Source: Minisyncoccota bacterium
GTDB taxonomy: Bacteria > Patescibacteriota > Minisyncoccia > Phycocordibacterales > UBA9973
Assembly: GCA_028718635.1 (NCBI GenBank)
Contig: JAQULK010000001.1
Coordinates: 543,834-607,833 of the forward strand
Reading direction: 5' to 3'
DNA length: 64,000 nucleotides
Shown here: positions 1-64,000 of the stretch, in pieces
Position numbering within the stretch: the first letter of the stretch is position 1
How the letters are laid out: the number at the start of each line of letters is the position of its first letter
Translations under genes and position numbers: made by a program
Notes under the pieces: generated by a model
The model's database searches: none
The model's input: the letters and a program-made list of their open reading frames with translations, nothing else
Told to the model about the DNA's origin: nothing

Positions 1-429
1 ATTCGGACGTCCAACGTCCGTAGATCCACACCATGTGTATTTTGCTTCGCGTTCAATTAAAGATATTCCTAGGGTTTTAGTATCTTTAATCTTTAAATTT
101 ATATTCTTAATTCTTTTAAATTCATTCTGAAGCTCATTTTTAATGGTATTTTGAGGATAAATGAAAATATTAGTTTTCGGGAAAAGCCATATATATTTTC
201 CAGAAATTTTTTTATCTACCGCACTTTTTAATGTTTCTGTATCAAGAACCTTATTACCGACGATATCCACCTCACTAATATTTATATTTTTCAAACGGGA
301 AAGAAAAACAAGCAATATAAAAAACGCTAGAACCACTATCAATAAGATCAAAATCTTATTTAAAAAAACTTTGTGCCTTCTTTTTTTTAATTCTAAGAGG
401 CCCGGAGAATTTAAAACATTTCTTTTCAT
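1..429 (-). CDS. FtsQ/DivIB-like cell division protein, N-terminal part (runs off the window start; not in the ORF track)
   Basis: Manual translation from ATG 429: MKRNVLNSPGLLELKKRRHK, one TM helix (ILILLIVVLAFFILLVFL), POTRA-like ISEVDIVGNKVL...FKRIKNINLKIKDTKTLGISLIERE; open to base 1. Confidence 0.7.
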   Translation of the reverse strand, partial: MKRNVLNSPGLLELKKRRHKVFLNKILILLIVVLAFFILLVFLSRLKNINISEVDIVGNKVLDTETLKSAVDKKISGKYIWLFPKTNIFIYPQNTIKNELQNEFKRIKNINLKIKDTKTLGISLIEREAKYTWCGSTDVGRPN

Positions 430-497
430 CCCAGTACTAAAATTTTAAATTGTTAATATTAGTGGTCATTTATTCTACTCAAAAATTTAGTACGGGA
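429..497. repeat. TCCC...GGGA inverted-repeat element, copy E1
   Basis: TCCCAGTACTAAAATTTT ... AAAAATTTAGTACGGGA; ends nearly identical to 40409-40476. Confidence 0.8.
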
Positions 498-502
498 CAG
501 GT

Positions 503-1768
503 TTATTTAATGAATTCCCTACCACCCATATATTTGCGCAAAACTTCCGGAATTTTTATCGAACCATCGGCTTGTTGGTAATTTTCTACTATCATTATAA
601 GAGGCCTGCCGGAAAGAGCCGTATTGTTTAATGAATGGACAAATTTCAATTTGCCGTCATTATCGCGATAACGAATATTCAATCTGCGAGTTTGAAAATC
701 ATGGAAATAACTAGCGGAACCGGTTTCTCGGTAGGTATTTTCAGACGGCAACCAAGTTTCAATATCATATTTCTTTACTTGACCCAAGCCCAGATCCCCG
801 GCGCAATTTATAACTACATGATAAGGCAAACCTAAAGCTTCCATGATTTCTTCGGTATTCCGCTCGATCTCCTCATGAAACTTTACTGATTCTTCGTGAG
901 ATGCTTCACAAAGGACAACTTGCTCAAATTTATAAAACTCATGAACTCGAAGGATTCCTTTTGTATCTTTGCCATGACTTCCTGCCTCGCGACGAAATGC
1001 ATCAGAAAATCCAAGCATTTTTATCGGCAAATCTTTTTTTTCTAAAATTTCTCCCATATAATGTCCCATCATTGCGACCTCGGCCGTGCCAGAGAGATAC
1101 TCGCCATCTTGCGTCCTGTATAGATCTTCTTCTCCTTGAGGAAGATAACCAGTGCCTAAAAATACTTCTCGCTTTACTAAAGATGGAACTATCATCGGAA
1201 CAAAACCGTCTTTTTTAGAAAAGAAATCCTGCACAAACTGCCACAAGGCAAATTCTAATAACGCGCCATCACCCTTGAGAAAATATCCGCGAAAGCCGGC
1301 CACTTTTACACCTCGAACAATATCAACCATCCCGAGATTCTCCATGAGCTCAATGTGGTTTTTGGGAGTAAAATCAAATTTAGGAATTTCACCAAAAACT
1401 TTTACTTCTTTGTTTTCTGCGTCTGTTTTCCCTTCCGGTACAGACATATCTGGAACATTCGGCACTTGCACCATTATTTTCTGCCATTCTTCCATAGTAG
1501 TCTTTAATTTCTCTTCTTTAGCCTTGATGTCTTCTTTCACTGCGCGCATTTCCTCAATTAATTGAATTTTGGATGCTGGGTCCTGATCGCGAGATATGTC
1601 ATTCGAAACTCTATTTACTTCACTACGAAGTTCTTCCACTTCTTTGAGTTCTTTTAATCGGGTATCATCAAGCGCAATCAAAGCATCAATATCTATCTCA
1701 ATATTTTTTTTCTTCGCCCCCGCCTGCACGATATCTTTGTTTTCGCGAATAAATTTGATGTCTAGCAT
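503..1768 (-). CDS. serS: seryl-tRNA synthetase
   Basis: MLDIKFIRE start, coiled-coil arm, GTAEV, FRREAGSHGKDTKGILRVHEFYKFE, HSLNNT; start trimmed to ATG 1768 because the upstream extension is a repeat element. Confidence 0.97.
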   Translation of the reverse strand: MLDIKFIRENKDIVQAGAKKKNIEIDIDALIALDDTRLKELKEVEELRSEVNRVSNDISRDQDPASKIQLIEEMRAVKEDIKAKEEKLKTTMEEWQKIMVQVPNVPDMSVPEGKTDAENKEVKVFGEIPKFDFTPKNHIELMENLGMVDIVRGVKVAGFRGYFLKGDGALLEFALWQFVQDFFSKKDGFVPMIVPSLVKREVFLGTGYLPQGEEDLYRTQDGEYLSGTAEVAMMGHYMGEILEKKDLPIKMLGFSDAFRREAGSHGKDTKGILRVHEFYKFEQVVLCEASHEESVKFHEEIERNTEEIMEALGLPYHVVINCAGDLGLGQVKKYDIETWLPSENTYRETGSASYFHDFQTRRLNIRYRDNDGKLKFVHSLNNTALSGRPLIMIVENYQQADGSIKIPEVLRKYMGGREFIK

Positions 1769-1795
1769 ATTTTTATTATACACAAAAGTTGTTAT

Positions 1796-1894
1796 AATGA
1801 AAAGCGCATAAATGATTTTAAGGAAACGTGTGGGTTCCCTGTCCTTTTGACTCCGAGGGCGCAGTTTCAAAAAATTATTTATGCGCTTTTCATT
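1796..1894. repeat. long hairpin element family C, copy 1
   Basis: 24-bp arms (1796-1819 and 1871-1894) around a core whose reverse complement CGCCCTCGGAGTCAAAAGGACAGGGAACCCAC recurs at 41490-41521. Confidence 0.8.
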
Positions 1895-1896
1895 TC

Positions 1897-2757
1897 ATGC
1901 AAATTAAAAAACTGACAAAAAACAAATTTCCAAAAGCATTATTAGAAATTCCCCAACCGCCGGAAAATCTTTGGGTTATGGGGGAAATGCCCTCTCCTAA
2001 TTTAATACACCTCTGTGTAGTAGGCTCAAGAAAATTCACATCTTATGGGCGCGAATCCTGCGAAAAAATAATAGCAGGATTAAAAGGCTATCCGATAGTA
2101 ATCGTTTCTGGCTTTGCTATGGGTATAGACACCATAGCTCACAAAAAAGCGATGCAGGTAGGGCTCAAAACCTTAGTCTTCCCTGGTTCAGGATTATCGG
2201 ATGAAGCAATATATCCAAAAACAAATGTAAGACTCATAAGAGAAGTTATTGAAAACGGCGGATGCTTAATTTCGGAATTCGAACCTGACTTCAAGGCGAC
2301 GCAATGGAGCTTTCCGATGAGAAATAGGCTAATGGCTGGTATTTCAAAAGCAGTACTCATCATAGAAGCAGAAGAAAAATCAGGAACACTTATCACTGCA
2401 CGACTCACTACAGAGTACAATAGAGATTTATTGGTGGTGCCTGGTTCGATTTTTTCTCCAAACTCAAAGGGAGTAAATAAATTATTGCATCAAGGCGCGA
2501 CTCCCGTCACTTGCTCTGAAGATGTCCTTGAAGCGTTAGGCTTTGAGCTTCCTAAAGACAAAGAAAAACAGGCTAAATTGTTTTTAGACTTATCACCTGA
2601 TGAGAAAAAAGTCATCGATCTTTTACGCGAACCGATGCCTCGTGATGAATTGATCCGCTCTTTAAAAATGCCGACACCACATGCCAACGCACTGCTATCG
2701 GTGATGGAAATAAAAGGATTGATAAAAGAAGAAATAGGTGAAATAAGATTGGCCTAA
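1897..2757 (+). CDS. dprA: DNA-protecting protein DprA
   Basis: VVGSRK, IVSGFAMGIDTIAH, FPMRNRLMAG, EAEEKSGTLITA, C-terminal winged helix; next to topA. Confidence 0.96.
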   Translation: MQIKKLTKNKFPKALLEIPQPPENLWVMGEMPSPNLIHLCVVGSRKFTSYGRESCEKIIAGLKGYPIVIVSGFAMGIDTIAHKKAMQVGLKTLVFPGSGLSDEAIYPKTNVRLIREVIENGGCLISEFEPDFKATQWSFPMRNRLMAGISKAVLIIEAEEKSGTLITARLTTEYNRDLLVVPGSIFSPNSKGVNKLLHQGATPVTCSEDVLEALGFELPKDKEKQAKLFLDLSPDEKKVIDLLREPMPRDELIRSLKMPTPHANALLSVMEIKGLIKEEIGEIRLA

Positions 2758-2763
2758 TGTTTT

Positions 2764-3654
2764 CTATTTAATTTTTTTTCCATATTCATATGTGTGATTT
2801 TTATCAGCAGAAATATATTTTGAAATTAAATAAAATGTACTTGGATCAGCATCGGTTATTATTCCACTTTGTTCCCTTATTTCAAAGGCATTATTATAAA
2901 CATGATTTTTATCCTTGAAATAACATTCGGGTAATTTGGTAAATGTTTGAACATCAGCAACTTCTATTTTCTTACCACGATAATAGACACCACTCTTATC
3001 TTTATAAAAATCACATTCCAAAGATATAAAAGTTGCGGAATCAGCTCCCTTTAGTACCACTGCCGATTGAGGAATAGTGCCCTTAATATTACGAACAAGC
3101 TCCCCTCCAAAATAATAAACATTATGATTATCTTTAGCATAATGTTCACCTATAAACAAAAATGTTTTTGGGTCAGCACCATCAATAATATTTAATGCAC
3201 CTTCTCCTAAATTATCAACTCCTGCCATATACACATTTTTATTATCTTTTGAGTACAACCATGGGTTTATATCATTGACACCCATATTTTCAATTATTTT
3301 GAAAGATGTCGCATCAATCCCATTAAGTTTTTTTCCAAAATAAAAAACGGTTTTTTCATCCTTAGAATAAGGACTACCACTTATTATCTCAAAATGTATT
3401 GGATCAACGTCTATCTTTTTAACCAGCGGAATAAACTCAAAACACAGCAATGATCTACATCCTCCTCCTATTAAATAATCCTCATTACTATGGTAATATA
3501 TCGAAGAAAATCCTTTGTAATAATACTCACTAATGCTAATGCTCGAATCTATTTTTTCTTTCCCAAAGGAAGTTCTATTAATTAGAAACCATACACTAAA
3601 TGCTAAAAATACAATTACTATTAGTAAAACAGGAGTTCTAAGTATTTTTTTCAT
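2764..3654 (-). CDS. DKNYY-repeat membrane-anchored protein
   Basis: N-terminal TM segment; repeated YSKDxxxVYY and GADPxTF units. Confidence 0.8.
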   Translation of the reverse strand: MKKILRTPVLLIVIVFLAFSVWFLINRTSFGKEKIDSSISISEYYYKGFSSIYYHSNEDYLIGGGCRSLLCFEFIPLVKKIDVDPIHFEIISGSPYSKDEKTVFYFGKKLNGIDATSFKIIENMGVNDINPWLYSKDNKNVYMAGVDNLGEGALNIIDGADPKTFLFIGEHYAKDNHNVYYFGGELVRNIKGTIPQSAVVLKGADSATFISLECDFYKDKSGVYYRGKKIEVADVQTFTKLPECYFKDKNHVYNNAFEIREQSGIITDADPSTFYLISKYISADKNHTYEYGKKIK

Positions 3655-3732
3655 AAATTTCTTTATTCATTGTCACATTAATCTAATCCTAGTTTCTTCA
3701 ATGATTTAGCATCTCAAATACTAAGTTATTTT

Positions 3733-4017
3733 TTAGAATTTCTTTCCCGAGTTAAATTCTATTTTCTCAACTCGCACAGTTAAATTTTCAATTCTTCTAT
3801 CGTAAGCAACATGATCGGTATATAAAGTAGAAATATTATCTCTAAAAGATTTACTGTCTTCGTGTATCGCTTTAATTTCTTTTAACATTATCTGCAAAAC
3901 ATCTTCTTGTCTTTTTAGATCCTTCTTTGTAGCCATTTTTTTCTCTAAACTTTCAAAACTATTATTCATCATAATAGCTAATTTATCTATTGTCATTTTT
4001 CCACCTTTTTTAATCAT
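3733..4017 (-). CDS. small coiled-coil hypothetical protein
   Basis: 94-aa ORF, MTIDKLAIM...MATKKDL, heptad pattern; fills the intergenic gap. Confidence 0.65.
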   Translation of the reverse strand: MIKKGGKMTIDKLAIMMNNSFESLEKKMATKKDLKRQEDVLQIMLKEIKAIHEDSKSFRDNISTLYTDHVAYDRRIENLTVRVEKIEFNSGKKF

Positions 4018-4137
4018 TACTCAAGTATACCAATAACAAGATATTCGAGTCAAATTAAATTAATTTTTATATATTTTGAGTAAAAAATGAAACAAAATTT
4101 GCAAAAAAAATATGTTTCGTGTAATACTTGGTGAGTT

Positions 4138-6417
4138 ATGAAATTATTAATTGTGGAATCACCATCAAAAGCAAAAACTATTGAGAAATATCTCGAAGGT
4201 GCCTTTACTGTGCGCGCGTCTGTCGGACATATTCGCGATTTGCCTAAATCAAACAAACAAGCCATAGACATCGAAGGCGGTTTTATTCCGCATTATGAAA
4301 TTTCAAAAGGTAAAGAAAAGATTGTGCATGAACTCCAAGGACTGGCAGAAAAAGCAAATGAAATACTTCTCGCGACAGACCCCGACCGTGAAGGAGAAGC
4401 CATCGCTTGGCACATAGAAACACTCCTTAATCAAGACCCCGAAGGAAAGAGTACTTCCTACGGGGCAAGTAAAAAAGTAAAAACTCCTATAAAAAGAGTA
4501 AGGTTTTACGAGATAACAAAAGATGCGGTACAAGAAGCTATAAAAAACCCAAGTGATATCGATCTGAAACTCGTTAAAGCTCAAGAAGCGCGCCGGGTGC
4601 TCGACAGGTTGGTAGGATATGATTTAAGCGGACTCATATGGAAAAAAGTGAGATACGGACTTTCTGCTGGCCGTGTCCAATCCCCTGCGCTTCGCATAAT
4701 AATGGAACGAGAACGCGAAATTCTAGCTTTTGTTCCTGAAAAATATTGGAAAATATTTGGATTATTTGAAACACCCAAAAAAGAGAAAATAACTCTAACT
4801 TGTTCCAAAGAGCCTCGAGAAGAAAAATTATTTGAAAAAATAATGACTGAAGGTAGAAAAGGTACTTGGATGGTAAAAGGAGTAAAAGAATCTGAGCAAA
4901 AACGTTCTCCTCGAGCGCCCTTTACCACTTCAACACTCCAGCAGACTGCCTCTTCGCGGCTTGGGTATTCCCCTTCGCGCACAATGCAAATAGCGCAAAA
5001 ACTTTATGAAGCAGGGCACATCACCTATATGCGAACAGACAGCACCAACCTTTCTGGTACTGCTCAAGCTCAAATAATATCATTTGTAAAAAAGGAATAT
5101 GGCAATAACTATGCGGAGGCACACACTTATAAGACAAAATCAAAAAATGCCCAGGAGGCGCATGAGGCTATCCGCCCTACACATATAGAGAAACTGTCTG
5201 CTGGGACAGATGACCAAAGCAAATTATACCGACTTATTTGGGAGCGCGCGGTTTCTTCACAAATGGCAGATGCCAAATTACTTAAAACTAAAATTACTGC
5301 AAATATAAATTCGGACGTTGGACGTCCGGTTTCCGGACGTCCAACGTCCGAATTACCCGATTTCACAGCGGTTGGCTCTCGTTTGCTTTTCCCCGGATGG
5401 CTAAGAGTCGACACTGGAGCGCGCGGTGAAGATGTGGAATTGCCTTTATGCAAAGAGGATGAAATTCTAAAACTTCTAGAACTAAAAGGAGAAGAAAAAT
5501 TTACCGAACCGCCTGGTAGATATTCTGAAGCGGGATTGATTAAAGAACTTGAGGCGAGAGGCATCGGCAGGCCTTCTACTTATGCATCAATAATGAGAAC
5601 CATCGAAACTAGAGGATATGTAAAAAAAGAAGGCAAAACGCTCTTTCCTACTGATGTCGGCGAAGTAGTATCGGATTTTTTAGAAAAACATTTTGCCAAT
5701 TATATCTCTGACACATTCACTGCTGAGATGGAGGACGAATTGGACGAAATATCCCGAGGCGAACGCGAATATGAAAAAACATTGAAAGATTTTTATATTC
5801 CTTTTTTGAAAGAAGTTAAATCAAAAGAAAAATTAGAAAAAGCAACCAACTTGGGCAATGCTCCGGAAAACATAAAATGCCCGAAATGCGGAGAGCCTAT
5901 GATTGTCAAGCTTTCACGCGGAGGAAAATTTTATTCTTGCTCGAAATATCCCGATTGCGAGGGAGCATTAATGCTCGACGGTACAGAATTAAAAGGTCCG
6001 GAAGAAACCGGTGAAATATGTCCTGAATGCGGAAACAAGAAAGGCAAATCCGGTGGAGGAAAATTGATAGTCAAACAAAGGCGCGATGGCACAGGCACAT
6101 TTATCTCCTGCTCGCGTTATCCTAAATGCAAATTTATCAAAAAAGATGAAGCTGAAGAAGCCAAAAAACGCACCGGTGTCATCTGTCCTGTTTGCAAAAA
6201 GGGAGATATCTCAGAGAGACGCGGACGTTTTGGAATATTTTATTCTTGTTCAAACTATCCTGATTGTAAATTCGCCATAAAGGCAAAACCTACCGGCAAC
6301 ATATGCAAGGAATGCGGAAGCTTGATGATGGAAGGCACAAAAACAATTCCTGAAAGATGTTCAAATAAAGCATGTAAAATACATAATCCTCATAAAATAC
6401 CCAAGATTGAAGCTTGA
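4138..6417 (+). CDS. topA: DNA topoisomerase I
   Basis: IVESPSKAK, ATDPDREGEAI, SAGRVQ, ITYMRTD, AHEAIRPT, C-terminal C4 zinc ribbons. Confidence 0.98.
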   Translation: MKLLIVESPSKAKTIEKYLEGAFTVRASVGHIRDLPKSNKQAIDIEGGFIPHYEISKGKEKIVHELQGLAEKANEILLATDPDREGEAIAWHIETLLNQDPEGKSTSYGASKKVKTPIKRVRFYEITKDAVQEAIKNPSDIDLKLVKAQEARRVLDRLVGYDLSGLIWKKVRYGLSAGRVQSPALRIIMEREREILAFVPEKYWKIFGLFETPKKEKITLTCSKEPREEKLFEKIMTEGRKGTWMVKGVKESEQKRSPRAPFTTSTLQQTASSRLGYSPSRTMQIAQKLYEAGHITYMRTDSTNLSGTAQAQIISFVKKEYGNNYAEAHTYKTKSKNAQEAHEAIRPTHIEKLSAGTDDQSKLYRLIWERAVSSQMADAKLLKTKITANINSDVGRPVSGRPTSELPDFTAVGSRLLFPGWLRVDTGARGEDVELPLCKEDEILKLLELKGEEKFTEPPGRYSEAGLIKELEARGIGRPSTYASIMRTIETRGYVKKEGKTLFPTDVGEVVSDFLEKHFANYISDTFTAEMEDELDEISRGEREYEKTLKDFYIPFLKEVKSKEKLEKATNLGNAPENIKCPKCGEPMIVKLSRGGKFYSCSKYPDCEGALMLDGTELKGPEETGEICPECGNKKGKSGGGKLIVKQRRDGTGTFISCSRYPKCKFIKKDEAEEAKKRTGVICPVCKKGDISERRGRFGIFYSCSNYPDCKFAIKAKPTGNICKECGSLMMEGTKTIPERCSNKACKIHNPHKIPKIEA
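5308..5354. repeat. perfect 22-bp palindrome inserted in frame in topA (GGACGTTGGACGTCC family)
   Basis: AATTCGGACGTTGGACGTCCGG-TTT-CCGGACGTCCAACGTCCGAATT; relatives at 1-22 and 58413-58452. Confidence 0.88.
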
Positions 6418-6459
6418 AATAATATTTTCTAACTTTCACAAAGGTGCTATACTTTTAAG

Positions 6460-7941
6460 ATGGAAAATACAGTAGGAGATGTAAGAGAAATCATTGATCT
6501 CGTACAAGGAAAAATAAATAAAGAAGAGGAGGAACTTTTGCGCAAAGCCTATGATTTTGCGAAAAAAGCTCATGCGGGACAAAAAAGAATGAGCGGAGAA
6601 CCTTATTTTATTCATCCTTTTGAGACTGCAAAAATTTTAACTGGTCTTGGAATGGATATTCAAATCATCGTTGCTGGATTATTGCATGATGTATTAGAAG
6701 ATACTTCTATAACAGAAGATGCAATACAAAAAAATTTTGGTGATGATATTTTATTTTTAATCAAAGGTGTAACGAAATTAGGAACCTTAAAATACAGAGG
6801 ACATGAAAGGCATGTGGAATCTCTGCGTAAATTTTTTGTGGCGATAGCAAGCGATCTACGAGTAGTTATTATTAAATTTGCCGATAGATTGCACAACCTG
6901 CGCACTCTCGAATATGTGCGAGAAGATAAAAGAGCTCGAATAGCCATAGAATCTATCGAAGTTTACGCTCCCCTCGCAAACAGGCTCGGAATGGGAAAGC
7001 TCAAAGGCGAACTAGAGGATGCCGCTTTCCCATATGCTTTTCCAAAGGAGTACAAAGAGACAGAAGAAATATTTAAAGAAAAAAAAGGTCTTTATGAAAA
7101 AAACTTAAAAGAAGTGAATGAAAAATTACAAAAAGAATTAGAAAAAAACAAAATAAAATTTATAGAGATTGATTATCGGATAAAACACTTATACAGCTTA
7201 TATAAAAAACTTTTAAAATATGATATGGACATAGATAAGATCTATGACATCGTGGCGTTACGTGTGGTAGTTAATACTGTTGCAGATTGTTACCGAGTCT
7301 TGGGATTAATCCATTCTGTTTGGAATCCACTACCAGGAAGAATTAAAGATTTTATTTCTATTCCAAAACCAAACGGTTATCGTTCAATTCACACAACTGT
7401 TTTTACTGGTTTAGGAGGAGTAGCAGAAATTCAAATAAGGACAAAAGAAATGCATACTGAAGCAGCTTATGGTGTCGCTGCCCACTTTGTTTATAAAGAA
7501 AAAGGTGAAAATAAAATTAAAGGAAATAAAGAAAAATTTAAATGGATCGAAGAACTAAAAGAACTTAATTATTCTCCTGATGATCCAATAAAATTTATTG
7601 ACCATCTTAAGATGGATTTCTTTAATGATCGTATTTTTATCTTCACGCCTAAAGGGGATGTTATTGATTTGCCAGAAGATTCAAGCCCGATAGATTTTGC
7701 CTATTCGATACACACTGATATTGGAAATCATATTTTTGGAGCTAAAATAAACGGCAAAATGTCTCAAATTTTTACCAAATTAAGAAATGGAGATATTGTT
7801 GAAATAATAACCAAAAAAGATTCTAAACCTTCAGGCAAATGGCTGGAATATACTAAGACTTCCATTGCAAAGAAAAATATAAAATCCTATCTTGAAAAAA
7901 ATAGTCTTCTTTCTAAGCTCATGTCCTTCGGCCGTAGTTAA
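6460..7941 (+). CDS. RelA/SpoT (p)ppGpp synthetase/hydrolase with TGS domain, no ACT domain
   Basis: SGEPYFIHP, LLHDVLED, DRLHN, KPNGYRSIH, EIQIRT, FTPKGD. Confidence 0.95.
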   Translation: MENTVGDVREIIDLVQGKINKEEEELLRKAYDFAKKAHAGQKRMSGEPYFIHPFETAKILTGLGMDIQIIVAGLLHDVLEDTSITEDAIQKNFGDDILFLIKGVTKLGTLKYRGHERHVESLRKFFVAIASDLRVVIIKFADRLHNLRTLEYVREDKRARIAIESIEVYAPLANRLGMGKLKGELEDAAFPYAFPKEYKETEEIFKEKKGLYEKNLKEVNEKLQKELEKNKIKFIEIDYRIKHLYSLYKKLLKYDMDIDKIYDIVALRVVVNTVADCYRVLGLIHSVWNPLPGRIKDFISIPKPNGYRSIHTTVFTGLGGVAEIQIRTKEMHTEAAYGVAAHFVYKEKGENKIKGNKEKFKWIEELKELNYSPDDPIKFIDHLKMDFFNDRIFIFTPKGDVIDLPEDSSPIDFAYSIHTDIGNHIFGAKINGKMSQIFTKLRNGDIVEIITKKDSKPSGKWLEYTKTSIAKKNIKSYLEKNSLLSKLMSFGRS

Positions 7942-7970
7942 CGTCCTACAGGCGAGGCCTTCGGACGTTC

Positions 7971-8966
7971 CTAGACGCTAAAATTAGAAATATTGTATAA
8001 ATCTGTCTCGTCCTTTTCTGCTTCTTCTTTTGATCTATCGTCTAGTGGTGTCTCAGCGGTTGAACCGTTAGGTTCCAGCGGTTGAACCGCTGTATTTTCA
8101 ATATGCTTTTCAAGCATATCACCTGGTTTTTTTTCAACTTCTCCTTTACGAATCAAGTCTAAAATTATTCGCAAATCTTCAGTAGAAAAAAAGTCAATTT
8201 TAATTTGCCCGCCCAATTCCTTCCTATCTATGTGTACTCGGGTACCTAATTTTTCCTGAAATTCTTCTTCTAATTCCGTAATTTCCGGGTCAGGCATAAA
8301 TTCTTTTTTTCGCACGCGATCATAAGCTATTTTCCTAGCCAGTCTTTCTGCCTCGCGCACCGTGATTTTTTTGTAAACAATTTCCTTAAATAAAACCAAT
8401 TGTTCCTCTGGATGATCTGCGAGCATTAAGAGTGGGCGAGTGTGACCATCGGAAATTTTTCCTTCAGATAAACCATGCAAAATTTCTTCTGGTAAAGTTA
8501 AAATACGCAAAGAATTGGAGACATATTCTCTGCTTTTACCCATCTTTTTAGCGACTTCATTGTGGGTAAATTTAAACTCAGTGACTAAACGAAAAAAAGC
8601 TCGAGCCCTATCAACGACATTTAAATCTTCACGCTGTAAATTTTCAATGATAGCAAGCTCAAGCTTCATCAAGGTCGTATCCCCTGTGCGAATCACTACA
8701 GGGACTTGCGATACCATAGCCATTTTGGCAGCTCGAAGCCTGCGCTCTCCAGCAATCAATTCATATTCAGTTACTAGTCCATCCCCGCCTTCTTTTTCCA
8801 CTTCAACTCGAGAAACTATAAGTGGCTGAAGAACCCCGTACTGTTTTATTGAATCAGCTAAATCAGCTAATCTAGCTTCATCAAAATCTCGCCTTGGTTG
8901 AAAAGGATTTGGTTTTATTTTATCGGTGTCAATCCAAAAAATTGAATTGGAATATAAGTTAGACAT
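7971..8966 (-). CDS. parB: ParB/Spo0J partition protein
   Basis: NPFQPRRDF, GVLQPL, IAGERRLRAA, IENLQREDL, HTH. Confidence 0.95.
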   Translation of the reverse strand: MSNLYSNSIFWIDTDKIKPNPFQPRRDFDEARLADLADSIKQYGVLQPLIVSRVEVEKEGGDGLVTEYELIAGERRLRAAKMAMVSQVPVVIRTGDTTLMKLELAIIENLQREDLNVVDRARAFFRLVTEFKFTHNEVAKKMGKSREYVSNSLRILTLPEEILHGLSEGKISDGHTRPLLMLADHPEEQLVLFKEIVYKKITVREAERLARKIAYDRVRKKEFMPDPEITELEEEFQEKLGTRVHIDRKELGGQIKIDFFSTEDLRIILDLIRKGEVEKKPGDMLEKHIENTAVQPLEPNGSTAETPLDDRSKEEAEKDETDLYNISNFSV

Positions 8967-9147
8967 GAATTGATTTTAGCATGTTTTAGAAAATATAAAA
9001 AATTTATATAATCTTACAACTGATTTAGGGCAGATGTAAAATTGATTATTGTTGGAAAGAAATTAAATTGAGGGCCGTGCTCTTGGTTTAGACCTTCTTT
9101 TGGCAATACTTGTCATGCTCAATCCAAAATAAGGAAGGAGCATAAAA

Positions 9148-9537
9148 ATGAGAGACACGAATGATGAGAGGATTAGCAAAGCAGTATCGACCTTCGATCA
9201 CATCCTTTGGGAAAGTATTCTTAGGGCGTGTGGAATGGCAACTTCTAAAGCTTTCCAGCAAACAGGTCGTTCGGCGCGGGTAGTTTATTCAATCCCAGAC
9301 TTGGATCCCAACAGTGCTATTTACTCCGAAGGCATAGCCCAAGAAGTAAAGAGTTTTCTGATGTACAATCGACGCGTAAAGAAAATTGGTAAAAGATTGT
9401 ACAAACTCGATGAAGCTCTTAAATTATGTACTCATGAAAGTTATCGAATATTTTTGAAAAGAATATTCGGCGAACAACAAGAAAAAGAACTAGATTTCGT
9501 TCAGAAGCGAATCTACGAATTTCGTTTTCATGTTTGA
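9148..9537 (+). CDS. hypothetical protein (ORFan-like)
   Basis: 129-aa ORF with strong SD AAGGAAGGAG and its own terminator. Confidence 0.65.
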   Translation: MRDTNDERISKAVSTFDHILWESILRACGMATSKAFQQTGRSARVVYSIPDLDPNSAIYSEGIAQEVKSFLMYNRRVKKIGKRLYKLDEALKLCTHESYRIFLKRIFGEQQEKELDFVQKRIYEFRFHV

Positions 9538-9545
9538 TTGATATC

Positions 9546-9592
9546 ATAGACAGGCCATGGGGATTTAATCCTATCGCCTGTCTATTTTTTTT
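9546..9592 (+). terminator. intrinsic terminator
   Basis: ATAGACAGGC...GCCTGTCTAT followed by a T-run. Confidence 0.8.
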
Positions 9593-9656
9593 GTAGGATA
9601 ACGTTATTTTTCTATAAATTGATTTAAAATTAAAAATAAAGTATTATTTTAATGTT

Positions 9657-9740
9657 GCCGGGGTGGCGAAATTGGTAACCGCAATTGACTCAAAATCAAT
9701 CGGGGGCGACCCCTTGGGAGTTCGAGTCTCCCCCCCGGCA
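9657..9740 (+). tRNA. tRNA-Leu(CAA)
   Basis: Acceptor GCCGGGG/CCCCGGC-A, anticodon arm ATTGA-CTCAAAA-TCAAT, long variable arm, GGGAG-TTCGAGT-CTCCC; CCA not encoded. Confidence 0.95.
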
Positions 9741-9741
9741 C

Positions 9742-10317
9742 TTGCCTTATAACAATAAAAACAAAAAATCTTTAGCCTATATAATTGGTGTTTCTTTGGG
9801 AGATGGAAATTTATCCAATGCGAACGGACGTGCTGTAAGACTAAGAGTAACTTGTGACAAAAAGTATCCACTGCTAATAAAAAATATAGTAAAAAATTTG
9901 GAGAACATTTTTATAAAAAATAAGGTTTCCATAGTGGACAGAGTTAACGCCGTAGATGTTTCTGTATATTCAAATGATTTAGAAGATTTATTAGGCTGGA
10001 AGGCAAAAAATGGATCTAAGATAAAACAACGAGTGTGTATTCCAGATTGGATTAAGGAAAATGAAATCTACCAAAAGGAGTGTATTCGAGGGTTATTTCA
10101 AACAGACGGATCTTTGTATTTTGACAGAGGATATAAAATGGCTAATTTTACATCTGCATGTATTACATTAATTCAGGATGTTAGCGAGATACTTAATTCT
10201 TTGGGTTTTAATGTTAAATCAAGAAAAGTTATTGATAAGGGCAAGATTAAATATGTCATTAGAATTTCTAAAGATGTAGAGGTTTTTGTTGAAACTGTCA
10301 ATTTTTGGAAATTGTAA
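9742..10317 (+). CDS. LAGLIDADG-family (two-motif) endonuclease-like protein
   Basis: LAYIIGVSLGDG and CIRGLFQTDGS motifs; probable TTG start just after the tRNA (the track extends the ORF into the tRNA). Confidence 0.85.
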   Translation: MPYNNKNKKSLAYIIGVSLGDGNLSNANGRAVRLRVTCDKKYPLLIKNIVKNLENIFIKNKVSIVDRVNAVDVSVYSNDLEDLLGWKAKNGSKIKQRVCIPDWIKENEIYQKECIRGLFQTDGSLYFDRGYKMANFTSACITLIQDVSEILNSLGFNVKSRKVIDKGKIKYVIRISKDVEVFVETVNFWKL

Positions 10318-10331
10318 CTATATTTAAGAAG

Positions 10332-10369
10332 TTATCCACATTTGCATTATATCATATATGATATATAGT
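10332..10369 (+). promoter_or_regulatory. promoter with palindromic operator upstream of the phosphatase-murA unit
   Basis: TTATCCACA, -35 TTGCAT (10342), 18-bp palindrome TATATCATATATGATATA (10348-10365), -10 TATAGT (10364). Confidence 0.65.
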
Positions 10370-10930
10370 TTATATGTGGGAAAATTATATGTAGTTAGGC
10401 ATGGAGAAATTGATTACAATATTCAAGGAAGATACGCTGGCTCTGTTGATGTTGAACTGAATAAAAAAGGAATACAACAAGCGCACGACACCGCCAACAA
10501 AGCTTCTCAATTAAATATTGATTTAATTATAACTTCTCCCCTAAAAAGATGTACGCGAATGGCGAACATTATTCAAAAAGTTATTAATGTGCCAGTCCAT
10601 AATTCAAATGAATTTTGTGAAAGAAACGTCGGGGTTTTTGAAGGTTTAACGCGTGAGGAAGCAAAGAAAAATTACCCTGAATTGTGGGCAAAAAATATTA
10701 CCAGGATTTACGACGATGCTCCACTTGGCGGAGAAACAATCAAGGAGGTAGAAAAAAGAGTTTATATCGGACTTCAGAAAATCAAAAAAAAATATAATGA
10801 TAAAAATACTCTTATTGTCACGCATGCTTTTGTTGGTAAAATAATACATAAGTTTTTTAACGAAATGAACGAGAAACAATTTTTTGAATACAAACTTGAT
10901 AATGCCAAAGTGGTGGAATACAATTTATAA
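10358..10930 (+). CDS. histidine phosphatase (phosphoglycerate mutase) family protein
   Basis: VVRHGE, SPLKRC, ERNVGVFEG, GGET, IVTH; true start may be GTG 10376. Confidence 0.92.
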   Translation: MIYSLYVGKLYVVRHGEIDYNIQGRYAGSVDVELNKKGIQQAHDTANKASQLNIDLIITSPLKRCTRMANIIQKVINVPVHNSNEFCERNVGVFEGLTREEAKKNYPELWAKNITRIYDDAPLGGETIKEVEKRVYIGLQKIKKKYNDKNTLIVTHAFVGKIIHKFFNEMNEKQFFEYKLDNAKVVEYNL

Positions 10931-10944
10931 ATTATTAGAAATAT

Positions 10945-12453
10945 ATGCAAAATACCCAACAAAAACAAATAGGAGAATTTATTAAAAATTTAAGAGAACA
11001 AAGAGGTTTAACGCAGGGAGAATTTGCCAAAGCTCTTTTTACTTCTCAAAGCGCTGTAGCTCGCATGGAAAAAGGCGAACAGAATTTTTCTACAGAAATT
11101 TTAACAAAAATAAGCAATGTACTAGATCATAAAATGGTTTGCATAAATGATTCAATTGACTTCCAAGTAAACGGCGGGAAGAAATTGAGTGGAACCATTA
11201 AGACAAATTTTTCTAAAAATGGTTCAGTTGGGCTACTTTGCGCTTCCCTATTAAATAAAGGCACGACTACCCTGCACGGTATTGCTAGAATCGAAGAGGT
11301 AAACAGGGTGATAGAAATATTGGAAAGCATAGGAGTCGCAGTAAAATGGTCAGACCAAAATACAGTAATTATTAAGCCCCCAAAAAAGTTTAATTTAAAA
11401 GATATAAATATTGAATCGGCTATTAAGACTCGTTCTGTTGTAATGCTGATGGGACCGCTCGTTCATTATCTTTCTTCTTTTTCCTTGCCTCATGCGCACG
11501 GTTGCAGTCTAGGCAAACGCACGGTGGCCGCTCATATTTATGCCCTGGAAAACCTTGGAATAAAAATAAAAACCACAGAAAAAACTTATGATATCACCGC
11601 AAAAAAATTAAAACCTAGTGAAATAGTGATGTATGAATCGGGAGATACTGCTTGTGAAAATATTCTGACAGCAGCCGCTCTAATTTCCGGAATCACAACC
11701 ATCTCTTTTGCCAGCGCAAACTACATGGTTCAAGAAATTTGTTTTTTCCTTGAGGCTTTGGGTGTGAAAATTGACGGCATAGGCACCGCCAACCTCACAG
11801 TGCACGGAATAAAGGAAATAAATAAAGATATTGAATATTGGAACAGCGAAGACCCGATCGAGTCCATGATGTTTATTTCGGCTTGCGTTGTCACGGATTC
11901 GAAACTCACCATCACCAGATGCCCAATTGATTTTCTATCATTAGAACTCGAGAAATTAAAAAGAATGAATTTAAAATATAAAATATTGAAAAGATACTAT
12001 TCATACAACGGTCGTACCAGACTCGTCGATATTGAAATATTTCCAAGCAAATTAAAAGCATTAGATGATAAAATCCATTCAAACCCTTACCCGGGAATAA
12101 ATATAGACAATTTGCCTTTTTTTGTACCCATCGCCATACGCGCTAAAGGTCAAACCATGATTCATGATTGGGTTTATGAAGATCGCGCGATTTATTTTAC
12201 TGAATTAAATAGATTAGGTGCAAGCATTACTCTTGCAGATCCTCATCGCGTTTATATTCAAGGCGGAACGCCTCTCAAATCGGCTCAGGTAGTATGCCCG
12301 CCAGCTCTTCGCCCTTCAATGGTTATTCTTATTTCCATGCTGGGGGCTCCTGGGACTTCCATTCTTCGCAATGTTTACATGATAAACCGCGGTTATGAAG
12401 AAATAGCTAAACGACTAAACTCCGTCGGTGCAGATATTAAAATTTTGAAGTAA
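10945..12453 (+). CDS. murA: UDP-N-acetylglucosamine 1-carboxyvinyltransferase with N-terminal XRE HTH
   Basis: XRE HTH (LTQGEFAKALFTSQSAVARMEKG), SKN, GCSLGKR, PYPG, INRGYE. Confidence 0.95.
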   Translation: MQNTQQKQIGEFIKNLREQRGLTQGEFAKALFTSQSAVARMEKGEQNFSTEILTKISNVLDHKMVCINDSIDFQVNGGKKLSGTIKTNFSKNGSVGLLCASLLNKGTTTLHGIARIEEVNRVIEILESIGVAVKWSDQNTVIIKPPKKFNLKDINIESAIKTRSVVMLMGPLVHYLSSFSLPHAHGCSLGKRTVAAHIYALENLGIKIKTTEKTYDITAKKLKPSEIVMYESGDTACENILTAAALISGITTISFASANYMVQEICFFLEALGVKIDGIGTANLTVHGIKEINKDIEYWNSEDPIESMMFISACVVTDSKLTITRCPIDFLSLELEKLKRMNLKYKILKRYYSYNGRTRLVDIEIFPSKLKALDDKIHSNPYPGINIDNLPFFVPIAIRAKGQTMIHDWVYEDRAIYFTELNRLGASITLADPHRVYIQGGTPLKSAQVVCPPALRPSMVILISMLGAPGTSILRNVYMINRGYEEIAKRLNSVGADIKILK

Positions 12454-12454
12454 T

Positions 12455-12561
12455 ATTTACAACATCAACTTTTTTACGGTACGGATTTTTGGAAGCTTTA
12501 AAAATCCTGAAGTTTGCTCGCCGTCGCTCGCAAAACCCCTGCGAAAAGTTATGTTGTAAAT
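12455..12561 (+). repeat. structured repeat family B, copy 1 (3' of murA)
   Basis: Core GGTACGGATTTTT-n-AAAAATCCTGAAGTTT...CGCCGTCGC...AAACCCCT inside copy-specific inverted arms. Confidence 0.85.
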
Positions 12562-12569
12562 TTAAAAAA

Positions 12570-13445
12570 ATGAAAAAAATTATTGTAATATTGGGTCAAA
12601 CAGCTACCGGTAAAAGTGATTTGGCAGTACAGATTGCTAAAAAAATTAATGGAGAAATTGTTTCTGCTGATTCCAGGCAGGTGTATAAAGGTCTTGAGAT
12701 TGGAACCGGAAAAATTACTCGAAAAGAAATGAAGGGTGTTCCGCATCATTTACTTGATGTAGCAAACCCCAAACACAGATTTACGGTTGCAGAATATCAG
12801 AAATTAGCAATATCAGCCATAGTTGATATTGCTAAACGAGGTAAAATTCCCATAATTTGCGGAGGGACGGGATTTTATATTGACGCAATAACGAAAGGTA
12901 TTGTTTTCCCGGAAGTTCCGCCAAATATTAGGTTGAGAAAAAGTCTGGATAAAAAATCATTAACAGAATTATTGAAAATATTAAAAAAACTTGATGCAAA
13001 ACGTGTTAAGAATATAGACGTTAAAAATAAAGTCCGGTTAATTAGAGCGATTGAAATAGCAAAAGCATTGGGCAAGGTTCCGAAAATTACAGCGGTTTCA
13101 CCGCTGTATGAATTTATTAAGATAGGTTTATATCTTCCTCAAGAAAAATTAAAAAAGAAAGTAGAAAAGAGAGTAAAAAAAATGTTTAAAATGGGTTTAC
13201 TAAAAGAAATAGAAAAACTTAAAAAATCTATCCGCCTCGGCGGTTACAGCGTTTCAGAAAAAAGGTTGAAGGAATTGGGATTCGAATACTATAACCCCAC
13301 GCCAGAAAAAGTGATTTCAGAAACTCTCAAATACTCCAAACGCCAAATGACTTGGTTTAAAAAGGATAAAAATATTTATTGGATAAATGGCGCAGAACAA
13401 AACGATAATTATTTGAACATACTAGGATTTGTCGGAGGCAAGTAA
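12570..13445 (+). CDS. miaA: tRNA dimethylallyltransferase
   Basis: GQTATGKS, SADSRQVY, IGTGK, GGTGFY, YSKRQMTWF; start trimmed to ATG 12570. Confidence 0.95.
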   Translation: MKKIIVILGQTATGKSDLAVQIAKKINGEIVSADSRQVYKGLEIGTGKITRKEMKGVPHHLLDVANPKHRFTVAEYQKLAISAIVDIAKRGKIPIICGGTGFYIDAITKGIVFPEVPPNIRLRKSLDKKSLTELLKILKKLDAKRVKNIDVKNKVRLIRAIEIAKALGKVPKITAVSPLYEFIKIGLYLPQEKLKKKVEKRVKKMFKMGLLKEIEKLKKSIRLGGYSVSEKRLKELGFEYYNPTPEKVISETLKYSKRQMTWFKKDKNIYWINGAEQNDNYLNILGFVGGK

Positions 13446-14710
13446 TACATCGGGTCGAGATATGCATTTATGGGCGCTAGAGGCTGAGTCAGTGACTTTC
13501 CAGGACAAGCCTTACTCGGAAGGTTTTTCACTTCAGCCGCATTGGGAGCAAAGACAGAGACGTGCAAGTGCGGTCCAGTAGAATAGCCTGTATTCCCGCT
13601 ATAGGCCACTACCGTGCCCCTGTCTACCTTTTGCCCTACATTCACTTTTATTAAGGATAAATGCCCATAAGCGCTAGAAAGTCCATTATCGTATTTAATG
13701 AAAACAAATTTACCAAAAGAAGCCCCTGGACATTGTATATCTGTGTCTCCTATGCCGGCAACTATTCCTGAAGCCATGGATTTAACTGGTGTACCCACTG
13801 AGGCGCGGAAATCTACCCCACCATGAGAACCTGACACATAAAGTCTCTTGGAGTCGACAGTCTTGCCAAAAAGCTGAGTTATAAGTATATAATCTAACGG
13901 CCAAGAAAATACCCCAGCATTTGGCAATTTTGAAGGATCTAGAATATATTTTAATTGAGATTCATAATCCCGGAGTTCTTTTTCGATTGCATTTTTTTGA
14001 GCAAGCTTGCTTTTTAAAAGTTTTTGATAGTTGGCTTCGCTATTTTTCGTTTGAGCTAAAAGCTTATTTTTTTCTTTAGTGTTCTGCACTACGATTTTCT
14101 GCTGATCAGAAAGTTGGGATTTTAGTTTTGAAAGCTCATTTTTAGCATCGATGGTCACATTTCTAGTATCTTCCAAGGCTCCTTTTGTTTGTTTAAGCGT
14201 TATTATTTCCGCTCTAATTCTTTCACGCACGGTGATAATATTATCCATATCATTCCAAATTGTTGAGAAATCATTATTAGACAAAATGTTTTCCACTAAG
14301 CTAGTTTGCTCGGATTCATTTATATTTTTAATCTCGAGACGGATAGAATCTAAATTATTTTTTATAGAATCTTCCTTGGTGTGTATATCAGAACTCAAGC
14401 TTTGGATTGTAAAATTTGTTTTATCAATTTTCTTTTGGGTAAGGGCGATATCCGCATCCAATTTTTTTTTAGTTAAATCAAGCGCTTTAAGAGAACTGCT
14501 CAGAGAGTTTTTTTGTTGTCCAAGGCTATCTAATTGTGATTGAAAATTAGCAATCTCCTTTTCCAACTGCGCAATGTCGGAATTTTTTTGATTTATCTGA
14601 TCTTGAAGATTTTGAGCGCTTTGTGCATAGGAAAAAACAACTGGAAAAAGAAGTAAAATTATTAAAACCAGCGTATTAAACTGCTTTTTGTAATCGCGAT
14701 AATGTTTCAT
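13409..14710 (-). CDS. coiled-coil M23 family peptidase (EnvC-like architecture)
   Basis: Signal/TM segment, long coiled coil, HGGVDF, YGHLS, GNTGYSTGPHLH. Confidence 0.92.
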   Translation of the reverse strand: MKHYRDYKKQFNTLVLIILLLFPVVFSYAQSAQNLQDQINQKNSDIAQLEKEIANFQSQLDSLGQQKNSLSSSLKALDLTKKKLDADIALTQKKIDKTNFTIQSLSSDIHTKEDSIKNNLDSIRLEIKNINESEQTSLVENILSNNDFSTIWNDMDNIITVRERIRAEIITLKQTKGALEDTRNVTIDAKNELSKLKSQLSDQQKIVVQNTKEKNKLLAQTKNSEANYQKLLKSKLAQKNAIEKELRDYESQLKYILDPSKLPNAGVFSWPLDYILITQLFGKTVDSKRLYVSGSHGGVDFRASVGTPVKSMASGIVAGIGDTDIQCPGASFGKFVFIKYDNGLSSAYGHLSLIKVNVGQKVDRGTVVAYSGNTGYSTGPHLHVSVFAPNAAEVKNLPSKACPGKSLTQPLAPINAYLDPMYYLPPTNPSMFK

Positions 14711-15995
14711 TTTTTCCTAATACGGAGGCTATGGTAAACGGATCAGGTGATTTGTCCATTCCAGACAAAGCAAAACGCACTGGATGCAGCAATTCTCCCT
14801 TACTGCTCATTTTATCCGCTAGTGACATCAGCACATTTTTTATGTTTTCCTGAGAAAAATTTTCTTCTTTTAATTCTTCTAATGCTTTTATCGCTAGCTG
14901 TAAATTTTCAGACGTTTTTTCCGGAGAAGTATTCTTAAAAATTAATTTCTCCTTAGGATAATTTGGTTGTTTAAAAAATAAATCCAACTCTCCTTTTTCT
15001 ATCATTTCCTTTATATCTCCCCACTTAGAAATTCTCTCAAAAATTAATGGTACTATTTTTTTTTCTCGCATATTTTCTGGTAGACTTTTTAAGATATTTT
15101 TTTCTATTTCTTCTTTAGAAAGTAATTTCATATGCTCCTTATTTATCCAATTTAATTTATCATCGCTCCACTTTGCTCCTGAATGTTGAATTTTAGTCAA
15201 ATCAAAAACCTTAATTAATTCTTCTCTGGTGTATACTTCTTTTTCTCCGCCGGGATTAAAACCAAGGAATGCTAAATAATTTATCATGGCATCCGGTAAA
15301 TAGCCCTCCTTTTCGTAATCTAAAACATCTTTGGCGCCATCGCGTTTCCCTAGTTTTTTGTTTCCTTCCGATCCCATTATCGGAGGCGTAGTTACAAAAT
15401 ACGGAGGAGTAACGCCAAGCGCTTCATAAACAGACAAAAACTTCGGGGTTGAGGATATAAATTCTTGCCCTCGCACCACGTGAGTCACCTCCATCTCTAT
15501 GTCATCTACAATGTGCGCAAAATTATAGGTCGGATATCCGTCGCTTTTTATTAATATAAAATCATCCAGCGCCTCCGGGCCGGCAGAAAGTTCTCCCCAA
15601 ACAATATCATTCCATTCGGTGCGTTTTTTTTCTGGTATTTTAAATTTTATAGCTTGGCCATCTAAATAAGTATGCCCGGCTTTAGTGAGTTTATCCGCGT
15701 ATTTTTTATATAATTCTAATCTTTTTGATTGAATATATGGCGCATGTGGTCCTCCGATATCCGGCCCTTGATCCCAATTCAAACCAAGCCATTTTAATGA
15801 TTTTTGAATATGCTCTATTGATCCTTCGACTTCCCTTTCTTTATCTGTATCTTCTATGCGTAAAATAAATTGACCATTGTTTTTTCTAGCCAAAAGCCAA
15901 GCATAAAGCGCTGTTCGGATATTTCCGACATGAATAAAACCCGTCGGCGACGGCGCAAACCTAGTTACAACTTTTTCTGTAGTTTTTTCTTGCAT
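14676..15995 (-). CDS. gltX: glutamyl-tRNA synthetase
   Basis: TRFAPSPTG, HVGN, LRIEDTD, THVVRG, KLGKR. Confidence 0.96.
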   Translation of the reverse strand: MQEKTTEKVVTRFAPSPTGFIHVGNIRTALYAWLLARKNNGQFILRIEDTDKEREVEGSIEHIQKSLKWLGLNWDQGPDIGGPHAPYIQSKRLELYKKYADKLTKAGHTYLDGQAIKFKIPEKKRTEWNDIVWGELSAGPEALDDFILIKSDGYPTYNFAHIVDDIEMEVTHVVRGQEFISSTPKFLSVYEALGVTPPYFVTTPPIMGSEGNKKLGKRDGAKDVLDYEKEGYLPDAMINYLAFLGFNPGGEKEVYTREELIKVFDLTKIQHSGAKWSDDKLNWINKEHMKLLSKEEIEKNILKSLPENMREKKIVPLIFERISKWGDIKEMIEKGELDLFFKQPNYPKEKLIFKNTSPEKTSENLQLAIKALEELKEENFSQENIKNVLMSLADKMSSKGELLHPVRFALSGMDKSPDPFTIASVLGKNETLSRLQKAV

Positions 15996-16017
15996 GCAAT
16001 TATTTTAGCACATTTTT

Positions 16018-17148
16018 CTATTTCTCGTGGCTTAAGGCTATGTCTACCAACTCCCTAGCTATTTTTTCTGCAGCACCTTCTTTCCCAAAAGCTTTTGCAT
16101 TCTCGGCCATTTTTTTATATCCTTCCTTGTCATTTATTATTCTTTCAATTTCTAAGCTTAAAATATTAGCTGTCATATTCTCCTCCTCAATAACACTGCA
16201 AGCTCCGGCTCGCGCATAACTAAAAGCATTTTTCCTGGAGTGGTCGGCGTTTGAATTTTTAAAAGGGACCAGGATCGATGGCACGCCCCAGGAAGCTATT
16301 TCGAACAAGGTTGACCCTGCGCGCGAAACGATAACCGTGGCAGCGCCAGCTACCATTTTCATTTGCAAAGGATTTAAAAAAGGAAGAGGCAAATACCTCG
16401 CTTTATTTTTTTCTTTTTCAAGAGCAACCTCGGACTGCCCTTTAACTGTCTTAAAATTTTTAATCCCTGTTTGATGAATAATTTGATAATTTTTTATTAA
16501 TTTTGGCAATGCATCTAAGACAACATTGTTTATAAGTTGTGCACCCTGAGAACCACCAAGTATGACAATTACAGGTATGGCCTCTTCTAATTTAAAATAT
16601 TCAAACGCTTCTTTTTGCGGTGCTTTATGTTCTATTTCGGTTCTTATCGGCTGGCCTGTCCAAGCAATGGTTTTTTTAGGAAAAAATGGGGCAGACTCCG
16701 CAAAAGACACAGCGACTTTTTCGGCAAAATGCCCGGCCCAAAGATTTACGCGTCCGGGAGCAGAGTCCGATTCATGGATCAAAACAGGAATGCGTAAAAT
16801 TCTGGCTGCAAAAATCGTCGGGAAAGATGCGTATCCGCCTTTTCCAAAAACCACATCCGGATAAATCGTAAATAATTTGTAAGTGGCATTAAGAATGCCA
16901 AAAAAAACCTTAAAAATATCAATAAAATTTTGGAATGAAAAATAGGTACGCATCTTTCCAGAAATTACTTCTTCAAAAAGAAGTTCATTTTCAACAAGCA
17001 TTTTTTTGTCGTAAGGGCTATCTGAAAAATAGTAAAGTTTTGCTCCAATGATGTGTTCGGAATCTACAATTTTATTAACTTTTTGAGCGACAGCGATTAA
17101 AGGATAAAAATGCCCTCCTGTCCCCCCGCCTGTAAAAACTATTTTCAT
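16018..17148 (-). CDS. murG: undecaprenyl-PP-MurNAc-pentapeptide N-acetylglucosaminyltransferase
   Basis: GGGTGGH, KGGYAS, GGSQGA, SRAG. Confidence 0.97.
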   Translation of the reverse strand: MKIVFTGGGTGGHFYPLIAVAQKVNKIVDSEHIIGAKLYYFSDSPYDKKMLVENELLFEEVISGKMRTYFSFQNFIDIFKVFFGILNATYKLFTIYPDVVFGKGGYASFPTIFAARILRIPVLIHESDSAPGRVNLWAGHFAEKVAVSFAESAPFFPKKTIAWTGQPIRTEIEHKAPQKEAFEYFKLEEAIPVIVILGGSQGAQLINNVVLDALPKLIKNYQIIHQTGIKNFKTVKGQSEVALEKEKNKARYLPLPFLNPLQMKMVAGAATVIVSRAGSTLFEIASWGVPSILVPFKNSNADHSRKNAFSYARAGACSVIEEENMTANILSLEIERIINDKEGYKKMAENAKAFGKEGAAEKIARELVDIALSHEK

Positions 17149-17170
17149 GATTTTATTCTACCATATTTAA

Positions 17171-17222
17171 TCCCTGTAGCAGAGCGAGCCCTGCCTGCCG
17201 GCAGGCAGGGCTCGCTACGGGA
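17171..17222. repeat. TCCC...GGGA element with a nested CCTGCCTGCCGGCAGGCAGG palindrome
   Basis: TCCCTGTAGCAGAGCGAG[CCCTGCCTGCCGGCAGGCAGGG]CTCGCTACGGGA, abutting the stop of paralog 1. Confidence 0.8.
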
Positions 17223-18974
17223 CTAGTATATTTCTTGCTGATAACACCTCTCACAATAAATAATTTCAGGACGTTCCGGAGCATAACTGGTCTCAAACTC
17301 TACAGGGCATTTACCTATATGGGTATGGGTAGTCTTTTCACACATGCAGGCTCTATGCCAAAGCTTTAAGGGATTCCTTTGTTTCAGTCTTTGGTAATGT
17401 CTGCAATTAGGACAGAGATGAGGTAAAGGTAGATTCATTCTTTGGTAGAATTGGAGTTCTGGAGCAATGATTTTGAAGGCTTCGGTGCATTGTTCATTGC
17501 ATTTGCCTTGATGTTCGCATTCTATGACTTTCCCTAGGATGGATTCATCTACGTCTTGGATGTTGTCCGGAATGTCTGTTGTTTTAATGTCTAGGGTATA
17601 GTTTCTTTCTTCTGCATCTTTCCATTGGTAACCTTGTTTTAAAGCTTCTTCTTTGGTTAAAGGAAAGTATTCTTGAGCGATGGTTTCGTTGTAACAGAAA
17701 GGGCTTAATTCTGTTGGAAAGAACTCTCCGTATTGGTAGATTCTGCCTTTGGTGTCTAGGTAGGGCATATCGTTCATGTGCTTGATGATTTTGGGGACTA
17801 GTTCTTCGTATTGTTCTTTGGTGTATTGGTGGTTGAGGATGCAGTAGGATTTGTTGCGGAGACCGACGCAGGCGAAGAGGTGGATAGATCCTGAACAATT
17901 TATAGAATAAGAAATATCACTACTGTCCTTTATAAAAAAACTAAATTTATAATCGGAATTTTCATTTGATTCAAAACCTAATGCAATAGTCTCATAGACT
18001 GATTCTGCTTTTGACATTCCATAATTGTCATAGCTATCTTTTACGCCAAGGACTGAATGTGTGGTGTATTTACTATTTTCAGAATCATTTCCCAATACAT
18101 CAAAACAATATTTACAATTTCTTGCATTCCTAATATTATTCCCTGTGCATTCTTTTGTATTAATTAAAAGAGAATGTCTGTGTATAGAATTAAGATATAA
18201 ATCTTTAAATTTATCTTTGTTTTTTTGCAAAGAATCATAACTACCTAAATTTAAATTCTGAATAGTTGCCAAATATTCTTCCCTCTTCATTTGTTTATTA
18301 AAAAAACAATATTGTTTATTCTTTAAATTAGTACATCCAAAACAGTTAGTGCAATTTTTACATTCGTATAAAAAATATGAATCAACGCAATTATCAGAAT
18401 TTTTACTAAAGAATAATCTGTTTGAATTCTCGCATTGAATATCCTCATAACAAAGTTCAAGTTTTTTAGAAATAGAAATGTCTAAGGAATCTTTCATGAA
18501 GGATGAGTTGCTGGAATATAAAACATTTTCATCGTTTTTACTTCCAAATAAGAGGTAACAATTTTTATTTTCAGCAGAAAAATTACAATAATCTGAATTT
18601 ACTGGATTAGTATTAAATAAACTCATTTGTGGAACTTTATTATATAAATCCTTTAGCTGAACGAAAAAATTTTTAGAAAAATCATAATCGCTTCCAAAAG
18701 AAAAAGGATCCCAAGAATCTCCCCACCAGCAATCCTGACAGAATACATTTATGGGACTTTCTTCTGCATAAATAGAAATAATAGTTTTTTTACAAAGATT
18801 GCATTTCCTTTTATACAAAGACCTTTCATTGCGAAAGTTCATCCTTTTGACCATCCGACATTCCGGACACCATGTAGGTGGAGGCACTTTTATTTTTTTA
18901 TAGAAATTAAAATCTTCCGGCTCGATTATGAAGTCTTTTTGACAATTTTGGCATACTTTAGTTTCCGAATCCAT
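17223..18974 (-). CDS. Cys-rich zinc-ribbon/beta-repeat family protein, paralog 1
   Basis: CQNC..DF...DF.FY..IKVPPPTWCPECR N-terminus, CxxCxxCFGC repeats, YGEFFP, LPHLCPNCRH, ETSYAPERPEIIYCERCY end. Confidence 0.9.
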   Translation of the reverse strand: MDSETKVCQNCQKDFIIEPEDFNFYKKIKVPPPTWCPECRMVKRMNFRNERSLYKRKCNLCKKTIISIYAEESPINVFCQDCWWGDSWDPFSFGSDYDFSKNFFVQLKDLYNKVPQMSLFNTNPVNSDYCNFSAENKNCYLLFGSKNDENVLYSSNSSFMKDSLDISISKKLELCYEDIQCENSNRLFFSKNSDNCVDSYFLYECKNCTNCFGCTNLKNKQYCFFNKQMKREEYLATIQNLNLGSYDSLQKNKDKFKDLYLNSIHRHSLLINTKECTGNNIRNARNCKYCFDVLGNDSENSKYTTHSVLGVKDSYDNYGMSKAESVYETIALGFESNENSDYKFSFFIKDSSDISYSINCSGSIHLFACVGLRNKSYCILNHQYTKEQYEELVPKIIKHMNDMPYLDTKGRIYQYGEFFPTELSPFCYNETIAQEYFPLTKEEALKQGYQWKDAEERNYTLDIKTTDIPDNIQDVDESILGKVIECEHQGKCNEQCTEAFKIIAPELQFYQRMNLPLPHLCPNCRHYQRLKQRNPLKLWHRACMCEKTTHTHIGKCPVEFETSYAPERPEIIYCERCYQQEIY

Positions 18975-19000
18975 GGACTTAAAATTAATTATTTTTATGT

Positions 19001-20101
19001 TTAATTTTTGCGCTGAAATTTTGATATATTAAGCACTATGCCTATAGCCATCATATAAACCATAAGTGAAGTGCCTCCTTGGCTCATAAACACTAATGGA
19101 ACTCCTGTTAAGGGAAAAACCCCAACCACAGAAGCAATATGCATAAATGATTGCGCTGTAATTAGTATAACAATTCCATAAACTAAAAGTCCACTAAAAG
19201 CATCTGGGGAGCGATTGGCAATACGAAAACCCCGTAAAATAAAAAATAAATAAAGAATTATCGTAAAGACTGATCCGACAAAACCTAATTCTTCGCCCAA
19301 AACAGCAAAAATAGAATCCCCTTGCGGCTCAGGAAGATAACTGAATTTTTGAATGCTTTGACCGAATCCACGCCCTATAATACCGCCAGACCCTAAGGCG
19401 ATGAGAGATTGCTGGATTTGATAGGAAGATCCTTGCGCATCCTGCGATGGATTTATAAAAGTTTTTACCCGTTCCTGCAGATAAGGCGTAAAATATACAA
19501 GGGTTCCGAGTAGCAGTGTCGCCCCTAAAATCGTGCCTATAATATATTTAACAGGAACGCTTGAAATAAAAAGCATCGACACTCCGGTAACAGTAATCAA
19601 GATAAAGCTTTTTGTATCCGGCTGTTTTAATAGAACCACAGCAATGACTGCGAGCATCACTAAGAATGGCAAAATTCCAAATTTAAAATCCTTGACTCTG
19701 CTTTTCGCCCACGACAGCCAAGCGGCAAAATAAATCACAAAAGCAAATTTTAAAAATTCAACAGGTTGGAATTTTAGCAGGCCTAGGTCGATCCATCTTT
19801 CTGCCCCTCCATGACTCCACCCAAGTGCAGGAATAAAAACCGACGCAGTCAATAATATTGATCCCAGAAAAATTATTAAGGAAAATCTGCGCCAAAATTT
19901 ATAATTAATCTTAGAACAAAAGTACATGCCCAGAAAACCAATACCAAGACCTAAAACTAGTTGGCTAAAAAGCACTGAATAAAAAGTTTTTTCATTTCTT
20001 GCTAAAACTCCGAGCGATGCTGAAATAAACATAGCCACTCCCAGCGCTAATAAAATAAATGTAATTATAAGAAAAAATTTATCGGCCTTTTTTTCTTTCA
20101 T
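19001..20101 (-). CDS. ftsW: SEDS peptidoglycan polymerase FtsW
   Basis: GAERWI, FQPVEFLK, KQPD, YLPEPQGDSIF, PLTGVPLVFMSQGGTS; lies between mraY and murG. Confidence 0.95.
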   Translation of the reverse strand: MKEKKADKFFLIITFILLALGVAMFISASLGVLARNEKTFYSVLFSQLVLGLGIGFLGMYFCSKINYKFWRRFSLIIFLGSILLTASVFIPALGWSHGGAERWIDLGLLKFQPVEFLKFAFVIYFAAWLSWAKSRVKDFKFGILPFLVMLAVIAVVLLKQPDTKSFILITVTGVSMLFISSVPVKYIIGTILGATLLLGTLVYFTPYLQERVKTFINPSQDAQGSSYQIQQSLIALGSGGIIGRGFGQSIQKFSYLPEPQGDSIFAVLGEELGFVGSVFTIILYLFFILRGFRIANRSPDAFSGLLVYGIVILITAQSFMHIASVVGVFPLTGVPLVFMSQGGTSLMVYMMAIGIVLNISKFQRKN

Positions 20102-20216
20102 CCCGTACGAAATAGGACGCGTACGCTTACGTTATATCCTTTGTTTTGTTATTAATAATAGATCTTATCAATTTCATAATTTTATTTGTTTTATGCGTCC
20201 GCGATTTCGTTCGGGA
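20102..20216 (-). mobile_element. start-codon-targeted inverted-repeat element E3 (ATGAA duplicated)
   Basis: Minus strand ATGAA-TCCCGAACGAAAT...ATTTCGTACGGG-ATGAA (ftsW start). Confidence 0.75.
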
Positions 20217-20224
20217 TTCATTCT

Positions 20225-21280
20225 TTACCGACTAATAATTGCTAAAATTATGCCTATGATGGCAAACATAATTGAGAGAACCCAAAAACGCATCGTCACC
20301 TTATAGGATGGCCAGCCGATCGCCTGAAAATGATGATGAATAGGAGCAAGCCTAAACACTCTTTTGCCGTTTCTAATTTTCTTTGAAATCATTTGGATGA
20401 TAACCGAGCCAGAGGTGACCACGAGCAACATAGCAACTACAGGCAGAATCAAAACTGAGTCAGTTAAAAATGCCAATGTTGCCAAAGTAATAGTGAGCCC
20501 CATAATGCCCGTCTCTCCCATATAAAATCTAGCAGGAGGAATGTTGAACCAAAGGAAAGCCAAAATTGATCCGGTAATTACTCCGGAAAAAACAGCGAGA
20601 TCTATCTGATTATTGGCGAAGGCAATGGCGGAATATGCAGCAAAAATTGAGGCAAAAACTCCTCCTGAAAGCCCGTCGATGCCATCGATTACTCCTCCGG
20701 AAAAAGTCGCCAACGCCACTATTATAAAAAAAGGAATAATCAAAACGCCCAAATAAATTTCGCCACCGAACGGAATATGGATCGACGTCATGCCTAGTTT
20801 ATAAAAAAACCAACATCCTATAAAAAAAGATATCAAAAGTATAAAAAGAACTTTCCATTTGCGCCAAGATTTGTCATCCCGGGCAAATTTTCCAGATCCG
20901 TAAATTTGGATAAGATCATCCCAAAGCCCGACCAATGAACCCAAAAGAAGCGTGAAAAAAGGGATGAGCGCTTGGTTGCGGCTCAGAAAATTCATTTTTT
21001 CCGTATCGTTGGATGGAAATAGAACTAGAGCTAAATAAAAAAGAAGCGTGGTCAGAAGAGCGGAAGCCCAAATTATTATTCCGCCGACGCGAGGAGTTTT
21101 TGATTCTTCTTTTTCGTTGTGTATTTTATGAAAATCTGACGCGGACGTGTCCATGCTTCTGGAATATTTTTTCCACATTTTATATTTATAAAAAAAATGG
21201 GTGGCGATAGGAGTAAGCAAAAGACCTAAAAAAAATGCAAAAGCCGTAGGTATAAAAATCTTGACCAAATTTAGAAGCAT
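20225..21280 (-). CDS. mraY: phospho-MurNAc-pentapeptide transferase
   Basis: KTPRVGG, GLWDD, DGIDGL, FNIPPARFYMGETG, APIHHHF. Confidence 0.95.
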   Translation of the reverse strand: MLLNLVKIFIPTAFAFFLGLLLTPIATHFFYKYKMWKKYSRSMDTSASDFHKIHNEKEESKTPRVGGIIIWASALLTTLLFYLALVLFPSNDTEKMNFLSRNQALIPFFTLLLGSLVGLWDDLIQIYGSGKFARDDKSWRKWKVLFILLISFFIGCWFFYKLGMTSIHIPFGGEIYLGVLIIPFFIIVALATFSGGVIDGIDGLSGGVFASIFAAYSAIAFANNQIDLAVFSGVITGSILAFLWFNIPPARFYMGETGIMGLTITLATLAFLTDSVLILPVVAMLLVVTSGSVIIQMISKKIRNGKRVFRLAPIHHHFQAIGWPSYKVTMRFWVLSIMFAIIGIILAIISR

Positions 21281-21323
21281 TTAATCAGTATAACATTAAT
21301 TTTCTTTTGATTAAAATATATGG

Positions 21324-22190
21324 TTGTGTTATTGTTTCCGTGTGAACAAAATTAACTCAAAACTCGTCCTTGCTTTAATTTTATTGATTTTTATATCTCT
21401 GCCAGTGTTCACCACTTCTCTTTTGGATTTTGAAGAACAAAAAACAAACGAAGAAAATTACCAGAAACTTTTACAAGAAGAATCAACCCGCAAAGAAATA
21501 GCGAAGAAAATTCAAGAAGAGGCGGAAGAAAAAAAATATTTAACGGGAAAATTCGACCCTAGCGTTAGAAAAGATTTTGTTTTGATACCTGCGATGTATA
21601 CTACCAATCAAAGCAAAATGTATTTGAGAAAAGAAACTTTTGACGCCTTTTTAAAAATGCGAGATGCCGCAGATAAGGGTGGAATTGGCCTTAGAATAGC
21701 TTCAGCTACTAGAAACTTTGTTTATCAAAAAAATATTTGGAATAATAAATGGACAGGGGTTATGGAAGTAAATGGAGAAAATCTTGCAAAAACTATTCCG
21801 GACAGCTTGGAAAGGTTTATGAAAATATTGGAATATAGCGCCGTTCCAAGCACATCCAGGCATCACTGGGGTACAGACATAGACATAAACGATGCTACCC
21901 CAGAATATTTTGAAAGCAAATTGGGTAAAAAAACTTATGAATGGCTAGTAAAAAATGCTCCATTGTTTGGTTTTTGCCAACCTTATAATCTAAAGGATGA
22001 AAATAGGCCGACGGGCTACAATGAAGAAAAATGGCATTGGTCATATTTGCCTCTCTCAAAAACTTTTACAGAAGAATACAAAGATTTAATAAAAGACGAT
22101 GATATAAAAGGATTTTTGGGGGATGAAAATGTCGCCGGACAGGATTTAATAAATAATTATGTGCTTGGTATCAATCCTAATTGTCTTTAA
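21324..22190 (+). CDS. D-Ala-D-Ala carboxypeptidase (VanY/M15B family)
   Basis: TM anchor, SATR, SRHHWGTDID, EKWHWSY. Confidence 0.9.
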   Translation: MCYCFRVNKINSKLVLALILLIFISLPVFTTSLLDFEEQKTNEENYQKLLQEESTRKEIAKKIQEEAEEKKYLTGKFDPSVRKDFVLIPAMYTTNQSKMYLRKETFDAFLKMRDAADKGGIGLRIASATRNFVYQKNIWNNKWTGVMEVNGENLAKTIPDSLERFMKILEYSAVPSTSRHHWGTDIDINDATPEYFESKLGKKTYEWLVKNAPLFGFCQPYNLKDENRPTGYNEEKWHWSYLPLSKTFTEEYKDLIKDDDIKGFLGDENVAGQDLINNYVLGINPNCL

Positions 22191-22216
22191 TTTATTTTGA
22201 ATTACAAAAGAAAAGT

Positions 22217-22849
22217 TTATGTTTGTAATTCATATTTTTTAAAATATTTTTTATAAAGACCGTACTTCGATAATATTTCCCGCAAAGTCAAAGTAGTTGC
22301 AATGGAGATAAAAATCGCAACACTAATATTTATAAACATTAAAAAATAAAAAGTGACAGCACCTGCAAAAGCCGCCATAATATAACCGGATTTTTTATGA
22401 AAAGCGAATGGCGCATCACCCATCACTGCATCGCGAAGCACTCCGCCTCCAAAACCGGTAAACATCCCCATAAAAATACACACTAACGGAACAATAATTC
22501 CATGGCCATTGTCATTAAATAAATAATTATAAGTTACGGAAGTTCCAATAATCGAAAAAGCGGCCAAGCCGATTGAATCCAAAAAACGGAAAAAGGTAAA
22601 CCATTTCTTAAAAACATGCGGTACCAGATAGGTCGCGATGCTCCCAATAACCGCAACCAAAAGATAATTCGGATCTTTGAGATAAAAAACTGGCGTGCGC
22701 CCGATAACTAAATCCCGAAAAGTTCCCCCGCCTACCGCAGTAATAACTCCTAAAAGCACTACTCCAAAAACATTCAACTCGCGCCCCCGAGCCTTAAAAG
22801 CCCCGGCTACAGCGAATGCTAATGTTCCAATTAGATCAAGGATATACAT
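22217..22849 (-). CDS. trimeric intracellular cation channel (UPF0126) membrane protein
   Basis: LDLIGTLAFAVAGA, TAVGGGTFRD, LDSIGLAAF, GFGGGVLRD. Confidence 0.92.
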   Translation of the reverse strand: MYILDLIGTLAFAVAGAFKARGRELNVFGVVLLGVITAVGGGTFRDLVIGRTPVFYLKDPNYLLVAVIGSIATYLVPHVFKKWFTFFRFLDSIGLAAFSIIGTSVTYNYLFNDNGHGIIVPLVCIFMGMFTGFGGGVLRDAVMGDAPFAFHKKSGYIMAAFAGAVTFYFLMFINISVAIFISIATTLTLREILSKYGLYKKYFKKYELQT

Positions 22850-22900
22850 AAATATATTCTACCATAATCACCACCCCCTGCTGACATTAAAAACAGAACT

Positions 22901-22936
22901 TACTACAAAACCAGACGACCGCATCATTTCATAGTA
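22901..22936. repeat. hairpin X, copy 1 (3' of paralog 2)
   Basis: TACTACAAAACCAGACGACCGCATCATTTCATAGTA; matches 51811-51844. Confidence 0.75.
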
Positions 22937-22941
22937 TTTAA

Positions 22942-24705
22942 TTAATAAACTTCCTGTTGATAGCACTTCTCACAATAAATTATTTCTGGTCTATCTGGTG
23001 CATAACTCGTCTCAAATTCTACTTCGCATTTTCCTGCTCCATGAAAATGATTTTGTTTATCACACATGCAGACTCTGTGCCAAAGTTTCATTGGATTTTT
23101 TTGTTTCATTCTTTGATAGTGCCTACAGTTCGGACACAACCTAGGTAAAGGCAAATTCATTCTTTTGTAAAATTGCAAATCTTCAGGAAGAATTCTGAAG
23201 GCGGTCATACAATCCTCCTCGCACCCTCCTTCATGCTCACAGCCTATCACTTCTTCTAAAATTGAGTCCTCGACTTGTAGAATACTGTCCGGAAGTTCGT
23301 TCGATTTTTTTGTAATTTTATAATCTCTTTTTTCACGATCTTTCCAATTATAACCACTTGCTAGAGCTTTTTCTTTATTCAGAGGAAAATATTCTTGCGC
23401 AGTAGTTTCATTATAGCCATATGGTGAAAATTCTACAGGAAAAAATTCACCGTATTTATATACTCTTTCTTTTTTATCCATATAAGGCATATCATTCATA
23501 TGTTTGATTATTTTAGGAACCAGTTCTTCGTATTCTTCTTTTGTGTATTGCTTGTTTAAGATGCAATATTCCTTCTTTTTTAAACCAACGCAAGCAAAAT
23601 TATTTTCTCCTCCGACAACCCTGATGCTATAATCTATATTTCTCGAACTACTCCAAACTCCCCAACTATGCTTAATATTATATGTACCATTTCCACACTG
23701 AAGACATTCATATACAAGCTCAATATTATCTCCATAATGAGTAAAATCATAAGTAGTTCGTACTGGTCCATTTGAAACAAAAGAGCAAAATTTTGAATCT
23801 TCTGTATTTATGACGCAAAAACATTCTTTGGCATTTTTGGAATGTACTATATAGTCACCAGTCACATTTGAATTTTGAACACCAAAATAATATTTTTTAG
23901 GAAATTTTTTCCAAAACTTCTTAGCTTTTTCTTTCAATGCACTTATATTTTTATAAGAATCCAATCCGAAAGATTTTAATTTTTCTTCGTATTCTTCTTT
24001 GGTGTATGGGGCATTCCAAATGTGATAACTTTTTTTATGGAGATTTACACAACCAAAACAATTATTGCATCCGCGAAGACTATAAGAAAAATATACTTCC
24101 ACGCAATCTTCACAATTTTGAGAGAAAAAAGTCCGATAACAATTTACACTAGTTACTGTTTCATAACTAAGTTCTACTCTATCTACCATAGTAATGTCCT
24201 GCGAATCTTTTGAGTGGAAAACTCCGCTTCCGTAAGATATGTCTTCGTCAAAGGTTCCATCATGAAGCAAGTAACAATTTTTCATATCATTTGCCATATT
24301 GCAATACTGAGAATTAATCATAGTCATACTTATTGCGAAAAGATTACCAATGGGAACTTTAAGAAAAAGTTCAAAAATTTGATCAAAAAATGGTCTGGAA
24401 AAATCAATATCCATTGCATAATCAGAAGCATTCCAATCATCTCCCCACCAGCATTTATCGCAATATATAGTATCTTTTTTATAATCTTTGCTATAAATAG
24501 AAATTATTTTCTTTTTACACAAACCGCATTCTCTATAATGAAGACTCTTTTCATTGCGCCATGCTAAACGTCTTTGTAATCTACACTCTGGACAAAAAGT
24601 CGGCACCGGCACTTTTATTTTTTCATAAAATCCAAAATCATTCGGTTCTATTGCAAAGTCTTTTTTGCAATTTTGGCATATTTTGTTTTCTTTTTTATGT
24701 TCCAT
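22942..24705 (-). CDS. Cys-rich family paralog 2
   Basis: Same N-terminal, central and C-terminal motifs as paralog 1. Confidence 0.9.
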   Translation of the reverse strand: MEHKKENKICQNCKKDFAIEPNDFGFYEKIKVPVPTFCPECRLQRRLAWRNEKSLHYRECGLCKKKIISIYSKDYKKDTIYCDKCWWGDDWNASDYAMDIDFSRPFFDQIFELFLKVPIGNLFAISMTMINSQYCNMANDMKNCYLLHDGTFDEDISYGSGVFHSKDSQDITMVDRVELSYETVTSVNCYRTFFSQNCEDCVEVYFSYSLRGCNNCFGCVNLHKKSYHIWNAPYTKEEYEEKLKSFGLDSYKNISALKEKAKKFWKKFPKKYYFGVQNSNVTGDYIVHSKNAKECFCVINTEDSKFCSFVSNGPVRTTYDFTHYGDNIELVYECLQCGNGTYNIKHSWGVWSSSRNIDYSIRVVGGENNFACVGLKKKEYCILNKQYTKEEYEELVPKIIKHMNDMPYMDKKERVYKYGEFFPVEFSPYGYNETTAQEYFPLNKEKALASGYNWKDREKRDYKITKKSNELPDSILQVEDSILEEVIGCEHEGGCEEDCMTAFRILPEDLQFYKRMNLPLPRLCPNCRHYQRMKQKNPMKLWHRVCMCDKQNHFHGAGKCEVEFETSYAPDRPEIIYCEKCYQQEVY

Positions 24706-24714
24706 GGTCTAATC

Positions 24715-24734
24715 TGCTTTAGTTAAGTAAAGTA
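24715..24734. promoter_or_regulatory. HisR-box-like palindrome between paralogs 3 and 2
   Basis: Minus strand TACTTTACTTAACTAAAGCA, 18/20 identical to 31241-31260. Confidence 0.6.
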
Positions 24735-24735
24735 A

Positions 24736-26439
24736 TTAATACACTTCCTGTTGATAACATTTCTCGCAGTAAATAATCGGAGCGTAAGATTCATCATATA
24801 CTGTTTCAGCTTCTATATTGCATTTTGAACAAAAACGTTTTATTAATCTAAAAGGCGAACGTTTTGCTAAACGTCGCATATGCCTGATATAAAAACTCGC
24901 GTGTGGAAGAGGTAAATCCATTTTTCTATAAAATGAAAGTTCGTTCTCTGTTATTTTATATGCCCCTACAGATTTCGAATTATTTTTTTCTTCGCATTCT
25001 ATAATTTCCTTTAAAATTGAATCATCGGTTTCGCTAATGGTTTCAGGCAACTCTGAACTTTTAATCGTTGTTTTATAATTTTTTTCTTCTCTGTCCTTCC
25101 ATTTATACCCTTTTGCTAAAACCTCTTCTTTTGACAAAGGAAAGAAGTCTGCCGCTGCTGTCTCATTAAAAGCAAAATCAGAAAAAGAGTTTGGAAAATG
25201 TTCGCCAAATCGATACTCTAAACCTTGATCAAAATAAGGCATTTCTTTCATTTGTTTTATGATTTTTTCTTTCAGCACTTCATATTCCTCTTTATTATAC
25301 TTTTTATTCAAAATTGAGTACTCTCCTTTTTTTAAACCGACACATCCAAAACAATTCCGTGCCCCTGGACAGGAATTGCAATAATATAAATCCGAGGCTC
25401 CCATCCAACACTGAGTGCAAAAGTAAATTCTAGCGATATCTAGACCGCAGTTTTCTGATTCATATACTAGTTCAGCCTTATTCCCCCATTCAAAAAAATC
25501 CATGCAGTCTTCCAAGCCGAAAACCGAAAAAAGATACTTTCCATCTTTTACATTTACACAATCAAAAGATTGATGTACGTTTTTGCAGTTCGTAAACCAA
25601 TTGCCAGAAACATCACTAGATTTTATAGAAGCAACCGCTTTTTGAGGGAATTTTTTTCTAAATTCTTCAAATTTTCTATCCATTTCCTTAATGCCAGAAT
25701 AAGTGTTCAATTTAAGACCCTTTATCTTTTTAAAATATTCTTCTTTAGAATAAGCTTCGTTAAAAATATAAAATTCCTTATTATTCAAATTAACGCAACC
25801 TACACAATCAGAACAATTTCGGCAAGCATACAAAAACGAAGAATCCCTGCAATCATGGCTCTCCATACTAAACCTAAGGTTATAACAATTTCTGCAATTT
25901 ATACATTCATAACAAAGCTCGCTTTTGTCAGTCCAAGCGCAGTCGGAACAATCTCTTATGTTCTCGGCAATATAGCTATAAAAAGAATTTTCTGCATTGG
26001 TGGCTCTGAAAACCATATAGGAATTCCTTGGACTGGTAACACGATGAGTGTAAGGGCTATTGATCGCAAAACCCTGCCTGACAAGACTCATTCTCGGAAC
26101 CTTGTTTTGTAATTCCAAAAATTGTTCAAAGAATGGACGATTTTCGTCGTAATCCATTCCATATGAAGACGGATCCCATTTATCTGAATACCAAATATCT
26201 ATATCATAAACTGGAAATATCGTTTTCTCGGGATACATACTAAAAATTTCTTTGTTCGTAAAATCACATTTGCGCTTATAAAGAATAAGCTCATTGGTGC
26301 TCATTAGGCGTCTCATTAGCCTACACTGCGGGCAAAAAGTCGGTGGTGGTACTTTTATCTTTTCATAAAACCCAAAATCATCCGGCTCAATTACGAAATC
26401 TTTTTTACAATTTTGGCAAGTTTTAATTTCTTCTTTCAT
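24736..26439 (-). CDS. Cys-rich family paralog 3
   Basis: Family motifs; ends in a clean CxxC-x17-CxxC. Confidence 0.9.
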   Translation of the reverse strand: MKEEIKTCQNCKKDFVIEPDDFGFYEKIKVPPPTFCPQCRLMRRLMSTNELILYKRKCDFTNKEIFSMYPEKTIFPVYDIDIWYSDKWDPSSYGMDYDENRPFFEQFLELQNKVPRMSLVRQGFAINSPYTHRVTSPRNSYMVFRATNAENSFYSYIAENIRDCSDCAWTDKSELCYECINCRNCYNLRFSMESHDCRDSSFLYACRNCSDCVGCVNLNNKEFYIFNEAYSKEEYFKKIKGLKLNTYSGIKEMDRKFEEFRKKFPQKAVASIKSSDVSGNWFTNCKNVHQSFDCVNVKDGKYLFSVFGLEDCMDFFEWGNKAELVYESENCGLDIARIYFCTQCWMGASDLYYCNSCPGARNCFGCVGLKKGEYSILNKKYNKEEYEVLKEKIIKQMKEMPYFDQGLEYRFGEHFPNSFSDFAFNETAAADFFPLSKEEVLAKGYKWKDREEKNYKTTIKSSELPETISETDDSILKEIIECEEKNNSKSVGAYKITENELSFYRKMDLPLPHASFYIRHMRRLAKRSPFRLIKRFCSKCNIEAETVYDESYAPIIYCEKCYQQEVY

Positions 26440-26448
26440 TTTTTTTAT

Positions 26449-26484
26449 ATTATCACTTTATAACGGCCGTTAAATTTTGATAAT
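26449..26484. repeat. hairpin Y, copy 1 (3' of paralog 4)
   Basis: ATTATCACTTTATAACGGCCGTTAAATTTTGATAAT; matches 47319-47353. Confidence 0.75.
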
Positions 26485-26486
26485 GC

Positions 26487-28238
26487 TTAATACACTTCCT
26501 GCTGATAACATTTCTCGCAGTAAATTATTTCTGGCCTCTCTGGTGCATAGCTCGTCTCAAATTCGACATCGCACTTCTCTGTCCCATGAAAATGATTTTG
26601 TTTATCACACATGCAGACTCTGTGCCAAAGTCTCATGGGATTTCTGTATTTAAGCCTGCGTGCGTGTCTACAATTCAGACAAAGGTTCGGAAGCGGTAAA
26701 TTCATGCGTCGATAAAATTGCAACTCGGCTTGAATGATCTTAAATGCGCCAGTGCATTGATCATTGCAGTTGCCGTCATGTTCGCATTTTATGACTTCAT
26801 GTATAATATCATCCTGCACCTCTGAAATAGTATCGGGTAAATCGCTCACATTTTTTGTGATTTTATAATTTCTCTTTTCGGTTTCTCTCCACGAATATCC
26901 CAAAGCCAATGCTTGTTCTTTGGTCAATGGAAAGAATTCTTGAGCGGTGGTTTCATTGTAGGCAAAAGGACAAGTTTCTATCGGGAAAAATTCTCCATAT
27001 TTATATATCAGGCCTTGCTTGTCTGTGTAAGACATATCATTCATATGGTTTATAATTTGTTCTCTTAATTTAAAATATTCTTCTTTTTCATATTGCTTAT
27101 TGAAAATACAATATTGCTTTTTTCTTAAACCGACACAGCCGAAAATATCCTTTGAATTGACACAAAACATAGAATACTCCACATTTTGGCAATTTGTGAT
27201 TATCCAATGAGAGAATTTTATATTCGCGTTCTGGTCACCGCTTTGCAATGTCTCATACAATAGCGAGGATCCTTGGCCAAACGTGCTGTGGTCGTAAGCA
27301 TCGGTTAATTTTCCTGTTATAAAACTGCAAAATTTACTGTCTTCGATCTCAAAACCAATGAAGCAATTTTTTGCATTTTTTGTGTCGTTTAAATAATCGC
27401 CAGACGATCCGATATTTCGCCATCCATGATAAAATTTTTGAGGATAATTTTGCGACAAAGATTCGACTTTCTCTTGTGCTGTTTTTATCTTTTTTAATGA
27501 ACTTGGGTATAGTTCTGCTAATTTCTTATTATAATCTTCCTTGGAATACTGTTCATTAAAAATGCAATAACTTTTTTTATTTAAATTTATACAGCCGAAA
27601 CAATCATTGCACCCTGAGCAATTTTTAGAAAACATAACATTATGGCAACTATCGCAATCAATACTGAAAAATGTATTGTAGCATCGATTGCAATTCATAG
27701 TTTCATAGCAAAGCTCGCAATGGTTCGCCATTAAATTATCCACGCTGTCCTTGCTATGATTCACGAAACTACCATAAATCAAATTTTCTCCATAATCAGA
27801 ATAAGTAACCATGTATGAATTTTTTTGCCAAGCAGACATGTTGACGTATTCAGTATTAATCCAAGTCGAATACAATCCATATAAATTCATTATGGGAACT
27901 CTGTGATACAGATCATTTATTTGCGAAATTACATTCTGTTTTGGATTAAAATCAACTCCATAATCTATCGCGTCCCAGTCATCTCCCCACCAGCACGAAG
28001 TACAATAAACATGAATTCCAGAATCTTCTGCAAAGATAGCAATCGTCTTTTTATCGCATTTTTCACATATTCGATGATGGAAAGTTCTTTCGTTTCTTCG
28101 AGCCAGCCGACGTATCAAACGGCACTCAGGGCAAAAAGTCGGCAGTGGCACGTTCATTTTTTCATAAAATCCAAAATCATCTGGCTCAATCGTAAAGTCT
28201 TTTTTACAGTTTTGGCAAGTTTTAATTTCTTGATTCAT
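26487..28238 (-). CDS. Cys-rich family paralog 4
   Basis: Family motifs. Confidence 0.9.
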   Translation of the reverse strand: MNQEIKTCQNCKKDFTIEPDDFGFYEKMNVPLPTFCPECRLIRRLARRNERTFHHRICEKCDKKTIAIFAEDSGIHVYCTSCWWGDDWDAIDYGVDFNPKQNVISQINDLYHRVPIMNLYGLYSTWINTEYVNMSAWQKNSYMVTYSDYGENLIYGSFVNHSKDSVDNLMANHCELCYETMNCNRCYNTFFSIDCDSCHNVMFSKNCSGCNDCFGCINLNKKSYCIFNEQYSKEDYNKKLAELYPSSLKKIKTAQEKVESLSQNYPQKFYHGWRNIGSSGDYLNDTKNAKNCFIGFEIEDSKFCSFITGKLTDAYDHSTFGQGSSLLYETLQSGDQNANIKFSHWIITNCQNVEYSMFCVNSKDIFGCVGLRKKQYCIFNKQYEKEEYFKLREQIINHMNDMSYTDKQGLIYKYGEFFPIETCPFAYNETTAQEFFPLTKEQALALGYSWRETEKRNYKITKNVSDLPDTISEVQDDIIHEVIKCEHDGNCNDQCTGAFKIIQAELQFYRRMNLPLPNLCLNCRHARRLKYRNPMRLWHRVCMCDKQNHFHGTEKCDVEFETSYAPERPEIIYCEKCYQQEVY

Positions 28239-28261
28239 ATTTTTTCTCCCGCCTGCATCAG

Positions 28262-28813
28262 CTATGCTTCAGGCATTGCGGGCAGGTCTAAAGATTTTGC
28301 CGCAACACTGATGGAATTACTAACTTCATTATAATCTGGTAATTCTTCTACGGATTTTACTCCCATAAAAGATAATAATTCAAAGCTAGGTTTGTAAATA
28401 TATTTTCTACTGTCTTTTGCATCCGTCGTTTTATCCACCAATCCGCGAACAGACAAGGCTCTTAAAGTAAAACTAGAATTTACGCCTCTAATATAATCGA
28501 TCTCTGCCCTACTCACGCCATTTTTATAAAGAATAATAGAGAGAGTTTCCAGGCTAGCTTTGGAAAGTTCTTTATTGAGTTCCTCTTTTTGCAAATCTTC
28601 AATAATCCCGCTCAATTCTGGCGCAGTGCCGAGCATTATTTCATTTTCATTTTCGATCAGCGCTATTCCTCTTTCTTTCAAATTTTCTTTCAATTTTCCT
28701 ACAGCTTCATTTATTTCTAACTGTTCCACTTTTAAAATTTCAGCAAGTTTCTTGCGAGACATTGGTTCTTCTTTCCAAAATAATATCGCTTCAATTTTTT
28801 GTTCTATGTTCAT
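28262..28813 (-). CDS. scpB: SMC-Scp complex subunit ScpB
   Basis: IEAILF, LSKASLETLSII, EIDYIRGVNS, GVKSVEELP. Confidence 0.95.
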   Translation of the reverse strand: MNIEQKIEAILFWKEEPMSRKKLAEILKVEQLEINEAVGKLKENLKERGIALIENENEIMLGTAPELSGIIEDLQKEELNKELSKASLETLSIILYKNGVSRAEIDYIRGVNSSFTLRALSVRGLVDKTTDAKDSRKYIYKPSFELLSFMGVKSVEELPDYNEVSNSISVAAKSLDLPAMPEA

Positions 28814-28821
28814 AATAAATA

Positions 28822-29592
28822 TTAAGATGCAGTTTCAGAAATTTCTTGCATAATTTTTTCTTGCTTAGTCATTATAATATCTCCTCCTTCAGTTTCTTGG
28901 ATTGCATCAAGTATTCCGTTTCTGATAAGCTCCAGCATAGCCAAAAAACCAACAATCACAACTATCTTTTCTTCTCTTGATGCCTGCTTTCCTCCTCCGC
29001 TAAAATCCTTAAAATTCATCTTAAGAGAACTTTTAATTCTTTCTGTCAATTTATCTATCATTTCCTCGAGGCTTATGACCTTTTGCACTTCTACTTTCGG
29101 CAGAAATACTTTTTGAGGCATAGCGCCTACCGCATTCCGGGCGAAAATCATCATGGAGTCCTTAGTAATTCTATCATCCGGTAAAAATACTAAAACATTA
29201 TTCTTCCTTTCAAGCGGAGCAAAAATTATTTTTTGACCAAAATTATTTTTTATATTTCCTCCTAGCTTGGTGAAAAGTTCGTAAAGGCGCAGCCTTTCTT
29301 CTAAATTTTTAATATCTCCTTCTTCTTCGTTTGTCAGATCTAGGTTTGGCAATAAGGATTTAGATTTGATTAAAAGCAAAGAAGCCGCTACTGAGACAAA
29401 ACTCGAAATTTCAGAATAATGCAAACCTCCCAATTTATTCATGAAATTCAAGAAATCTTCAGTCACCGCGGAAAGGGATACATCATTAATATGAAGCTTT
29501 CGCTTTTCGATCAAGCTCAAAAGCAAGCCAAACGGCCCTTCAAAGCTATTAGTTTTTATTTGAAAAGCAGAATTATCTGTCTGTGTTTCCAT
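28822..29592 (-). CDS. scpA: segregation and condensation protein A
   Basis: FEGPFGLLLSLI, LLLIKSKSLLP, FLAMLEL. Confidence 0.95.
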   Translation of the reverse strand: METQTDNSAFQIKTNSFEGPFGLLLSLIEKRKLHINDVSLSAVTEDFLNFMNKLGGLHYSEISSFVSVAASLLLIKSKSLLPNLDLTNEEEGDIKNLEERLRLYELFTKLGGNIKNNFGQKIIFAPLERKNNVLVFLPDDRITKDSMMIFARNAVGAMPQKVFLPKVEVQKVISLEEMIDKLTERIKSSLKMNFKDFSGGGKQASREEKIVVIVGFLAMLELIRNGILDAIQETEGGDIIMTKQEKIMQEISETAS

Positions 29593-29711
29593 CACGTTAG
29601 AAGCAGATCGCGATCAACTCACGTTTCTGATATTTAAAGTTATTAATTTTTTTATTATTTATTTTCATATTAATATTTATTTTTAAATTGCGATCGCGGC
29701 TTCTAACGGGA
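29593..29711 (-). mobile_element. start-codon-targeted inverted-repeat element E4 (ATGGA duplicated)
   Basis: Minus strand ATGGA-TCCCGTTAGAAGC...GCTTCTAACGTG-ATGGA (scpA start); supplies the pepA stop codon. Confidence 0.75.
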
Positions 29712-31151
29712 TCCATATCCTTCGATAAATTTGTATAAAAGTCTCACGGGCGTACCGAGAGCCCCAGCAGCCAAACTCTCTCCCGCAGTTGATGTCATTC
29801 TCGGAGCTATATCCAAATGCGCCCACTTCGGAGTTTTTTCCTCTTCTTTTGTATTTTTTACAAATTGATACAAAAAAATTGCTCCATAAATCGCTCCGCC
29901 GTAACGAGAATCCTTATTGTGAACATTTGTAAGATCCCCTATAGATCCTTTTATCTCATTTTCATATTCCTCCCACATTGGCAAACGCCAAATATAATCT
30001 CCAGTTTTTTCTGCTATTTCCTCAAGGTTTTTCACCAATGCATCATTATTAGAAAAAATAGCTGAAGCCCTCTCTCCGAGCGCCACCGCCGCAGCTCCAG
30101 TCAAAGTGGCAACATCTATTATTACCTCTCCATTATATTTTCCTGCATAAGAAAGTGCATCTGCTAAAATTACCCTACCTTCTGCATCAGTATTTAATAT
30201 TTCAATCGTTTGCCCTGACATAGAGCGAACCACGTCTCCAGGTCGATAACTTTTTCCTGATGTCATATTTTCCACAGAAGGAGTAAGCCCGACTACATTC
30301 TTTTTTAATTTCATTTTTGCAGCAAGAGCTATCGTATGTATCACTGCCGCACCGCCTGACATATCCATATTCATTCCGAGAAGCGAAGAAGAAGGTTTTA
30401 GATTTATTCCCCCAGCATCAAAAGTTACCCCTTTACCGACAAGCACAATGGGTTTCTCTTCTTTTTTGCCACCCTTATATTCCATAATAATAAATTTTGA
30501 TTCTTCGTCTGATCCTCGTCCGACAGAAAGAATCGCTCTCATGTTTTGTTTCTCCATTTCTTTCTCTCCTAGGACTGTCACTTTTACTGGCAGATTCTTC
30601 ACCGCTTCTTTTGCCTTTTGAGCCAGAATTTGCGGAGTCATGTCTCCTCCTGGAGTATTTGATAACGTTCTAGTTTTATTTACCTCTTCGGCAATAATAT
30701 TTCCTTTTAAAATTGCTTTTTGAGTTTCTTTGTTTGTTCCAAAAATAATAATCTCTTTAATAGTATTAAATCCTTCCTTGGGCGGTTTTTTATATTCATT
30801 AAATTCATAATTGGCGAAATCAAGCTGAGTACCGATTATTTCTCCCAACTCTAAATCTGAAATCTGTGCGAGGTCTTGCCTCGCACAAGTTTTGAAATCA
30901 TTAAAATTAAAAGCTATTTTTTCTACTTTTGTACTTTTCGCCAAAGCAACCATCTTGCGCACAAGCAAAAAGAGCTTCCGCAAATTCATTTTTTCCTTTT
31001 CTTCGCATTTTAAATAGAGGGTTTTTACACCATTTCCTGCCTTGCCGGCAGGCATGTCCCTAACAATTTCGTCCTTATTTTTTGGGTCAATAGAAACAAA
31101 GAGCACCTCACCTTTTATGTCTTTTGCATTGTCCTTAAAAGTTATTTTCAT
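29703..31151 (-). CDS. pepA: leucyl aminopeptidase (M17)
   Basis: VGKGVTFDAGG, DMSGGA, NTDAEGRV, DVATLTGA, HLDIA. Confidence 0.95.
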   Translation of the reverse strand: MKITFKDNAKDIKGEVLFVSIDPKNKDEIVRDMPAGKAGNGVKTLYLKCEEKEKMNLRKLFLLVRKMVALAKSTKVEKIAFNFNDFKTCARQDLAQISDLELGEIIGTQLDFANYEFNEYKKPPKEGFNTIKEIIIFGTNKETQKAILKGNIIAEEVNKTRTLSNTPGGDMTPQILAQKAKEAVKNLPVKVTVLGEKEMEKQNMRAILSVGRGSDEESKFIIMEYKGGKKEEKPIVLVGKGVTFDAGGINLKPSSSLLGMNMDMSGGAAVIHTIALAAKMKLKKNVVGLTPSVENMTSGKSYRPGDVVRSMSGQTIEILNTDAEGRVILADALSYAGKYNGEVIIDVATLTGAAAVALGERASAIFSNNDALVKNLEEIAEKTGDYIWRLPMWEEYENEIKGSIGDLTNVHNKDSRYGGAIYGAIFLYQFVKNTKEEEKTPKWAHLDIAPRMTSTAGESLAAGALGTPVRLLYKFIEGYGSR

Positions 31152-31240
31152 AATTAGATTATATACCTTTTTACAAAAATTTCAAAAAACCATATAAAAT
31201 CTAACATTTTAATAAAAAAGTTTTCCACACCCATTTAGTT

Positions 31241-31278
31241 TACTTTACTTGACTAAAGTAATTTACTTTGATAAAGTA
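31241..31278 (+). promoter_or_regulatory. promoter with tandem HisR-type operators
   Basis: TACTTTA-N6-TAAAGTA (31241-31260) and TAATTTA-N6-TAAAGTA (31259-31278) overlapping -35 TTGACT, 17 nt, -10 TAAAGT. Confidence 0.75.
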
Positions 31279-31283
31279 GCGGT

Positions 31284-31688
31284 ATGAGTAAAGGAATGAA
31301 TAAAAATACATCAATAAATACGGTTAAGCTGATTCAAGGAATTGGCCCCAAGATGAATTGGGACGATAAGAAAAACAAACAATTCATTGAGGCAATCTTG
31401 AGTTTAAAAAATACCGATGAAGCCGAACGTTTTTTACGTGACTTAATGACTGAAAGTGAAATAAAAGAATTTGCGAATCGCCTCGAGGCTGCTTCCCTTC
31501 TATCTAAAGACGTACAATACAATGCGATTATTGAAAGCACGGGTCTTTCTTCTACAACGATCGCCAGAATAGCAAAATGGCTCAAAGGTTCGCTTGGTGG
31601 ATATCGCTTAATTTTATCCCGCTTATCTAATGTTTCTTTGCACCATCACAACTCTTCCAAACTTAGGAAAGGGTTGTTTTTGAGTTGA
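31284..31688 (+). CDS. TrpR-like YerC/YecD (HisR) repressor with a C-terminal His-His-His leader-like tail
   Basis: EAILSLK..DEAERFLRDLMTESE, TGLSSTTIARIAKWL...GGY; tail SLHHHNSSKLRKGLFLS. Confidence 0.9.
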   Translation: MSKGMNKNTSINTVKLIQGIGPKMNWDDKKNKQFIEAILSLKNTDEAERFLRDLMTESEIKEFANRLEAASLLSKDVQYNAIIESTGLSSTTIARIAKWLKGSLGGYRLILSRLSNVSLHHHNSSKLRKGLFLS

Positions 31689-31752
31689 TAATTATTTCAA
31701 AGTATTTTTCGAAACTAACCCCTTCCTAAGTTTAGGAAGGGGTTTTGCATTT
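31641..31752 (+). promoter_or_regulatory. His-responsive transcription attenuator
   Basis: CAC CAT CAC, then 1:2 hairpin 31649-31676, 2:3 pairing 31659-31675 with 31717-31733 (16/17), 3:4 terminator AACCCCTTCCTAA/TTAGGAAGGGGTT plus TT. Confidence 0.8.
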
Positions 31753-31788
31753 AGCAAAACTAATTTTTGTTCTTTGAAAGGAAAAAGT

Positions 31789-31941
31789 ATGAGAAAAAAG
31801 GAAAAAGTAAAGAAAGAAAGTAAAAAAGAAAAAGAAAGGAAGGCAGCAGAGAAAAGAAAGTCAGAGGACAAAGAACTCGACAGATTGGTTGATAGTTGGG
31901 GCAAGCGTTTCTTTGGTCTTGGAGGGGCATTAATAGATTAG
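31789..31941 (+). CDS. small Lys/Glu-rich hypothetical protein (50 aa; not in the ORF track)
   Basis: SD AAAGGA; MRKKEKVKKESKKEKERKAAEKRKSEDKELDRLVDSWGKRFFGLGGALID. Confidence 0.5.
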   Translation: MRKKEKVKKESKKEKERKAAEKRKSEDKELDRLVDSWGKRFFGLGGALID

Positions 31942-31957
31942 ATAAGGAGGTTAAAAA

Positions 31958-32167
31958 ATGATAGGAAAGAAAAAAATGTACAAGAAAGAAGAATTTCACA
32001 CTTGTTACAGCACAAGTGAAGAAATGGAAAAGGCACTTAAACCTTTTCGCGATGACGGCTGTTCTGACATACGTTTTATGTCCGAGTTAATTGAAATCGA
32101 AAAAAAACGGAAGCAACGATTTTGCAAACTATGCCTAAGACAAAAGTATAAAAACAAGTTAGATTAA
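31958..32167 (+). CDS. small hypothetical protein (69 aa)
   Basis: Perfect SD AAGGAGG; followed by a terminator. Confidence 0.55.
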   Translation: MIGKKKMYKKEEFHTCYSTSEEMEKALKPFRDDGCSDIRFMSELIEIEKKRKQRFCKLCLRQKYKNKLD

Positions 32168-32191
32168 TATCGCGTCTAATCAACGCAAGAA

Positions 32192-32222
32192 ATGGGGCGA
32201 ATCGTGAAACGATTCGCCCCAT
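32192..32222. terminator. hairpin terminator between convergent units
   Basis: ATGGGGCGAATCGT-GAA-ACGATTCGCCCCAT. Confidence 0.8.
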
Positions 32223-32263
32223 AATTATTTTTATTCAATTATTTTTTTTATTTTGCTTAAAAA

Positions 32264-32869
32264 TTATTTTAATTTCAAAGTGTGTCCCATTTTGTCGCGT
32301 TTGGTGAGAAGGTAGGATTTGTTATATTTATTTGGTTTTATCTCAATCGGAATATTTTCCACAATTGTCAAGCCATTTTTTATCAGACTTTCTGATTTTT
32401 TAGGATTGTTGGTCAATAACCTTATTTTTGAAATGCCTAAATCGCGCAGAATTTCCGCGCCCACCCTGTAATCCCGTTCATCTATTTCAAAACCAAGCTT
32501 TATGTTGGCTTCGGCAGTGTCTAAGCCATTTTCTTGAAGTTTGTAAGCTCTTAATTTATTCATCAAACCGATTCCCCGGCCTTCTTGGTTCAAGTAAACA
32601 AGCGCGCCCTTGCCTTTCTTTTCAATCATCTTGATTGCTTTTTCGAGCTGATGTCCGCAATCGCATCTAAGAGAGCCGAAAATGTCTCCGGTCATGCAAG
32701 AAGAATGAATCCTCACTAAAACAGTTTCATCTTTCTTCCATTTTCCTTTTACTAAGGCTAAATGTTCTCCTCTTCCCCTGGCTAAACTATAAGCGTATAA
32801 ACTAAAATTCCCATATTTGGTGGGCAATTTTACTTCTATTTCTCTTTTTACAAAATTTTTATTTTTCAT
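32264..32869 (-). CDS. ribA: GTP cyclohydrolase II
   Basis: [37 protein letters not shown]. Confidence 0.96.
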
Positions 32870-33312
32870 TTAAGTAAAGCAAGTTCGAGCGCAGCTAGGG
32901 CAGCTTCTCCTCCGACATGGATTCTTTGCCTTGCTTGCTTGATATTATTTACCGTCAGCACCCCAAAACCGACGGGAATATTGTCTTCAATCATAACTTT
33001 CAGAACCCCTTCTTGCGCCATTTTGCAGACGTAATCAAAATGCGGAGTATCACCTTTTATAACACAACCTAAAGCAACAAGGAAATCATATTTTTTCGAT
33101 TTTGCCATTTTATGCAAAGCAAAAGGAATTTCTACAGACCCAGCGACAGACATTTTCTCAATATTTTTATCAGCAATATTGCAATTCTTCAGCATCTGAA
33201 GCGCGTTTTGCAAAAGAGGCTCCGTGATCTCGGAATTCCATCTAGCAACCACGATGCCGACTTTTAGGTTTTTTCCGTTTAAATATTTATATTTTTTATT
33301 TTTTATATGCAT
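32866..33312 (-). CDS. ribH: 6,7-dimethyl-8-ribityllumazine synthase
   Basis: [34 protein letters not shown]; start trimmed to MHIK at 33312. Confidence 0.95.
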
Positions 33313-33389
33313 CCCGTACGAAATTATATTAACTTTGTAAATTGACCCATCCACAACACGAAATTTTATTAAAAAGATTTCGTACGGGA
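33313..33389 (-). mobile_element. start-codon-targeted inverted-repeat element E5 (ATGCA duplicated)
   Basis: Minus strand ATGCA-TCCCGTACGAAAT...ATTTCGTACGGG-ATGCA (ribH start); supplies the last codons and stop of ribE. Confidence 0.75.
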
Positions 33390-33950
33390 TGCATATTTAG
33401 CCAGTATATCAAATTCCAAATTAACTTCATCTTCTTCTTTTTTAAATTTTAAATTTGTGTGTTTTAGGGTATACGGTAATATTTTTACAACAAATAAATC
33501 TTTGAGAACCTCGGCGACAGTCAGGCTTATGCCTTCTATCGCGATCGATCCCTTATAAACCAAAAATTTTTTGAATTTTTTATCAGAAACCTTTATATAA
33601 AATTCTTTAGAATTTCCTTCTTTTTTTATGCTGATAATTCTGCCTTTTCCATCAATATGCCCGAGCACTAGGTGCCCGTCGAGCCTGTCGGACAAACGCA
33701 TTGATTGCTCAAGATTCACAATGTCGCCTTTCTTCAAGAGTCCTAAATTTGTAAGTTTTAGTGTTTCTGGCATATATTCAAATGAAATATTTTTGTTATT
33801 TTTTTTAACAGTGGAACAAACGCCATTGATAGAAATACTTTCTCCTAATTTTATTTTTCCTAAATTATTTAAAATATCAACAAAAAGACCGCCTTGCGCA
33901 GATTTTACTCTTTTCACTTTTGAAGTTTTTTTTATTATGCCTGTGAACAT
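33369..33950 (-). CDS. ribE: riboflavin synthase
   Basis: MFTGII, SISINGVCST, GHLVLGHIDG, KGSIAIEGISLT, VNLEFD. Confidence 0.95.
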   Translation of the reverse strand: MFTGIIKKTSKVKRVKSAQGGLFVDILNNLGKIKLGESISINGVCSTVKKNNKNISFEYMPETLKLTNLGLLKKGDIVNLEQSMRLSDRLDGHLVLGHIDGKGRIISIKKEGNSKEFYIKVSDKKFKKFLVYKGSIAIEGISLTVAEVLKDLFVVKILPYTLKHTNLKFKKEEDEVNLEFDILAKYASRTKSF

Positions 33951-34309
33951 ATATTAAGATCTTTCTCTATTTGTATAATCAATTCTTTTTCTGTTTTAAA
34001 TTTTTTAAATTTTCTGATAAATTTATTCATTTCAAGAATGACTTTCTTGTCATAAGCATTTCCATTATAGCCGAGCAAATGCGCTTCTATTTTCGGCAAA
34101 CCTTTTTTATCTAATGGACCGATCACAATTCCCGCTTGATATGTCAAACATCGGGTGTTTGACATTAAACTAACTTTTCCAGCGTACACTCCAAAAACCG
34201 GTTTTTTCTCCAGCCTCATAAAATTTTTCCTGTCTAAGTTGATGGTCGGAAAACCGATCTTCCTGCCGTACTGATCCCCTTTTATTACTTTACCAGAGAT
34301 TGTGTACAT
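33935..34309 (-). CDS. monofunctional riboflavin kinase domain
   Basis: GKVIKGDQYGRKIGFPTIN, GVYAG, IEAHLL, FIRKFKKF; no FAD synthetase domain. Confidence 0.88.
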   Translation of the reverse strand: MYTISGKVIKGDQYGRKIGFPTINLDRKNFMRLEKKPVFGVYAGKVSLMSNTRCLTYQAGIVIGPLDKKGLPKIEAHLLGYNGNAYDKKVILEMNKFIRKFKKFKTEKELIIQIEKDLNICSQA

Positions 34310-34313
34310 TTAA

Positions 34314-35663
34314 TTAAAATCCTTCTTCACTTAACCTTTCATCAATGCGATTCATGTCTCGCGGAAACATAGACGCCTCGCGAATATTTTTTAGTCCTAA
34401 AAGTTGCATGGTTATACGTTCTGCACCAAAAGAGAATCCTCCTTCTGGTGGAACTCCGTATTTAAAAGCTTCAAGAAACATTCTAATTTTATTTGGATCC
34501 ATTTCCCAAAGTTTTACATGCTCCTTTAACTGTTCGTAATTATTTATTCTTCGTCCACCAGAGAGCCATTCAACTCCGCGACAAATTAGGTCCATGCCCT
34601 CGTTGTATTCTGGTTCAGCTGGGTTCGGATAAACATAAAAAGGCTTCTTGCGAGTAGGATAGCCATAAATAAAAACAAAATCAGAGCCTGTTTCTTCTTT
34701 AATTATTTCAGAAATTTCTCTTTCATCTTGCGGATTGGTGTCTTTTTCACCTCGCACATCCCGACCAAATTTTTCAAAAATTTTCTGTTGGACTTCTCTC
34801 AAAGAAAGAGATGGGGTTTTGTCTAGCATAACTGGGAGCGTAACGTTTAATAATTTTAATTGTTCACTATTTCTAACTTCAACTTGTTTTAAAATATATT
34901 TAAAAGTTTCTTCCGCCATATCGCGTACATCTGTCCATGATTCTATAAAACCCATTTCAGCATCTAGACAAACAATCTCTGTCAAATGTCTTGTAGTCGA
35001 TGAAGGTTCAGCTCTAAAAACTTTATTCACAGTAAAACATCTTTCAAAAGCTGACATCACAATTTGTTTATAAAGTTGTGGAGACTGAGATAAATAAGCT
35101 TTCTTTCCAAAATAATCAAACTGAAAGACCTCTGCCCCACCCTCAGCAGCGGCAGGAGTTATAGACGGTGCTTGAAATTCAAAAAACATATTTTTTTTCA
35201 TAAATTCTCTGAAAGAATCAATGATCGTTTCTTGAATTTTAAAAATTGCTTGGACTTTTGGCTGCCTTAATACTAATGCCCTGTTGTCCAGCTCTGTTGT
35301 AAGTTCTAAATTATATCCGTCAAGTGACATATCAAAAGGAAGTGCTTCAGCTTTTGCTAATATTTCTATACCTGTGACCTCTAGTTCCACATCGCCATTT
35401 AATACTCCCGCTTTTATATTTTTTTCCGGACGCTTGTTTACCATTCCGGTAATTTTCAAAACCCATTCGGGGCGAATTGTTTTTGCCACCTCTATCGCTT
35501 CTACATGATTCGGCAAAGTGACGCACTGCACTCGCCCAGTCATATCCCGCATATCAAAAAAAACCATTTTACCTTGATCACGTCGCACATCCACCCATCC
35601 GGCGATGACAACCTCTTTGCCAATATGATCTTTTAAATCTTTAATATAAATTCGTTCTTTCAT
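34314..35663 (-). CDS. aspS: aspartyl-tRNA synthetase, short non-discriminating/archaeal type
   Basis: OB fold, EGGAEVF, LSQSPQLYKQ, FRAEPS, GVPPEGGFSFGAER, FPRD. Confidence 0.93.
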   Translation of the reverse strand: MKERIYIKDLKDHIGKEVVIAGWVDVRRDQGKMVFFDMRDMTGRVQCVTLPNHVEAIEVAKTIRPEWVLKITGMVNKRPEKNIKAGVLNGDVELEVTGIEILAKAEALPFDMSLDGYNLELTTELDNRALVLRQPKVQAIFKIQETIIDSFREFMKKNMFFEFQAPSITPAAAEGGAEVFQFDYFGKKAYLSQSPQLYKQIVMSAFERCFTVNKVFRAEPSSTTRHLTEIVCLDAEMGFIESWTDVRDMAEETFKYILKQVEVRNSEQLKLLNVTLPVMLDKTPSLSLREVQQKIFEKFGRDVRGEKDTNPQDEREISEIIKEETGSDFVFIYGYPTRKKPFYVYPNPAEPEYNEGMDLICRGVEWLSGGRRINNYEQLKEHVKLWEMDPNKIRMFLEAFKYGVPPEGGFSFGAERITMQLLGLKNIREASMFPRDMNRIDERLSEEGF

Positions 35664-35687
35664 AAAATTATTCTAGCATAACAAATC

Positions 35688-35803
35688 AAAATAAAATAGA
35701 AAGTAACATTTTAAGGGGTTTTGAGCGCGTCGGCGCGAAAACTTCAGGATTTTTTCAGTAGAAAAAATCCGTACCGGCAAAATGTTACTTTCTATTTTAT
35801 TTT
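35688..35803 (-). repeat. structured repeat family B, copy 2 (3' of prs)
   Basis: Perfect 25-bp arms around the family B core, on the minus strand. Confidence 0.85.
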
Positions 35804-36816
35804 CCATTATGCCAAAGCTGTGTGACGGAATCACCATTATGTAAATTGTCTATGACCTGCGCAATTAATTTAGCGGTAGAGATTATTTCCAATTTTTTAA
35901 TTTTTGTTCGAGCTTCATCTGAAAGGCATGTATCCGTAAACCAAATACCGGAGAACGGCGCATTATTTAATTTTTCTATTGCCTCTCCCGAAAGCACAGC
36001 ATGAGTAGCTGTAAAATACACATCCTCGGCGCCATTTTCTTTTAAAGTCTTGAGAGCTTTGATAGCTGTACCGCAAGTGTCCGCCATGTCATCCGGCATG
36101 ATTATATTGAAACCCCTAGGATCGCCGATGACCTCCATGATTTCATTGTGGTTAGCTTTTTTAGGATCACGGAATTTATTTATAATTACGATGTTGCCTG
36201 GAATGCCAAGCTGTTGCGCGAGTAGCCTGCAGGAAGGCGCGGCTCCCAGATCGGGCGCTACAATTTTAAATTTCTTTAAATTGAATTTTTTAGAACGAAT
36301 ATGATTCAAGATAAGCGAGTCTGTATTCACATCTACTACAGGAATAGTGAGAGGATGAGCATTGTAGCTCGATGGATTGTGTAATTTTAAAACTACTATT
36401 CTATGCGCCCCTGCCATCTGAAGCCGCATAGGAATTTTTTGAGAAAGTACCGGCTCTCGGTGATTGGAAGATTTATCTTGCCTGGAATATGGCAAGCACG
36501 GCATAACCACTGTCACTCGAAAAGGCTCGCCTTGCTTTAGAGCGAGGATCAAAGATTCGCATTCATCTAAATCATAAGAAAGTTTTTCTTTATCGCCAAA
36601 GCGAGGCTGAGAAATAATGTAGACATCTCTGTCTCGGACTGATTCTGTGTGATGCACTAAAAATTCTCCATTGCTGAATATTTTATAATAAAAAGGATCT
36701 AGTTTAGTTTTTAATAATTTGGCTACTTTAAGAGAGAGATTTTGATGAGAACCGCTGGCATTTCCGTATAACTTTAAGGGATAAGGGTTTAGTTTGGGAT
36801 ATTTTTGGTTTTTCAT
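35797..36816 (-). CDS. prs: ribose-phosphate pyrophosphokinase
   Basis: FSNGE, ESVRDRDV, PYSRQD, VAPDLG, DDMADTCGT, ATHAVLSG. Confidence 0.95.
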   Translation of the reverse strand: MKNQKYPKLNPYPLKLYGNASGSHQNLSLKVAKLLKTKLDPFYYKIFSNGEFLVHHTESVRDRDVYIISQPRFGDKEKLSYDLDECESLILALKQGEPFRVTVVMPCLPYSRQDKSSNHREPVLSQKIPMRLQMAGAHRIVVLKLHNPSSYNAHPLTIPVVDVNTDSLILNHIRSKKFNLKKFKIVAPDLGAAPSCRLLAQQLGIPGNIVIINKFRDPKKANHNEIMEVIGDPRGFNIIMPDDMADTCGTAIKALKTLKENGAEDVYFTATHAVLSGEAIEKLNNAPFSGIWFTDTCLSDEARTKIKKLEIISTAKLIAQVIDNLHNGDSVTQLWHNGK

Positions 36817-36856
36817 TTGGTTAATTAATTACAAAACATAATAAAATAACTTTCTT

Positions 36857-37921
36857 TTAATGCGCATTAACCAAATAATTCCTGGCTGAAAAAAGATATT
36901 GCTCTGTGAATATTTCTTTCATTGGGACTATAGAATTTTCTTCGTAAAAAGCCAAGATTGATTTTTTGTAAATATTTTCGTCAATGCTCCTGTATGAGAG
37001 TGGAGCGCAACCTTTTGAAAGAAGAACGGCATTGCAAAGCAAGCGCGCAGTGCGTTTATTGCCGTCTTCAAATGGTTGAATATATGAGAGACCCGCCAAA
37101 AGAGTAAGAGCGCCGCTGTAAACATCTTTCATTTTATTAACTAATTCACAAAGAGATTCCAGCGCTTCCTTAATCTGATATTTATTATCGAGAGGCTTAT
37201 ATTTTGTGCCGACAATACCGACAAGACCGTTTCTTATACCGCGAGCTATTCCTAATTTTTCAATAATTATTTCATGCACTTTTTCTATAAAAACAACATT
37301 CACTCCTTTTTTTTTGAAACCCTCTATATTTTCTAAAATGAAAGAAAAAGCTCTTTTGTGATTTAAGATCATTATCGCCTCATCCTGTGAATGACCCTTG
37401 GCTGGTATGCCTTCGCGAATCAAGCGTTCGGTATCCAATAAAGTATAGGTATTGCCTTCAATTTTTGAAGACTTCCAGGATAATTCAATTATGAAACGCT
37501 CCAATTCTTTTACATGGATTGTCGGTGTTAATTTTTTTATATTTTTTTTATATTGAGCTGTGGCAGAATCAAGGATATTTTTTTCGTCATCCGAAAATAT
37601 ATCAAGTGGAAATTCTTTGAATAAGCGAAAATTAAAAAAGCCGTTTCCTATTCTTTTGTCCGGTTCTATCGTATCATACACCGAGAGGTCTACTGGAGAA
37701 AATAAAATTCCTTTAATTGTTTTTTGGTATACAGTGGAACGTCCCTTGCCCTTTCTTTTAAGATATTCAGCTTTGCTCAGATAATCCAAATCCCGCTTTA
37801 TTGTTATTAGAGAAACTTTCTGTTTTTTATCCATTAAACCCAAAACGTCAGAAGAAGAAAACTCTTCATTTAGTTTTATATTTTTTAGAATATCCAGTTG
37901 TCTATTATTCAAATAATCCAT
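36857..37921 (-). CDS. Fic family protein with N-terminal winged HTH
   Basis: SSKIEGN, QPFEDGNKRTAR. Confidence 0.9.
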   Translation of the reverse strand: MDYLNNRQLDILKNIKLNEEFSSSDVLGLMDKKQKVSLITIKRDLDYLSKAEYLKRKGKGRSTVYQKTIKGILFSPVDLSVYDTIEPDKRIGNGFFNFRLFKEFPLDIFSDDEKNILDSATAQYKKNIKKLTPTIHVKELERFIIELSWKSSKIEGNTYTLLDTERLIREGIPAKGHSQDEAIMILNHKRAFSFILENIEGFKKKGVNVVFIEKVHEIIIEKLGIARGIRNGLVGIVGTKYKPLDNKYQIKEALESLCELVNKMKDVYSGALTLLAGLSYIQPFEDGNKRTARLLCNAVLLSKGCAPLSYRSIDENIYKKSILAFYEENSIVPMKEIFTEQYLFSARNYLVNAH

Positions 37922-37955
37922 AATTTTTTAAAAAATTTATCGTATCATTTTGACT

Positions 37956-37986
37956 CCCTAATCATATCATTTTGATACGATTAGGG
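37956..37986. promoter_or_regulatory. palindrome upstream of the Fic gene (candidate autoregulatory operator)
   Basis: CCCTAATCATATCA-TTT-TGATACGATTAGGG, with a partial second copy at 37939-37953. Confidence 0.55.
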
Positions 37987-38038
37987 CAATACCCAACATT
38001 ATTTGACTTTAAAAATTATTCGTGTAATATACATATTA

Positions 38039-38116
38039 ATGAAATCAAATATGAGTTTTAACAATTATTTCTTCTTTTTTAGCTTTTGGAGCCAAGGTTC
38101 CAGAGTTCATTTCTGA
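38039..38116 (+). CDS. Phe-rich attenuator leader peptide
   Basis: MKSNMSFNNYFFFFSFWSQGSRVHF, downstream of TTGACT-16-TAATAT. Confidence 0.85.
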   Translation: MKSNMSFNNYFFFFSFWSQGSRVHF

Positions 38117-38153
38117 TATTGTTAAAATCATTCTAAAACAAACATAACAATAC

Positions 38154-38192
38154 AAGAAACGAGCCCTGGAACGGGGCTCGTTTTTCTTTTTT
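38154..38192 (+). terminator. attenuator terminator upstream of pheA
   Basis: AAACGAGCCC-TGGAACG-GGGCTCGTTT plus T-run; antiterminator partner GTTCCAGAGTTC at 38097-38108. Confidence 0.85.
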
Positions 38193-38280
38193 GTTTAAGA
38201 GAAAAAAGTAGCACATCGTCAGAAGAATAAAAACGGTTGCCCTTAGGTGACTGAAAAAACTAGAAAGGAAGGAAAAAGTC

Positions 38281-39156
38281 ATGGAAAGAATTACTTATCT
38301 TGGCCCCCAAGGAGCAACATTCTCAGAGCTAGCTTACATAGAGCTGGCCAGGTTGTTTGGAGCTCCTAGTCTTAATGTGGGAGAAATAGTTCTGGCTGGA
38401 AAAAACCAAGACGTTTTGCCTTTGGTTTTCAACCATGGTGGCTATGGAGCTATAGCGATGGAAACAGATGCTGAGGGTAGAGTTGACGGACCTGTCAACA
38501 CTTTCATTCAGCTTCTTAGAAATTGCGAAACTTCAGAGGATTGCCCGATAACAGTTATTGGGGCAATCAAAATGCCTATTTCTTTTGCCCTTATGGTTAG
38601 ACCAGGAGTGCAAAAGAAAGACATTAGGACTGTTGTCGCACACCCAAAAGCATTAGGTGCATGCAGAAACATGGTCAACTGTTTAGTCAGTGACCAAGAA
38701 AAGATCATCGAGTCGGACAGTAATGGCTTAGCCGCCGAAGATGTTGCAACTAAACAAAAATTTTCTCAGGCTGCAGCACTTGGCCCAAGAGTCGCCGCAG
38801 ACAGGTATGGACTTCAGATTTTAGAAGAAGCTTGTGAAGATAGTCCTGCGACTACCACTTTTTTTCTTTTAGGACCTAAATCTCGCCCACAAGTGATGCA
38901 GGAGGTAAATAGGTCTTTATTAGTATTTCGGGTTAAACACGAACCTGGGTCACTTGTAAAGACACTTCTACCTTTCTCGGACGCAGGATTAAACTTGCGT
39001 CAAATTCATTCACTTTATACTGGCAAAGGTCAATATGACTTCGCAGTCGAGATTGAATGTGGAAAGGACCAAGAAGAGGACTTAGTACGTGCTATGTATG
39101 GATCAATGAGACACATGATGTGTTATGTTCTTTTCGGCCCTTTCCCTGTTGTTTAA
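38281..39156 (+). CDS. pheA: prephenate dehydratase-like protein with ACT domain
   Basis: YLGPQGATFSE, HPKALGAC, HEPGSL, NLRQIHS, GPFP; the usual TRF motif reads TTF. Confidence 0.85.
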   Translation: MERITYLGPQGATFSELAYIELARLFGAPSLNVGEIVLAGKNQDVLPLVFNHGGYGAIAMETDAEGRVDGPVNTFIQLLRNCETSEDCPITVIGAIKMPISFALMVRPGVQKKDIRTVVAHPKALGACRNMVNCLVSDQEKIIESDSNGLAAEDVATKQKFSQAAALGPRVAADRYGLQILEEACEDSPATTTFFLLGPKSRPQVMQEVNRSLLVFRVKHEPGSLVKTLLPFSDAGLNLRQIHSLYTGKGQYDFAVEIECGKDQEEDLVRAMYGSMRHMMCYVLFGPFPVV

Positions 39157-39259
39157 GTTCAATGTTTAAAAAAAAACAGCTACCTGTGGTGGCTGTAAAA
39201 ACAACACTAATTAAAGGAAGGAAGTAAAAAGAAATGAAAAAGAACCGTATTTTTCTCCA

Positions 39260-39400
39260 ATGCCTACGTCAGTACCGACAGTACCGTTTGAGCAGGTAAG
39301 TCTGCTTATACGACATATGGAAGCCCAAAAGGGCAAAAATGAAGAAGGAATGGAAAAAATAAAGAAAGAAGCTGAAGAAGCTGGCTTCAAAATAGAATAA
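39260..39400 (+). CDS. small hypothetical protein (46 aa; not in the ORF track)
   Basis: MPTSVPTVPFEQVSLLIRHMEAQKGKNEEGMEKIKKEAEEAGFKIE, ending just before a terminator; start uncertain. Confidence 0.35.
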   Translation: MPTSVPTVPFEQVSLLIRHMEAQKGKNEEGMEKIKKEAEEAGFKIE

Positions 39401-39421
39401 AGGTATCGTTTTTATCAACTT

Positions 39422-39458
39422 ATGCCGCCCTCACTATCTCAGGGCGGCATTTCTTTTT
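39422..39458 (+). terminator. intrinsic terminator of the pheA unit
   Basis: ATGCCGCCCT...AGGGCGGCAT followed by TTCTTTTT. Confidence 0.85.
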
Positions 39459-39492
39459 ATATTTTTTGAATTAATAAAATTTATTAAAAATG

Positions 39493-39531
39493 AAAAACCA
39501 GTAACACTTTTTTATTTCGGTGTTACTGGTT
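39493..39531 (-). terminator. terminator of the Trp-controlled unit
   Basis: AACCAGTAACAC...GTGTTACTGGTT followed by TTT on the minus strand. Confidence 0.7.
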
Positions 39532-39581
39532 GATTTTGAGAAGTTCGGCCTTCTCTTGCCTTGCTTGGAAAAGTGCCAAGC

Positions 39582-39764
39582 TCACCTAGAAAGTCCAGAG
39601 TCATTAATCTCTGGATCATTATCCAAAGATCCACATATCGCTAAAAGGATTCTGCATCCTCGACAATACCCACGCCAAACGCTGGGCATGTCCTCAATAA
39701 AGACAACCTTACCCTTGCATCTTGGGCAAGATTTTAATGGAAGTTGAATTCTTTCTTCTGACAC
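39582..39764 (-). CDS. 60-aa zinc-ribbon protein
   Basis: SD AAGGAGGT, GTG start, CPRC...CRGC. Confidence 0.65.
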   Translation of the reverse strand: MSEERIQLPLKSCPRCKGKVVFIEDMPSVWRGYCRGCRILLAICGSLDNDPEINDSGLSR

Positions 39765-39783
39765 AACGACCTCCTTTAAAGAA

Positions 39784-39810
39784 CAAAAATCAGCGCTTTG
39801 TTTTGCGCTG
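39784..39810 (-). terminator. Trp attenuator terminator
   Basis: CAGCGC-AAAACAAA-GCGCTG-ATTTTTG; antiterminator TTTTGCGCT lies in the leader. Confidence 0.75.
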
Positions 39811-39849
39811 TTTAATTGATTGCTTATAGATTAGGTTTATAAAAAGAAA

Positions 39850-39930
39850 TCAACAGAATAGCGCAAAAAGTTTTGTCTTTGTGCTCCACCAAGAATTCAT
39901 TAAAATATTTATTTCAAAATAATTTTTCAT
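39850..39930 (-). CDS. Trp attenuator leader peptide
   Basis: MKNYFEINILMNSWWSTKTKLFALFC with tandem TGG TGG. Confidence 0.8.
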   Translation of the reverse strand: MKNYFEINILMNSWWSTKTKLFALFC

Positions 39931-39993
39931 ATTGTTTATGTTTATTTATGCATTTATACTTAGATTCCTTATATTATTTACATATATATCTCT

Positions 39994-40039
39994 GTATCCA
40001 TGTACTAGTACATAGTAGTAGAATAAAAAAATAAAGCAA
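39994..40039 (-). promoter_or_regulatory. promoter with TrpR-type operator
   Basis: -35 TTGCTT, 16 nt, -10 TACTAT, overlapping palindrome ATGTACTAGTACAT (40000-40013); GTATC-N8-AGTAC resembles the TrpR GTACT-N8-AGTAC consensus. Confidence 0.65.
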
Positions 40040-40115
40040 GATATGCTCTTGTGGATAACCCCGCACTATAGCAAAGCTCAGTACAGGGCAAACTTTTTCA
40101 TTCATTTATTAGCCA

Positions 40116-40409
40116 CTACTTGCTTAACTTTTTTAGCATTAAATTAAAACCCCCATTCTTATTGCGAAGCTCGCGAGATCCTCGAGTGACAGTACTTATT
40201 CCAAGTCCTAAATCCCCTGCTACAGACCTATGAGTCTCTCCTTTGTTTAATTTTTTAACTATTTGCCACCTTAAGGCCATATCCTCAAGCTCAGAAGGTG
40301 TTGTAATATCTACTAAAAATTCTGTAAAAAGATTTTTATCTTTTCCAGCTTTTACTAAGATTTCTACAAGTTCTTTTTTATATTCTTTTAGTTTTTCTCT
40401 TTTGTTCAT
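40116..40409 (-). CDS. trpR: Trp repressor
   Basis: TPSE...LRWQIVKKL..GETHRSVAGDLGLGISTVTRGSREL; directly downstream of trpS. Confidence 0.92.
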   Translation of the reverse strand: MNKREKLKEYKKELVEILVKAGKDKNLFTEFLVDITTPSELEDMALRWQIVKKLNKGETHRSVAGDLGLGISTVTRGSRELRNKNGGFNLMLKKLSK

Positions 40410-40476
40410 CCCGGTACTAAAATTTTAAATATTAATCCTTATCTTTATTTCCCGTAATCAAAAATTTAGTACGGGA
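40409..40476. repeat. TCCC...GGGA inverted-repeat element, copy E2
   Basis: Fills the whole gap from the trpS stop to the trpR start; ends match E1. Confidence 0.8.
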
Positions 40477-41436
40477 CTAGTACACATTCACCCCGATCTT
40501 TTCTCGCACCTCGGCCATTTTTTTTGAAGCGACAATTTTTGCTTTTTCACCACCATTTTTAAGAATTTCTAGGGCTTTCGGAATATCTTTGGCAAATTCT
40601 TTTCTTTTTTCTCGAAGCGGGGCGATGAATTTTTCGATATCCTCTATCAGCATTTCTTTGAGTTCTTTATATTTGCCGGATTTTTCCGCATAAATCTTTT
40701 TCAATTCTTCTTCAGAACGGAAAAGTTTATGGATGGCGTAAACATTCTGAGGAATTCCCCCGCTGGAATCTGTCACAATACTCATCACGCATTTTTTTAT
40801 TTCTTCATATTCGGCAAAAAGTGGAATGGTGTTGCCATAACTCTTGCTCATTTTTCTCCCATCTGTACCGGGCACTATGGCGACATCTTTCAGAATCATT
40901 GACTCTGGCAATTTAAAGATTTGACCTCCTTCTCCGTAAACATTATTAAATTTTTCTGCTATATCTCGAGCTATTTCCACATGCTGTTTTTGATCAGCGC
41001 CTACTGGCACAAGGTCGGGACCATACATCAAAATATCCGCCGCCATCAAAACTGGATAATTGAAAGTGCCGACATCTATTTCTTTATTCTTCGCCTCGGC
41101 GTCTTTAAAGGCGTGCGCTCGCATCAGATACGGCATCGTGATGATGGTGTCAAAAATCCAAGTAAGCTCAGTATGTTCAGAAATATCGCTTTGTTTGAAA
41201 AATGTTATCTTTTGAGGATCGAGACCAATTGCTAAATAATCAAGCAAAATACTTGTGATGTTTTCCTTCATTTCACTGCGATTCCTAAGGGAATGCAACG
41301 CATGATAATCAGCTATAAAAACATAGCCATCATGCTCATTTTGGAGGTCGACGAATTGCTTCATCGCCCCAAAATAATTGCCGATATGAGGTTTTCCAGA
41401 GGGCTGAACGCCTGATAAGAATATCTTTTTTGACAT
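40477..41436 (-). CDS. trpS: tryptophanyl-tRNA synthetase
   Basis: SGVQPSG, HIGNYFG, YPVLMAADIL, VPVGADQ, KMSKS. Confidence 0.98.
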   Translation of the reverse strand: MSKKIFLSGVQPSGKPHIGNYFGAMKQFVDLQNEHDGYVFIADYHALHSLRNRSEMKENITSILLDYLAIGLDPQKITFFKQSDISEHTELTWIFDTIITMPYLMRAHAFKDAEAKNKEIDVGTFNYPVLMAADILMYGPDLVPVGADQKQHVEIARDIAEKFNNVYGEGGQIFKLPESMILKDVAIVPGTDGRKMSKSYGNTIPLFAEYEEIKKCVMSIVTDSSGGIPQNVYAIHKLFRSEEELKKIYAEKSGKYKELKEMLIEDIEKFIAPLREKRKEFAKDIPKALEILKNGGEKAKIVASKKMAEVREKIGVNVY

Positions 41437-41456
41437 GTTTATATATTTTACAAGGA

Positions 41457-41552
41457 AAAAGCAGATTATGCAAAGAATTTTTGAGCCTTCGCCCTCGGAG
41501 ACAAAAAGACAGGGAACCCACGACTCTTAAAATTCTTTCATAATCTGCTTTT
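41457..41552. repeat. long hairpin element family C, copy 2
   Basis: Arms AAAAGCAGATTATG/CATAATCTGCTTTT around CGCCCTCGGAGACAAAAGACAGGGAACCCAC. Confidence 0.8.
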
Positions 41553-41560
41553 AATTGTCC

Positions 41561-41586
41561 ACCTGCCTGCCTGCCGGCAGGCAGGT
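41561..41586. repeat. CCTGCCTGCCGGCAGGCAGG REP-like palindrome
   Basis: Same 20-mer as 17190-17209. Confidence 0.85.
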
Positions 41587-41658
41587 TAGTAACATTTTTT
41601 ACACTACTTTACGCACTTTTAAGCTTTGACAATTTTTCTACTATGCTAGAATGGCGTA

Positions 41659-43053
41659 ATGGCAAAAGTACTAAAAAATAATAATCTCCGCATTCCTCCT
41701 CAAAGCATCCCCTCCGAACAAGCAGTCCTCGGTTCTATTATGCTCCGCAAAGATGCCATGCATGAGGTTGAAGACATGATAACTTCGGATTCTTTTTACG
41801 TTGAAAAACACAAAAAGATTTTTCAGGCAATGCTCGACTTGTCGTTAAAAAATGAACCGATAGACATGCTTTCGCTTTCCACAAAATTAAAAGAACGAAA
41901 GCTCCTTGAAGCAGTCGGTGGCAACCAATATTTAGCTGAAATTGTAAATGTTGTTCCTTCTAGTACGAATATCAAACATTATGCAGACATAGTCCAAAAA
42001 AAATACGTTCTTCGAAGCCTGATAGAAGCGGCAGATTATGTATCAGAACTCGCTTTTGAAGAAGGCGACGACCACATGAATGATATTTTAGATATGGCGG
42101 AAAAGAAAATATTCGGCGTAGTCTCCTCTCCCAAAAATCAAAAATATGTAAACTTAAAAGATGCCTTGCCAGAAGCCTATGAGCGTTTGGAAAAATTACA
42201 TGAAAATAAAGGCATGCTTCGCGGACTCGCAACTGGATTCAAAGAATTAGACACAATGCTTTCTGGGTTGCAAAAATCTGATTTGGTTATTCTGGCAGCA
42301 AGGCCGAGTATGGGTAAGACTACCCTCGCCCTAGATATAGCGCGTATGTCTGGAGTATTACATGAAAAATCTATTTTAATATTTTCTTTAGAAATGTCTT
42401 CCCAGCAATTGGTGGACAGAATGCTCTCCGCTGAGTCCCGAGTGAATGCTTGGAATTTACGCACAGGAAGACTTTCTTCCGACCGAGAATTTTCTCAATT
42501 GCGAGACTCTTTGGATAAATTGGCCAAAGCAAAAATTTATATTGATGATCAGCCGGGAAATTCTATTGTCAAAATGAAAGCGCTTTCTCGCCGACTGAAG
42601 GCAGAAAAAGGGCTCGATCTTATCGTGGTGGATTATTTACAGCTGATGACTACCTCTAAAAATTACGATTCGATGGTCAATCAGGTTACAGAAATTTCCA
42701 GATCTTTAAAAAGTCTAGCCAAAGAATTAGACGTGCCAGTCTTGGCGCTTTCCCAGCTTTCTCGTGCAGTGGAATCTCGCGGCGGCAAGCCTCGTCTTTC
42801 TGATCTTCGCGACTCTGGATCCATTGAGCAAGACGCAGACGTCGTAATGTTTATTCACCGTGAAGATAGAGGAAAAGATGAATCAGAAAAAACAAACATT
42901 GCTGAGATTTTAGTAGAAAAACATCGCAATGGCCCGACTGGGAAAGTGGAACTCTATTTTGATGAAAAGACTACTACATTCTTGAACCTTGAAAAAAGCA
43001 ATTTGAGTGAATTTACTCCATCAAAAATCAAGGGAGATCTTGATGAATTCTAA
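41659..43053 (+). CDS. dnaB: replicative DNA helicase
   Basis: PPQSIPSEQAVLG, ARPSMGKT, FSLEM, VDYLQL, LSQLSR, LRDSGSIEQDAD, KHRNGPTG. Confidence 0.98.
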   Translation: MAKVLKNNNLRIPPQSIPSEQAVLGSIMLRKDAMHEVEDMITSDSFYVEKHKKIFQAMLDLSLKNEPIDMLSLSTKLKERKLLEAVGGNQYLAEIVNVVPSSTNIKHYADIVQKKYVLRSLIEAADYVSELAFEEGDDHMNDILDMAEKKIFGVVSSPKNQKYVNLKDALPEAYERLEKLHENKGMLRGLATGFKELDTMLSGLQKSDLVILAARPSMGKTTLALDIARMSGVLHEKSILIFSLEMSSQQLVDRMLSAESRVNAWNLRTGRLSSDREFSQLRDSLDKLAKAKIYIDDQPGNSIVKMKALSRRLKAEKGLDLIVVDYLQLMTTSKNYDSMVNQVTEISRSLKSLAKELDVPVLALSQLSRAVESRGGKPRLSDLRDSGSIEQDADVVMFIHREDRGKDESEKTNIAEILVEKHRNGPTGKVELYFDEKTTTFLNLEKSNLSEFTPSKIKGDLDEF

Positions 43054-43061
43054 AATATGGA

Positions 43062-43181
43062 TCCCGTTAGAGATCGAATAGTTTGTAAATAGAATAACAT
43101 GTTAATATAACTCTATGTATAAAATTTTTATTAAAAGTAATATAACTACGGAAATGCATAGCATTTCCTATCTCTAACGGG
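43062..43181 (+). mobile_element. start-codon-targeted inverted-repeat element E6 (ATGGA duplicated)
   Basis: ATGGA-TCCCGTTAGAGAT...ATCTCTAACGGG-ATGGA (recR start). Confidence 0.78.
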
Positions 43182-43793
43182 ATGGACATCATAGATAAAT
43201 TAACTGAAGTTTTTAAGGAATTCCCCGGTATCGGAGAGAGGCAAGCAAAACGCTTTGTTTACTTTTTAATGTCTAAGAACCCTGCTTACAGTGAAAACTT
43301 AGCAGAGTTGATAAAAGATTTAAAAAAAGAAACAACTCAATGCAAGGAATGTTTTAGATTTTTTATTTTAAATTCTAAAAAAGAAAATTCGTGCAATAAT
43401 TGCTCCAGCCTAAGTACGGATTCTTCTACCCTAATGATCGTGGAAAAAGATTCTGATCTAGAATCAATCAAGAAAAGCGGAGTCTATAGTGGAAAATATT
43501 TCATCCTAGGAGGATTGGTGCCTATAGTGGAAAAGACTACTAAAAGCAGAGTGCGCATTGAAGAGCTAAAAAATAAAGTCTTATCTAACAAAAATATAAA
43601 AGAGATAATTCTGGCTTTTTCGATAAGCCCTCAAGGCAACCACACCGACCAATATGTTCGTGAACAATTAAAAGATATTACAGAAAAATTAAATATAAAA
43701 ATTTCTTCGCTCGGCAGAGGCCTTTCTACTGGCACTGAATTAGAATATTCTGACAACGATACTCTCAAAAATGCATTGAAAAACAGACAATGA
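43182..43793 (+). CDS. recR: recombination protein RecR
   Basis: FPGIGERQAKR, C4 zinc finger, toprim, GTELEYSD. Confidence 0.95.
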   Translation: MDIIDKLTEVFKEFPGIGERQAKRFVYFLMSKNPAYSENLAELIKDLKKETTQCKECFRFFILNSKKENSCNNCSSLSTDSSTLMIVEKDSDLESIKKSGVYSGKYFILGGLVPIVEKTTKSRVRIEELKNKVLSNKNIKEIILAFSISPQGNHTDQYVREQLKDITEKLNIKISSLGRGLSTGTELEYSDNDTLKNALKNRQ

Positions 43794-43796
43794 CTC

Positions 43797-43904
43797 ATAA
43801 AGCAAAATAAACTTTTTGTCGGTACGGATTTTTCGAAGCTTGAAAAATCCTGAAATTCTCGCGCCGTCGCGCTCGAAACCCCTTAAAAAGTTACTTTGCT
43901 TTAT
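43797..43904 (+). repeat. structured repeat family B, copy 3 (3' of recR)
   Basis: Family B core with arms ATAAAGCAAA/TTTGCTTTAT. Confidence 0.85.
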
Positions 43905-44231
43905 TTATTTTATAGAAGTGATTTTTACTTTGAAAAACGGCTGGCGGTGGCCGTTGCGCTTTAGATAACGAGATTTTTGTTTATATTTTACAACCATGAC
44001 TTTTCTAGCGCGGCCGATCTCTGTAATCTCTGCTCTTACTTCTGCGCCCTGGATGTAAGGCGTTCCGATAGTGGTGTCCTTGCCGTCATCTACAAGTAAA
44101 ACCTTGTCAAAAGACAATTTATCCCCTTTCTTGTACTCAATTCCTTTTTCCTTTATTTTCTCAATAGAAACAAGGGTCCCCTTAGAGACCTTGTATTGTT
44201 TTCCGCCTGTTTGTATAACTGCAAATTCCAT
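43905..44231 (-). CDS. rplU: 50S ribosomal protein L21
   Basis: AVIQTGGKQYKV, IGTPY, GHRQ. Confidence 0.97.
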   Translation of the reverse strand: MEFAVIQTGGKQYKVSKGTLVSIEKIKEKGIEYKKGDKLSFDKVLLVDDGKDTTIGTPYIQGAEVRAEITEIGRARKVMVVKYKQKSRYLKRNGHRQPFFKVKITSIK

Positions 44232-44290
44232 AAGTCATATATTATATGAAATTTCACAAAAAAGCAAGACTTTGTTATACTTAACCGTAT

Positions 44291-45316
44291 ATGCAACCAA
44301 AAATAATAGAAAAATATTTTTTCTTTGGGCTATTATTTGCGACTTTTGTTTTTACCTTTTTTATTTTCCAACCATTTTGGATTGTGCTTGTACTGGGAGC
44401 TTCTTTCTCAATGATCCTCTTCCCTGTGTATAAATGGCTCAACAAAAAACTTCCCACCACTTGGCTTGCCTCTATTCTAACTTTGCTTTTTTTTATTATT
44501 GTACTTTGTGTTCCACTTTTTAGCATTGGTTCCATAGTCTTTAATCAATCTCAAAATCTTTACCATTCTGTTGTAAATAATGGAAACGTTATACCGTTTA
44601 TAAATTCCCTTGGAACTAAAATTAATCACATATTGCCGAAAGGCGCATCTTTTAACATAAACCAGCAAGTTTCAATTTTTATTTCTTTCCTGACAAACAA
44701 TATTGCAAATATCTTCAGCACTACTCTTTCCGTTTTATTTTCATTTATATTATTGCTTTTAACTATTTTTTATTTCTTGAAAGATGGAGAAAAATGGAAA
44801 GAAGCGATGCTGAAGTTGAGCCCTTTATCCAATACTGCTGACCAGAAAATAATCAACCGATTCACTCAAACAATAAGCGGGGTGTTGAAAGGATATCTTT
44901 TGGTGGCCTTCATTCAAGGCACATTGATGGGCATAGGGCTCGCTATTTTCCATGTGCCCAACCCCGCCATCTGGGCTGTCGTAGCAGGCATAGCTTCGAT
45001 CATTCCGCCTTTGGGTACGGCTGTCGTCTCTGTTCCTGCAATAATTTTCCTATTTATTATAGGTAATATTCCTGGAGCTATAGGACTTTTGATCTGGGCA
45101 GTATTGGTGGTAGGGATGGGCGACAATGTGTTAAATCCGTATATAGTCGGACGCAAAATAAACATTCCTCCGTTCTTAATTCTCTTTTCTGTCTTGGGTG
45201 GTATTGCCCTTTTGGGACCTGTCGGTATATTAATCGGTCCGCTTACGGTAAGTTTGCTTTATGCATTAACTGAGATATATCAAGACGAATTCAAATCGGA
45301 TTCGAGTAAAGCTTAA
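44291..45316 (+). CDS. AI-2E/PerM family transporter
   Basis: Multi-TM, FYFLKDG, DNVLNP, SVLGG...GPVGILIGP. Confidence 0.9.
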   Translation: MQPKIIEKYFFFGLLFATFVFTFFIFQPFWIVLVLGASFSMILFPVYKWLNKKLPTTWLASILTLLFFIIVLCVPLFSIGSIVFNQSQNLYHSVVNNGNVIPFINSLGTKINHILPKGASFNINQQVSIFISFLTNNIANIFSTTLSVLFSFILLLLTIFYFLKDGEKWKEAMLKLSPLSNTADQKIINRFTQTISGVLKGYLLVAFIQGTLMGIGLAIFHVPNPAIWAVVAGIASIIPPLGTAVVSVPAIIFLFIIGNIPGAIGLLIWAVLVVGMGDNVLNPYIVGRKINIPPFLILFSVLGGIALLGPVGILIGPLTVSLLYALTEIYQDEFKSDSSKA

Positions 45317-45334
45317 ATCAAATAATAAAAGACA

Positions 45335-46741
45335 ATGCCATTAACATTTTACAACACTCTGACCAGAGAAAAAGAAATTTTTACTTCAATCGACGACAAG
45401 GAGGTTCGTATGTATACTTGCGGTCCAACAGTTTATAATTACACCCACATAGGAAACTTGCGTGCTTTCGTTTTTGCGGATATTTTACGTCGAACTCTCA
45501 CGTATACTGGATATAAAGTAAAACAAGTGATGAATATTACTGACATAGGTCATCTTTCAAGCGATGCTGATTCAGGCGACGACAAAATGACCAAGGGACT
45601 TTTGCGTGAAGGAAAAGAATTGACCTTAAAAAATATGCGCGCCTTAGCAGAATTTTATACAAATACTTTCAAACAAGATTTGAAAACACTCAACATAAAA
45701 ATGCCAGATGGTATGTATTTTGCCAGCGATTACGTTAAGGAAGATATTGATTTGATTAAAAAATTGGAAGAAAAAGAATATGCTTATCGCACTAGTGACG
45801 GCGTCTATTTCGATATTTCAAAAATGTCCGACTATGGAGCGCTCTGGGGTGGAAAAAGAAATTGGAATAAAGAAGGCGCTCGAGTAAATGAAAATTCAGA
45901 AAAAAGAAACCCGGAAGATTTTGCTCTTTGGAAATTAAATGACTCAATTGGTTTTGAATCTCCTTTTGGCAAAGGTTTCCCAGGTTGGCATATCGAATGT
46001 TCAGCCATGGGATTAAAATTTTTAGGAGAACAATTTGATATTCATACCGGAGGGATCGATTTAATTCCTACTCATCACACTAATGAAATAGCTCAGTCTG
46101 AGTGTGCTACTGGTAAAAAACCATTTGTTAAATTCTGGATGCATAATGAATTCGTAGATACTGGCGGAGAAAAAATGTCTAAATCGTCCGGAAATTTTCT
46201 CAGAATGCAAAGTTTGTTAGATAAAAACATAGACCCAATAACCTATAGGTTTTGGCTTTTAATGGCTAGTTACCGCACAAAGGTCAATTTTAGTTGGGAA
46301 GCTCTAGAAGCTACAGAAACAGCCCTAAAACGCTTATACGGCCTATATTTGGAGCTTGGAGACGCCTCTGGTCACGTCCATAATGAATATCAAAATAAAT
46401 TCAAAGAATACCTAGAAGACGACCTAGACACGCCTAGAGCTTTGTCCTTGCTTTGGGATGTTATGAAGGATAAAAATATGTCAGATGGCGACAAAAAAGC
46501 GACTATCTTGGATTTCGATAAAGTGTTAGGACTCGGCTTTGAACATTTGAAGGAAGAAAAAATTCCAGAGGGAATTCAAAAACTCGTGAATGAGCGAGAG
46601 CAGGCTAGAAAAAATAAAGATTTCAAAAAGTCTGACGAACTACGAGACAAAATAAATTCTCTCGGTTATGAAGTGAAAGACACTTCTCTGGGACAAAAAG
46701 TTTCCCTCGGCCATAGACCTACAGGCGAGGCTAAGATTTGA
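45335..46741 (+). CDS. cysS: cysteinyl-tRNA synthetase
   Basis: YTCGPTVY, HIGN, DFALWK, GWHIECSAM, KMSKS. Confidence 0.98.
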   Translation: MPLTFYNTLTREKEIFTSIDDKEVRMYTCGPTVYNYTHIGNLRAFVFADILRRTLTYTGYKVKQVMNITDIGHLSSDADSGDDKMTKGLLREGKELTLKNMRALAEFYTNTFKQDLKTLNIKMPDGMYFASDYVKEDIDLIKKLEEKEYAYRTSDGVYFDISKMSDYGALWGGKRNWNKEGARVNENSEKRNPEDFALWKLNDSIGFESPFGKGFPGWHIECSAMGLKFLGEQFDIHTGGIDLIPTHHTNEIAQSECATGKKPFVKFWMHNEFVDTGGEKMSKSSGNFLRMQSLLDKNIDPITYRFWLLMASYRTKVNFSWEALEATETALKRLYGLYLELGDASGHVHNEYQNKFKEYLEDDLDTPRALSLLWDVMKDKNMSDGDKKATILDFDKVLGLGFEHLKEEKIPEGIQKLVNEREQARKNKDFKKSDELRDKINSLGYEVKDTSLGQKVSLGHRPTGEAKI

Positions 46742-47309
46742 AAATTTTTTTGCGGTAGATGCAAAATACGACTGACAGATTTATCAATACAAAATAAATA
46801 TTAAACGAGTAAATAGAGAAAATCCAATTTTTTACTATCAATAACCCTAGCACACTATTTAAGGCAGCTATCAAATATACAGTACTTGTTTCTGTCTCTG
46901 GAAATTTCCAGGTTTTTATTAGTGTCGGAGTTGCCGCTAAAGCATCGCTTAATATAGCAAACAAAATTGAAATTCCAAGATTGTGAGTGAGTACATAAAA
47001 AATTAAGGCCATCAAAGCAAGAAATCCGCAATATAAATCAAAAGCGTTTATTTTCCAATAACCATTTTTAGTTAAAATTGCCGTAATAATAATTACAAAA
47101 GATAACAAAGCATCCATGAATACAGGAAGACTTACAAGCCCTGCCCCAGCCTTATATTGAAAAAATACTCCTATCAGTGGAGCCAAAACCCAAATGAACC
47201 AAGAAACTAAATTAGGCTTTGCCTGCCCTCTTATTATACTTTTAAGATAAGAAAGGTGACCAAAAAAACTTAAAAGAATAACTATAAAAATTATATTTTC
47301 TGGAAGCAT
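46731..47309 (-). CDS. hypothetical multi-pass membrane protein
   Basis: 192-aa hydrophobic ORF, KPNLVSWFIW, PTLIKTWKFPETET. Confidence 0.75.
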   Translation of the reverse strand: MLPENIIFIVILLSFFGHLSYLKSIIRGQAKPNLVSWFIWVLAPLIGVFFQYKAGAGLVSLPVFMDALLSFVIIITAILTKNGYWKINAFDLYCGFLALMALIFYVLTHNLGISILFAILSDALAATPTLIKTWKFPETETSTVYLIAALNSVLGLLIVKNWIFSIYSFNIYFVLINLSVVFCIYRKKIFKS

Positions 47310-47318
47310 GAAATTTTT

Positions 47319-47353
47319 ATTATCACTTTGTGACGGCCGTTAAATTTGACAAC
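47319..47353. repeat. hairpin Y, copy 2 (3' of paralog 5)
   Basis: ATTATCACTTTGTGACGGCCGTTAAATTTGACAAC. Confidence 0.75.
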
Positions 47354-47356
47354 ACA

Positions 47357-49105
47357 CTAATACACCTCCCCCTGATAACATTTCTCACAATAAATAATTT
47401 CAGGACGTTCCGGAGCATAACTGGTCTCAAACTCTACAGGGCATTTACCTATATGGGTATGGGTAGTCTTTTCACACATGCAGGCTCTATGCCAAAGCTT
47501 TAAGGGATTCCTTTGTTTCAGTCTTTGGTAATGTCTGCAATTAGGACAGAGATGAGGTAAAGGTAGATTCATTCTTTGGTAGAATTGGAGTTCTGGAGCA
47601 ATGATTTTGAAGGCTTCGGTGCATTGTTCATTGCATTTGCCTTGATGTTCGCATTCTATGACTTTCCCTAGGATGGATTCATCTACGTCTTGGATGTTGT
47701 CCGGAATGTCTGTTGTTTTAATGTCTAGGGTATAGTTTCTTTCTTCTGCATCTTTCCATTGGTAACCTTGTTTTAAAGCTTCTTCTTTGGTTAAAGGAAA
47801 GTATTCTTGAGCGATGGTTTCGTTGTAACAGAAAGGGCTTAATTCTGTTGGAAAGAACTCTCCGTATTTATATACTCTACCCTTTGCATCAATGTAGGGC
47901 ATGTCGTTCATGTGCTGGATGATTTTGGGGACTAGTTCTTCGTATTGTTCTTTGGTGTATTGGTGGTTGAGGATGCAGTAGGATTTGTTGCGGAGGCCGA
48001 CGCAGCCAAATAAATTCGAGCAATTATAACAAATAACAGAATACTGCACATTTTGCGATTCTCTTATCTCGACTGAAAAATTTATTTTAGAAGAAGAAAC
48101 TCCTGCGGCAACACTTTCGTAAATAAGTTCACCACCTACTCCACAAGCAATCCCATCATACATATCTCGCACACCACCTCCTAGCCAAAAAGCAAATTTA
48201 CTATCTTCATTTTTTCCATCTACACAGTCAAAAATATATTTGCAGTTTTTGGCGTCTATAATATAGTCCCCGGTAGTGTTTTGCATGCGTACAAAAGAAG
48301 CAAATTTCTTCGGAAGTTTTAATTTTAAGTCTTCAAATTCTTTTTTGTTTTTAATCAAATTACTGTAATTACCTAATTTTAGCCTATCTATTTCTTTAAT
48401 ATAATCGTCTTTCGTATAGGCAATGTTAAAAACATGATACTGTTTATTTCGCAACCCAACACAACCGAAGCAATTTGAACAATTTTTGCAATCATACATT
48501 AAAAATGATTCCACGCAATTTGAACAATTTTCTCCAAAAAATAATTTATATGAATTTTGACAATTTATGTTTTCATAACAGAATTCGACTTTATCAGTAA
48601 AATAAATATCCACAGAATCTCTAGAACTAAAAGGACGATTACCATAAATAATATTTTCTCCCCATCCGCCACCAAAAGTTAAGTAACAGTTCTTGCTGTC
48701 ATCCATCCAATTTACATATTCACAATTTACATTGTTTTTATTGGTTAGATTGCTTCTGGGAACTTTTAGAAATAAATCATTGAACTGTTCGAAAAAAGTC
48801 TTGGAAAAATCATAATCTCTGCCAAAATCCATCGGTGACCAAGAATCTCCCCACCAATATTTTTGATCATACACTACTCCGCTGCCTGGTGAATAAGCAG
48901 AAAATATTTGTTCTTCGTGGCCTAAGGCATCACATTTTCTCTTATATAAAGTTCTCTCATTCCTAAAATTCATCCGTCTTACCATACGGCAAGACCAACA
49001 CCAGGTCGGGGCTGGAACCTTCATTTTTTTATAAAAACTAAAATCGTCAGAATCAATGGTGAAGTCTTTTTTACAGTTTTGACAGATTTTTGTTTGTGGC
49101 GCCAT
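47357..49105 (-). CDS. Cys-rich family paralog 5
   Basis: Family motifs; starts 1 nt after the dnaJ stop; 3' third shared with paralog 1. Confidence 0.9.
   Translation of the reverse strand: MAPQTKICQNCKKDFTIDSDDFSFYKKMKVPAPTWCWSCRMVRRMNFRNERTLYKRKCDALGHEEQIFSAYSPGSGVVYDQKYWWGDSWSPMDFGRDYDFSKTFFEQFNDLFLKVPRSNLTNKNNVNCEYVNWMDDSKNCYLTFGGGWGENIIYGNRPFSSRDSVDIYFTDKVEFCYENINCQNSYKLFFGENCSNCVESFLMYDCKNCSNCFGCVGLRNKQYHVFNIAYTKDDYIKEIDRLKLGNYSNLIKNKKEFEDLKLKLPKKFASFVRMQNTTGDYIIDAKNCKYIFDCVDGKNEDSKFAFWLGGGVRDMYDGIACGVGGELIYESVAAGVSSSKINFSVEIRESQNVQYSVICYNCSNLFGCVGLRNKSYCILNHQYTKEQYEELVPKIIQHMNDMPYIDAKGRVYKYGEFFPTELSPFCYNETIAQEYFPLTKEEALKQGYQWKDAEERNYTLDIKTTDIPDNIQDVDESILGKVIECEHQGKCNEQCTEAFKIIAPELQFYQRMNLPLPHLCPNCRHYQRLKQRNPLKLWHRACMCEKTTHTHIGKCPVEFETSYAPERPEIIYCEKCYQGEVY
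47383..47868. repeat. 486-nt exact direct repeat of 17249-17734
   Basis: Base-by-base comparison, offset 30134. Confidence 0.92.
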
Positions 49106-49106
49106 T

Positions 49107-50225
49107 TTATATCCCCTCTTTTTTAAGTTCTTCTATTGTTGCACGAGCTTGACGAGAGAGTTTGGTTGGAAGTTTTATGTTGAGTTTAATTAATAGATCC
49201 CCTCTTTTATTTTTTGCAAAAGGCACACCCTTGCCACGAACGCGCAGGATCTCATTTACAGAAACTCCTTCCGGAATCGTCACTTCGATTTCTCCATCCA
49301 AAGTTTGAATAGGATATTTAGTTCCGAGGAGCGCATCGGAGAGTTTTAAATTCAAATTCATCACTAGGTCATTTCCCTCTCGCTTGAATATAGGATGCGG
49401 AGCCACATTTATTTTTATATAAAGATCCCCCGTAGTGCCTTTAGAAACTGCCTCTCCGTAGCCTGTCATGCGAATCATCTCGCCATCGCGAATGCCGGCT
49501 GGAATGACAATGGAAACTTCTTCCTCGCGACGAAGTACTCCTTTGCCTTTACATTTTTCACAAACTTCTTTCGGCACTTCGCCTGTACCCAGACAGACTT
49601 CGCAAGTTTTCGTACTGGCGATATTTCCAAAAATTGTTCTTTTTGATTCGCGAATGCGTCCCTGTCCATTGCAATTTTTACAGGTTTCCATTTTAGTTCC
49701 AGGTTTCGCGCCGGAACCTTTACAAGTCTCGCAGGTGGAAGTTTTGGTAATTAAAACTTTTCTGGTTACGCCAAAGATAGAATCAGCGAAAGAAATTTGA
49801 ATCTCCGTAGAGATATCTCTGCCTCGACGCGCTTCTTGTCTTCCTCCGCCCATTCCGCCTCCGAAGAAATCACTGAAAATATCATTGAGGTCAAACTCGG
49901 CAGAACCGTTTTGAAAACCGCCAAAGCCCTGCCCAGAAAAATTACTGAAATCAAAACCACCGAAGCCACCTTGCCTTGGGTCGCCGTAGCCTCCGGCAGA
50001 GGCACCTCCCATATTTTCAAAACCTGATCCGAATTGATCATACTTTGAACGCTTGGCGTCGTCGGAAAGCACTTGATAAGCTTCGTTGGCTTGCTTAAAT
50101 TTTGCTTCATTACCGCCCTTTTTATCAGGGTGATATTTCTGCGCCAACTTATAAAAAGCCTTCTTGATTTCATCTTTAGAGGCAGTTTTATTCACACCTA
50201 AAATGTCATAATAGTCTTTATTCAT
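49107..50225 (-). CDS. dnaJ: chaperone DnaJ
   Basis: J domain with HPD, G/F region, four CxxCxGxG repeats. Confidence 0.98.
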
Positions 50226-50240
50226 AACATTATTCGACTA

Positions 50241-51755
50241 TTATATCATAGGCTCAGCCTCTTGTGAAGTTTTAGTTTCTATTTTTTGATTATTTTCCTT
50301 AATCTCTGATTCTTCAGATATTTCTTCTCCCCTTTCTTTTGCTTTTCTTTTAGCTTTTCCTTCAATAATAGCCTTTTCTTCCGCACTTCGAATGATGGTA
50401 GCTTCTTCTTCAGCGATAAGTTTTGCCGCATCGTCTTTTGAAATTGAGTACTTCCTACGCGAGGCATCAACAATTTCTTTTCTATAAGACGGATGTGTGG
50501 GCGCTAAAACCCGCAAGGTCTCAGCGGAAAATGGATCATAAGATTCTCCATCGATGGTCATCTTGATATAAATTTCTCCTACTGCGAGATTGATCATATC
50601 TTTCACATCAAAGAGTGGCGCAAATTCTGGTTTCATTTTGACGGCATCTTCACCACCAACACGAAAAGTAATGATACTACCGCAATTTCCGAGCACTGCC
50701 TGATGAACTTTCGTAATAATTTGGCCCACATACTGGTGGGCGATAGTTAAGTTTAATCCGTACTTTCTAGCCTCGGATAATATATTTTCAAAAGTTTGGG
50801 TGACGACATTTTGGAACTCATCTACGTATAAATAAAAATCTGTGCGGTCTTTTTCCGGAATAGCCGCACGTTCCATGCCGGCTTGTTTTATTTTTGTCAA
50901 AAACATTGAACCCAAAAAGGAAGAATTTTCTTCTCCAAGTCGGCCCTTGGAAAGGTTGATGAAAATTATTTTTCCTTCATTCATCAGCTTACTGATATCA
51001 ATCTTATTCTGTTTCTGACCGAAAATATTTCGAAGTAATGGATCGGAAAGAAATTGGCCGAGCTTGTTTACGAGCGGGATGATAGCGTCCGTATCGAATT
51101 TCTCCGACCAGTCGGCAAATTCTATAGCGAAGAATCTTTTGACCATATCGTCGGTAATATATTCCACCACTTTTTGCCTGTAATTCCTGTCAGTCAACAT
51201 TGAGATCATCCCACGCATAGTAGCATGCGGATAATCAAGCAAGGCCAAACAAGTAAAACGAAAAACGTGCTCCAGACGAGGAGTCCAGTTGGCTCCGAAT
51301 TGCTTTTGAAATACTTCGATCAATCCTTGGGTCAATTGGAATTTAAACATCGGATCGACATTTGCGAGCGGATTGAAAGAAGCTGGAAAATCAATATCTG
51401 GCGGATCTATAATGCAGACATCTTCTATACGTTCTTTTGGTATATAGTCCAGCATCGCGTCAATCACATCGCCGTGCGGATCGATCAGGCACAAGCCATG
51501 ACCATAAGTCACATCTTGCCTGAGCATGAGTTCTAGAAGTTTCGTTTTACCAACACCAGACTTTCCGATGATATAAAGATGTCTTCGTCTATCTATTCTT
51601 TTTATTCCAAAAATAAATTTTTTCTCTTCTAAAGAAGCAACGTAATTTGTCCGTCCGATAAAAGAAACTTCAGCCGGATCTACTTTGCCGAACACAGGCA
51701 GTTCTGGTGGTGGTGGTCCGTATTTTATTATTTGCACTCGATTCGGCTTGGGCAT
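50241..51755 (-). CDS. VirD4/TraG-like (FtsK-HerA superfamily) ATPase
   Basis: GKSGVGKT, IDPHGD, YVDEFQ, LSEARKY. Confidence 0.88.
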   Translation of the reverse strand: MPKPNRVQIIKYGPPPPELPVFGKVDPAEVSFIGRTNYVASLEEKKFIFGIKRIDRRRHLYIIGKSGVGKTKLLELMLRQDVTYGHGLCLIDPHGDVIDAMLDYIPKERIEDVCIIDPPDIDFPASFNPLANVDPMFKFQLTQGLIEVFQKQFGANWTPRLEHVFRFTCLALLDYPHATMRGMISMLTDRNYRQKVVEYITDDMVKRFFAIEFADWSEKFDTDAIIPLVNKLGQFLSDPLLRNIFGQKQNKIDISKLMNEGKIIFINLSKGRLGEENSSFLGSMFLTKIKQAGMERAAIPEKDRTDFYLYVDEFQNVVTQTFENILSEARKYGLNLTIAHQYVGQIITKVHQAVLGNCGSIITFRVGGEDAVKMKPEFAPLFDVKDMINLAVGEIYIKMTIDGESYDPFSAETLRVLAPTHPSYRKEIVDASRRKYSISKDDAAKLIAEEEATIIRSAEEKAIIEGKAKRKAKERGEEISEESEIKENNQKIETKTSQEAEPMI

Positions 51756-51810
51756 AACTAGATATATTTTAGCATAATTTAGGCTTAATTACATTCAAAA
51801 ATAAAATTTT

Positions 51811-51844
51811 CTATAAAACTAGACGACCGCATTGTTTTATAGTA
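51811..51844. repeat. hairpin X, copy 2 (3' of paralog 6)
   Basis: CTATAAAACTAGACGACCGCATTGTTTTATAGTA. Confidence 0.75.
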
Positions 51845-51849
51845 TGAAA

Positions 51850-53574
51850 TTAATATACCTCCTGCTGATAGCATTTTTCACAATACACTATCTCAGGCCG
51901 ATCTGGAGCATAACTCGTCTCAAATTCTACTTCGCATTTTTTAGTTCCGTGAGAATGATTGGTCTTGTCGCACATACACTGCCTGTGCCAAAGTTTTAAT
52001 GGATTAACTTTTTTAAATCTCTCCTGATGCCTGCACTCAAAACATTTTCTAGGCAATGGCAACTTAAATTTTTTCAAAAAAAGATATTCGTTTTGAATAA
52101 TTTTATAAGGTCTTTTGCAGGAAGCGCATTCAATAACTAAATTAATGATATCCTCCTCAGTATTATTGATATGATCTGGTAAATCCTTCGCTTCACAAGT
52201 AGCACTGTATTCTGGTTTGGCCTTCTCGATATAGTTGTAACCTTCATTTAAAATATTTTCCTTAGAAAATGGAAAATAATCTTGCGCAACGGTTTCATTA
52301 TAACCAAAAGGAGAAAGCTCTATTGGAAAATATTCACCATAAGAATATGAATTCCCCTTTTTATCAAAATAAGGCACCTTCGCCATCTGCTCAATAATCT
52401 GTAACCGTAATTCTTCAAATTTTTCTTTAGAATACTGTTTGTTAAAAATACAATAACTTTTATTTCGAAGACCTACACAACCAAAAATATTATTACAACC
52501 ATGACAATTAAAACAATATTCAGCATTTAAACACTCCCAAACTGTTAAGGTGAATAATTGTCTAGACCCATAAACCCCAGAATCCATAGCCTCATAAATC
52601 AATTCTGATTTTTCTCCCGTACCATAAGCGTCATAACTATCTTTTTCACCATTAACCGCGTTAATCACATATTTACAATCTTTCATATCATCTTGAATGG
52701 CAAAGCAATGATGACAATTTTTGGCATGAAAAATATCATCTCCAGAAACATCGACAGAATTTATAATGTTAGCAAATCTTCTGATGGTCTTTAATTTTAG
52801 CTTTTCAAATTCTTCGCTTACTTTTTTAAAATTTTCAAAATTTCCGAGATCTAATTCTTTAAGCTTTTTATCGTACTCTTCTTTGGTCAATTGAACATTC
52901 CACATACAATTAGACTTATTGCGGAGACCAGTGCAACCAAAACAATTTATGCAGTTTTTGCAATCGTAAAGAAAATATGAGCTAGTGCAAGAGTCTGCAT
53001 TATGAGAAAAAAAGGTTTCATAACATTTCAAGGAAGAAACATCTTCATAACAGAATTCGCAATCCTTTACTGTAAACATATCCATGCAATCTTTGCAGGA
53101 ATTGGCGCGCGAGGAATAAGAAATATTCTCGCCTATCCAAGATGCCGATACAAGAAAGGAATTTCTGAATTCGCCGATATAATTGCCATAGGAAGTATTG
53201 ACGCATCTTCCGATAAAAAGGTTTGGTTGAGGAGTTTTTTCCAACAACTCTCGAAATTGCTCAAAGAATAGCCTATTAAAATCATATTCTAAACCATAGT
53301 CCAAAGGATCCCACTCATCGCTCCACCAGATATCTCTCTCATAAATAGTAAATGGGGAATCCGATGAAAAACAACTGATCAGACTCTTGCCAGTTTTTGC
53401 GCATTTATTCCTGTGCAACGCACGTTCGTTTCGCCAAGCAAAACGCCTTTGCATTCGACAATCAGAACAAAAAGTAGGCGGTGGCACTTTTATTTTTTCG
53501 TAAAAATTAAAATCTTCTTGTTCTATCAGAAAATTTTGTTTACAATTTTGACAATTTTTTGTTTCTGCATTCAT
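51850..53574 (-). CDS. Cys-rich family paralog 6
   Basis: Family motifs; start MNAETK (alternatively 53586). Confidence 0.9.
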   Translation of the reverse strand: MNAETKNCQNCKQNFLIEQEDFNFYEKIKVPPPTFCSDCRMQRRFAWRNERALHRNKCAKTGKSLISCFSSDSPFTIYERDIWWSDEWDPLDYGLEYDFNRLFFEQFRELLEKTPQPNLFIGRCVNTSYGNYIGEFRNSFLVSASWIGENISYSSRANSCKDCMDMFTVKDCEFCYEDVSSLKCYETFFSHNADSCTSSYFLYDCKNCINCFGCTGLRNKSNCMWNVQLTKEEYDKKLKELDLGNFENFKKVSEEFEKLKLKTIRRFANIINSVDVSGDDIFHAKNCHHCFAIQDDMKDCKYVINAVNGEKDSYDAYGTGEKSELIYEAMDSGVYGSRQLFTLTVWECLNAEYCFNCHGCNNIFGCVGLRNKSYCIFNKQYSKEKFEELRLQIIEQMAKVPYFDKKGNSYSYGEYFPIELSPFGYNETVAQDYFPFSKENILNEGYNYIEKAKPEYSATCEAKDLPDHINNTEEDIINLVIECASCKRPYKIIQNEYLFLKKFKLPLPRKCFECRHQERFKKVNPLKLWHRQCMCDKTNHSHGTKKCEVEFETSYAPDRPEIVYCEKCYQQEVY

Positions 53575-53590
53575 AAAATTTCTCAACTCG

Positions 53591-53643
53591 CCTCACCCCT
53601 TGCTTTCCCCTCTCCATTACTATGGAGAGGGGCTGGGGAGAGG
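53591..53643. repeat. REP-like CCCCTCTCC/GGAGAGGGG hairpin
   Basis: CCTCACCCC...CCCCTCTCCA-TTACTA-TGGAGAGGGG...GGGGAGAGG. Confidence 0.75.
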
Positions 53644-53647
53644 TTTT

Positions 53648-55792
53648 CTATTCTAAAATTTTTCTTAAAACATCTTCTGGTACTTCCCTCGGCTGTAGCC
53701 CTCCTACGGGCGAAGCTGGTGTTTTTGGCTTTTGGGGAGTTTCTTCCCCTCCTTGTGAAGGAGGGGTGCCTGCCTGCCGGTCAGGCAGGGCTTCAGCCGG
53801 GGTGGTGATTTTTTTCGTAATCAAATCTTTTAATTTATTCATATTTTCCGGAGTAGCTGCGCGGTCAACACCTATTGGACTGACAGGCTTTTTTACTTCC
53901 CTCGGCTGTAGCCCGCCTATGGGCGAAGCTTGCATTTTATTTTTTAGAGAATCAAGTGAAATGGGAGTAGGTGTGGAAACAGGCGTTGGTGTGGATTTAG
54001 TTTCTTCTACTACTACTTTATTTAAAACTTCTCTTAATGCTGAATTGTCCCCATTTACTCGTTTCACAGGAGCTCCACTAATGCGAGCTGGATAAACGGG
54101 TTTGACTTTAACTGGAACTTTTTTAGTAAAAACTTTTTTTATAGACTTAAATACACTAGGCTTGCTTGCTAAAGCAATATCTTTTTCTCCTCTTTCTTGA
54201 TATCTATGTTCTTCTTCAACTCCTCCATTCTTTTGTTTAAATTCTATACCTAAATCAGCCAATGGTTTATAAAATTTAGATTCATCATACTTAATTTGAT
54301 CTTGCCCCCTTTTTTCCACCTTAACTTCTCCAGATTTTATTTTTGCTATACATTCCTTACAATAAACTGCTCGGCCTGGTTCAGGCTTGAAAGGTACCGT
54401 CTTTTCTAACTTACAAAGAGAACAAATTACGGGAAACTTTTCCAAATTTCCATTTCCGTTAGTGTCAGGATAATTGCCCAAGGACATTCCGCTCCAGTTA
54501 TTGATTTCTCTTTCCACTGCCTCGCGAGGCCTACAATAAAGATCCCGGGATGATTTTATTACCTCTTCTTCTATTTTTTTATTACCCGACTTTACTATCG
54601 GAGGCAAAGTCCTAGCGGAAAATGGACGGGAGGTCACGCCATCGATCATCAACTTCAGATAAATTTTATAGTTTGGCAAGTTTACAATATCAGAAGGAGT
54701 GAATTCTGGATCAAATTCTTTTTCTAAAAAGTCTGCATCGTCCGAGCCGACCCTAAAAACTATCATTGTGCCGACGTTACCAAAAACAGCATCACGCACC
54801 GCAGAACTCTTATCAGAAATAAGTTGCGCAGTGTACTGGTGCGCCACCGTCAAATTCAGCCTGTATTTTCTAGCTTCAGACAAAATACCCGCAAAAGCAT
54901 CCGTCACAAAGTTTTGGAATTCGTCGACATAAAGGTAAAAGTCTTTGCGGTATTCCTCAGGGATGCGCACTCGTTCCATCGCGGCTAGTTGAATCTTGGT
55001 AATGATCATTCCTCCTAATAGCCCGGAATTGTCTTCACCGATTCGTCCCTTGGAAACATTCACGAGAAAAATCTTCCCGTCATTCATAATGTCGAAAATG
55101 TTGATCGTACTTACAGATTGGCCGACGACATTGCGGATAATCGAGGTCGAAAGAAATTGCCCGACTTTGTTTTGAATCGGCGCGATGGCCTCATTTCTGA
55201 ATTTATCCTGCCAAGCTTCATACTCATGGACCCAGAAGGCTTTTATAACCGGATCTTTTAGATTAGAAATTATTTTCTGGCGGTAATCTTTGTCTACAAG
55301 CATTCGGGGAATTCCAAGCAGGGTCGTTCCCGGAGTATCGAGCAATGCCAAAATACAATTATTTAAAATATATTCCATTCGGGCACTCCAAGCGTTCGCC
55401 CAGATTTTCGTAAAAATACCCATGAGTCCGGACGCTACCAGATGCTTATATTGCGGATCAATTAATTCCAAAACATTAAAACCGATATGATAATCCGTGT
55501 CTGCCGGATTAAAATAAACTACATCTTTCATTCGCTCCGGCGGAATAGCAGAAAGGACGCCTTCGACGAGTTCTCCGTGCGGATCGACTACGCAGACTCC
55601 TTCGCCGTTCTGAATATTCTGAACTATCATATTAAACATCAAGGCAGATTTACCGGTACCGGACTTTCCGAGAATATAAACATGCTGACGCCTGTCCTTG
55701 CGTTTGATGCCAAAGAGTTGATTTTTGTCGCGAAAAGATGTGAGCCCAAGATAAGTAATATCTCTATTTTTTGGTATTTCTGGCAGTTCCAT
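53648..55792 (-). CDS. VirD4/TraG-like ATPase with CxxC-x17-CxxC domain and repeat-laden tail
   Basis: GKSGTGKS, VDPHGE, YVDEFQ, LSEARKY, CSLC-x17-CKEC. Confidence 0.9.
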   Translation of the reverse strand: MELPEIPKNRDITYLGLTSFRDKNQLFGIKRKDRRQHVYILGKSGTGKSALMFNMIVQNIQNGEGVCVVDPHGELVEGVLSAIPPERMKDVVYFNPADTDYHIGFNVLELIDPQYKHLVASGLMGIFTKIWANAWSARMEYILNNCILALLDTPGTTLLGIPRMLVDKDYRQKIISNLKDPVIKAFWVHEYEAWQDKFRNEAIAPIQNKVGQFLSTSIIRNVVGQSVSTINIFDIMNDGKIFLVNVSKGRIGEDNSGLLGGMIITKIQLAAMERVRIPEEYRKDFYLYVDEFQNFVTDAFAGILSEARKYRLNLTVAHQYTAQLISDKSSAVRDAVFGNVGTMIVFRVGSDDADFLEKEFDPEFTPSDIVNLPNYKIYLKLMIDGVTSRPFSARTLPPIVKSGNKKIEEEVIKSSRDLYCRPREAVEREINNWSGMSLGNYPDTNGNGNLEKFPVICSLCKLEKTVPFKPEPGRAVYCKECIAKIKSGEVKVEKRGQDQIKYDESKFYKPLADLGIEFKQKNGGVEEEHRYQERGEKDIALASKPSVFKSIKKVFTKKVPVKVKPVYPARISGAPVKRVNGDNSALREVLNKVVVEETKSTPTPVSTPTPISLDSLKNKMQASPIGGLQPREVKKPVSPIGVDRAATPENMNKLKDLITKKITTPAEALPDRQAGTPPSQGGEETPQKPKTPASPVGGLQPREVPEDVLRKILE

Positions 55793-55824
55793 ATAGTTAT
55801 TATTTTACAACAAAATCACAAAAA

Positions 55825-55851
55825 CAAAAAGCCCCTTGAAGGGGCTTTTTG
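55825..55851 (-). terminator. dnaK terminator
   Basis: CAAAAAGCCCCTT-G-AAGGGGCTTTTTG. Confidence 0.88.
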
Positions 55852-55854
55852 TAG

Positions 55855-57759
55855 TTACGCCTTAGGCTCTTCGCCTTCAGGACCTTTTTCTTTAAACTCA
55901 GCGTCTTTGACTTCGGCTGGTTGTTCTTCGGGAGTTCCAGCTGGAGGAGTTTCGGTCCCTGCCTTTGCCATTGCTTCTCCTATCTTAGACATTTCAGCAG
56001 AAAGTTCTTCAGTGGCTTTTTTGATCGCCTCTCCATCGGTGCCATCTTTCACCCCTCGCAACGCAGTTATCTTTGCATTCACTTCATCTTTTAATTCTGC
56101 AGGAATTTTTGCTTCATTGTCTTTGAGCGCTTTTTCTGCAGTGTAAATTATCATCTCTGCAGTGTTTTTCACTTCTGCATTTTCTTTCTTTTTCTTATCC
56201 TCTTCAGCATGAAGCTCTGCATCAGCTTGCATTTTCTTGATGTCTTCTTCCTTGAGCCCGGAACTGGCTTCGATTTTAATTGATTGAGTTTTTCCAGATG
56301 CTTTATCTTTTGCAGAAACGTTTAGGATTCCATTTACATCCACATCAAAAGCAACTTCAATCTGGGGCATGCCACGAGGAGCTGGTGGAACTCCATCTAA
56401 AATAAATCGGCCTAGAGATTTGTTGTCAGATGCCATCGGGCGTTCTCCTTGCACAATATGTATTTCTACAGAAGTTTGATTGTCAGCAGCAGTAGAAAAT
56501 GTTTGGGACTTACTCGAAGGAATAGTGGTATTTCTTTCAATTAATTTTGTAGCCACTCCTCCTAAAGTCTCAATCCCTAAGGATAGAGGAATCACATCCA
56601 GAAGCAACACATCACGAACATCCCCTTGCAACACGCCTGCTTGGACGGCTGCACCGAGCGCCACGACTTCATCAGGGTTAATAGACATATTTGGAACTTT
56701 GCCGAAAAGATTTTGTACTGCAGAAACTATGGCTGGCATTCTCGTCTGACCGCCCACCATGATAATTTCATTAATTTCATTCATCTTAAATGGAGAAGCG
56801 GAAAGAGCTCTTTTAGTAATTTCAATGGATCGATCTATGTATTCCTTAGCAAGAGATTCCAACATCGCACGAGACATCTTGAGCAATAAATGCTTTGGAC
56901 CAGAAGCATCAGAAGTAATAAAAGGAATATTTATTTCAGTTTCCGTAGTGGTAGAAAGTTCATGCTTAGCTTTTTCGGCAGCTTCTTTTAGTCTTTGGTG
57001 CGCCAGAGGATCTTTGATCACATCAATACCAGATTCTTTTTTATATTCTTCAGCTATCCACCCTATTATTTTTCTATCAATATCCCCTCCGCCCATATGG
57101 CTGTCTCCATCGGTGGATTTAACTTCAATAACGTCATCGCCTATTTCTAATACAGACACATCAAAAGTTCCTCCGCCGAAATCGTAAACAACTATCTTTT
57201 CATTTTTCTTTTTATTAAATCCATAAGCAAGCGCTGCAGCCGTTGGTTCGTTGATGATACGCTTTACATCGAGCCCAGCGATAGCTCCTGCATCTTTGGT
57301 CGCTTTTCTTTGGGCATCATTAAAATATGCTGGAACTGTTATTATAGCCTCAGTAATTTTTTCTCCTAACTTTGCTTCAACGTCGGCTTTTATTTTTTGT
57401 AGAATAATCGCGGAAATTTCTTCTGGTCGATAAAACTTATCTGCCATTTTTATTTTTACTCCGCCTCCATCTCCCGCTTCAATTTTAAATGAAGCTGTTT
57501 CGCGATCCTTTTGCACTTCTGGATCATCAAATCGATGTCCCATATAGCGTTTTATTTCAGCAATGGTGTTTTCTGGATTTGTAACCGCTTGTCTTTTTGC
57601 TAAAAGGCCGACGATGCGATCTCCATTTTTTGCAGTCGCTACGACAGAGGGTGTCGTACGATTGCCTTCTACATTCTCTATAATCTTCGGTGCACCGCCT
57701 TCAATGACAGCTACTGCCGAATTTGTTGTTCCTAAATCTATACCTATTATTTTTGACAT
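55855..57759 (-). CDS. dnaK: chaperone DnaK
   Basis: [33 protein letters not shown]. Confidence 0.99.
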
Positions 57760-57857
57760 ATATTTTATAAGGTTAATTTATAATTTTTAATAATTTACTA
57801 ATATTTCGCGACCACTAAAAACTTGTATAAACAGAGTATATATGATAACATATATCC

Positions 57858-58406
57858 ATGTCAAGTTATTCAAGAAAAATACTTAAAAAACTAGCCGAAA
57901 GACCGGCAATTTCCGTGGAAGATTTAAAAGACCTGCCTGCCATGCCTACCGGCAGGCAGGCCGGCGAGGCAGGAAATGATACTAAAACAACCTATGCTAT
58001 TTCTCGCGCCTTAAAAAATTTAGTGGAAGGCAAATATGCAGAAATTCATGAATCCGGAAGGCAAGATTACGTAAAAATTACTCCTCTTGGAAAAAATAAA
58101 TTAAACACGTTGCTCTTGGAAAATGAGAGTGTGCTGGTCCCACAAAATTGGGATGGATTTTGGAGAATTATTTTGCTTGATCTTCCTGAAAGTAGAAAAA
58201 GTGAGCGCGAATCTTTACGCTACCTTTTAAAAAAAGCTGGCTTTGTCTGTCTAAAAAATTCTGCTTGGATTTCTCCCTTCCCTTTTGAACATTTGTTTGC
58301 GAACATAAAAAAAGATCTCGGGCTCACCACCGAGATAATGATCATCGTCACTGAAAATATAGACAACGAAAGTAAAAAAGTTTTATTTGAAAGTTTTGGA
58401 AAGTAG
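57858..58406 (+). CDS. PaaX-like transcriptional regulator (wHTH plus PaaX/Cas2-like domain)
   Basis: WDGFWRIILLDLPE..K.ERESLR.LLKKAGF..LKNSAWISPF. Confidence 0.85.
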   Translation: MSSYSRKILKKLAERPAISVEDLKDLPAMPTGRQAGEAGNDTKTTYAISRALKNLVEGKYAEIHESGRQDYVKITPLGKNKLNTLLLENESVLVPQNWDGFWRIILLDLPESRKSERESLRYLLKKAGFVCLKNSAWISPFPFEHLFANIKKDLGLTTEIMIIVTENIDNESKKVLFESFGK

Positions 58407-58412
58407 TAGCAG

Positions 58413-58452
58413 CAGACGTTGGACGTCTGGGAATCTTGACGTCCAACGTCTG
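58413..58452. repeat. GGACGTTGGACGTCC family palindrome (3' of paralog 7)
   Basis: CAGACGTTGGACGTC-N10-GACGTCCAACGTCTG. Confidence 0.85.
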
Positions 58453-58456
58453 TAAC

Positions 58457-60184
58457 CTAGTATATCTCCTGCTGGTAGCATTTCTCGCAATAAACTATTT
58501 CCGGACGGTCGGGCGCATAACTGGTCTCAAATTCAACTTCGCATTTGCCTTTATGATTTGAATGATTTTCTTTATCGCACATGCACTGTCTTTTAAAAAA
58601 AATAGGTGGATTTCGCAACTTTAAACGTTCATAATGTCTGCAATTAATACATAAACGAGGCAATGGAAGGTTCATTCTTTTTAAGAAATCAAATTCTGTT
58701 TTAATTATGCGAAAAGCCTTCGTACATTCATGTTGACAATTTCCTTTATGAGCACATTCAATAGATTGATTCAAGATGTTCTCATCAATTTCTTTTATGT
58801 TATCTGGAATATCTTCATTTATTAATGTAATTTTATAATTTTGCTTTGAAGTTTCATACCACAAAAACCCTTTACTTTTCGCTTTTTCTTCACTTAAAGG
58901 AAAAAATTCATATGCTTGAGTAGCGTTGTACGGAAAAAAGGAAAATTTACTCGGAAAAAATTCTCCGTATTCACTTGTTTCTTTCATGTGTTTAATTATT
59001 AGAGGCACTATTTTTTCATATTCTTCTTTGGTGTATTGCTTGTTGAAGATGCAATATTGTTTATTTTTTAACGAAACACACCCAAAAAGATCTGACGAAC
59101 TACTACAGAAAACACAGTAAGTCAAATTCCTTACATTCGGATAACAGTAAGCACTGAATTTAATATTCGAACTTCCATCACCAACAATAAGACTTTCATA
59201 AATAAGCTCTGCATTTTCTCCATAATTAGAATAATCGTAACAATCTTTCACTGGACCACTTAAAATATTTTGAACGAATTTACTATCTTCCACCGTCCTA
59301 ACACGAAAACAATATTTTGCGTTTTTAGACCCATAGACATAATCACCGGAAACATTCATATTTTGACGGTCATGGATATATTTTTGAGGATAATTAAGCC
59401 AATGCTTATAAGCTTTGTCGCGTAAGATTTCAAAAGCTTTGTTGGAGCCCAAGTTAAATTCTGCAACTTTTTTTAAATATTCTTCTCTTGAATATTGTTT
59501 ATTAAAAATACAATATGATTTATTGCGAAGATTAATTGACCCTAAACAACTATTGCATCCAATACAATCTTTACAGAAAATCATTTCTTGGCAACTTTCA
59601 CAATCAACTGAAAAAAATGTTTTGTAACAAGTTGTTGTATTAACATTTCCATAACTTAATTCACATTTAGTTGTCATGTGACTGTCAAAGGATTGTTTAG
59701 AACCCGTGTCCCAAATAAGATAAGCGGAATCTTCCGTATAAGACGCTCCTCGAACGAGATAGCAATTTTTGCAGCTATGATTATTTGAACAATAATAACA
59801 ATTCACCATATTGTACATAGAATGTACAGGTAGTGGTACTTTATAAAGCAAATCTTTAAACTGTTCAAAAAATGGTTTTGAAAAATTATACTCTTGACCA
59901 TATTCCAAAGGATTCCAAGCATCAGAAATCCAATAATCCCGATCATATATTTTATAAGTGTTTTCTTCAGGGAAAAGTGAGAAAATTTCTTCCCCATTTA
60001 GAGCTTCCTTTTTCTTGAATAAATGCCAATCATTACGCCAAGCCATACGTCTTTGCAACCTGCATTCTGGACAAAAAGTAGGCGGTGGAACCTTTATCTT
60101 TTCATAAAAGTTAAAATCTCCCGACTCTATCGTGAAATCTTTTTGGCAATTTTGGCATATTTTGTTTTCACTGTTACTTTCCAT
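58457..60184 (-). CDS. Cys-rich family paralog 7
   Basis: Family motifs. Confidence 0.9.
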   Translation of the reverse strand: MESNSENKICQNCQKDFTIESGDFNFYEKIKVPPPTFCPECRLQRRMAWRNDWHLFKKKEALNGEEIFSLFPEENTYKIYDRDYWISDAWNPLEYGQEYNFSKPFFEQFKDLLYKVPLPVHSMYNMVNCYYCSNNHSCKNCYLVRGASYTEDSAYLIWDTGSKQSFDSHMTTKCELSYGNVNTTTCYKTFFSVDCESCQEMIFCKDCIGCNSCLGSINLRNKSYCIFNKQYSREEYLKKVAEFNLGSNKAFEILRDKAYKHWLNYPQKYIHDRQNMNVSGDYVYGSKNAKYCFRVRTVEDSKFVQNILSGPVKDCYDYSNYGENAELIYESLIVGDGSSNIKFSAYCYPNVRNLTYCVFCSSSSDLFGCVSLKNKQYCIFNKQYTKEEYEKIVPLIIKHMKETSEYGEFFPSKFSFFPYNATQAYEFFPLSEEKAKSKGFLWYETSKQNYKITLINEDIPDNIKEIDENILNQSIECAHKGNCQHECTKAFRIIKTEFDFLKRMNLPLPRLCINCRHYERLKLRNPPIFFKRQCMCDKENHSNHKGKCEVEFETSYAPDRPEIVYCEKCYQQEIY

Positions 60185-60202
60185 TTTTGAAATTTCTTAG
60201 TC

Positions 60203-60217
60203 TATCATATATGATAT
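60203..60217. promoter_or_regulatory. palindrome identical to the core of the murA-unit operator, between paralogs 8 and 7
   Basis: TATCATATATGATAT equals 10350-10364. Confidence 0.55.
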
Positions 60218-60230
60218 GCTAATTAAATAT

Positions 60231-61973
60231 TTAATATATCTCCTGTTGATAACACCGTTCACAGTATACAGTCTCTGGTCGGTCCGGAGCATAGTTCGTT
60301 TCAAATTCTATCTCGCATTTGCCTTTGTGATTTGAATGGTTTTCTTTGTCGCACATACATTCACGTTTATAAAGTCTTGGTAAGGGTAATTGTATAAATC
60401 TTTTGTAATGACGACAATTAGAACAAAGAACAGGAAGCGGTATATTGTGTTTCTTATAAAATTTTAGCTCATAATCCGTCAAACGAAAAGCTACATTACA
60501 ATGATGGTCACACCTCCCTGCATGAGCACATCCTAAAACTTCTTTCAAAATTTCATCATTTACTTCGACTATATTGTCTGGAATTTTTTCTGTTGGTATA
60601 CTAATTTTAAAATTTTTAACAATAGATTCGCGCCAAGTATAACCTTTTTTTGCTGCTTCCTCCTCTGTGATAGGAAAAAATTCCTGAGCTATAGTTTCGT
60701 TGTATCCCCAAGGAGAAAGTTCTACTGGAAAAAATTCACCATATCTATAAATCCTTCCCACCTTATCCACAAAAGGCACATTTTCCATTTGTTTTATGAT
60801 CTCCTCTCGAAGTTTATTAAATTCTTCTTTTGAATAAACCCTGTTTAAAATTGCATTTTCTTTGTTTTTTAGACCGGTACAACCAAATATATCATTGCAA
60901 TTGGCACAAAAATCAACATAATCCGCATCTCGCACAGAGTTATTGGCAGAATGGGAAAACTTTACATTGTAATCGTCTAAGGAACCTGTCACATACTCAT
61001 ACATCATCTCTGACCATCCGCTATAAGTAAAATCCATACAATCTTTTGCAACCAGAGTTCTATAGCCATATTTTACATTTTCCACATCCTCTGAATTAAA
61101 ACAATTTTTACAATTTTTCACATTGGAAAGATTATTTCCTGTAGAATTTACTGAACGAATGATGTTAGCAAAACGATAAATAGCTCTTTGCTTTATCTCT
61201 TCGAATTCCTTGATTAAGATTTCACGCGAAGCCCTGCTTTGTAAATTTAATTTCTTTATCTCTTTTAAATATTCTTCTTTTGAATATTGTTTGTTGCGAA
61301 TATAAAATTCTTTATTGCGCAAATTATAAGAAAGTAAGCAGTTACTACAATTTACACAATCAACCAAAAAATAAGAATCCAAACAATTTCTAGACAATAA
61401 AACGTGCTGGCAATTATAGTTTTTTTCTCCTTCAATATTCTCATATAAACTTTGTCCTTCCTTCATATTTGCGCAATCAATAATATCGCTGGACTTGTCT
61501 ACTGTTGTTGAATAAAAAACATTTTCTGACCCTTTAACGACAGAAACAGATAAGTAAACATTTCTTGATTCCCCAACATAGTTCGAATAATCAGAATTAA
61601 TAGAATTTCTCTGCCAAAGAGCTAACCTTGGTACAGTTTCAAGCAATTCTTTAAATTGTTCAAAAAAAGATCTAGAAAAATCATAACCCCGTCCAAAAGT
61701 AGTAGCTTCCCACGCGTCTCCATGCCAACATTCCCTACAGTAGACAGGAAAGGACACAAATTCAGCATACATTGAAATAATATTTTTTTTACACAGACTG
61801 CAGTCACGACGATACAATACCCTCTCATTACGCCAAGCAAGACGCCTAATAAATCTGCATTCCGGACAAAAAGTAGGAGGCGGTACTTTTATTTTTTCAT
61901 AAAAATTAAAATCTTCTGCCTCTATGATGAAGTCTTTCTTACAGTTTTGACAAATTTTAATTTCTTGTTTCAT
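60231..61973 (-). CDS. Cys-rich family paralog 8
   Basis: Family motifs; start trimmed to MKQEIK at 61973. Confidence 0.9.
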   Translation of the reverse strand: MKQEIKICQNCKKDFIIEAEDFNFYEKIKVPPPTFCPECRFIRRLAWRNERVLYRRDCSLCKKNIISMYAEFVSFPVYCRECWHGDAWEATTFGRGYDFSRSFFEQFKELLETVPRLALWQRNSINSDYSNYVGESRNVYLSVSVVKGSENVFYSTTVDKSSDIIDCANMKEGQSLYENIEGEKNYNCQHVLLSRNCLDSYFLVDCVNCSNCLLSYNLRNKEFYIRNKQYSKEEYLKEIKKLNLQSRASREILIKEFEEIKQRAIYRFANIIRSVNSTGNNLSNVKNCKNCFNSEDVENVKYGYRTLVAKDCMDFTYSGWSEMMYEYVTGSLDDYNVKFSHSANNSVRDADYVDFCANCNDIFGCTGLKNKENAILNRVYSKEEFNKLREEIIKQMENVPFVDKVGRIYRYGEFFPVELSPWGYNETIAQEFFPITEEEAAKKGYTWRESIVKNFKISIPTEKIPDNIVEVNDEILKEVLGCAHAGRCDHHCNVAFRLTDYELKFYKKHNIPLPVLCSNCRHYKRFIQLPLPRLYKRECMCDKENHSNHKGKCEIEFETNYAPDRPETVYCERCYQQEIY

Positions 61974-61975
61974 TT

Positions 61976-63649
61976 TTAAGCAATATTCTGCTTGTAACAT
62001 TCTTCGCAAGCGATTTTCTGATATCCCCACTCTGGCAAATAATACGCTTCAACTTCTTTTTCGCAATAAAAACACTTATACGGATATGCTTGCAAAACGG
62101 TCAAGTATTTCAAACTATTTTTTATACGCACGTCAAAATGACGACGCGGAAGCGGAATATTGTTCTCTCTATAAAAAGAGAGTTCGTTTTGGGCAATATT
62201 AAAACGCCAGCCTGTCTCCGGGCATATGAGCGCTTGAGTAATAATGGTATCTGGTACATCTTTTATGTCATCAGGCAATTCGCTTGTAGGCATTCCATCT
62301 ATATGATTCTCTATGATATCTTCCCAATAACCTCCAAGTTTTAAAATATCTTCTTTTTTTGTATCTGGAAAATATAAAAAGCTTGTTGAAAAATTGAAAG
62401 GTCCTGCGCTCATAGCGTAAGGTAAAAACTTTCCATATTCTCCCCTCTTTTTCATATCAGAAACTATTTCATCTTTTAGTTTTTCATACTCTTCCTTGTC
62501 ATACTGTTTATTTAAAATGCAATATTTTTTCTTCTTGAGTCCAACACAACCAAAACAATATTCACATTCAAAACAAATGTCTAAATATTCAGAATACCTG
62601 GAAGGAGACCAACTCGAATATTTGAGAGAATAACTATTTCCTTGACAGGCGCTGCAATTACCAGACAATTCCAAAAACTGACAACCATTAGAATCAATAC
62701 TTGATTTTAATTCTTGCCCTCTGATACAATTTGATAAATCTTCAGAAGTTTGTATCGTATTACAATTGTGACAATTTTTTACATCTAATAAATAATTTCC
62801 ATCTGAATTATGTGTTTTTAGATTAAAATTTGGCCTGTGAACTACCTCTTTTATAATTATTTCCTCAAAACGTCTTTTATATTTTTGGATAGAACCATAG
62901 GAACCTAAATTAAATGATTTTATTTTTTTTTCATATTCCTCTTTAGAATACTGAACATTTTCTATGCAATGAGATTTGTTGCGTAAATTCCAACACATAA
63001 AACAGTTTTGGCAATTTCGACAATCGTATAAAAATCTAGAGTCTATGCAATCACGAGAATGTTTGGAATAAAAAAGTTTATAAGAGTTAAAGCAATCTGA
63101 GGAATCATAACTTTTTTCGCAAAAAAAACCAACAATCATATCAAAAGAATTCTTTACTCCTATATTTCTATATGAATAATACAAATCTTCACAATCCACC
63201 ATCGAACGAGATAAATAACAATTTTTTGAATTCCAAACATCATCGCACCAATCACAACCAGTATTCTTTATACCTCCTTGGTGTGGGTGAGGAATTTTTT
63301 CTTGAAGTTCTTGTAATTGCTCAAAAAAAGGCTTACTAGAATTATAATCCATTCCATAATCCATCGCGTCCCATTTGTCGCTGTACCATTCGTTTAAAGT
63401 ATAGATCGGGTATCTGCTTTTTTCCGGCAAAACAGTGATCAAGCTCTCTCCTGAAAGGTCTGATTTGCCTTTGCGGAATTTTCCAAACATCCAAAAAGAT
63501 AAATGTAATTTTACTCGACAGAAAAAACAAAGCGTTGGCAGTTCAATATCAACTTTTTTATATAAAGATAATTCCTCTTCTGTAATTGTGAAGTCTTGCT
63601 GGCAGTGTTCACAAATTTTATGTTGCTGATTCTTTGTATTCATATACAT
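61976..63649 (-). CDS. Cys-rich family paralog 9 (most divergent)
   Basis: CEHCQQDF...LPTLCFFCR, CRNCQNCFMC, EYGKFLP, CFYC...CEECY; overlaps the grpE 3' end. Confidence 0.88.
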   Translation of the reverse strand: MYMNTKNQQHKICEHCQQDFTITEEELSLYKKVDIELPTLCFFCRVKLHLSFWMFGKFRKGKSDLSGESLITVLPEKSRYPIYTLNEWYSDKWDAMDYGMDYNSSKPFFEQLQELQEKIPHPHQGGIKNTGCDWCDDVWNSKNCYLSRSMVDCEDLYYSYRNIGVKNSFDMIVGFFCEKSYDSSDCFNSYKLFYSKHSRDCIDSRFLYDCRNCQNCFMCWNLRNKSHCIENVQYSKEEYEKKIKSFNLGSYGSIQKYKRRFEEIIIKEVVHRPNFNLKTHNSDGNYLLDVKNCHNCNTIQTSEDLSNCIRGQELKSSIDSNGCQFLELSGNCSACQGNSYSLKYSSWSPSRYSEYLDICFECEYCFGCVGLKKKKYCILNKQYDKEEYEKLKDEIVSDMKKRGEYGKFLPYAMSAGPFNFSTSFLYFPDTKKEDILKLGGYWEDIIENHIDGMPTSELPDDIKDVPDTIITQALICPETGWRFNIAQNELSFYRENNIPLPRRHFDVRIKNSLKYLTVLQAYPYKCFYCEKEVEAYYLPEWGYQKIACEECYKQNIA

Positions 63650-64000
63650 TGACTCTCGCAGGGCGTATCACGCGTTCACCTAGTTTGTAACCTTTCTGAA
63701 TCACATTGGCGACTGTGTGGTCTTGTTCTTTTTTGTTTGTCTCCACTGCTTCGATAGACTGATGAATATTCGGATCAAAATTCTCTCCGGTTTCGCCTAT
63801 TGCTTTCACTCCATACTCTTCAAAGATTGCATTCATTTGCGCGTAAATATATTCGACGCCCTTTCTCCAATTGTCGTCTACTTTCTCCCAAGCTTCTTTG
63901 TTTGCAAAAGCCATATCAAAACTATCAGAGACTGTTAGGAAACGAGTCAAAATTCTTTCTCGCATCGCTTCTGAAAAAATCGCTTTCCGATCTTCTTCTT
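63618..64000 (-). CDS. grpE: nucleotide exchange factor GrpE, C-terminal part
   Basis: GENFDPNIHQSI, VIQKGYKLGERVIRPARVNV; the 5' end lies outside the window. Confidence 0.95.
   Translation of the reverse strand, partial: EEDRKAIFSEAMRERILTRFLTVSDSFDMAFANKEAWEKVDDNWRKGVEYIYAQMNAIFEEYGVKAIGETGENFDPNIHQSIEAVETNKKEQDHTVANVIQKGYKLGERVIRPARVNVYEYKESAT

Follow-up and report, generated by a model that had tools for sequence, protein, structure and literature searches.

That paralogues trade loci by way of their conserved ends is not new in kind, but the family that we describe here does so on a scale well beyond that of bab or tipC. In Helicobacter pylori the genes babA, babB and babC are described as having conserved homology regions at their 5' and 3' ends and a middle that is conserved per paralogue; any of the loci A, B and C may hold any paralogue or stand empty, and gene conversion gives rise to chimeras (PMC4552749). 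The Bab proteins are outer-membrane adhesins, with three types at three loci in one species (PMC4552749). The immunity genes esaG and tipC form strings of non-identical paralogues at the locus of the cognate toxin, and recombination between conserved blocks, which in tipC lie where the gene starts and ends, changes their number (PMC9484751). As for type IV coupling proteins (T4CP), most of the Patescibacteria homologues are reported to be found a long way from virB4, where they number in the thousands, and could have other functions (PMC12102498).

Our family resembles bab in that its ends are conserved, its middle is conserved within a type and divergent between types, its types occupy different loci, loci may be empty (here between species), and chimeras or conversion tracts occur at the gene ends. 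Unlike bab, however, it is cytoplasmic, comprises at least 60 types at 32 sites across a genus, and is apparently tied to an ATPase. Its arrays differ from those of esaG and tipC in being distributed among many housekeeping operons; we saw no cognate toxin, and the proteins of the two kinds are not related.

The window, by which we mean the whole stretch of 64,000 nucleotides that was analysed, contains nine intact members of the family at five sites. They make up 24.4% of the window, in agreement with the original prediction of nine large Cys-rich paralogues filling about a quarter of it, all on the minus strand and at the sites given here:

17223..18974, minus strand: copy 1, 583 aa, between ftsW and murG
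22942..24705, minus strand: copy 2, 587 aa, final member of the scpB array
24736..26439, minus strand: copy 3, 567 aa, scpB array
26487..28238, minus strand: copy 4, 583 aa, first after scpB
47357..49105, minus strand: copy 5, 582 aa, 1 nt after dnaJ
51850..53574, minus strand: copy 6, 574 aa, between two ATPases
58457..60184, minus strand: copy 7, 575 aa, final member of the grpE array
60231..61973, minus strand: copy 8, 580 aa, grpE array
61976..63643, minus strand: copy 9, 555 aa, divergent ends, start overlaps grpE

The nine proteins (555-587 aa, 30-37 Cys each) are 32-66% identical in pairs. Eight further copies lie outside the window in the same 761-kb Patescibacteria-type genome (G000); all 17 are intact and mutually divergent, and they account for about 4% of the DNA of this 0.76-Mb genome. 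The starts are as tight as had been claimed, 1 nt behind dnaJ, 26 nt behind ftsW, 23 nt behind scpB and 61-73 nt behind the first ATPase, with copy 9 overlapping grpE by 26-32 nt. A co-oriented gene lies upstream of 15 of the 17 copies (507 of 673 other genes), and the copies are placed behind housekeeping genes, not in islands. Their shared strand in the window is unremarkable, because 39 of the 56 called genes there are also on the minus strand, and copies in the contig's positive-skew half lie on the plus strand. One premise of the original prediction was mistaken. It took grpE and dnaK to be normally adjacent, but in this genus they are non-adjacent even without family genes: both in the window and in those congeners that were followed, a paaX-like gene on the opposite strand stands between the two.

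The proteins had been described as zinc-ribbon termini around a divergent middle. Conserved ends and a divergent middle are indeed present, but the protein is actually a pseudo-duplicated unit of zinc-finger pair, solenoid, solenoid and zinc-finger pair. The beta-solenoid flanked by zinc modules that was expected from structure prediction was recovered: our model of copy 4 (pLDDT 94, pTM 0.92) predicts two narrow solenoids capped by zinc-finger pairs in a single folded body. Neither a signal peptide, which the earlier reading also failed to see, nor a membrane helix is evident, because no 19-residue window in the nine copies exceeds a hydrophobicity of 1.41. The terminal modules weakly match zf_Tbcl (PF13451) and zf_Tbcl_2, or CxxC-x17-CxxC (PF23477, TIGR04272), the latter at the second and fourth fingers; the PF23477 cut-off is passed by none of the nine copies, by some homologues and by one of the two ATPases. 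Most known members of zf_Tbcl and zf_Tbcl_2 are either small proteins that stand alone or fusions to ATPases, whereas ours is a 580-aa protein with two finger pairs capping two solenoids.

This finger-capped double-solenoid protein belongs to no described family. The only hits in the ESM Atlas were unnamed clusters of the family itself, and the family is nowhere described in the open literature searched; the supplements of PMC6744442 and PMC12102498 may list an unnamed cluster, and the words "cysteine", "zinc" and "VirD4" are absent from the main text of the former. The best structural matches of the first solenoid were the N-terminal part of phi29 gp12 (3gq7, Z 8.5), a Tenebrio antifreeze protein (1ezg, Z 7.7) and a ryegrass ice-binding protein (3ult, Z 7.7), in alignments of 81-97 residues at 10-12% identity that cover only residues 120-267 or so. 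Such Z values are in the tool's range for common arrangements, and no function follows from this likeness to narrow beta-solenoids. The model built from a 145-row alignment gave only generic solenoid matches in the PDB and viral libraries, and a first model (9-row alignment, pLDDT 73) gave no PDB match. For the finger and second-solenoid parts taken singly we claim no lack of a known fold.

The many Cys residues (30-42) and the four CxxC-type finger modules per protein could point to a metal or Fe-S store or scaffold, a possibility raised in the original prediction. Such a role is unlikely because Ser, Val or Leu freely replaces Cys in most of the solenoid's Cys columns; only the fingers and solenoid caps have near-invariant Cys. 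Many conserved types per genome would be unexpected for a store, and Pfam, NCBIfam and the fold lists yielded nothing ferredoxin-like. We consider this explanation extremely improbable.

Sorted by their solenoid middle, 150 copies from 18 congeneric genomes fall into 60 types. Of the 28 types placed in two or more genomes, 20 lie at different sites (at least 32 sites overall), a comparison of species and not of strains. The ftsW-murG site is empty in 14 of 14 congeners, and the nine type-mates of copy 1 are found at eight other sites. Type-mates of copy 2 lie in the scpB-mraY interval and after dnaJ, those of copy 3 after rseP and in a grpE array, and those of copy 8 at grpE and three other sites; copy 7 has a single type-mate, likewise at grpE. 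The dnaJ site of copy 5 is filled in 3 of 9 congeners, each time by other types. Between the ATPases, 13 of 14 congeners carry 1-6 copies, and no type-mate of copy 6 was found. Copy 9 is an anchored orthologue, first after grpE in all six placed congeneric members. The occupancy of sites thus varies, as does the site of a type, and the stable syntenic orthology that would speak against cassettes was found for copy 9 only. Some congeners have lost the family completely.

Gene order relative to G000 is broken at 25 of 115 family-spanning junctions and at 55 of 542 others (p 0.0014), which only suggests that copies are rearrangement hot spots, because one or two gene placements peculiar to G000 account for at least 7 of the 25. 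Four contig-level runs at low depth gave no credible strain-level excision or swap (the copy 6 region is poorly covered in run X1); L183 and L184 diverge at the last codon of one copy, which may be a mis-join.

How copies could change place is suggested by their ends, for which four features of the window are relevant:

17238..17871, minus strand: 3' tract (634 nt) of copy 1, with 97.5% identity to copy 5
47372..48005, minus strand: 3' tract of copy 5, common to copy 1
26440..26486, minus strand: 3' spacer of copy 4, resembles those that follow copy 5 and the C1:169170 copy
47310..47356, minus strand: 3' spacer of copy 5, resembles the spacer after copy 4

The tract common to copies 1 and 5, on which read depth is doubled, has every appearance of a recent gene conversion or crossover. 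Similar 3' spacers occur in 6 pairs, with 0.75 expected. The nearest non-type neighbour is in the same genome for a fraction of 0.35 at the 5' end and 0.30 at the 3' end, against 0.16 and 0.15 after GC3-stratified shuffling (reached in 0 of 2000 shuffles). Solenoid windows show no such excess; an internal conserved motif at residues 361-400 shows some (0.21 vs 0.12). A paralogue from the same genome beats the type-mate in 53 of 94 cases at the 5' end and 44 of 92 at the 3' end, compared with 0 of 95 and 1 of 95 in the solenoids. On these comparisons gene ends and 3' spacers have evidently been homogenised within genomes. At their ends, adjacent copies are on average no more similar than copies from different sites. 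The more divergent the ends of a type, the more it tends to keep its site (rho -0.46, p 0.04, 21 types), and collapsed husks that join a 5' end to a 3' end mark lost copies. The homogenised ends, the 634-nt tract and the husks support cassette-like movement, and we think it very probable that this movement proceeds through the conserved ends. In this respect the original prediction, that the copies behave like cassettes, was right: sites are filled or empty in relatives, types change site, ends recombine and husks remain.

The original prediction had suggested a search for a recombinase that co-occurs with the family. In the genome no recombinase gene adjoins a copy, and none dedicated to the family was found; the nearer of two tyrosine recombinases lies 6.7 kb from a copy. 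Integron cassette arrays are similar in being promoter-less genes in arrays with variable repertoires, but the family has no adjacent integrase and its array spacers, often 0-10 nt long, lack a common element (judged by eye in the flanks of four genomes' copies and in relatives' arrays), and we rejected them as a model. Diversity-generating retroelements, which also produce variable repertoires, were rejected since the 98.7% complete genome has no reverse transcriptase (RVT_1) match. A replicative transposon or IS was rejected for want of a transposase domain in Pfam and NCBIfam and of close copies within genomes; the relatives are too distant for a base-level comparison of empty sites for terminal repeats or target-site duplications. 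As regards guidance by REP-like palindromes, flanking dispersed palindromes are enriched in one of six genomes (G006) but not in G000 (6 of 17 copies vs 138 of 675, p 0.14), where none of three RAYT genes adjoins a copy.

The original prediction held that the family is expanding and diversifying. On that account it would now grow by local duplication, with a middle diversifying under positive selection and independently of the ATPases, and tandem arrays of up to six copies and the low mean middle identity between paralogues (26-29%) could be read in its favour. However, no genome carries more than one copy of a type. None of 234 pairs with at least 45% middle identity lies within one genome (19.6 expected), nor do any of the 80 close pairs among non-anchored types (7.1 expected); middle identity within a genome peaks at 43%, whereas type-mates across genomes reach 60-80%. 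Array neighbours are scattered over the paralogue tree, which is not what a phylogeny of local duplicates would look like. Concerning selection, dN/dS is not computable because pS is saturated, but pN is far below pS in all regions of the gene. Within types, pN of the middle is 0.17-0.20, as in housekeeping genes, in pairs picked at a middle identity of at least 60%, a choice that lowered this value. The 60 types are old and under purifying selection, and the nine copies are not recent, diversifying duplicates. Ongoing expansion is therefore largely refuted already, and we regard it as very improbable.

Four types are fixed orthologues over 6-11 genomes. As to whether types spread vertically or horizontally, within-type identity follows host relatedness only weakly (rho 0.26 for mobile and 0.15 for anchored types), and repertoire overlap does not track it. 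Among 46 copies from distant lineages, 3 are 46-53% identical to a congeneric type and the rest 30-45%.

A link between the family and a clade of ATPases was absent from the original prediction. The two ATPases that flank copy 6 are the following:

50241..51755, minus strand: ATPB, soluble VirD4/T4CP-like ATPase, 504 aa
53648..55792, minus strand: ATPA, second VirD4-like ATPase, 714 aa, widespread subtype
54338..54439, minus strand: CxxC-x17-CxxC treble-clef finger in ATPA (PF23477, TIGR04272)

The finger of ATPA is of the same domain family as the weak matches of the second and fourth fingers. Like TrwB, VirD4 and TraD, ATPB and ATPA pass the Pfam cut-offs for TrwB_AAD_bind, TraG-D_C and T4SS-DNA_transf, and the genome has one VirB4-like gene (P-loop_TraG, at C1:135924). 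Unlike these coupling proteins, ATPB lacks a membrane anchor and lies far from virB4; in this class a separate gene encodes its N-terminal domain. ATPB is 85-95% identical among the closest relatives.

In a draw of 200 genomes from the class, 25 had both the family and the ATPB clade, one only the family, six only the clade and 168 neither; in 18 of the 25, ATPB and a family gene are no more than 2.5 kb apart. In the order, ATPB occurs in 4 of 5 family-positive and 0 of 115 family-negative genomes. In the phylum the family is present in 9 of 150 genomes, all of which contribute to an 18-row ATPase clade (SH-aLRT 100, in a quick tree search, not a finished careful one) that holds none of the 24 top-scoring family-negative genomes. 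Related genomes are not independent (the class-level positives fall in nine families and the order-level positives may be one clade), and part of the co-occurrence may stem from neighbouring genes having been inherited together. ATPB can do without the family, for it stays 91-92% identical in two congeners without an intact family gene (G018 and G419). Two fragmented family-positive genomes (G209 and G301) gave no ATPB-level match. Overall, ATPB persists without the family and the family is rarely found without ATPB. The PF23477 finger in general shows no specific co-occurrence with the family (47 of 65 genomes), and a complex prediction of ATPB (residues 28-440) with copy 4 scored 0.00, which is evidence neither way. 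From these distributions a functional link of the family to ATPB appears rather probable. In the literature and databases searched, such a protein-ATPase module has no described counterpart.

The co-occurrence could also arise if the copies were selfish or hitch-hiking elements, whose protein aids their own spread or retention and whose ancestral insertion site happened to be next door to ATPB. This would fit the patchy range (9 of 150 phylum and 26 of 200 class genomes), the many sites, the complete loss in some congeners, and insertion just behind stop codons. It fits less well with genomes that never hold two close copies, unlike those with replicative elements, and read depth reveals no hidden duplicates of the covered window copies. 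The four fixed types also argue against it, as do a codon GC that tracks the host (r 0.92), the lack of any family match on 50,697 phage records, 72,556 plasmid records and IMG/VR, and the lack of a transposase, recombinase or nuclease fold among the matches listed. We judge this quite unlikely.

One could also argue that the family is an intracellular library for sensing or immunity, each type recognising one foreign target, be it a phage protein or a competitor's toxin, with ATPB as a downstream HerA-like motor. Arrays of immunity genes such as esaG and tipC (PMC9484751) are matched by the family in its single copy of each type, in purifying selection inside types, in being dispensable and in end-mediated shuffling, and ATPB weakly matches MADS mad8 (E 6e-13) and HerA defence models. 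However, none of three family proteins tested has a PADLOC match, the copies sit behind housekeeping genes and not in islands, the best curated matches of ATPB are coupling proteins (the NCBIfam models all far under cut-off), and ATPB is more conserved than DnaK (pN 0.087 vs 0.125). An immunity library is unlikely in our view.

We favour, with about an even chance of being right, an old and non-redundant repertoire of optional, type-specific clients or adaptors of ATPB that moves by host recombination at its ends. The proteins would be interchangeable clients or substrate adaptors of a dedicated VirD4-like ATPase. The shared ends may provide one surface for docking or recognition in all members, and the specificity of each type may lie in its solenoid faces. 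Host homologous recombination at the conserved ends would move copies between operon sites, and arrays would grow, shrink and swap members by conversion or crossover within about 130 nt of either gene end. The location behind housekeeping genes would supply expression by read-through. The first seeding of a wholly new site, such as ftsW-murG, is left unexplained by such recombination. For an adaptor role on a coupling ATPase, the DotL adaptors of Legionella (IcmSW, LvgA) offer a comparison. The proteins might be exported into the host via the Patescibacteria type IV secretion system (T4SS) or be retained as adaptors, the two being about equally plausible, and a role in selecting substrates for secretion is possible but tentative.

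More doubtful still is a two-part Patescibacteria system, in which a hyper-conserved coupling ATPase and more than 100 zinc-capped solenoids would select the T4SS traffic with the host. Each solenoid type would be fixed in its specificity, and cells would load, drop and relocate cassettes via the conserved ends. The library would be genus-wide and would select what the T4SS of the epibiont delivers to, or takes from, its host.

One clade of coupling-protein homologues is now tied to a large unannotated protein family. Its members are concrete candidates to be substrates or adaptors of the T4SS, and they offer a way to test whether repertoire and host range are linked. If the two-part system is real, then the repertoire would be a genomic read-out of host range.

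All nine copies are intact open reading frames of 555–587 amino acids with 30–37 cysteines each, and they lie at the five sites originally described: ftsW-murG (copy 1), the scpB array (copies 2–4), after dnaJ (copy 5), between two ATPase genes (copy 6) and the grpE array (copies 7–9, with copy 9 first after grpE). They take up 24.4% of the window, estimated before at about a quarter, and their common strand is a reflection of local gene orientation. Searching the 761-kb genome with a profile of these nine yields 17 full-length copies, with mutual identities of 30–66%. None of the nine (0/9) passes the Pfam or NCBIfam cut-offs. Copy 8 has a weak match to zf_Tbcl. Those relatives that carry a name come from Ca. 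Nomurabacteria and other Patescibacteria, where they are annotated as hypothetical proteins; the genome thus probably belongs to that group too. Both ATPases flanking copy 6 are VirD4/T4CP-like:

50241..51755, minus strand: ATPB, a soluble VirD4-like ATPase
53648..55792, minus strand: ATPA, a second VirD4-like ATPase, upstream of copy 6
C1:621490-622848, outside the window by 14 kb: a gene of its own, homologous to the N-terminal domain that ATPB itself carries in other classes

The predicted fold of copy 4 (145-row alignment; pLDDT 94.4, pTM 0.92) starts with a zinc-finger pair, followed by a narrow, helix-capped beta-solenoid, a second capped solenoid and another finger pair, much as the expected beta-solenoid between zinc ribbons. 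Conserved residues recur between the two halves of the protein. The structures matched are narrow solenoids of a generic kind (Z 8.5–7.7 over 81–97 residues). The absence of a visible signal peptide holds, and a hydrophobic segment is likewise absent from family proteins. Most cysteine columns of the solenoids alternate with Ser, Val or Leu, which suggests a ladder pointing inward and not a set of metal ligands, and makes a metal scaffold a very improbable function.

Our results also show that the types, groups of copies alike in their solenoid middle, are old. Grouping 150 full-length copies (of 164 family ORFs) at 45% middle identity gives 60 types, 30 with several members and 30 with one; with 220 further copies there are 143 types among 370 at 48%. 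The highest middle identity between two copies of one genome is 43%. Close pairs within one genome are absent (0/234 against 19.6 expected; 0/5000 shuffles), also when the four types anchored at a fixed site are left out (0/80 against 7.1 expected). Assembly could hide near-identical duplicates only, and contig depth over the covered window copies is even, at 13–17 (run X1, possibly the source sample). In 88 pairs of same-type copies, or type-mates, pN is 0.15–0.23 in all regions, biased downward in the middle by picking pairs at a middle identity of at least 60%, and pS is 0.81–0.90; nine housekeeping genes have a pN of 0.09–0.27. Codon GC of the family follows that of the host (r 0.92, 17 genomes). 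Because the types are non-redundant within genomes, have low pN relative to pS and are host-like in codon GC, we regard them as old and conserved, and as long-time residents. Diverse as it is, the family shows no visible diversification at present. The original prediction of an expanding, diversifying family is not borne out, given the ceiling on within-genome identity and a pN far under pS, and an ongoing diversifying expansion is most unlikely.

Four types are fixed: one beside cca (11/11), one before rplS (10/10) and two at grpE, namely that of copy 9, first after grpE (6/6 placed), and a second one (6/6). Of the 28 types with at least two placed copies, only 8 keep one site, and 145 copies use 32 sites. 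Copy 1 has nine type-mates at eight other sites and none at ftsW-murG. Type-mates at other sites exist for copies 2, 3, 5 and 8 as well; copy 7 has a single type-mate, at grpE, and for copy 6 none was found among the analysed copies.

The sites themselves are variably filled in congeners, as surveyed in 100 stretches around host genes and the matches listed (35 weaker matches left out). The ftsW-murG site is empty in 14/14 congeners, the dnaJ site is filled in 3/9, the scpB-mraY interval in 4/10, the one behind the first ATPase gene in 13/14 (1–6 copies) and the grpE site in 8/9 (1–6 copies). This agrees with cassette-like behavior, except that copy 9 stays a fixed orthologue. The adjacency of grpE and dnaK, assumed to be the normal state, is not found in the congeners followed, where an opposite-strand paaX-like gene lies between them with or without the family. 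The first grpE-site copy starts inside the last codons of grpE (63618-63649), as it does in several congeners and in husks, the collapsed remnants of lost copies, in G018 and G015. Elsewhere, a 5'-truncated copy of 310 aa (L093; G017 C2, ~7.0–8.7 kb) keeps the second half only, at its own separate site.

How could copies move? The first and last ~45 codons go with the genome and not with the type. A fraction of 0.35 (5') and 0.30 (3') of copies have their nearest non-type neighbor within their own genome; GC3-stratified shuffles give 0.16 and 0.15 (0/2000 reach the observed values). In the solenoid windows the same test shows no excess, and at one internal motif the excess is smaller (0.21 vs 0.12). 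At the ends, a copy is closer to a same-genome paralogue than to its type-mate in 53/94 (5') and 44/92 (3') cases, against 0/95 and 1/95 in the solenoids. The analysis of the 150 copies thus supports conversion at the ends. Copies 1 and 5 have a common 634-nt tract of 97.5% identity (10 synonymous and 6 non-synonymous differences), on which contig depth is doubled, and middles that are 36–46% identical. The 3' spacers are also common to copies (6 pairs vs 0.75 expected). The more divergent its ends, the more often a type keeps its site (rho -0.46, p 0.04). Against a simple local model, end similarity is on average no higher between neighboring copies than between same-genome copies at different sites; of the terminal windows at >= 85% identity, 7/8 fall within one array. 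Host homologous recombination at the conserved ends would be the simplest reading of this movement. Copies at G006 C15 ~104.7 kb, L146 and L193 have the upstream gene of one site (rseP or ATPA) and the downstream gene of another (mraY), as expected if rearrangements break at copies. Two stretches from one metagenome, L183 and L184, are identical over 6,727 nt and split at position 6728, the last codon of a family copy, beyond which one runs into purD, whereas its counterpart runs into the gene coming after the dnaJ site. This is either a strain-level rearrangement or a mis-join.

Husks mark the places of lost copies. After grpE, that of G018 measures 169 bp, and in that of G015 the first finger runs in frame into the last; a third, in G381, lies between the split partner gene and ATPB (149 bp). 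Two orphan 3' ends were found in the window's own genome, G000, with a 3'-end profile whose reversed control gave no match at 12 bits:

C1:241939-241994: orphan 3' end, 28 bits, in an interval where G009 keeps the type of copy 1
C1:113086-113112: orphan 3' end, 15 bits

The genome holds two tyrosine recombinases, four serine recombinases and three RAYT genes, and no reverse transcriptase. A search of this genome for a recombinase co-occurring with the family, as originally suggested, found no dedicated one: no recombinase or RAYT gene adjoins any copy. Dispersed GC-rich palindromes occur at 17150-17222 and 57930-57962, and in frame in ATPA and the paaX-like gene. A dispersed repeat lies in 138/675 gene 3' flanks genome-wide (about 20%), and the palindromes are not enriched at the copies of G000. 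At 9657-10317 lie a tRNA-Leu and, straight after it, a 210-aa frame that has two motifs we take to be LAGLIDADG-like. The family does not class with integrons, replicative transposons, PADLOC systems (0/3 family proteins matched) or, in a genome without reverse transcriptase, DGRs. The family has no match on phage records (50,697), plasmid records (72,556) or IMG/VR contigs. A selfish or hitch-hiking gene is an improbable explanation for these copies.

A representative search (50%-identity clusters) returned 2,279 proteins matching the family at E <= 1e-30. All 18 congeners drawn have matches (1–26 each; a remnant only in G018), against 0/12 in other families of the order, and no family gene was found in a further congener, G419. 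Wider draws gave 5/120 family-positive genomes in the order, 26/200 in the class and 9/150 in the phylum. The family mostly occurs together with ATPB. In the order draw, ATPB orthologues (73–89%) occur in 4/5 family-positive and 0/115 family-negative genomes. Taking the drop in score from 552 to 466 bits as the ATPB boundary, the class draw sorts into 25 genomes with family and ATPB, 1 with just the family, 6 with just ATPB and 168 with neither; ATPB lies <= 2.5 kb from a family gene in 18 of the 25. When the genomes of the phylum draw are ranked for ATPB, the nine with the family come at places 1–8 and 12. In a quick maximum-likelihood tree of 57 ATPases, ATPB falls in a clade of 18 rows (SH-aLRT 100) together with rows from all nine; the 24 family-negative genomes that were picked as top scorers are all outside it. 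Counts alone overstate the link, because kin are not independent.

ATPB is 85–95% identical among the closest relatives and more conserved than DnaK across the genus (pN 0.087 vs 0.125), even in genomes without the family. The dependence is one-sided, since ATPB persists, 91–92% identical, in G018 and G419, both without an intact family gene. In G013 a family copy comes after the split N-terminal partner gene, and in two distant lineages (L273, L274) family arrays adjoin ATPB as well as regulator genes that, from their best G000 match, are presumably TrmB-like. The genome also has a VirB4-like gene. PMC12102498 counts 5,713 VirD4-like proteins across 2,918 genomes of Patescibacteria, with just 148 of the proteins near virB4, and leaves other roles for them open.

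The best supported reading, to which we would give an even chance, is an optional repertoire of fixed-specificity ATPB clients or adaptors. The ends would be common to all types, the solenoid faces would differ by type, each with a fixed specificity, and the same ends would also be the route of rearrangement. That the copies instead form an immunity or sensing library is unlikely, if less so than a selfish origin. The dynamics of the family resemble those of the H. pylori bab loci (PMC4552749) and of esaG/tipC arrays (PMC9484751). A description of the family was not found in the literature searched, nor by term search in the main text of PMC6744442.

Of the original reading, the cassette-like, operon-borne nature of the copies is upheld by variable site occupancy, relocated types, recombining ends and husks, and the fresh expansion is not. 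The family is an old curated repertoire instead, tied to one ATPase clade. Its dynamics are of a known kind; its function is possibly that of a new system.

Follow-up and report, generated by a model that had tools for sequence, protein, structure and literature searches.

Start-codon hairpin elements in a Patescibacteria genome are probably miniatures of a mobile element that encodes a small GIY-YIG nuclease

Small GIY-YIG nucleases have already been associated with repeated hairpins. The Ssn nucleases (cd10448) occur with hairpins termed NTS and SRM (Chenal et al. 2025, PMC11893778), and the authors of that study propose, without showing it, that an NTS-ssnA-NTS unit is IS-like. Other minimal, stand-alone GIY-YIG domains belong to the Slx1-like/UPF0213 proteins (PDB 1zg2, 1ywl), which have been described as vertically inherited repair enzymes (PMC1564403). 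Among repeats, bacterial MITEs such as Correia, RUP, ERIC and Nezha, whose partner is a DDE transposase, are 50-125 nt long, have terminal inverted repeats and a target duplication, form stem-loop RNA, occur at sites that can be empty or filled, fuse to ORFs and supply promoters (PMC3184786). Hairpin ends, polarity, a short tag and tandem arrays are found in REP/REPIN sequences with their RAYTs, in TIRtrons and in IS200/IS605 elements (PMC3733652, in its available part).

The elements described here resemble each of these systems in part. A pattern census and later finds put about 73 copies in a 761-kb Patescibacteria genome (98.7% complete, 89% coding), in which some 65 genes of this ultra-small bacterium have a hairpin element exactly on the start codon. 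The census gave 70 candidates, whereas three shuffles of contig C1 gave 1, 1 and 4; one match, at C1:184593, was judged to be chance. A genome-wide scan had been proposed as a check on the start-codon association, and 63 of the 70 matches indeed adjoin the ATG of a long ORF, with a single polarity throughout, so that roughly 90% of the copies are on start codons. Two 54-nt copies lie in frame within metK and a few others are intergenic, which shows that start-codon targeting is not absolute. A search of the literature found no description of a start-codon hairpin element family.

The window, by which we mean the whole 64,000-nt stretch that was analysed, contains the four copies named in the original prediction and two class B copies that it had missed (Table 1). 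The four are arranged as had been described, with ATGNA-TCCCG…CG(G/T)G-ATGNA enclosing inserts of 115, 119, 77 and 120 nt, and the second ATG is the start of ftsW, scpA, ribH and recR. They represent four subfamilies, each with relatives in the genome or genus; their interiors are thus unrelated to one another, as claimed, but not unrelated in general. Across the A2 copies the arms are 97-99% alike and the interiors 75%. The termini are 13-bp repeats (TCCCG…CGGGA) whose arms covary at positions 7, 8, 11, 12 and 13 (132 copies) and pair almost entirely by Watson-Crick pairs, with G-U rare. That the arms pair within each copy is borne out in the window by RNA folding (z = -3.1 to -7.7), and the resulting stem includes the start codon's AU. 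An Rfam scan of the window returned a single tRNA and nothing else.

Table 1. Element copies, restored start codons and internal ORFs in the window
Feature	Position	Strand	Remark
Class B element, 69 nt, CCTG tag, no duplication	429..497	-	on the start of a 289-aa ORF; beyond the range of the original prediction
Element, 116 nt, subfamily A3	20101..20216	-	its final A begins the ftsW ATG
A3 mini-ORF, 16 codons	20127..20177	-	stop 25 nt ahead of the ftsW ATG
Original ftsW ATGAA (A + duplicated TGAA)	20217..20221	-	
Element, 120 nt, subfamily A2	29592..29711	-	contributes the stop codon of pepA and the first base (A) of scpA
A2 mini-ORF, 23 codons	29597..29668	-	stop 4 nt ahead of the scpA ATG
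Original scpA ATGGA (A + duplicated TGGA)	29712..29716	-	
Element, 78 nt, ribE/ribH junction	33312..33389	-	contributes the stop codon of ribE and the first base (A) of ribH
Original ribH ATGCA (A + duplicated TGCA)	33390..33394	-	
Class B element, 68 nt, no duplication	40409..40476	-	at the start codon of a gene of the Trp repressor family
Original recR ATGGA (A + duplicated TGGA)	43057..43061	+	opens the uORF MDPVRDRIVCK, as predicted
Element, 121 nt, subfamily A4	43062..43182	+	its final A begins the recR ATG
20-codon ORF, stop TAA in the right arm	43115..43177	+	stop 4 nt ahead of the recR ATG

The duplication had been described as a 5-mer that changes with the gene. It does follow the target, since in 41 of the 45 cases led by an ATG the upstream and downstream copies agree at the fourth base, but it is not a 5-mer: at non-ATG sites the duplicated 4-mer is preceded by G or T, so the terminal A is the element's own and the duplicated sequence is TGNA. 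Exact duplications are present at 41 of 63 starts and none exact at the other 22, and their length after the A varies (4 nt in 31, 5 in 8, 3 in 1 and 7 in 1). The insertion point itself is constant, at A^TG. A 5-nt duplication, or a 2-nt one with longer repeats, was rejected: ATGAG, ATGAT and ATGGG are fully duplicated, and the A is missing at non-ATG sites. Every one of the 47 copies flanked by ATGVA is at a start, even though the genome offers 303 intergenic ATGVA sites as against 363 at starts (p = 5e-13), and GG precedes the target ATG in 13 of 41 cases versus 34 of 699, an enrichment that may in part be a remnant of previous copies or of tandem arrays. The start-codon bias is probably the product of sequence preference and selection together. 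The expected preference for coupled starts is also seen: at 43 of the 63 starts an upstream gene ends no more than 22 nt from the element, versus about 29% of all starts. No reversed A1-A3 copy occurs among the 63, a polarity that could also result from selection; there is no lagging- or leading-strand bias beyond that of the genes themselves (46/58 vs 499/658, p = 0.63).

Comparison with relatives indicates that the elements have moved. The ftsW site is empty in all three informative relatives, the scpA element is missing from 5 of 5 and the class B element at 40409..40476 from 3 of 3. At ribH, 15 of 17 relatives are empty and two have a class B element at the identical point, and at recR (so named in the original prediction; its Pfam match is Toprim) 31 of 34 are empty and three hold other subfamilies. 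Four different subfamilies occupy the recR ATG in four species, while some insertions are common to several species. The empty orthologous sites agree with the view that the elements are MITE-like, mobile and able to restore the start codon. On a purely descriptive definition they are MITEs, being short, with terminal inverted repeats, a target duplication and empty orthologous sites and no transposase, although class B has no duplication. Among the matches listed for contigs of four DNA runs, no joint skipped a whole element, which is not informative in either direction. Separately, empty ribH starts in two genomes (G042, G050) have six-nt tandem repeats, which may be excision footprints or slippage and are given no weight here.

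A long version with cargo had been anticipated, and one exists, carrying a GIY-YIG nuclease in place of a known transposase. The full-length element is 278 bp, and its sole gene encodes an 84-aa protein that exceeds the PF01541 cut-off and matches PDB 1zg2 with an E value of 2.7e-9. Of the best 80 relatives of this nuclease, 78 are located within the repeats and an ATG is rebuilt by 65, and the long form is found on 57 different N-termini. The protein keeps residues Y6, Y17, R27, H31 and E63 and has a dN/dS of about 0.11 (0.073/0.647, 272 pairs); the protein tree is largely without resolution. The ends of the A4 element at recR match those of the long form. Among genomes of the genus, 18 of the 19 that carry a long copy have miniatures too, versus 51 of 100 without one, where "without" means none by a strict search pattern and kin are not independent. 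We consider it probable that the short elements are gene-less miniatures of the 278-bp mobile element, and that the 84-residue nuclease moves them in trans.

The nearest known system is that of the Ssn nucleases, to which this element family probably does not belong. With the Ssn system described in PMC11893778 as the reference, both systems have a single-domain GIY-YIG gene of less than 100 aa between repeats that are also found alone in many copies, both are directional, the stem core TCCCG…CGGGA is common to NTS/dRS3 and the element, and the catalytic Y6, Y17 and E63/64 are at matching positions; the element protein is also, like an Ssn, a single GIY-YIG domain of under 150 aa with catalytic Tyr, Tyr and Glu. 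NTS is a complete short hairpin, whereas each end of the element supplies only one arm of a long-range stem that encloses the element as a whole, and the available part of that paper makes no mention of duplications, empty sites, insertion at start codons or mini-ORFs. The SRM motif occurs in 0 of 70 elements and 0 of 80 loci, with one match in the genome, and the three proteins flanked by SRM group apart on a branch of their own, with weak support (82/64), and have a Trp-rich tail that the element protein does not have. The Slx1-like/UPF0213 enzymes share the minimal domain but are inherited vertically, whereas the element clade lies within mobile ends at at least 57 sites. A homing endonuclease element was rejected because there are 57 different sites with duplications rather than one fixed cognate site, and a retro-element or group II intron-like origin because the genome (G000) has no match to reverse transcriptase (PF00078).

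Alternatively, these could be ordinary MITEs of a missing or undetected DDE insertion sequence, with the nuclease as passenger cargo and starts as the sites at which insertions survive. The perfect terminal repeats and the modal 4-nt duplication are DDE-like, many genomes have miniatures with no long copy detected, and the in-frame metK copies show that selection filters sites. However, no DDE gene was found between the element ends, and every long copy examined holds the nuclease. The DDE search of G000 covered four families; DDE_Tnp_1, DDE_3 and IS1595 had no match, and the two rve proteins of the genome have ends unlike the element's. A symmetric DDE reaction is not known to yield one-way polarity, a variable duplication with one fixed edge or a tag-only class. 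Here no copy is reversed, the duplication runs from 3 to 7 nt rather than being of fixed length, one class has only a tag, and copies flanked by ATGVA avoid the many intergenic sites of that sequence. Unlike the bacterial MITEs, moreover, these elements have a GIY-YIG partner, strict polarity, a variable duplication, a concentration of about 90% on starts and a mini-ORF selected for coupling. We therefore regard this explanation as unlikely.

Class B brings a second alternative into view. These elements insert at A^TG with a 4-nt CYTG tag, a single polarity and no target duplication, much as is the case for REP-type elements (PMC3733652), and a host REP- or TIR-associated tyrosine (HUH, Y1) transposase might move the hairpins as single strands, at least in this class. 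The genome encodes three Y1 proteins, and the class B tag is similar to the ends of one of them, whose gene is flanked by GGTACCTGACCCC, a sequence similar to the class B left end TACCTGTCCC. Yet the tag without duplication is confined to class B; class A has a genuine duplication that follows the target, and no element has an HUH enzyme inside. All three Y1 genes have flanks other than the TCCCGTTAGA/TCCCGTACGA arms, and YTG-type left ends also occur on full-length nuclease copies (L095, L105). Movement by a Y1 enzyme thus appears slightly less probable still than a lost DDE element.

The elements also appear to accommodate the genes on which they land. The A2 mini-ORF has 23 codons, ends 4-5 nt ahead of the host ATG and is intact in 12 of 13 copies in this genome versus 5.4 expected under neutral change (P = 0.0002). 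In other genomes 26 of 27 copies are intact and the off-frames are open in 1 and 0, with the limits that several of these copies are the same inherited insertion and that the search pattern fixed the last codons. The element interiors are therefore not junk. The mini-peptide has no third-position bias, so its sequence is not under visible selection and the open frame alone is kept. The A1 mini-ORF is coupled in 14 of 19 copies (4.0 expected), and in all 60 long copies with intact ORF and ATG the nuclease stop is at -4, +4 or +5 from the host ATG. Direct coupling is found in 0 of 8 class B copies, 0 of 9 in the "other" group and 1 of 6 A3 copies, the A3 mini-ORF keeping its length and position in 4 of 6. 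In A4, 5 of 7 copies have an extended -10-like motif, on the sense strand only (0.4 expected); A1-A3 have no promoter motif, and a generic promoter scan at recR did not rise above shuffles. Judging from these sequence patterns, translation of the host gene is likely preserved by the mini-gene that many copies keep.

A hairpin that joins the old and new starts by bypass or excision had been suggested instead but found no support, and the mini-ORF or the A4 promoter-like motif is the better-supported rescue. The least probable reading overall is that the hairpins are host regulatory, splice-out RNA or ribosome-bypass signals joining the two ATGs: the arms are far better conserved than the interiors, some insertions are shared between species, and the stem, flanked by direct repeats, includes the AU of the start codon, but patchy presence, differing subfamilies on one ATG and a nuclease-bearing long form point to a selfish element, the pairs include few G-U, class B offers no direct repeats between which splicing or hopping could occur, and an internal ORF under selection implies that the element is read through rather than removed.

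We put the probability of the model as a whole, in which gene-less miniatures that rebuild the ATG are moved in trans by the 84-residue GIY-YIG nuclease, at roughly 0.7. By analogy with the related Ssn nucleases, the enzyme would act on a single DNA strand, recognising the terminal stem and nicking next to it. The target would be opened at the A^TG of a (GG)ATGVA sequence, and host repair would copy the element in, leaving one precise and one variable junction, with the element's own last A rebuilding the host ATG. Because a hydrolytic nuclease cannot join strands, host enzymes would be needed, and strand-specific hairpin nicking followed by host repair is the likely mechanism. In A1, A2 and the long form, ribosomes on the internal ORF would open the stem that covers the AU and reinitiate at the host ATG 4-5 nt past that ORF, while A4 would provide a promoter for the host gene.

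If the nuclease is the mobiliser, its transposition chemistry would belong to none of the DDE, HUH, serine, tyrosine-recombinase or RT types. We would give even odds to the wider proposal of a new transposon class of about 278 bp, far below the length of a typical insertion sequence, in which an 84-residue GIY-YIG mobiliser finds translation starts and is disguised as an extra cistron, the miniatures evolve throw-away mini-genes or promoters that keep essential operons working, and about 1 gene in 12 depends on an element-supplied start codon. If the nuclease does move the elements, the duplications and empty sites are also direct genomic evidence for the idea, raised for Ssn, of mobile hairpin-flanked GIY-YIG genes. 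In a genome that is so largely coding, insertion at start codons combined with translational coupling would be a safe-harbour strategy, and the mini-ORFs amount to a natural, many-times-repeated reinitiation experiment in uncultured Patescibacteria. With an 84-aa enzyme and a 13-bp end, the system is a simple one to test. The elements also reshape the C-termini of upstream proteins: six upstream genes terminate within a copy, among them, as predicted, pepA (…EGYGSR, then stop) and ribE (…KYASRTKSF, then stop).

The start codons of ftsW, scpA, ribH and recR in the window each carry a short hairpin element with TCCCG…CGGGA ends, where the original prediction had placed them, and the same structure recurs throughout the genome. 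A genome-wide scan for the paired ends, as had been proposed, returned 70 candidates in GCA_028718635.1 (G000; 761 kb in 4 contigs, 98.7% complete); when the main contig was shuffled three times, the same scan returned 1, 1 and 4. Placement on start codons, which would be the exception if most copies lay elsewhere, proved to be the rule: in 63 of the 70 the element has its end at an ATG that opens an ORF of 61 codons or longer, and one of the remaining seven is probably a chance match. Beyond this census there are four further copies, of which two lie in the window and three occupy the starts of long ORFs, bringing the total to about 73 copies for 756 genes (crude gene calls). The family is real, mobile and widespread in Patescibacteria. 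It fits no known family, and literature searches at the level of listings found no description of this element.

The terminal repeats are 13 bp long. Because copies lying off an ATG have G or T before the duplicated 4-mer, the terminal A must be the element's own, replacing the A of the host ATG. The predicted ATGNA target duplication is thus only partly right: a duplication exists, since in 41 of 45 cases its variable base changes with the gene, but it does not include the A. One edge of the duplication is fixed at the T of ATG and the other varies; in 63 copies it measures 4 nt in 31, 5 in 8, and 3 and 7 in one each. The 22 copies with no exact duplication comprise 8 of class B, 5 that are ATG-led with mismatches, and 9 that are decayed or of other kinds. 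Class B, defined from the ribH cases, has a C(T/G)TG tag and a hairpin between A and TG, and duplicates nothing; class A (subfamilies A1 to A4) duplicates TGNA. Every A1, A2 and A3 copy among the 63 has the same orientation relative to its host gene. Covariation between the arms, seen at positions 7, 8, 11, 12 and 13 in 132 ungapped copies, nearly always preserves a Watson-Crick pair.

Empty orthologous sites, which mobility predicts, were found in relatives for recR, ribH and ftsW. At recR, occupied in the window by an A4 copy, 28 of 29 relatives in a first sample are empty and in the other (G004) that ATG is occupied by class B; among five element-rich genomes picked later, three are empty and two hold an A2 (G090) or A3 (G044) copy. 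This one start codon has therefore received four subfamilies in four species. At ribH, 15 of 17 relatives are empty and 2 have class B; ftsW is empty in all 3 informative loci, and the scpA element is absent from 5 of 5 relatives. In two ribH starts that lack the element (L178 in G042, L180 in G050), six nt of the start region are repeated in tandem, which may be an excision footprint. Gene-less miniatures occur in 70 of 120 genus genomes (69 of 119 if the unpublished G076 is set aside); the reversed pattern, used as a control, matched 3. In the phylum, a stricter search pattern located them in 29 of 300 genomes and its control in none.

The long, cargo-bearing version that had been anticipated also exists. 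G000 has two long copies of 276-278 bp, whose single ORF encodes a GIY-YIG nuclease of 84 aa; its closest PDB entries are UPF0213 proteins, and its nearest named carriers, among the matches listed, belong for the most part to Nomurabacteria and other Patescibacteria. Of the long copies parsed in the genus, 18 of 19 rebuild the host ATG. At least 446 nuclease relatives were confirmed in a species collection; in the best 80 of these, 78 lie inside the repeats, 65 rebuild an ATG, 57 different host N-termini lie beneath long copies, and a few long copies from beyond Patescibacteria end in CCCCG and use other targets. The ORF is intact in 72 of 78 long copies, with conserved catalytic positions and a dN/dS of about 0.11. 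Within the genus, miniatures accompany a long copy in 18 of 19 genomes, and 51 of the 100 genomes lacking a long copy also have them (G076 excluded; p = 0.0002, kin not being independent). At L109, read from the filled locus alone, long-copy insertion appears to have converted a GTG start to ATG.

Might another enzyme mobilize the element? RT, DDE_Tnp_1, DDE_3 and IS1595, the four families covered, gave no match in G000, and the two rve genes and the three Y1 genes it contains have ends unlike the element's. From the sequence evidence we think it probable that the nuclease is what moves the element. Symmetric cut-and-paste accounts less well for one exact junction, one variable junction and a single polarity. 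Since this is what the element shows, we favor a strand-specific nick, which would be followed by copying and host repair.

Small GIY-YIG nucleases of the Ssn type offer a precedent. PMC11893778 describes a 94-aa GIY-YIG protein whose cleavage of ssDNA is confined to one strand and falls upstream of a directional hairpin; the paper raises the idea that a gene between two such repeats may form an IS-like unit. By analogy, the element likely acts in a similar way. It does not itself appear to be a member of the Ssn system, because the SRM repeat is absent from 70 elements and 80 loci, and because three SRM-flanked proteins of the same phylum differ in a Trp-rich tail and in falling on a separate branch, albeit of a poorly resolved tree. 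Neisseria-type NTS hairpins with Ssn-like genes occur in 53 of 301 phylum genomes, G000 not among them.

Is the start codon actively targeted? Starts account for all 47 ATGVA-flanked copies, even though the genome offers 303 intergenic ATGVA sites alongside 363 starts, and coding DNA holds 6376 ATGNA sites. Among 55 class A sites, 46 have A as the fifth base, compared with half of all starts; in 43 of 63 cases an upstream gene stops no more than 22 nt away (background ~29%); and GG directly before the ATG is enriched (13/41 versus 34/699), partly owing to tandem copies. Pure targeting is counted against by two in-frame 54-nt copies of the family in a metK-like gene and by a few intergenic copies. 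These data do not distinguish sequence preference from selection, and we put active targeting at even odds.

The AU of the start codon lies within the element stem. Where a long copy has both an intact ORF and a rebuilt ATG (60 cases), the nuclease stop always overlaps that ATG or falls 4-5 nt ahead of it. Miniatures preserve this layout, which probably allows translation of the host gene to continue. In A2, an ATG stands 23 codons before the right-arm TAA in 13 of 13 copies, with length changes confined upstream of it, and this mini-ORF is stop-free in 12 of 13 (5.4 expected under neutral change at the observed level; P = 0.0002). Since interiors diverge (75% identity; arms 97-99%) and substitutions are even across codon positions, it is the open frame that is kept, not the peptide. 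Elsewhere, at 27 of 30 A2 loci (G000 and G076 dropped), some of them shared inherited insertions, the ORF is present in 26 and has 23 codons in 20, with the other frames open in 1 and 0. A1 is coupled in 14 of 19 copies (4.0 expected), and 4 of 6 A3 copies have a 16-codon ORF that stops 25 nt early. Neither a coupled ORF nor a promoter-like motif was found in class B or in the group of other copies. A4 carries an extended -10-like motif on the sense strand in 5 of 7 (0.4 expected).

Coordinates of element-related loci and of other features
Location	Feature	Remark
G000 C1:101937-103139	metK-like gene
G000 C2:6559-6948; L036, L104, L125, L147	Tandem arrays of long and miniature copies	Duplicated 4-5 nt shared between units in several arrays
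G329:C4:123980; G345:C18:50210	Apparent tRNA gene between the element's terminal repeats	Suggests cargo capture
G000 C1:406520-407192	Y1 (RAYT-like) gene	Core of inverted ends resembles class B left tag
G000 C1:72550; C1:119598	Near-identical small GIY-YIG genes	Different flanking repeat family (AAAGGTGTGG / CCCCACA hairpins); possible second nuclease-repeat element
G000 C1:381146	Small GIY-YIG gene	Flanked by direct repeats like a tRNA 5' end with inserted hairpin; lies just ahead of a tRNA-like sequence
Window 30865	GC-rich palindrome, unrelated family	Inside pepA
Window 31717	GC-rich palindrome, unrelated family
Window 32192	GC-rich palindrome, unrelated family
Window 38157	GC-rich palindrome, unrelated family
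Window 39422	GC-rich palindrome, unrelated family
Window 41561	GC-rich palindrome, unrelated family
Window 17223-18974; 22942-28238	Cys-rich proteins

The Cys-rich proteins, one of which was scanned and had no Pfam match at 1e-8, are four paralogues of 567-587 aa, three of them in tandem.

Follow-up and report, generated by a model that had tools for sequence, protein, structure and literature searches.

Escherichia coli provides the textbook leaders with which amino-acid-responsive units can be compared: trpR/trpO with trpL, and the pheL-pheA and hisL attenuators, pair a run of cognate codons with mutually exclusive hairpins. HisR, which is YerC in B. subtilis and has a regulon described by Ashniev et al. 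2022 (PMC9413887), shows His-stimulated DNA binding in R. gnavus; in the part of that paper drawn on here, it was in HisR-less lineages alone that His attenuators were looked for and detected, and the word Parcubacteria is absent from its main text. According to the cited section of PMC7755916, stalling at the WWW motif of Chlamydia YtgR cuts the transcript that encodes the repressor itself, with an effect in trans.

The locus described here lies within a stretch of 64,000 nucleotides (the window) of G000, the 761-kb, 98.7% complete genome of a host-dependent CPR bacterium of Nomurabacteria type. It holds three units of promoter, leader, attenuator, cargo and terminator, as the original prediction had stated:

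31241-32222, plus strand: His unit
38003-39450, plus strand: Phe unit
40409-39496, minus strand: Trp unit

Like the E. coli leaders, the units have a cognate codon run (HHH, FFFF and WW in the predicted translated frames), mutually exclusive antiterminators and terminators and, for Trp, an operator over the promoter. Unlike them, the leaders open at or close to the start of transcription and lack a Shine-Dalgarno sequence (SD), and most of the controlled genes are not biosynthetic. The exclusive structures are predicted by constrained folds in all three units, covariation being analysed for the His unit alone. The Rfam models His_leader, Trp_leader and Phe_leader have no match in the window at gathering score, where one tRNA is the only match. 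A separate short leader peptide is found for Phe and Trp; in the His unit the leader is no short peptide but a 134-aa YerC/HisR repressor gene. The Phe unit would be leader-only; the other two also come under DNA-binding repressors, HisR and TrpR.

The features of the His unit are as follows, all on the plus strand:

31241-31278: two tandem 20-bp HisR-type operators, core TTTA-N6-TAAAG, overlapping the hisR promoter boxes
31249 and 31272-31277: -35 and -10 of the hisR promoter
31284-31688: hisR (YerC/YecD, TrpR family), its C-terminal tail being the predicted attenuator leader
31641-31649: three His control codons, within the final 16 hisR codons
31659-31676: antiterminator 5' arm in the hisR frame, from constrained folds
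31717-31744: attenuator terminator hairpin, its 5' side being the antiterminator 3' arm
31769-31782: boxA-like GTTCTTTGAAA leading into SD-like AAAGGA
31789-31941: cargo ORF 1, 50 aa, Lys/Glu-rich, an orphan
31958-32167: cargo ORF 2, 69 aa, with a strong SD, a diverged member of a small Cys/His family
32192-32222: intrinsic terminator at the end of the unit

HisR matches PF01371 (E 1e-18) and scores 67.3 bits against TIGR02531, above the cut-off of 42.2, and its top PDB matches are 3G1C and 3FRW. The unit resembles the HisR regulon, as far as the cited part of PMC9413887 describes it, in its TrpR-family protein near 3G1C/3FRW, its 20-bp TTTA-N6-TAAA palindrome and the site before the repressor's own gene; the operator core matches the published consensus cacTTTAnnnnnnTAAAgtg, and at least two HisR-type sites lie upstream of 72 of the 81 hisR orthologues. 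It differs from that regulon in the His-codon tail and antiterminator arm inside the repressor gene. Sensing codons inside a repressor gene are shared with YtgR (in the cited section of PMC7755916); the hairpin switch here differs in that its predicted action is in cis, on the genes that follow. Among the 81 orthologues, His makes up 216 of 2666 tail residues versus 1 of 7277 in the HisR body, the genome average being 1.6%. The arms covary: the cognate duplex (-20.7 kcal/mol) is stronger than swapped duplexes (-15.2 kcal/mol), cognate pairing is better in 53 of 59 parsed loci, and none of 5000 permutations reached as low, although p values are overstated because the loci compared are kin. Five tail-less hisR orthologues (L072, L077, L108, L114 and L137) also lack arm and terminator. 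The His attenuator, its arms covarying, is not decaying.

Since the His codons and the arm lie within hisR, one gene would be both repressor and leader peptide. Going by this anatomy and the covariation, HisR with His bound would use the two operators to shut off its own promoter; on a transcript that escapes, a ribosome running to the hisR stop would cover the arm, so that the terminator forms, while a ribosome stalled at the His codons would free it and allow read-through. No published account of a repressor gene whose own C-terminal codons serve as attenuator leader was found in the literature, nor, for CPR bacteria, any of a HisR attenuator, Phe or Trp leaders, or SD cassettes without a reader.

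The Trp unit, on the minus strand, would follow the E. coli logic of TrpR operator plus WW leader:

40116-40409: trpR (PF01371), downstream of trpS (40477-41436)
40034-40039: -35 of a promoter, read by eye (operator and promoter together span 39999-40039)
39999-40014: TrpR-type palindromic operator, overlapping the promoter -10
39850-39930: trpL, 26 aa, with tandem Trp codons at 39886-39891
39860-39868: antiterminator arm, from constrained folds
39791-39810: weak terminator, from constrained folds
39770-39784: boxA-like GTTCTTTAAAG overlapping the SD AAAGGAGG
39582-39764: cargo ORF, 60 aa, CxxC...CxxC zinc-ribbon-like, GTG start, strong SD
39496-39531: hairpin and U-tract ending the unit, read from sequence

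Despite a score of 48.9 against the nearest model, TIGR01321, which is below the equivalog cut-off of 67.25 bits, the trpR product still appears TrpR-like from its context and operator box. That operator is the sole such site in the G000 genome; the box recurs in 53, and the WW leader in 41, of 72 relatives' loci.

The Phe unit, on the plus strand, would be a leader-only attenuator ahead of a divergent dehydratase:

38003-38030: sigma-70-type promoter, 8 nt 5' of the pheL start, 9/12 consensus (in the promoter scan, matching sites are as frequent in shuffles as in real sequence)
38039-38116: pheL, 25 aa, with four consecutive Phe codons at 38069-38080
38097-38105: antiterminator arm
38155-38185: terminator
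38281-39156: divergent prephenate dehydratase (PDT+ACT), 291 aa, SD-led, of a CPR family
39234-39400: second ORF, SD-led start of 21 codons with an overlapping frame of 46
39422-39450: hairpin and U-tract ending the unit, read from sequence and not in the scan output

The alternative folds were calculated at -31.0 and -22.9 kcal/mol. The cargo had been described as small unknown ORFs; the Phe cargo is instead a protein of the prephenate dehydratase family. It matches PF00800 (E 4e-25), with PF01842 below cut-off, and has 185 homologues. Its equivalog score, 126.6 bits, is below the cut-off of 219, and the TRF motif reads TTF, with T192 and F194 invariant in 36 homologues.

Enzymes to go with the sensors were not found. 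The original report of none in the window extends to the whole genome, in which hisG, hisI/E, hisD and hisB, and trpE, trpD, trpC, trpB and trpA, were all searched for without a match; nor did genome-wide searches find aro (shikimate) genes or chorismate mutase. One PF00977 match was rejected as a his enzyme, since it sits in a 508-aa ORF resembling IMP dehydrogenase, which we take it to be, next to an ORF that is presumably GMP-synthase-like. Across the genus, hisD occurs in 7 of 212 genomes and the HisR-type operator 15-mer in 94 of 212, a count that takes in sites at other genes and compares with about 26 of 212 for the reversed control. His loci with at least 3 kb downstream lack a his gene in 53 cases of 65 and have hisD in six; a his gene lies downstream in 15 of 78 His-tail loci, though not in G000, and 13 of 56 Trp loci have a trp gene. 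The sensors are thus by far more widespread than the matching pathways. In some relatives the same slots hold hisS-hisG-hisIE-hisD, or trpE, trpB and trpD, which fixes the His and Trp specificity of the switches. Relatives also share the block trpR ... aspS-rib ... hisR, retaining trpE and an aro operon in G013, so the clustering of the units within 9 kb is inherited.

The His and Trp units share the motif ATTTTTGTTCTTT(G)AAAGGA at 31763-31782 (plus) and 39772-39790 (minus), and these are the only two matches to TTGTTCTTTG?AAAGGA in the 761-kb genome; the Phe unit of the window has no boxA, even with one mismatch allowed. The original prediction placed the motif right after the terminator; its coordinates hold, the Trp copy overlapping the terminator U-tract and the His copy following a second small hairpin. 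The likeness to boxA is borne out: boxA is present at 45 of 62 parsed His junctions against 2.1 expected, and its core in 11 of 12 of the lineage's rRNA leaders versus 4.7% of shuffles, by a pattern picked after looking at those 12. The 16S leader of G000 itself was not located in the assembly. The motif resembles the NusB-NusE boxA of rRNA leaders and suhB (in the cited part of PMC5725501) in being close to GYTCTTTAANA, a few bases from an SD and accompanied by an encoded NusB; it differs in lying after attenuator terminators, in a NusB fused to a NUDIX domain and in that Rho was not found in the genome. With Rho not found, the classical role of boxA is uncertain here. Once transcription has read through, boxA would recruit NusB-S10 some 10 nt ahead of the cargo start codon.

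On balance, and with moderate confidence, we read the three units as conserved switches for His, Trp and Phe shortage, the pathways for which were not found, that would have been re-used for accessory, probably host-related genes; the cargo probably targets the host or metabolites drawn from it. We infer from sequence how the units are regulated in vivo, that NusB binds and what the cargo is for. Against this reading stand the failure to find Rho, the altered TRF motif and sub-equivalog score of the dehydratase, and the fact that stepwise operon loss would also give the single leftover his or trp genes of many relatives. The window's cargo is a further difficulty. His ORF 1 has no Pfam match and no match among the fetched loci, and the second Phe ORF, with letters identical in a contig of another study, has no homologue in genome-level and fetched-loci searches and, apparently frame-split, may be a decayed gene. 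His ORF 2 matches the L094 cargo (E 1e-6) in a family with 77 library matches, but both His of the family's DHxHCW motif are lost in the alignment; its AlphaFold model, three helices at pLDDT 67 and pTM 0.31, is too weak for a fold search, and the ESM Atlas gave no usable match. As one His ORF is an orphan and the other lacks both motif His, local decay of these ORFs may still have occurred.

It is unlikely, in our view, that the switches are relics kept for HisR/TrpR autoregulation or by inertia, with genes bearing a donor's SD drifting through a quiet slot where they are not usefully regulated. Such drift would suit the heterogeneity of the cargo, which differs between species and in relatives includes hisS, SLOG-family, HAD and methyltransferase genes, as well as the orphan and frame-split ORFs, the low codon adaptation of several SD-led G000 genes (8 of 17 rank no higher than the 6th percentile) and the terminator, needed for ending hisR anyway. 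However, autoregulation needs neither a covarying antiterminator arm nor a His tail. Cargo families, the small Cys/His one included, recur specifically behind His attenuators; both true metagenome matches found with this family lie behind a hisR attenuator, and it has no match in phage and viral collections. Purifying selection on cargo, proposed at the outset as a check, is seen: dN/dS is 0.08-0.39 in six estimable pairs of cargo without assigned function, hand-picked, with four more saturated and giving no ratio. For the Trp ORF, word-based protein search found no homologue; synteny revealed an orthologue in another species, L290, where it occupies the equivalent slot, is 64% identical and retains all four Cys; dN/dS is 0.34 (Fisher p 0.009) at dS 0.72, the SD is common to both, and AAAGGAGGTC is identical. 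Decayed his or trp fragments, named at the outset as what the small ORFs might be, are rejected for lack of Pfam or tblastn similarity. With pathways not found, a conserved and covarying His attenuator, variable cargo, selection on the tested pairs and the boxA match, the degenerating relic fails as a general reading. The idea of exchangeable cassettes survives in part: cargo varies between species, but some relatives still have his or trp genes or whole operons in the slot, and some of the 'exchange' has the look of differential loss, as L094 carries both families found singly in the window and L059. Contigs assembled from four DNA runs showed no other cargo at these junctions.

Phage morons and auxiliary metabolic genes are self-contained SD-led cassettes with terminators, among them orphan enzymes such as DsrC. 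The cargo is alike in these respects and unlike in being chromosomal, behind the cell's amino-acid sensors and without a phage match. SD pairing of -5 kcal/mol or below, at typical spacing, is found at 28 of 51 His cargo starts and 10 of 18 PDT starts, versus 4 of 65 hisR starts and 59 of 450 core genes, while the anti-SD CCUCC is absent from the cell's own 16S tail. CCTCC is missing from the tails of 30 of 30 relatives and of 23 of the 25 cargo-bearing genomes in which a tail could be located (at most one tail match per genome examined). An anti-SD-less Parcubacteria subgroup, with 16S 3' ends likewise lacking CCTCCT, was described by Tsurumaki et al. 2022 (PMC9297842, as cited in part); a class of SD-led accessory genes is not reported in the part cited. 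In a quick HisR tree with 4 starred branches, used for this point alone, the SD label is clustered. The search for a separate anti-SD RNA gave four ATCACCTCC matches, all rejected: three fall within long ORFs, and the fourth is antisense to 23S. The favoured reading gives no reason for most cargo to retain an SD unpairable with the 16S tail of the cell.

We think it decidedly unlikely that the cell's SD-independent ribosomes sense His, Trp or Phe shortage while boxA-tagged, SD-led mRNAs are withheld from them and go to host ribosomes, and grant as little probability to such mRNA effectors (lone HisG, HisI and TrpE, dehydratase, DsrC, small zinc proteins) pushing host metabolism. The tails and the SD enrichment would fit, as would the SD on downstream cargo genes without boxA (22, hand-picked), the orphan enzymes and DsrC homologues in the SD-led class, and the failure to find CsrA as a GGA-motif reader. 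In the cited portions of two papers, boxA represses suhB translation in E. coli (PMC5725501) and many Patescibacteria have a T4SS without relaxase (PMC12102498); the window itself encodes two coupling-protein-like ATPases. Against export, 17 of 45 boxA junctions lack an SD, the same cargo families occur SD-led and SD-less, and SD accessibility does not differ from shuffles (mean 0.35 vs 0.40, p 0.21, 25 junctions of which one is mis-parsed). E. coli ribosomes reportedly find the right start sites with no SD pairing, and those of the CPR cell may therefore be able to read the cargo; we know of no precedent for mRNA effector export. Salvage inside the cell, with cargo using host intermediates (e.g. 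prephenate to phenylpyruvate), small proteins as starvation-stress factors and boxA plus SD as a local translational switch, is very improbable: the hisS, SLOG-family, HAD and methyltransferase genes in relatives' slots, single late-pathway genes (trpB, PDT) and boxA-SD pairing at probability >0.5 in 8 of 25 junctions fit, but the lone hisG, hisI or trpE of some relatives make early intermediates with the downstream enzyme missing, the accessibility null bears equally on such a switch, and the SD on second genes or dsrC is left unaccounted for.

On the favoured reading, that of shortage switches re-used for accessory genes, the last codons of a repressor gene would serve as attenuator leader and place two textbook control layers in a single reading frame. 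An SD without an anti-SD, with its adjoining boxA, poses a sharp question about translation start in CPR ribosomes, and also bears on what passes through the relaxase-less secretion system of CPR cells. Because the sensors outlast the pathways and point to genes that would be switched on at host shortage, the slot behind them supplies a ready-made set of candidates for genes of host interaction.

Three candidate amino-acid sensors are carried in the window, and we think it rather probable that they are working switches for amino-acid shortage, one of them fused into a repressor gene, that gate selected accessory genes likely to concern the host. The ORFs behind each attenuator are termed cargo.

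31241–32222, plus strand: His unit
31284–31688, plus strand: hisR, encoding a YerC/HisR protein
31789–31941, plus strand: His ORF 1 (50 aa)
31958–32167, plus strand: His ORF 2 (69 aa)
38003–39450, plus strand: Phe unit
39234–39400, plus strand: second Phe ORF
40409–39496, minus strand: Trp unit
39582–39764, minus strand: Trp ORF (60 aa, CxxC...CxxC)
between the units, minus strand: ribA, ribH, ribE, riboflavin kinase, aspS, prs and a Fic gene

The genome carrying them (G000; 761 kb, four contigs, completeness rating 98.7%), in which the window spans C1:543834–607833, is assigned to the CPR (Parcubacteria), because the closest relatives of its HisR and TrpR come from records whose titles mostly read Ca. 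Nomurabacteria or Paceibacterota. A trpS-trpR ... aspS-rib ... hisR block is common to relatives, so that the sensors stand together by inheritance; in one relative (G013) the block retains trpE and an aro operon, by gene names read from its sequence. Palindromic repeat elements stand at gene starts at 33309–33394 (ribH) and 40430–40490 (trpR/trpS junction), and high contig depth at both suggests that they are mobile. ARAGORN detected 41 tRNAs and no tmRNA in the whole of G000. Two TraD/VirD4-like ATPases (50241–51755 and 53648–55792) are encoded amid dnaJ/dnaK and Cys-rich paralogues.

The hisR promoter has two palindromes, over the −35 and −10 boxes, that agree with the HisR consensus of PMC9413887, a study whose genome set could include CPR. 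Three His codons near the hisR 3′ end are followed by an in-frame antiterminator 5′ arm, whose pairing partner is the 5′ side of a terminator (31717–31744). In constrained folds, the antiterminator forms when a ribosome is modelled at the His codons (−33.1 kcal/mol, including a downstream hairpin) and the terminator when it is modelled at the hisR stop codon. All three attenuator units of the original prediction stand by sequence and folding, with corrections, among them that the His leader is no separate peptide and is instead the tail of HisR. Tail and hairpins occur in nine of the ten close orthologues found among 60 sampled relatives, the exception (G015) having neither. Across 81 orthologues (the window and the best 80 of 446 loci, some repeating the sampled relatives), the tail holds two to five His in 72, one in six and none in three. 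Among 2666 tail residues 216 are His, as compared with a single one among 7277 body residues and a genome average of 1.6%. At the 59 distinct loci parseable by the search patterns, mean arm pairing is −20.7 kcal/mol for cognate and −15.2 kcal/mol for swapped arms. The cognate pair is better than its swapped median at 53 of them, and 0 of 5000 permutations were equally low, a p value inflated by kinship of the loci. Compensatory changes are visible at L061, L083 and L111. Degeneration of the attenuators across relatives is thereby contradicted for His, and this attenuator is maintained. That the units are relics and a landing pad is, in our assessment, unlikely. Further HisR-type operators occur at 24715–24734, immediately ahead of where a Cys-rich 587-aa paralogue begins, and at G000:C1:507422. 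At four relatives' loci (L109, L121, L125, L126) a second mini-ORF, of 22–24 aa (HHTNLFLEE), follows the SLOG gene and is a possible second His leader.

Covariation supports the His attenuator, and the Trp and Phe switches are predicted from leader, arm and fold. In the Trp unit, trpR is accompanied by a palindrome over the −10 box (the only one of this TrpR type in G000), a WW leader of 26 aa, an arm and a weak terminator. Eighty TrpR loci were taken, and among the 72 usable ones 53 have the box and 45 a parsed leader (WW in 41); boxA lies within 260 nt at 46, a count without shuffle control that includes a few spurious matches. A third TrpR-like family (L012, L016, L022, L025, L027; C-terminal PPRAGRGRWKFLY) has a palindromic repeat on both flanks. 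In the Phe unit, a 25-aa leader with FFFF precedes a 291-aa protein of the prephenate dehydratase (PDT) family; it has 185 homologues, and all those carrying an organism name are CPR. Among 19 genome loci of the PDT family, a conserved Phe-rich leader and arm were recognised at 12 with a pattern and at a further two by inspection; the window's own leader belongs to another sequence type. The window protein has TTF at the position of TRF in solved enzymes, so its prephenate dehydratase activity is only predicted.

No his or trp pathway was found genome-wide, as had been anticipated: tblastn with relatives' proteins found no HisG, HisI/E, HisD, HisB, TrpE, TrpD, TrpC, TrpB or Aro in G000, returning just HisS, a weak glutamine-amidotransferase match and a class I aminotransferase, and Pfam TrpA, IGPS and chorismate mutase had no match there, while 13–14 of 14 controls matched. 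Among 212 genus genomes, hisD occurs in seven and the HisR-type operator 15-mer, counted with sites at other genes, in 94 (reversed control, about 26); the unpublished G147 is in both counts.

The expectation that cargo would vary behind orthologous attenuators was borne out. Where a His-tail locus has 3 kb or more of downstream sequence (65 loci), no his gene is present at 53, hisD at six and a lone hisG or hisI at the remainder; among 56 Trp loci, 13 have a trp gene within about 2.5 kb. In the nearest relative the His cargo is another one (L059), and the Trp ORF is the same (L290). The 88 proteins scanned also include SLOG, HAD, methyltransferase and radical SAM proteins along with numerous unknown ORFs, and small Cys/His families recur. 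His ORF 2 belongs to one such family (E 1e-6 to L094; 77 matches at 50% clustering) and has neither His of its motif. A metagenome scan with this family gave three loci, two of them behind a hisR attenuator (one near-identical to L086); the third was a false match. No homologue was found for either His ORF 1 or the second Phe ORF, leaving both as orphans; a 21-codon Shine-Dalgarno (SD)-led frame of the latter was found unchanged in another study's contig. Purifying selection on cargo was detected, in hand-picked pairs, for the Trp ORF (64% identity to L290, four Cys retained, dN/dS 0.34, Fisher p 0.009) and six other unknown-function cargo pairs (0.08–0.39); four more were saturated. At L064:6510–6566, L070:6510–6566, L127, L135 and L102 the first cargo is a conserved 17–33-aa peptide (..SLGGxGPH) preceding a 260–300-aa unknown ORF (one pair, dN/dS 0.13); the C-terminal FGLGGA of His ORF 1 is similar to this peptide. 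An aromatic-amino-acid-lyase (HutH-like) gene lies 3′ of His cargo at L097:5404–6957 and L104:7370–8923.

One boxA form used in our scan was GTTCTTTGAAA. Up to two mismatches to any of three forms were allowed, one form being close to the consensus in PMC5725501. The motif recurs: of the 62 His junctions that could be parsed, 45 carry boxA, as against 2.1 in shuffles; the other 19 of the 81 loci dropped out as short, tail-less or unparsed. It usually ends 7–13 nt 5′ of the cargo start codon, and is mostly missing where the junction leads to a hisS operon or straight to a SLOG gene. Of 12 16S leaders from relatives, 11 have the core YYTTGAHAA, as do 4.7% of shuffles, with the pattern set after viewing the leaders, and NusB is encoded, as a NusB–NUDIX fusion (L220, G000:C1:331141–332094) next to an RNase III-like gene; thus the motif is, by its sequence, the lineage's boxA. 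Rho was not found in G000. A conserved boxA-resembling TTCAATTTGAAA follows the 16S tail (G000:C1:670775 and L169–L198), as if a spacer boxA abutted a shortened tail. BoxA-like sites also lie immediately 5′ of tRNA-Asn and tRNA-Gln genes (G000:C1:381367 and C1:540908).

CCTCC is missing from all 30 fetched 16S tails, that of G000 included; among 35 cargo-bearing genomes, 23 tails lack it, two are canonical (one Azambacteria, one probably mis-binned) and ten yielded no tail. A subgroup of Parcubacteria has been reported to have lost the anti-SD (PMC9297842). Long G000 genes are not SD-enriched (GGAG 19/561; background 4.1%) and have A-rich start regions. An SD-like site stands ahead of 28 of the 45 cargo starts with boxA, 2 of the 17 other cargo starts and 37 of 389 flanking genes. 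Pairing energy passes −5 kcal/mol at 28/51 His cargo, 23/36 Trp cargo, 10/18 PDT and 4/65 hisR starts; sensor frames and cargo thus differ in start grammar. AAAGGAG-N5-11-ATG occurs 37 times in G000 (five reversed), in a class including DsrC-homologue, PfkB-like and SPFH genes. Above cut-off, dsrC is present as four genes in 3 of 212 genomes, all four with SD. The SD-led DsrC homologue of G000 (L215, C1:453841–454140) has no C-terminal cysteines, whereas the DsrC of G200 that lies between the same neighbours retains them; further copies in G199 and G200 all have strong SD. On a quick HisR tree SD status is clustered (11 changes, 21 shuffled), the same cargo families occur with and without SD, and an accessibility test for SD folded away at cargo starts was null. 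Export of cargo for translation by the host would fit the SD sites and orphan enzymes, as well as a relaxase-less T4SS (PMC12102498) and the coupling-protein-like genes of the window; however, some cargo is SD-less and E. coli is reported to initiate SD-independently (PMC7043885), and we regard export as quite improbable. Internal salvage is very unlikely.

As shortage switches, all parts would operate like known systems. Classical attenuators have a separate leader, whereas that of the His unit is fused into HisR; the nearest precedent is Chlamydia YtgR (PMC7755916). A literature search covering few subscription papers turned up none that describes a fusion of HisR with a leader, attenuators in CPR, or SD-led genes in CPR lacking the anti-SD. 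What this locus would add is a boxA-SD class standing directly behind amino-acid sensors, with its genes under selection.

Follow-up and report, generated by a model that had tools for sequence, protein, structure and literature searches.

Ribosome stalling that drives antitermination is well established for leaders of the hisL type. In the E. coli trp operon, TrpR repression and trpL attenuation act on one unit as separate genes, and in SecM and MifM long leader proteins with a C-terminal sensor monitor secretion and gate translation. Candidate histidine attenuators have been described in the Bacillus cereus group, Peptostreptococcaceae and Erysipelotrichales by a study that sought attenuators upstream of his operons not controlled by HisR or a T-box and reported them in such lineages (PMC9413887). 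The available part of that study gives the HisR operator consensus as cacTTTAnnnnnnTAAAgtg, demonstrates histidine-dependent DNA binding only for the R. gnavus protein and names no Patescibacteria. PRPP was considered as the HisR effector and rejected: PMC9413887 reports histidine and has no mention of PRPP.

The analyzed window is a stretch of 64,000 nt from a 761-kb, 98.7% complete genome. The yerC genes nearest to its own carry the labels Nomurabacteria or Paceibacterota, which places the genome in the Patescibacteria (CPR). The forward strand of the window carries a yerC/hisR gene (31284-31688) for a 134-aa repressor of the TrpR family that is probably also a leader ORF. The protein passed the curated cut-off of TIGR02531 (67.3 bits versus 42.2) and scored 67.5 bits versus a cut-off of 27 for PF01371. 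The nearest PDB chains were 3G1C, 3FRW and 3KOR, and the nearest solved relatives are Firmicutes YerC proteins. The initial annotation had proposed tandem operators over the promoter, and both were located there: operator 1 (31241-31260) overlaps the -35 element and has no mismatch to the box TACTTTA-N6-TAAAGTA, and operator 2 (31259-31278), 18 nt from the first, overlaps the -10 element and has one mismatch. Elsewhere in the 761-kb genome, just two sites came within one mismatch of this box. The predicted promoter (31249-31277, forward strand) is a TG-extended sigma-70 promoter with a -35 element TTGACT at 31249, a 17-nt spacer and a -10 element TAAAGT ending at 31277; its consensus score of 9/12 is by itself not above that of shuffled sequences.

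A close set of 58 loci was obtained from 64 loci aligning to the query after removal of five duplicates and one locus without its 3' end. At least one HisR-type operator was found in 56 of these loci and at least two, mostly 18 nt apart, in 51. No Shine-Dalgarno site precedes the yerC ATG at 31284, and because the ATG follows the last operator by 3-8 nt in 41 of 58 homologs, we infer a leaderless start. Exact operator-like sites occurred in 10/11 yerC-positive genomes and in 10/22 genomes without a yerC over the cut-off, where they often lay just 3' of a stop codon; as a marker of yerC presence the operator was therefore rejected as weak.

Two operator-like palindromes in the window genome, at window positions 24715-24734 and at C1:507422 of the assembly (G000), are located directly 3' of the stop codons of ∼580-aa cysteine-rich proteins and just 5' of the next gene. 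Fifteen such paralogs (559-589 aa, 31-42 Cys, with a CxxCY..EVY ending) are found at window positions 22945-28238 and elsewhere in the genome, several of them in tandem. The palindrome accompanies 2 of the 15, and locus L213 has the same layout. It may possibly mark a wider regulon or a hitch-hiking element.

The RNA elements predicted on the forward strand start with the control codons CAC CAT CAC (31641-31649), which encode His120-122, the only three histidines of the protein. Among the 679 long ORFs in the window genome, three encode an HHH run. These codons directly precede a 1:2 hairpin (31648-31677, -10.9 kcal/mol), predicted to be a pause or anti-antiterminator hairpin and the least supported of the parts. 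The 2:3 antiterminator (31659-31733; whole helix -27.1 kcal/mol) has the coding tail of the repressor as its 5' strand: strand 2, formed by the tail codons after the histidines, pairs with the 5' arm and the loop of the terminator in 16 of 17 positions. The predicted 3:4 intrinsic terminator (31717-31752) consists of a hairpin (31717-31744, -19.5 kcal/mol) with a 12-bp stem and a tail of four U followed by GCAUUU. A 4-U tail with GCGT also follows a hairpin behind another gene of the window genome. All parts were where the initial annotation had put them, except that the terminator stem, given there as 13 bp, folds as 12 bp, since a thirteenth pair would reduce the loop to 2 nt. Strands 2 and 4 form a near-direct repeat. 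The region had a z-score of -6.3, and none of 200 shuffles was equally stable. Between 30900 and 32500 no Rfam family scored above its gathering score and no T-box or riboswitch was listed; the hisL family (RF00514) was absent among the 24 Rfam matches at E up to 5, and a match to the PyrR binding site was rejected (30.6 bits, gathering score 54).

The switch was modelled by masked folding, in which the ribosome footprint was assumed to keep the RNA unpaired to 10 nt past the A site. The terminator probability was 0-0.03 with the ribosome at the His codons and 0.96 with the ribosome at the stop codon. For the naked RNA it was 0.01, which favors read-through; the 1:2 hairpin would therefore have to act kinetically, if at all.

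We consider it likely that yerC/hisR is both a histidine-dependent autorepressor and the leader of a ribosome-stalling transcription attenuator. When histidine is plentiful, HisR would bind its operators, as judged from the Firmicutes homolog, and ribosomes would reach the stop codon and cover strand 2, so that the terminator forms and transcription presumably ends at the 4-U hairpin. A shortage of charged tRNA-His would relieve repression and make ribosomes stall at codons 120-122; strand 2 would then be available to strand 3, and RNA polymerase would read into the genes behind the attenuator, here called the slot. The stalled ribosome might also withhold finished repressor, because the exit tunnel would still enclose the last part of the DNA-binding domain. 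A histidine-free protein core would bring the ribosome to the sensor codons unhindered. The 80-residue core was free of histidine in 29/33 His-tailed and 8/32 other proteins, a count uncorrected for kinship that covers the 65 of 150 distant representatives parsed by pattern. Coupling of ribosome and polymerase would have to hold over 400 nt of leader. As an indirect look at such coupling, the distance from gene stop to hairpin stem was at most 12 nt in 5 of 28 cases.

In the 761-kb genome, hisS, tRNA-His and nusB were present, and searches for hisG, hisI, hisD and rho returned nothing. HisA/F-family proteins gave a single weak match (22 bits). Together with the missing hisG, hisI and hisD, this makes the organism most likely a histidine auxotroph. 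ARAGORN found no tmRNA in the whole genome; that neither tmRNA nor rho was found, despite the presence of nusB, bears on how stalled ribosomes and the boxA-like motif described below behave in this organism.

The slot of the window contains a Lys/Glu-rich 50-aa ORF with a Shine-Dalgarno-like site (31789-31941, forward strand, counted from the ATG at 31789), whose reality is uncertain and for which a search found no homologs. It is followed by a 69-aa ORF with a TAAGGAGGT site (31958-32167, forward strand). This ORF had no Pfam or NCBIfam match, no relative in a large protein search and no usable Atlas match; its sole other match in 100 genomes of the genus (34% identity, E 3e-7) comes immediately after a copy of this attenuator, and it is likely a real gene of a small slot family. 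A 14-bp hairpin (32192-32222) closes the unit. The initial annotation had read the downstream region as two tiny ORFs and a terminator; the closing hairpin is probably shared, because its U-run is poor on the forward strand and it precedes the 3' end of a convergent ribA-type gene.

The cargo of the slot differs in nearly every genome. A his gene was among the first three downstream genes at 10 of the 53 His-tailed close loci (hisG 4, hisI 4, hisS 2); the other cargo comprised SLOG-family proteins, nucleoside phosphorylases, HAD hydrolases, methyltransferases and orphans. In the phylum survey described below, where 60 of 92 ORFs were scanned downstream, yerC was followed by hisG at six loci, hisS at four, hisI at two and hisC and hutH at one each. 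A tRNA-His lay 3' of yerC at 2 of 60 loci scanned (L081, 1911-1983; L112, 1595-1669), in both directly behind the gene. The earlier claim that the output is not histidine biosynthesis thus applies to the window genome, in which no his biosynthesis gene was found, and fails as a property of the system: the link of HisR/YerC to histidine genes is seen in the relatives. Small Cys/His orphan proteins of 50-95 aa recur behind the attenuator (L001, L025, L026, L027, L034, L038, L230, L240) and form small families. At L007 and L013, an ORF of 18 aa, one or two of them Cys, lies between the attenuator and a larger gene; the two copies are 78% identical and possibly represent a second leader.

These observations bear on a further alternative, in which the switch works and is vestigial in the window genome, the his genes having been lost and the slot holding drifting orphan ORFs without a role in histidine metabolism. 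The absence of hits for hisG, hisI and hisD, the changing cargo, the 50-aa ORF without a found homolog and the occurrence of the RNA in only 28 of 101 genus genomes would all fit decay of this kind. Against it, the operators, the codons and all helices are intact in the window, which scores highest with the covariance model (being itself among the training sequences), a relative of the 69-aa ORF occupies this slot in a second genome, and the slot repeatedly houses salvage enzymes (SLOG, nucleoside phosphorylase, HAD) in different families. On balance we regard a vestigial switch as unlikely, though as a serious contender.

A boxA-like motif, GTTCTTTGAAA (31769-31779, forward strand), which the initial annotation had missed, directly adjoins the ribosome-binding site of the slot's first ORF. 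It differs by one mismatch from the boxA consensus GYTCTTTAANA (PMC5725501). A motif within one mismatch of a relaxed pattern was present at 32/51 close loci, versus 2.2 expected, and at 4/35 distant loci; the exact consensus was found in 7 of 51 homologs. The 16S leader of the window genome itself is unassembled. In the genus, 16S leaders gave nothing with the strict boxA pattern; a related core motif, whose relaxed pattern was drawn from those same leaders, occurred in 14/14, placed after a hairpin and a U-run. At L149 and L163, loci without yerC, a boxA-like motif lies 3' of a hairpin and 5' of a strong ribosome-binding site; these are possibly other Nus-controlled leaders. At the window locus, the motif might recruit Nus factors to transcripts that read through, or it might control translation of the first gene.

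The shared order of hairpin, U-run and core motif in 16S leaders would also suit a histidine-coupled switch that is real and does not terminate, in which hairpin and boxA-like motif form an element for Nus loading, processing or translation gating and the position of the ribosome acts after transcription. The tail of just four U, the missing hit for rho and the position of the motif, which abuts the ribosome-binding site much as the suhB boxA of E. coli does (6 nt; PMC5725501), speak for such an element. However, in distant homologs the U-tracts are long and a boxA-like motif is mostly absent (the 4/35 above), the ribosome-binding site lies outside both helices, and the 4-U tail recurs at another gene-end hairpin of the same genome. 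We hold this alternative to be improbable and retain a terminating attenuator as the preferred reading.

Selection on the RNA was investigated in the close set. Histidines occurred in the tail of 53/58 loci, a fraction inflated by a query and one search pattern that both covered the tail, and in 119/119 protein matches, which carry the same enrichment from a query containing the tail. A terminator together with significant antiterminator pairing was found at 48 of the 53. Of the remaining five, one breaks off at a contig end and another at a run of N. Three homologs without His (L015, L021, L056) are also without a terminator, and two loci of the close set have a separate short His leader right behind the yerC stop. 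A purine-tract pattern matched at 46 loci; at 45 of them the first His codon lay 21-31 nt 5' of the tract, and the other match, at 57 nt, was spurious. The pattern failed to match at seven more His-tailed loci. Between the domain and the histidines, the linker varied from 4 to 23 aa. The spacing indicates that the His codons are fixed relative to the RNA and not to the protein domain.

Covariation was analyzed in an alignment of 40 sequences, the window and 39 of the 52 other His-tailed loci, from which divergent, truncated and long-insert loci were left out; the shuffled controls ignore kinship throughout. The 2:3 helix had double-sided changes in 13 of 21 pairs, including positions in the terminator loop, and its covariation was reached by none of 500 shuffles and was far above that of slid controls. 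The 3:4 terminator had double changes in 5 of 11 pairs. For the 1:2 hairpin, 85.5% of the cells were paired and 4 of 10 pairs had double changes; its covariation was weak and was equalled in 102 of 500 shuffles. At 43/46 loci, pairing to the terminator arm was better for the native tail codons than for 95% of their synonymous recodings. Masked folding predicted a switch in 33 of 46 close loci, and 13 failed this equilibrium test. These comparisons point to selection for a mutually exclusive antiterminator and terminator.

Across 401 genomes of the phylum, a core-only search with the family model detected yerC in 98. The survey sample consisted of the 70 best of these matches besides that of the window itself, one of them a duplicate of a close locus. 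A first automated classing was noisy for distant loci, and the survey classes rest instead on masked folding, which misses some hairpins visible by eye (L050, L124). His-cluster tails were present in 28 proteins, of which 18 are outside the family f42 and ten belong to it. Outside f42, 13 of the 18 showed a switch, two a terminator only and three no terminator that could be found. None of 35 genes without a His cluster or leader (32 from the survey, three from the close set) had a switch, and eight had a terminator. Candidate separate His leaders 3' of the yerC stop (n = 11; nine from the survey, two from the close set) gave a switch in four cases. The survey of YerC homologs for His tails combined with the RNA switch, which had been suggested with the initial annotation, thus bore out the association outside f42 (13/18 against 0/35). 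His tails without the alternative structures, named there as a refutation of the idea, turned up in the divergent family f42, in which one of ten had a switch, two a terminator only and seven no terminator.

The f42 clade is a real exception to the association of His tail and switch. In YerC proteins of this family (L099, L109, L113, L118, L120, L122, L126, L137, L140), an HRHH-type motif, also of the form HRHHR, comes right behind the domain, and the tail is long and variable. In many cases ribD follows; most of these loci have no terminator, and a small number retain a second His site and a hairpin. In another group (L079, L102, L108, L116, L145) the histidines lie within the domain end, followed by a hairpin with a U-run and then by hisG, hisI or a nucleoside phosphorylase, and no switch was predicted. 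A second fused form, with His codons of a WxHHG domain end preceding a terminator, was considered and rejected, as masked folding lent it no support (0.72/0.96 for L079, 1.0 for L116) and classed L079, L108, L116 and L145 as terminator-only.

The leader peptide of the window is the 134-aa repressor, and short dedicated forms exist only in relatives. The covariance model matched 28 of 101 genus genomes; among the 27 best of these matches, 24 were at a yerC end with in-frame His, one was at a contig edge and two were stand-alone leaders. One of these loci, L236, encodes a 26-aa HHRNH peptide directly 3' of an operator-like promoter, and the other, L239, a 24-aa HTH leader peptide 5' of hisS; no yerC over the cut-off was found in their genomes (92% and 88% complete, respectively). 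A further copy of the attenuator with its own HH leader lies within one operon at L227. Masked folding predicted a switch for L239 and L227 and weakly for L236 (0.48). A purely protein-based role of the tail fails to explain a leader peptide that stays with the RNA in genomes without a detected repressor. In a tree of 94 rows and 91 columns, with the close set thinned, the fused label required at least six changes on well-supported branches; no direction of change between the forms is claimed, because the backbone is open and the labels were set by eye.

That the His tail serves the protein (in metal binding, oligomerization or as a tethered histidine mimic), with a constitutive terminator behind it and the 2:3 pairing as by-product of a short duplication, would fit the near-direct repeat of strands 2 and 4 and the seven of ten f42 tails without terminators, but it is very improbable given covariation that takes in loop positions, which would be unconstrained in a plain terminator, the loss of pairing on synonymous recoding in 43/46 loci, a His position that tracks the RNA and not the domain, and the survival of the tail as a stand-alone peptide.

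The proposal of the initial annotation that repression and attenuation are fused in one gene has therefore gained comparative support from the covariation, the His codons fixed to the RNA, the association of His cluster and switch and the split forms. If correct, two textbook layers of control would be joined in one open reading frame, with a DNA-binding repressor as the leader peptide. A folded repressor as leader of ribosome-mediated attenuation would be a new form, and screens limited to short upstream leaders would miss it. No relevant report of a HisR-fused or Patescibacteria attenuator was found in the literature searched, which consisted mostly of papers outside subscription. The circuit would offer a testable case of amino-acid sensing in Patescibacteria, whose regulation is little known, and evidence for transcription-translation coupling in this phylum. 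The slot genes may serve as a candidate list for what host-dependent cells switch on when histidine is short. More tentatively, and with odds that we place slightly short of even, Patescibacteria, most of which are unable to make histidine, may possess a one-gene, three-layer histidine sensor, in which a leaderless repressor carries the attenuator leader as its tail and needs the sensed amino acid for its own completion. The unit would act as a portable expression slot triggered by starvation and followed by boxA, in which his genes, salvage enzymes and small orphan proteins are exchanged as cargo, and fused, split and repressor-less forms would have been interconverted several times. Should this hold, minimal cells would couple transcription and translation without Rho.

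Among known systems, hisL-type leaders (E. coli, RF00514) share with the window the tandem His codons directly 5' of an alternative antiterminator and terminator and the same logic. They differ in that hisL is a short peptide, whereas the window leader is a folded 134-aa repressor, predicted to be leaderless, and its RNA matches neither RF00514 nor any other Rfam family at the gathering score. The trp operon likewise combines repression and attenuation on one unit, with TrpR and trpL as two genes. SecM and MifM resemble the window in their long leader with a C-terminal sensor, whereas here an amino acid would be sensed and transcription controlled. The boxA/Nus elements of E. coli rrn and suhB (PMC5725501) are comparable in that the window motif is one base off, lies beside a ribosome-binding site and occurs in a genome with nusB; unlike them, it lies behind an attenuator in a genome in which rho was not found. 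With the HisR/YerC proteins of Firmicutes and other phyla, as described in the available part of PMC9413887, the window protein shares a family score over the cut-off, the 20-bp TTTA-N6-TAAA operator, predicted autoregulation and a frequent position as first gene of a his unit; it differs in its histidine-free core and in a C-terminal His tail whose codons form the antiterminator strand. A Collinsella YerC, taken as a control from a plasmid collection, has no His tail. In Chlamydia trachomatis, trpR-trpL has a putative leader 3' of the TrpR gene, and the WWW run of YtgCR is a codon run in a repressor ORF that links amino-acid supply to transcription (PMC7755916). In YtgCR, stalling leads to termination and loss of the trans-acting repressor, and the available part of PMC7755916 describes no alternative hairpins; in the window, by contrast, stalling is predicted to give read-through in cis.
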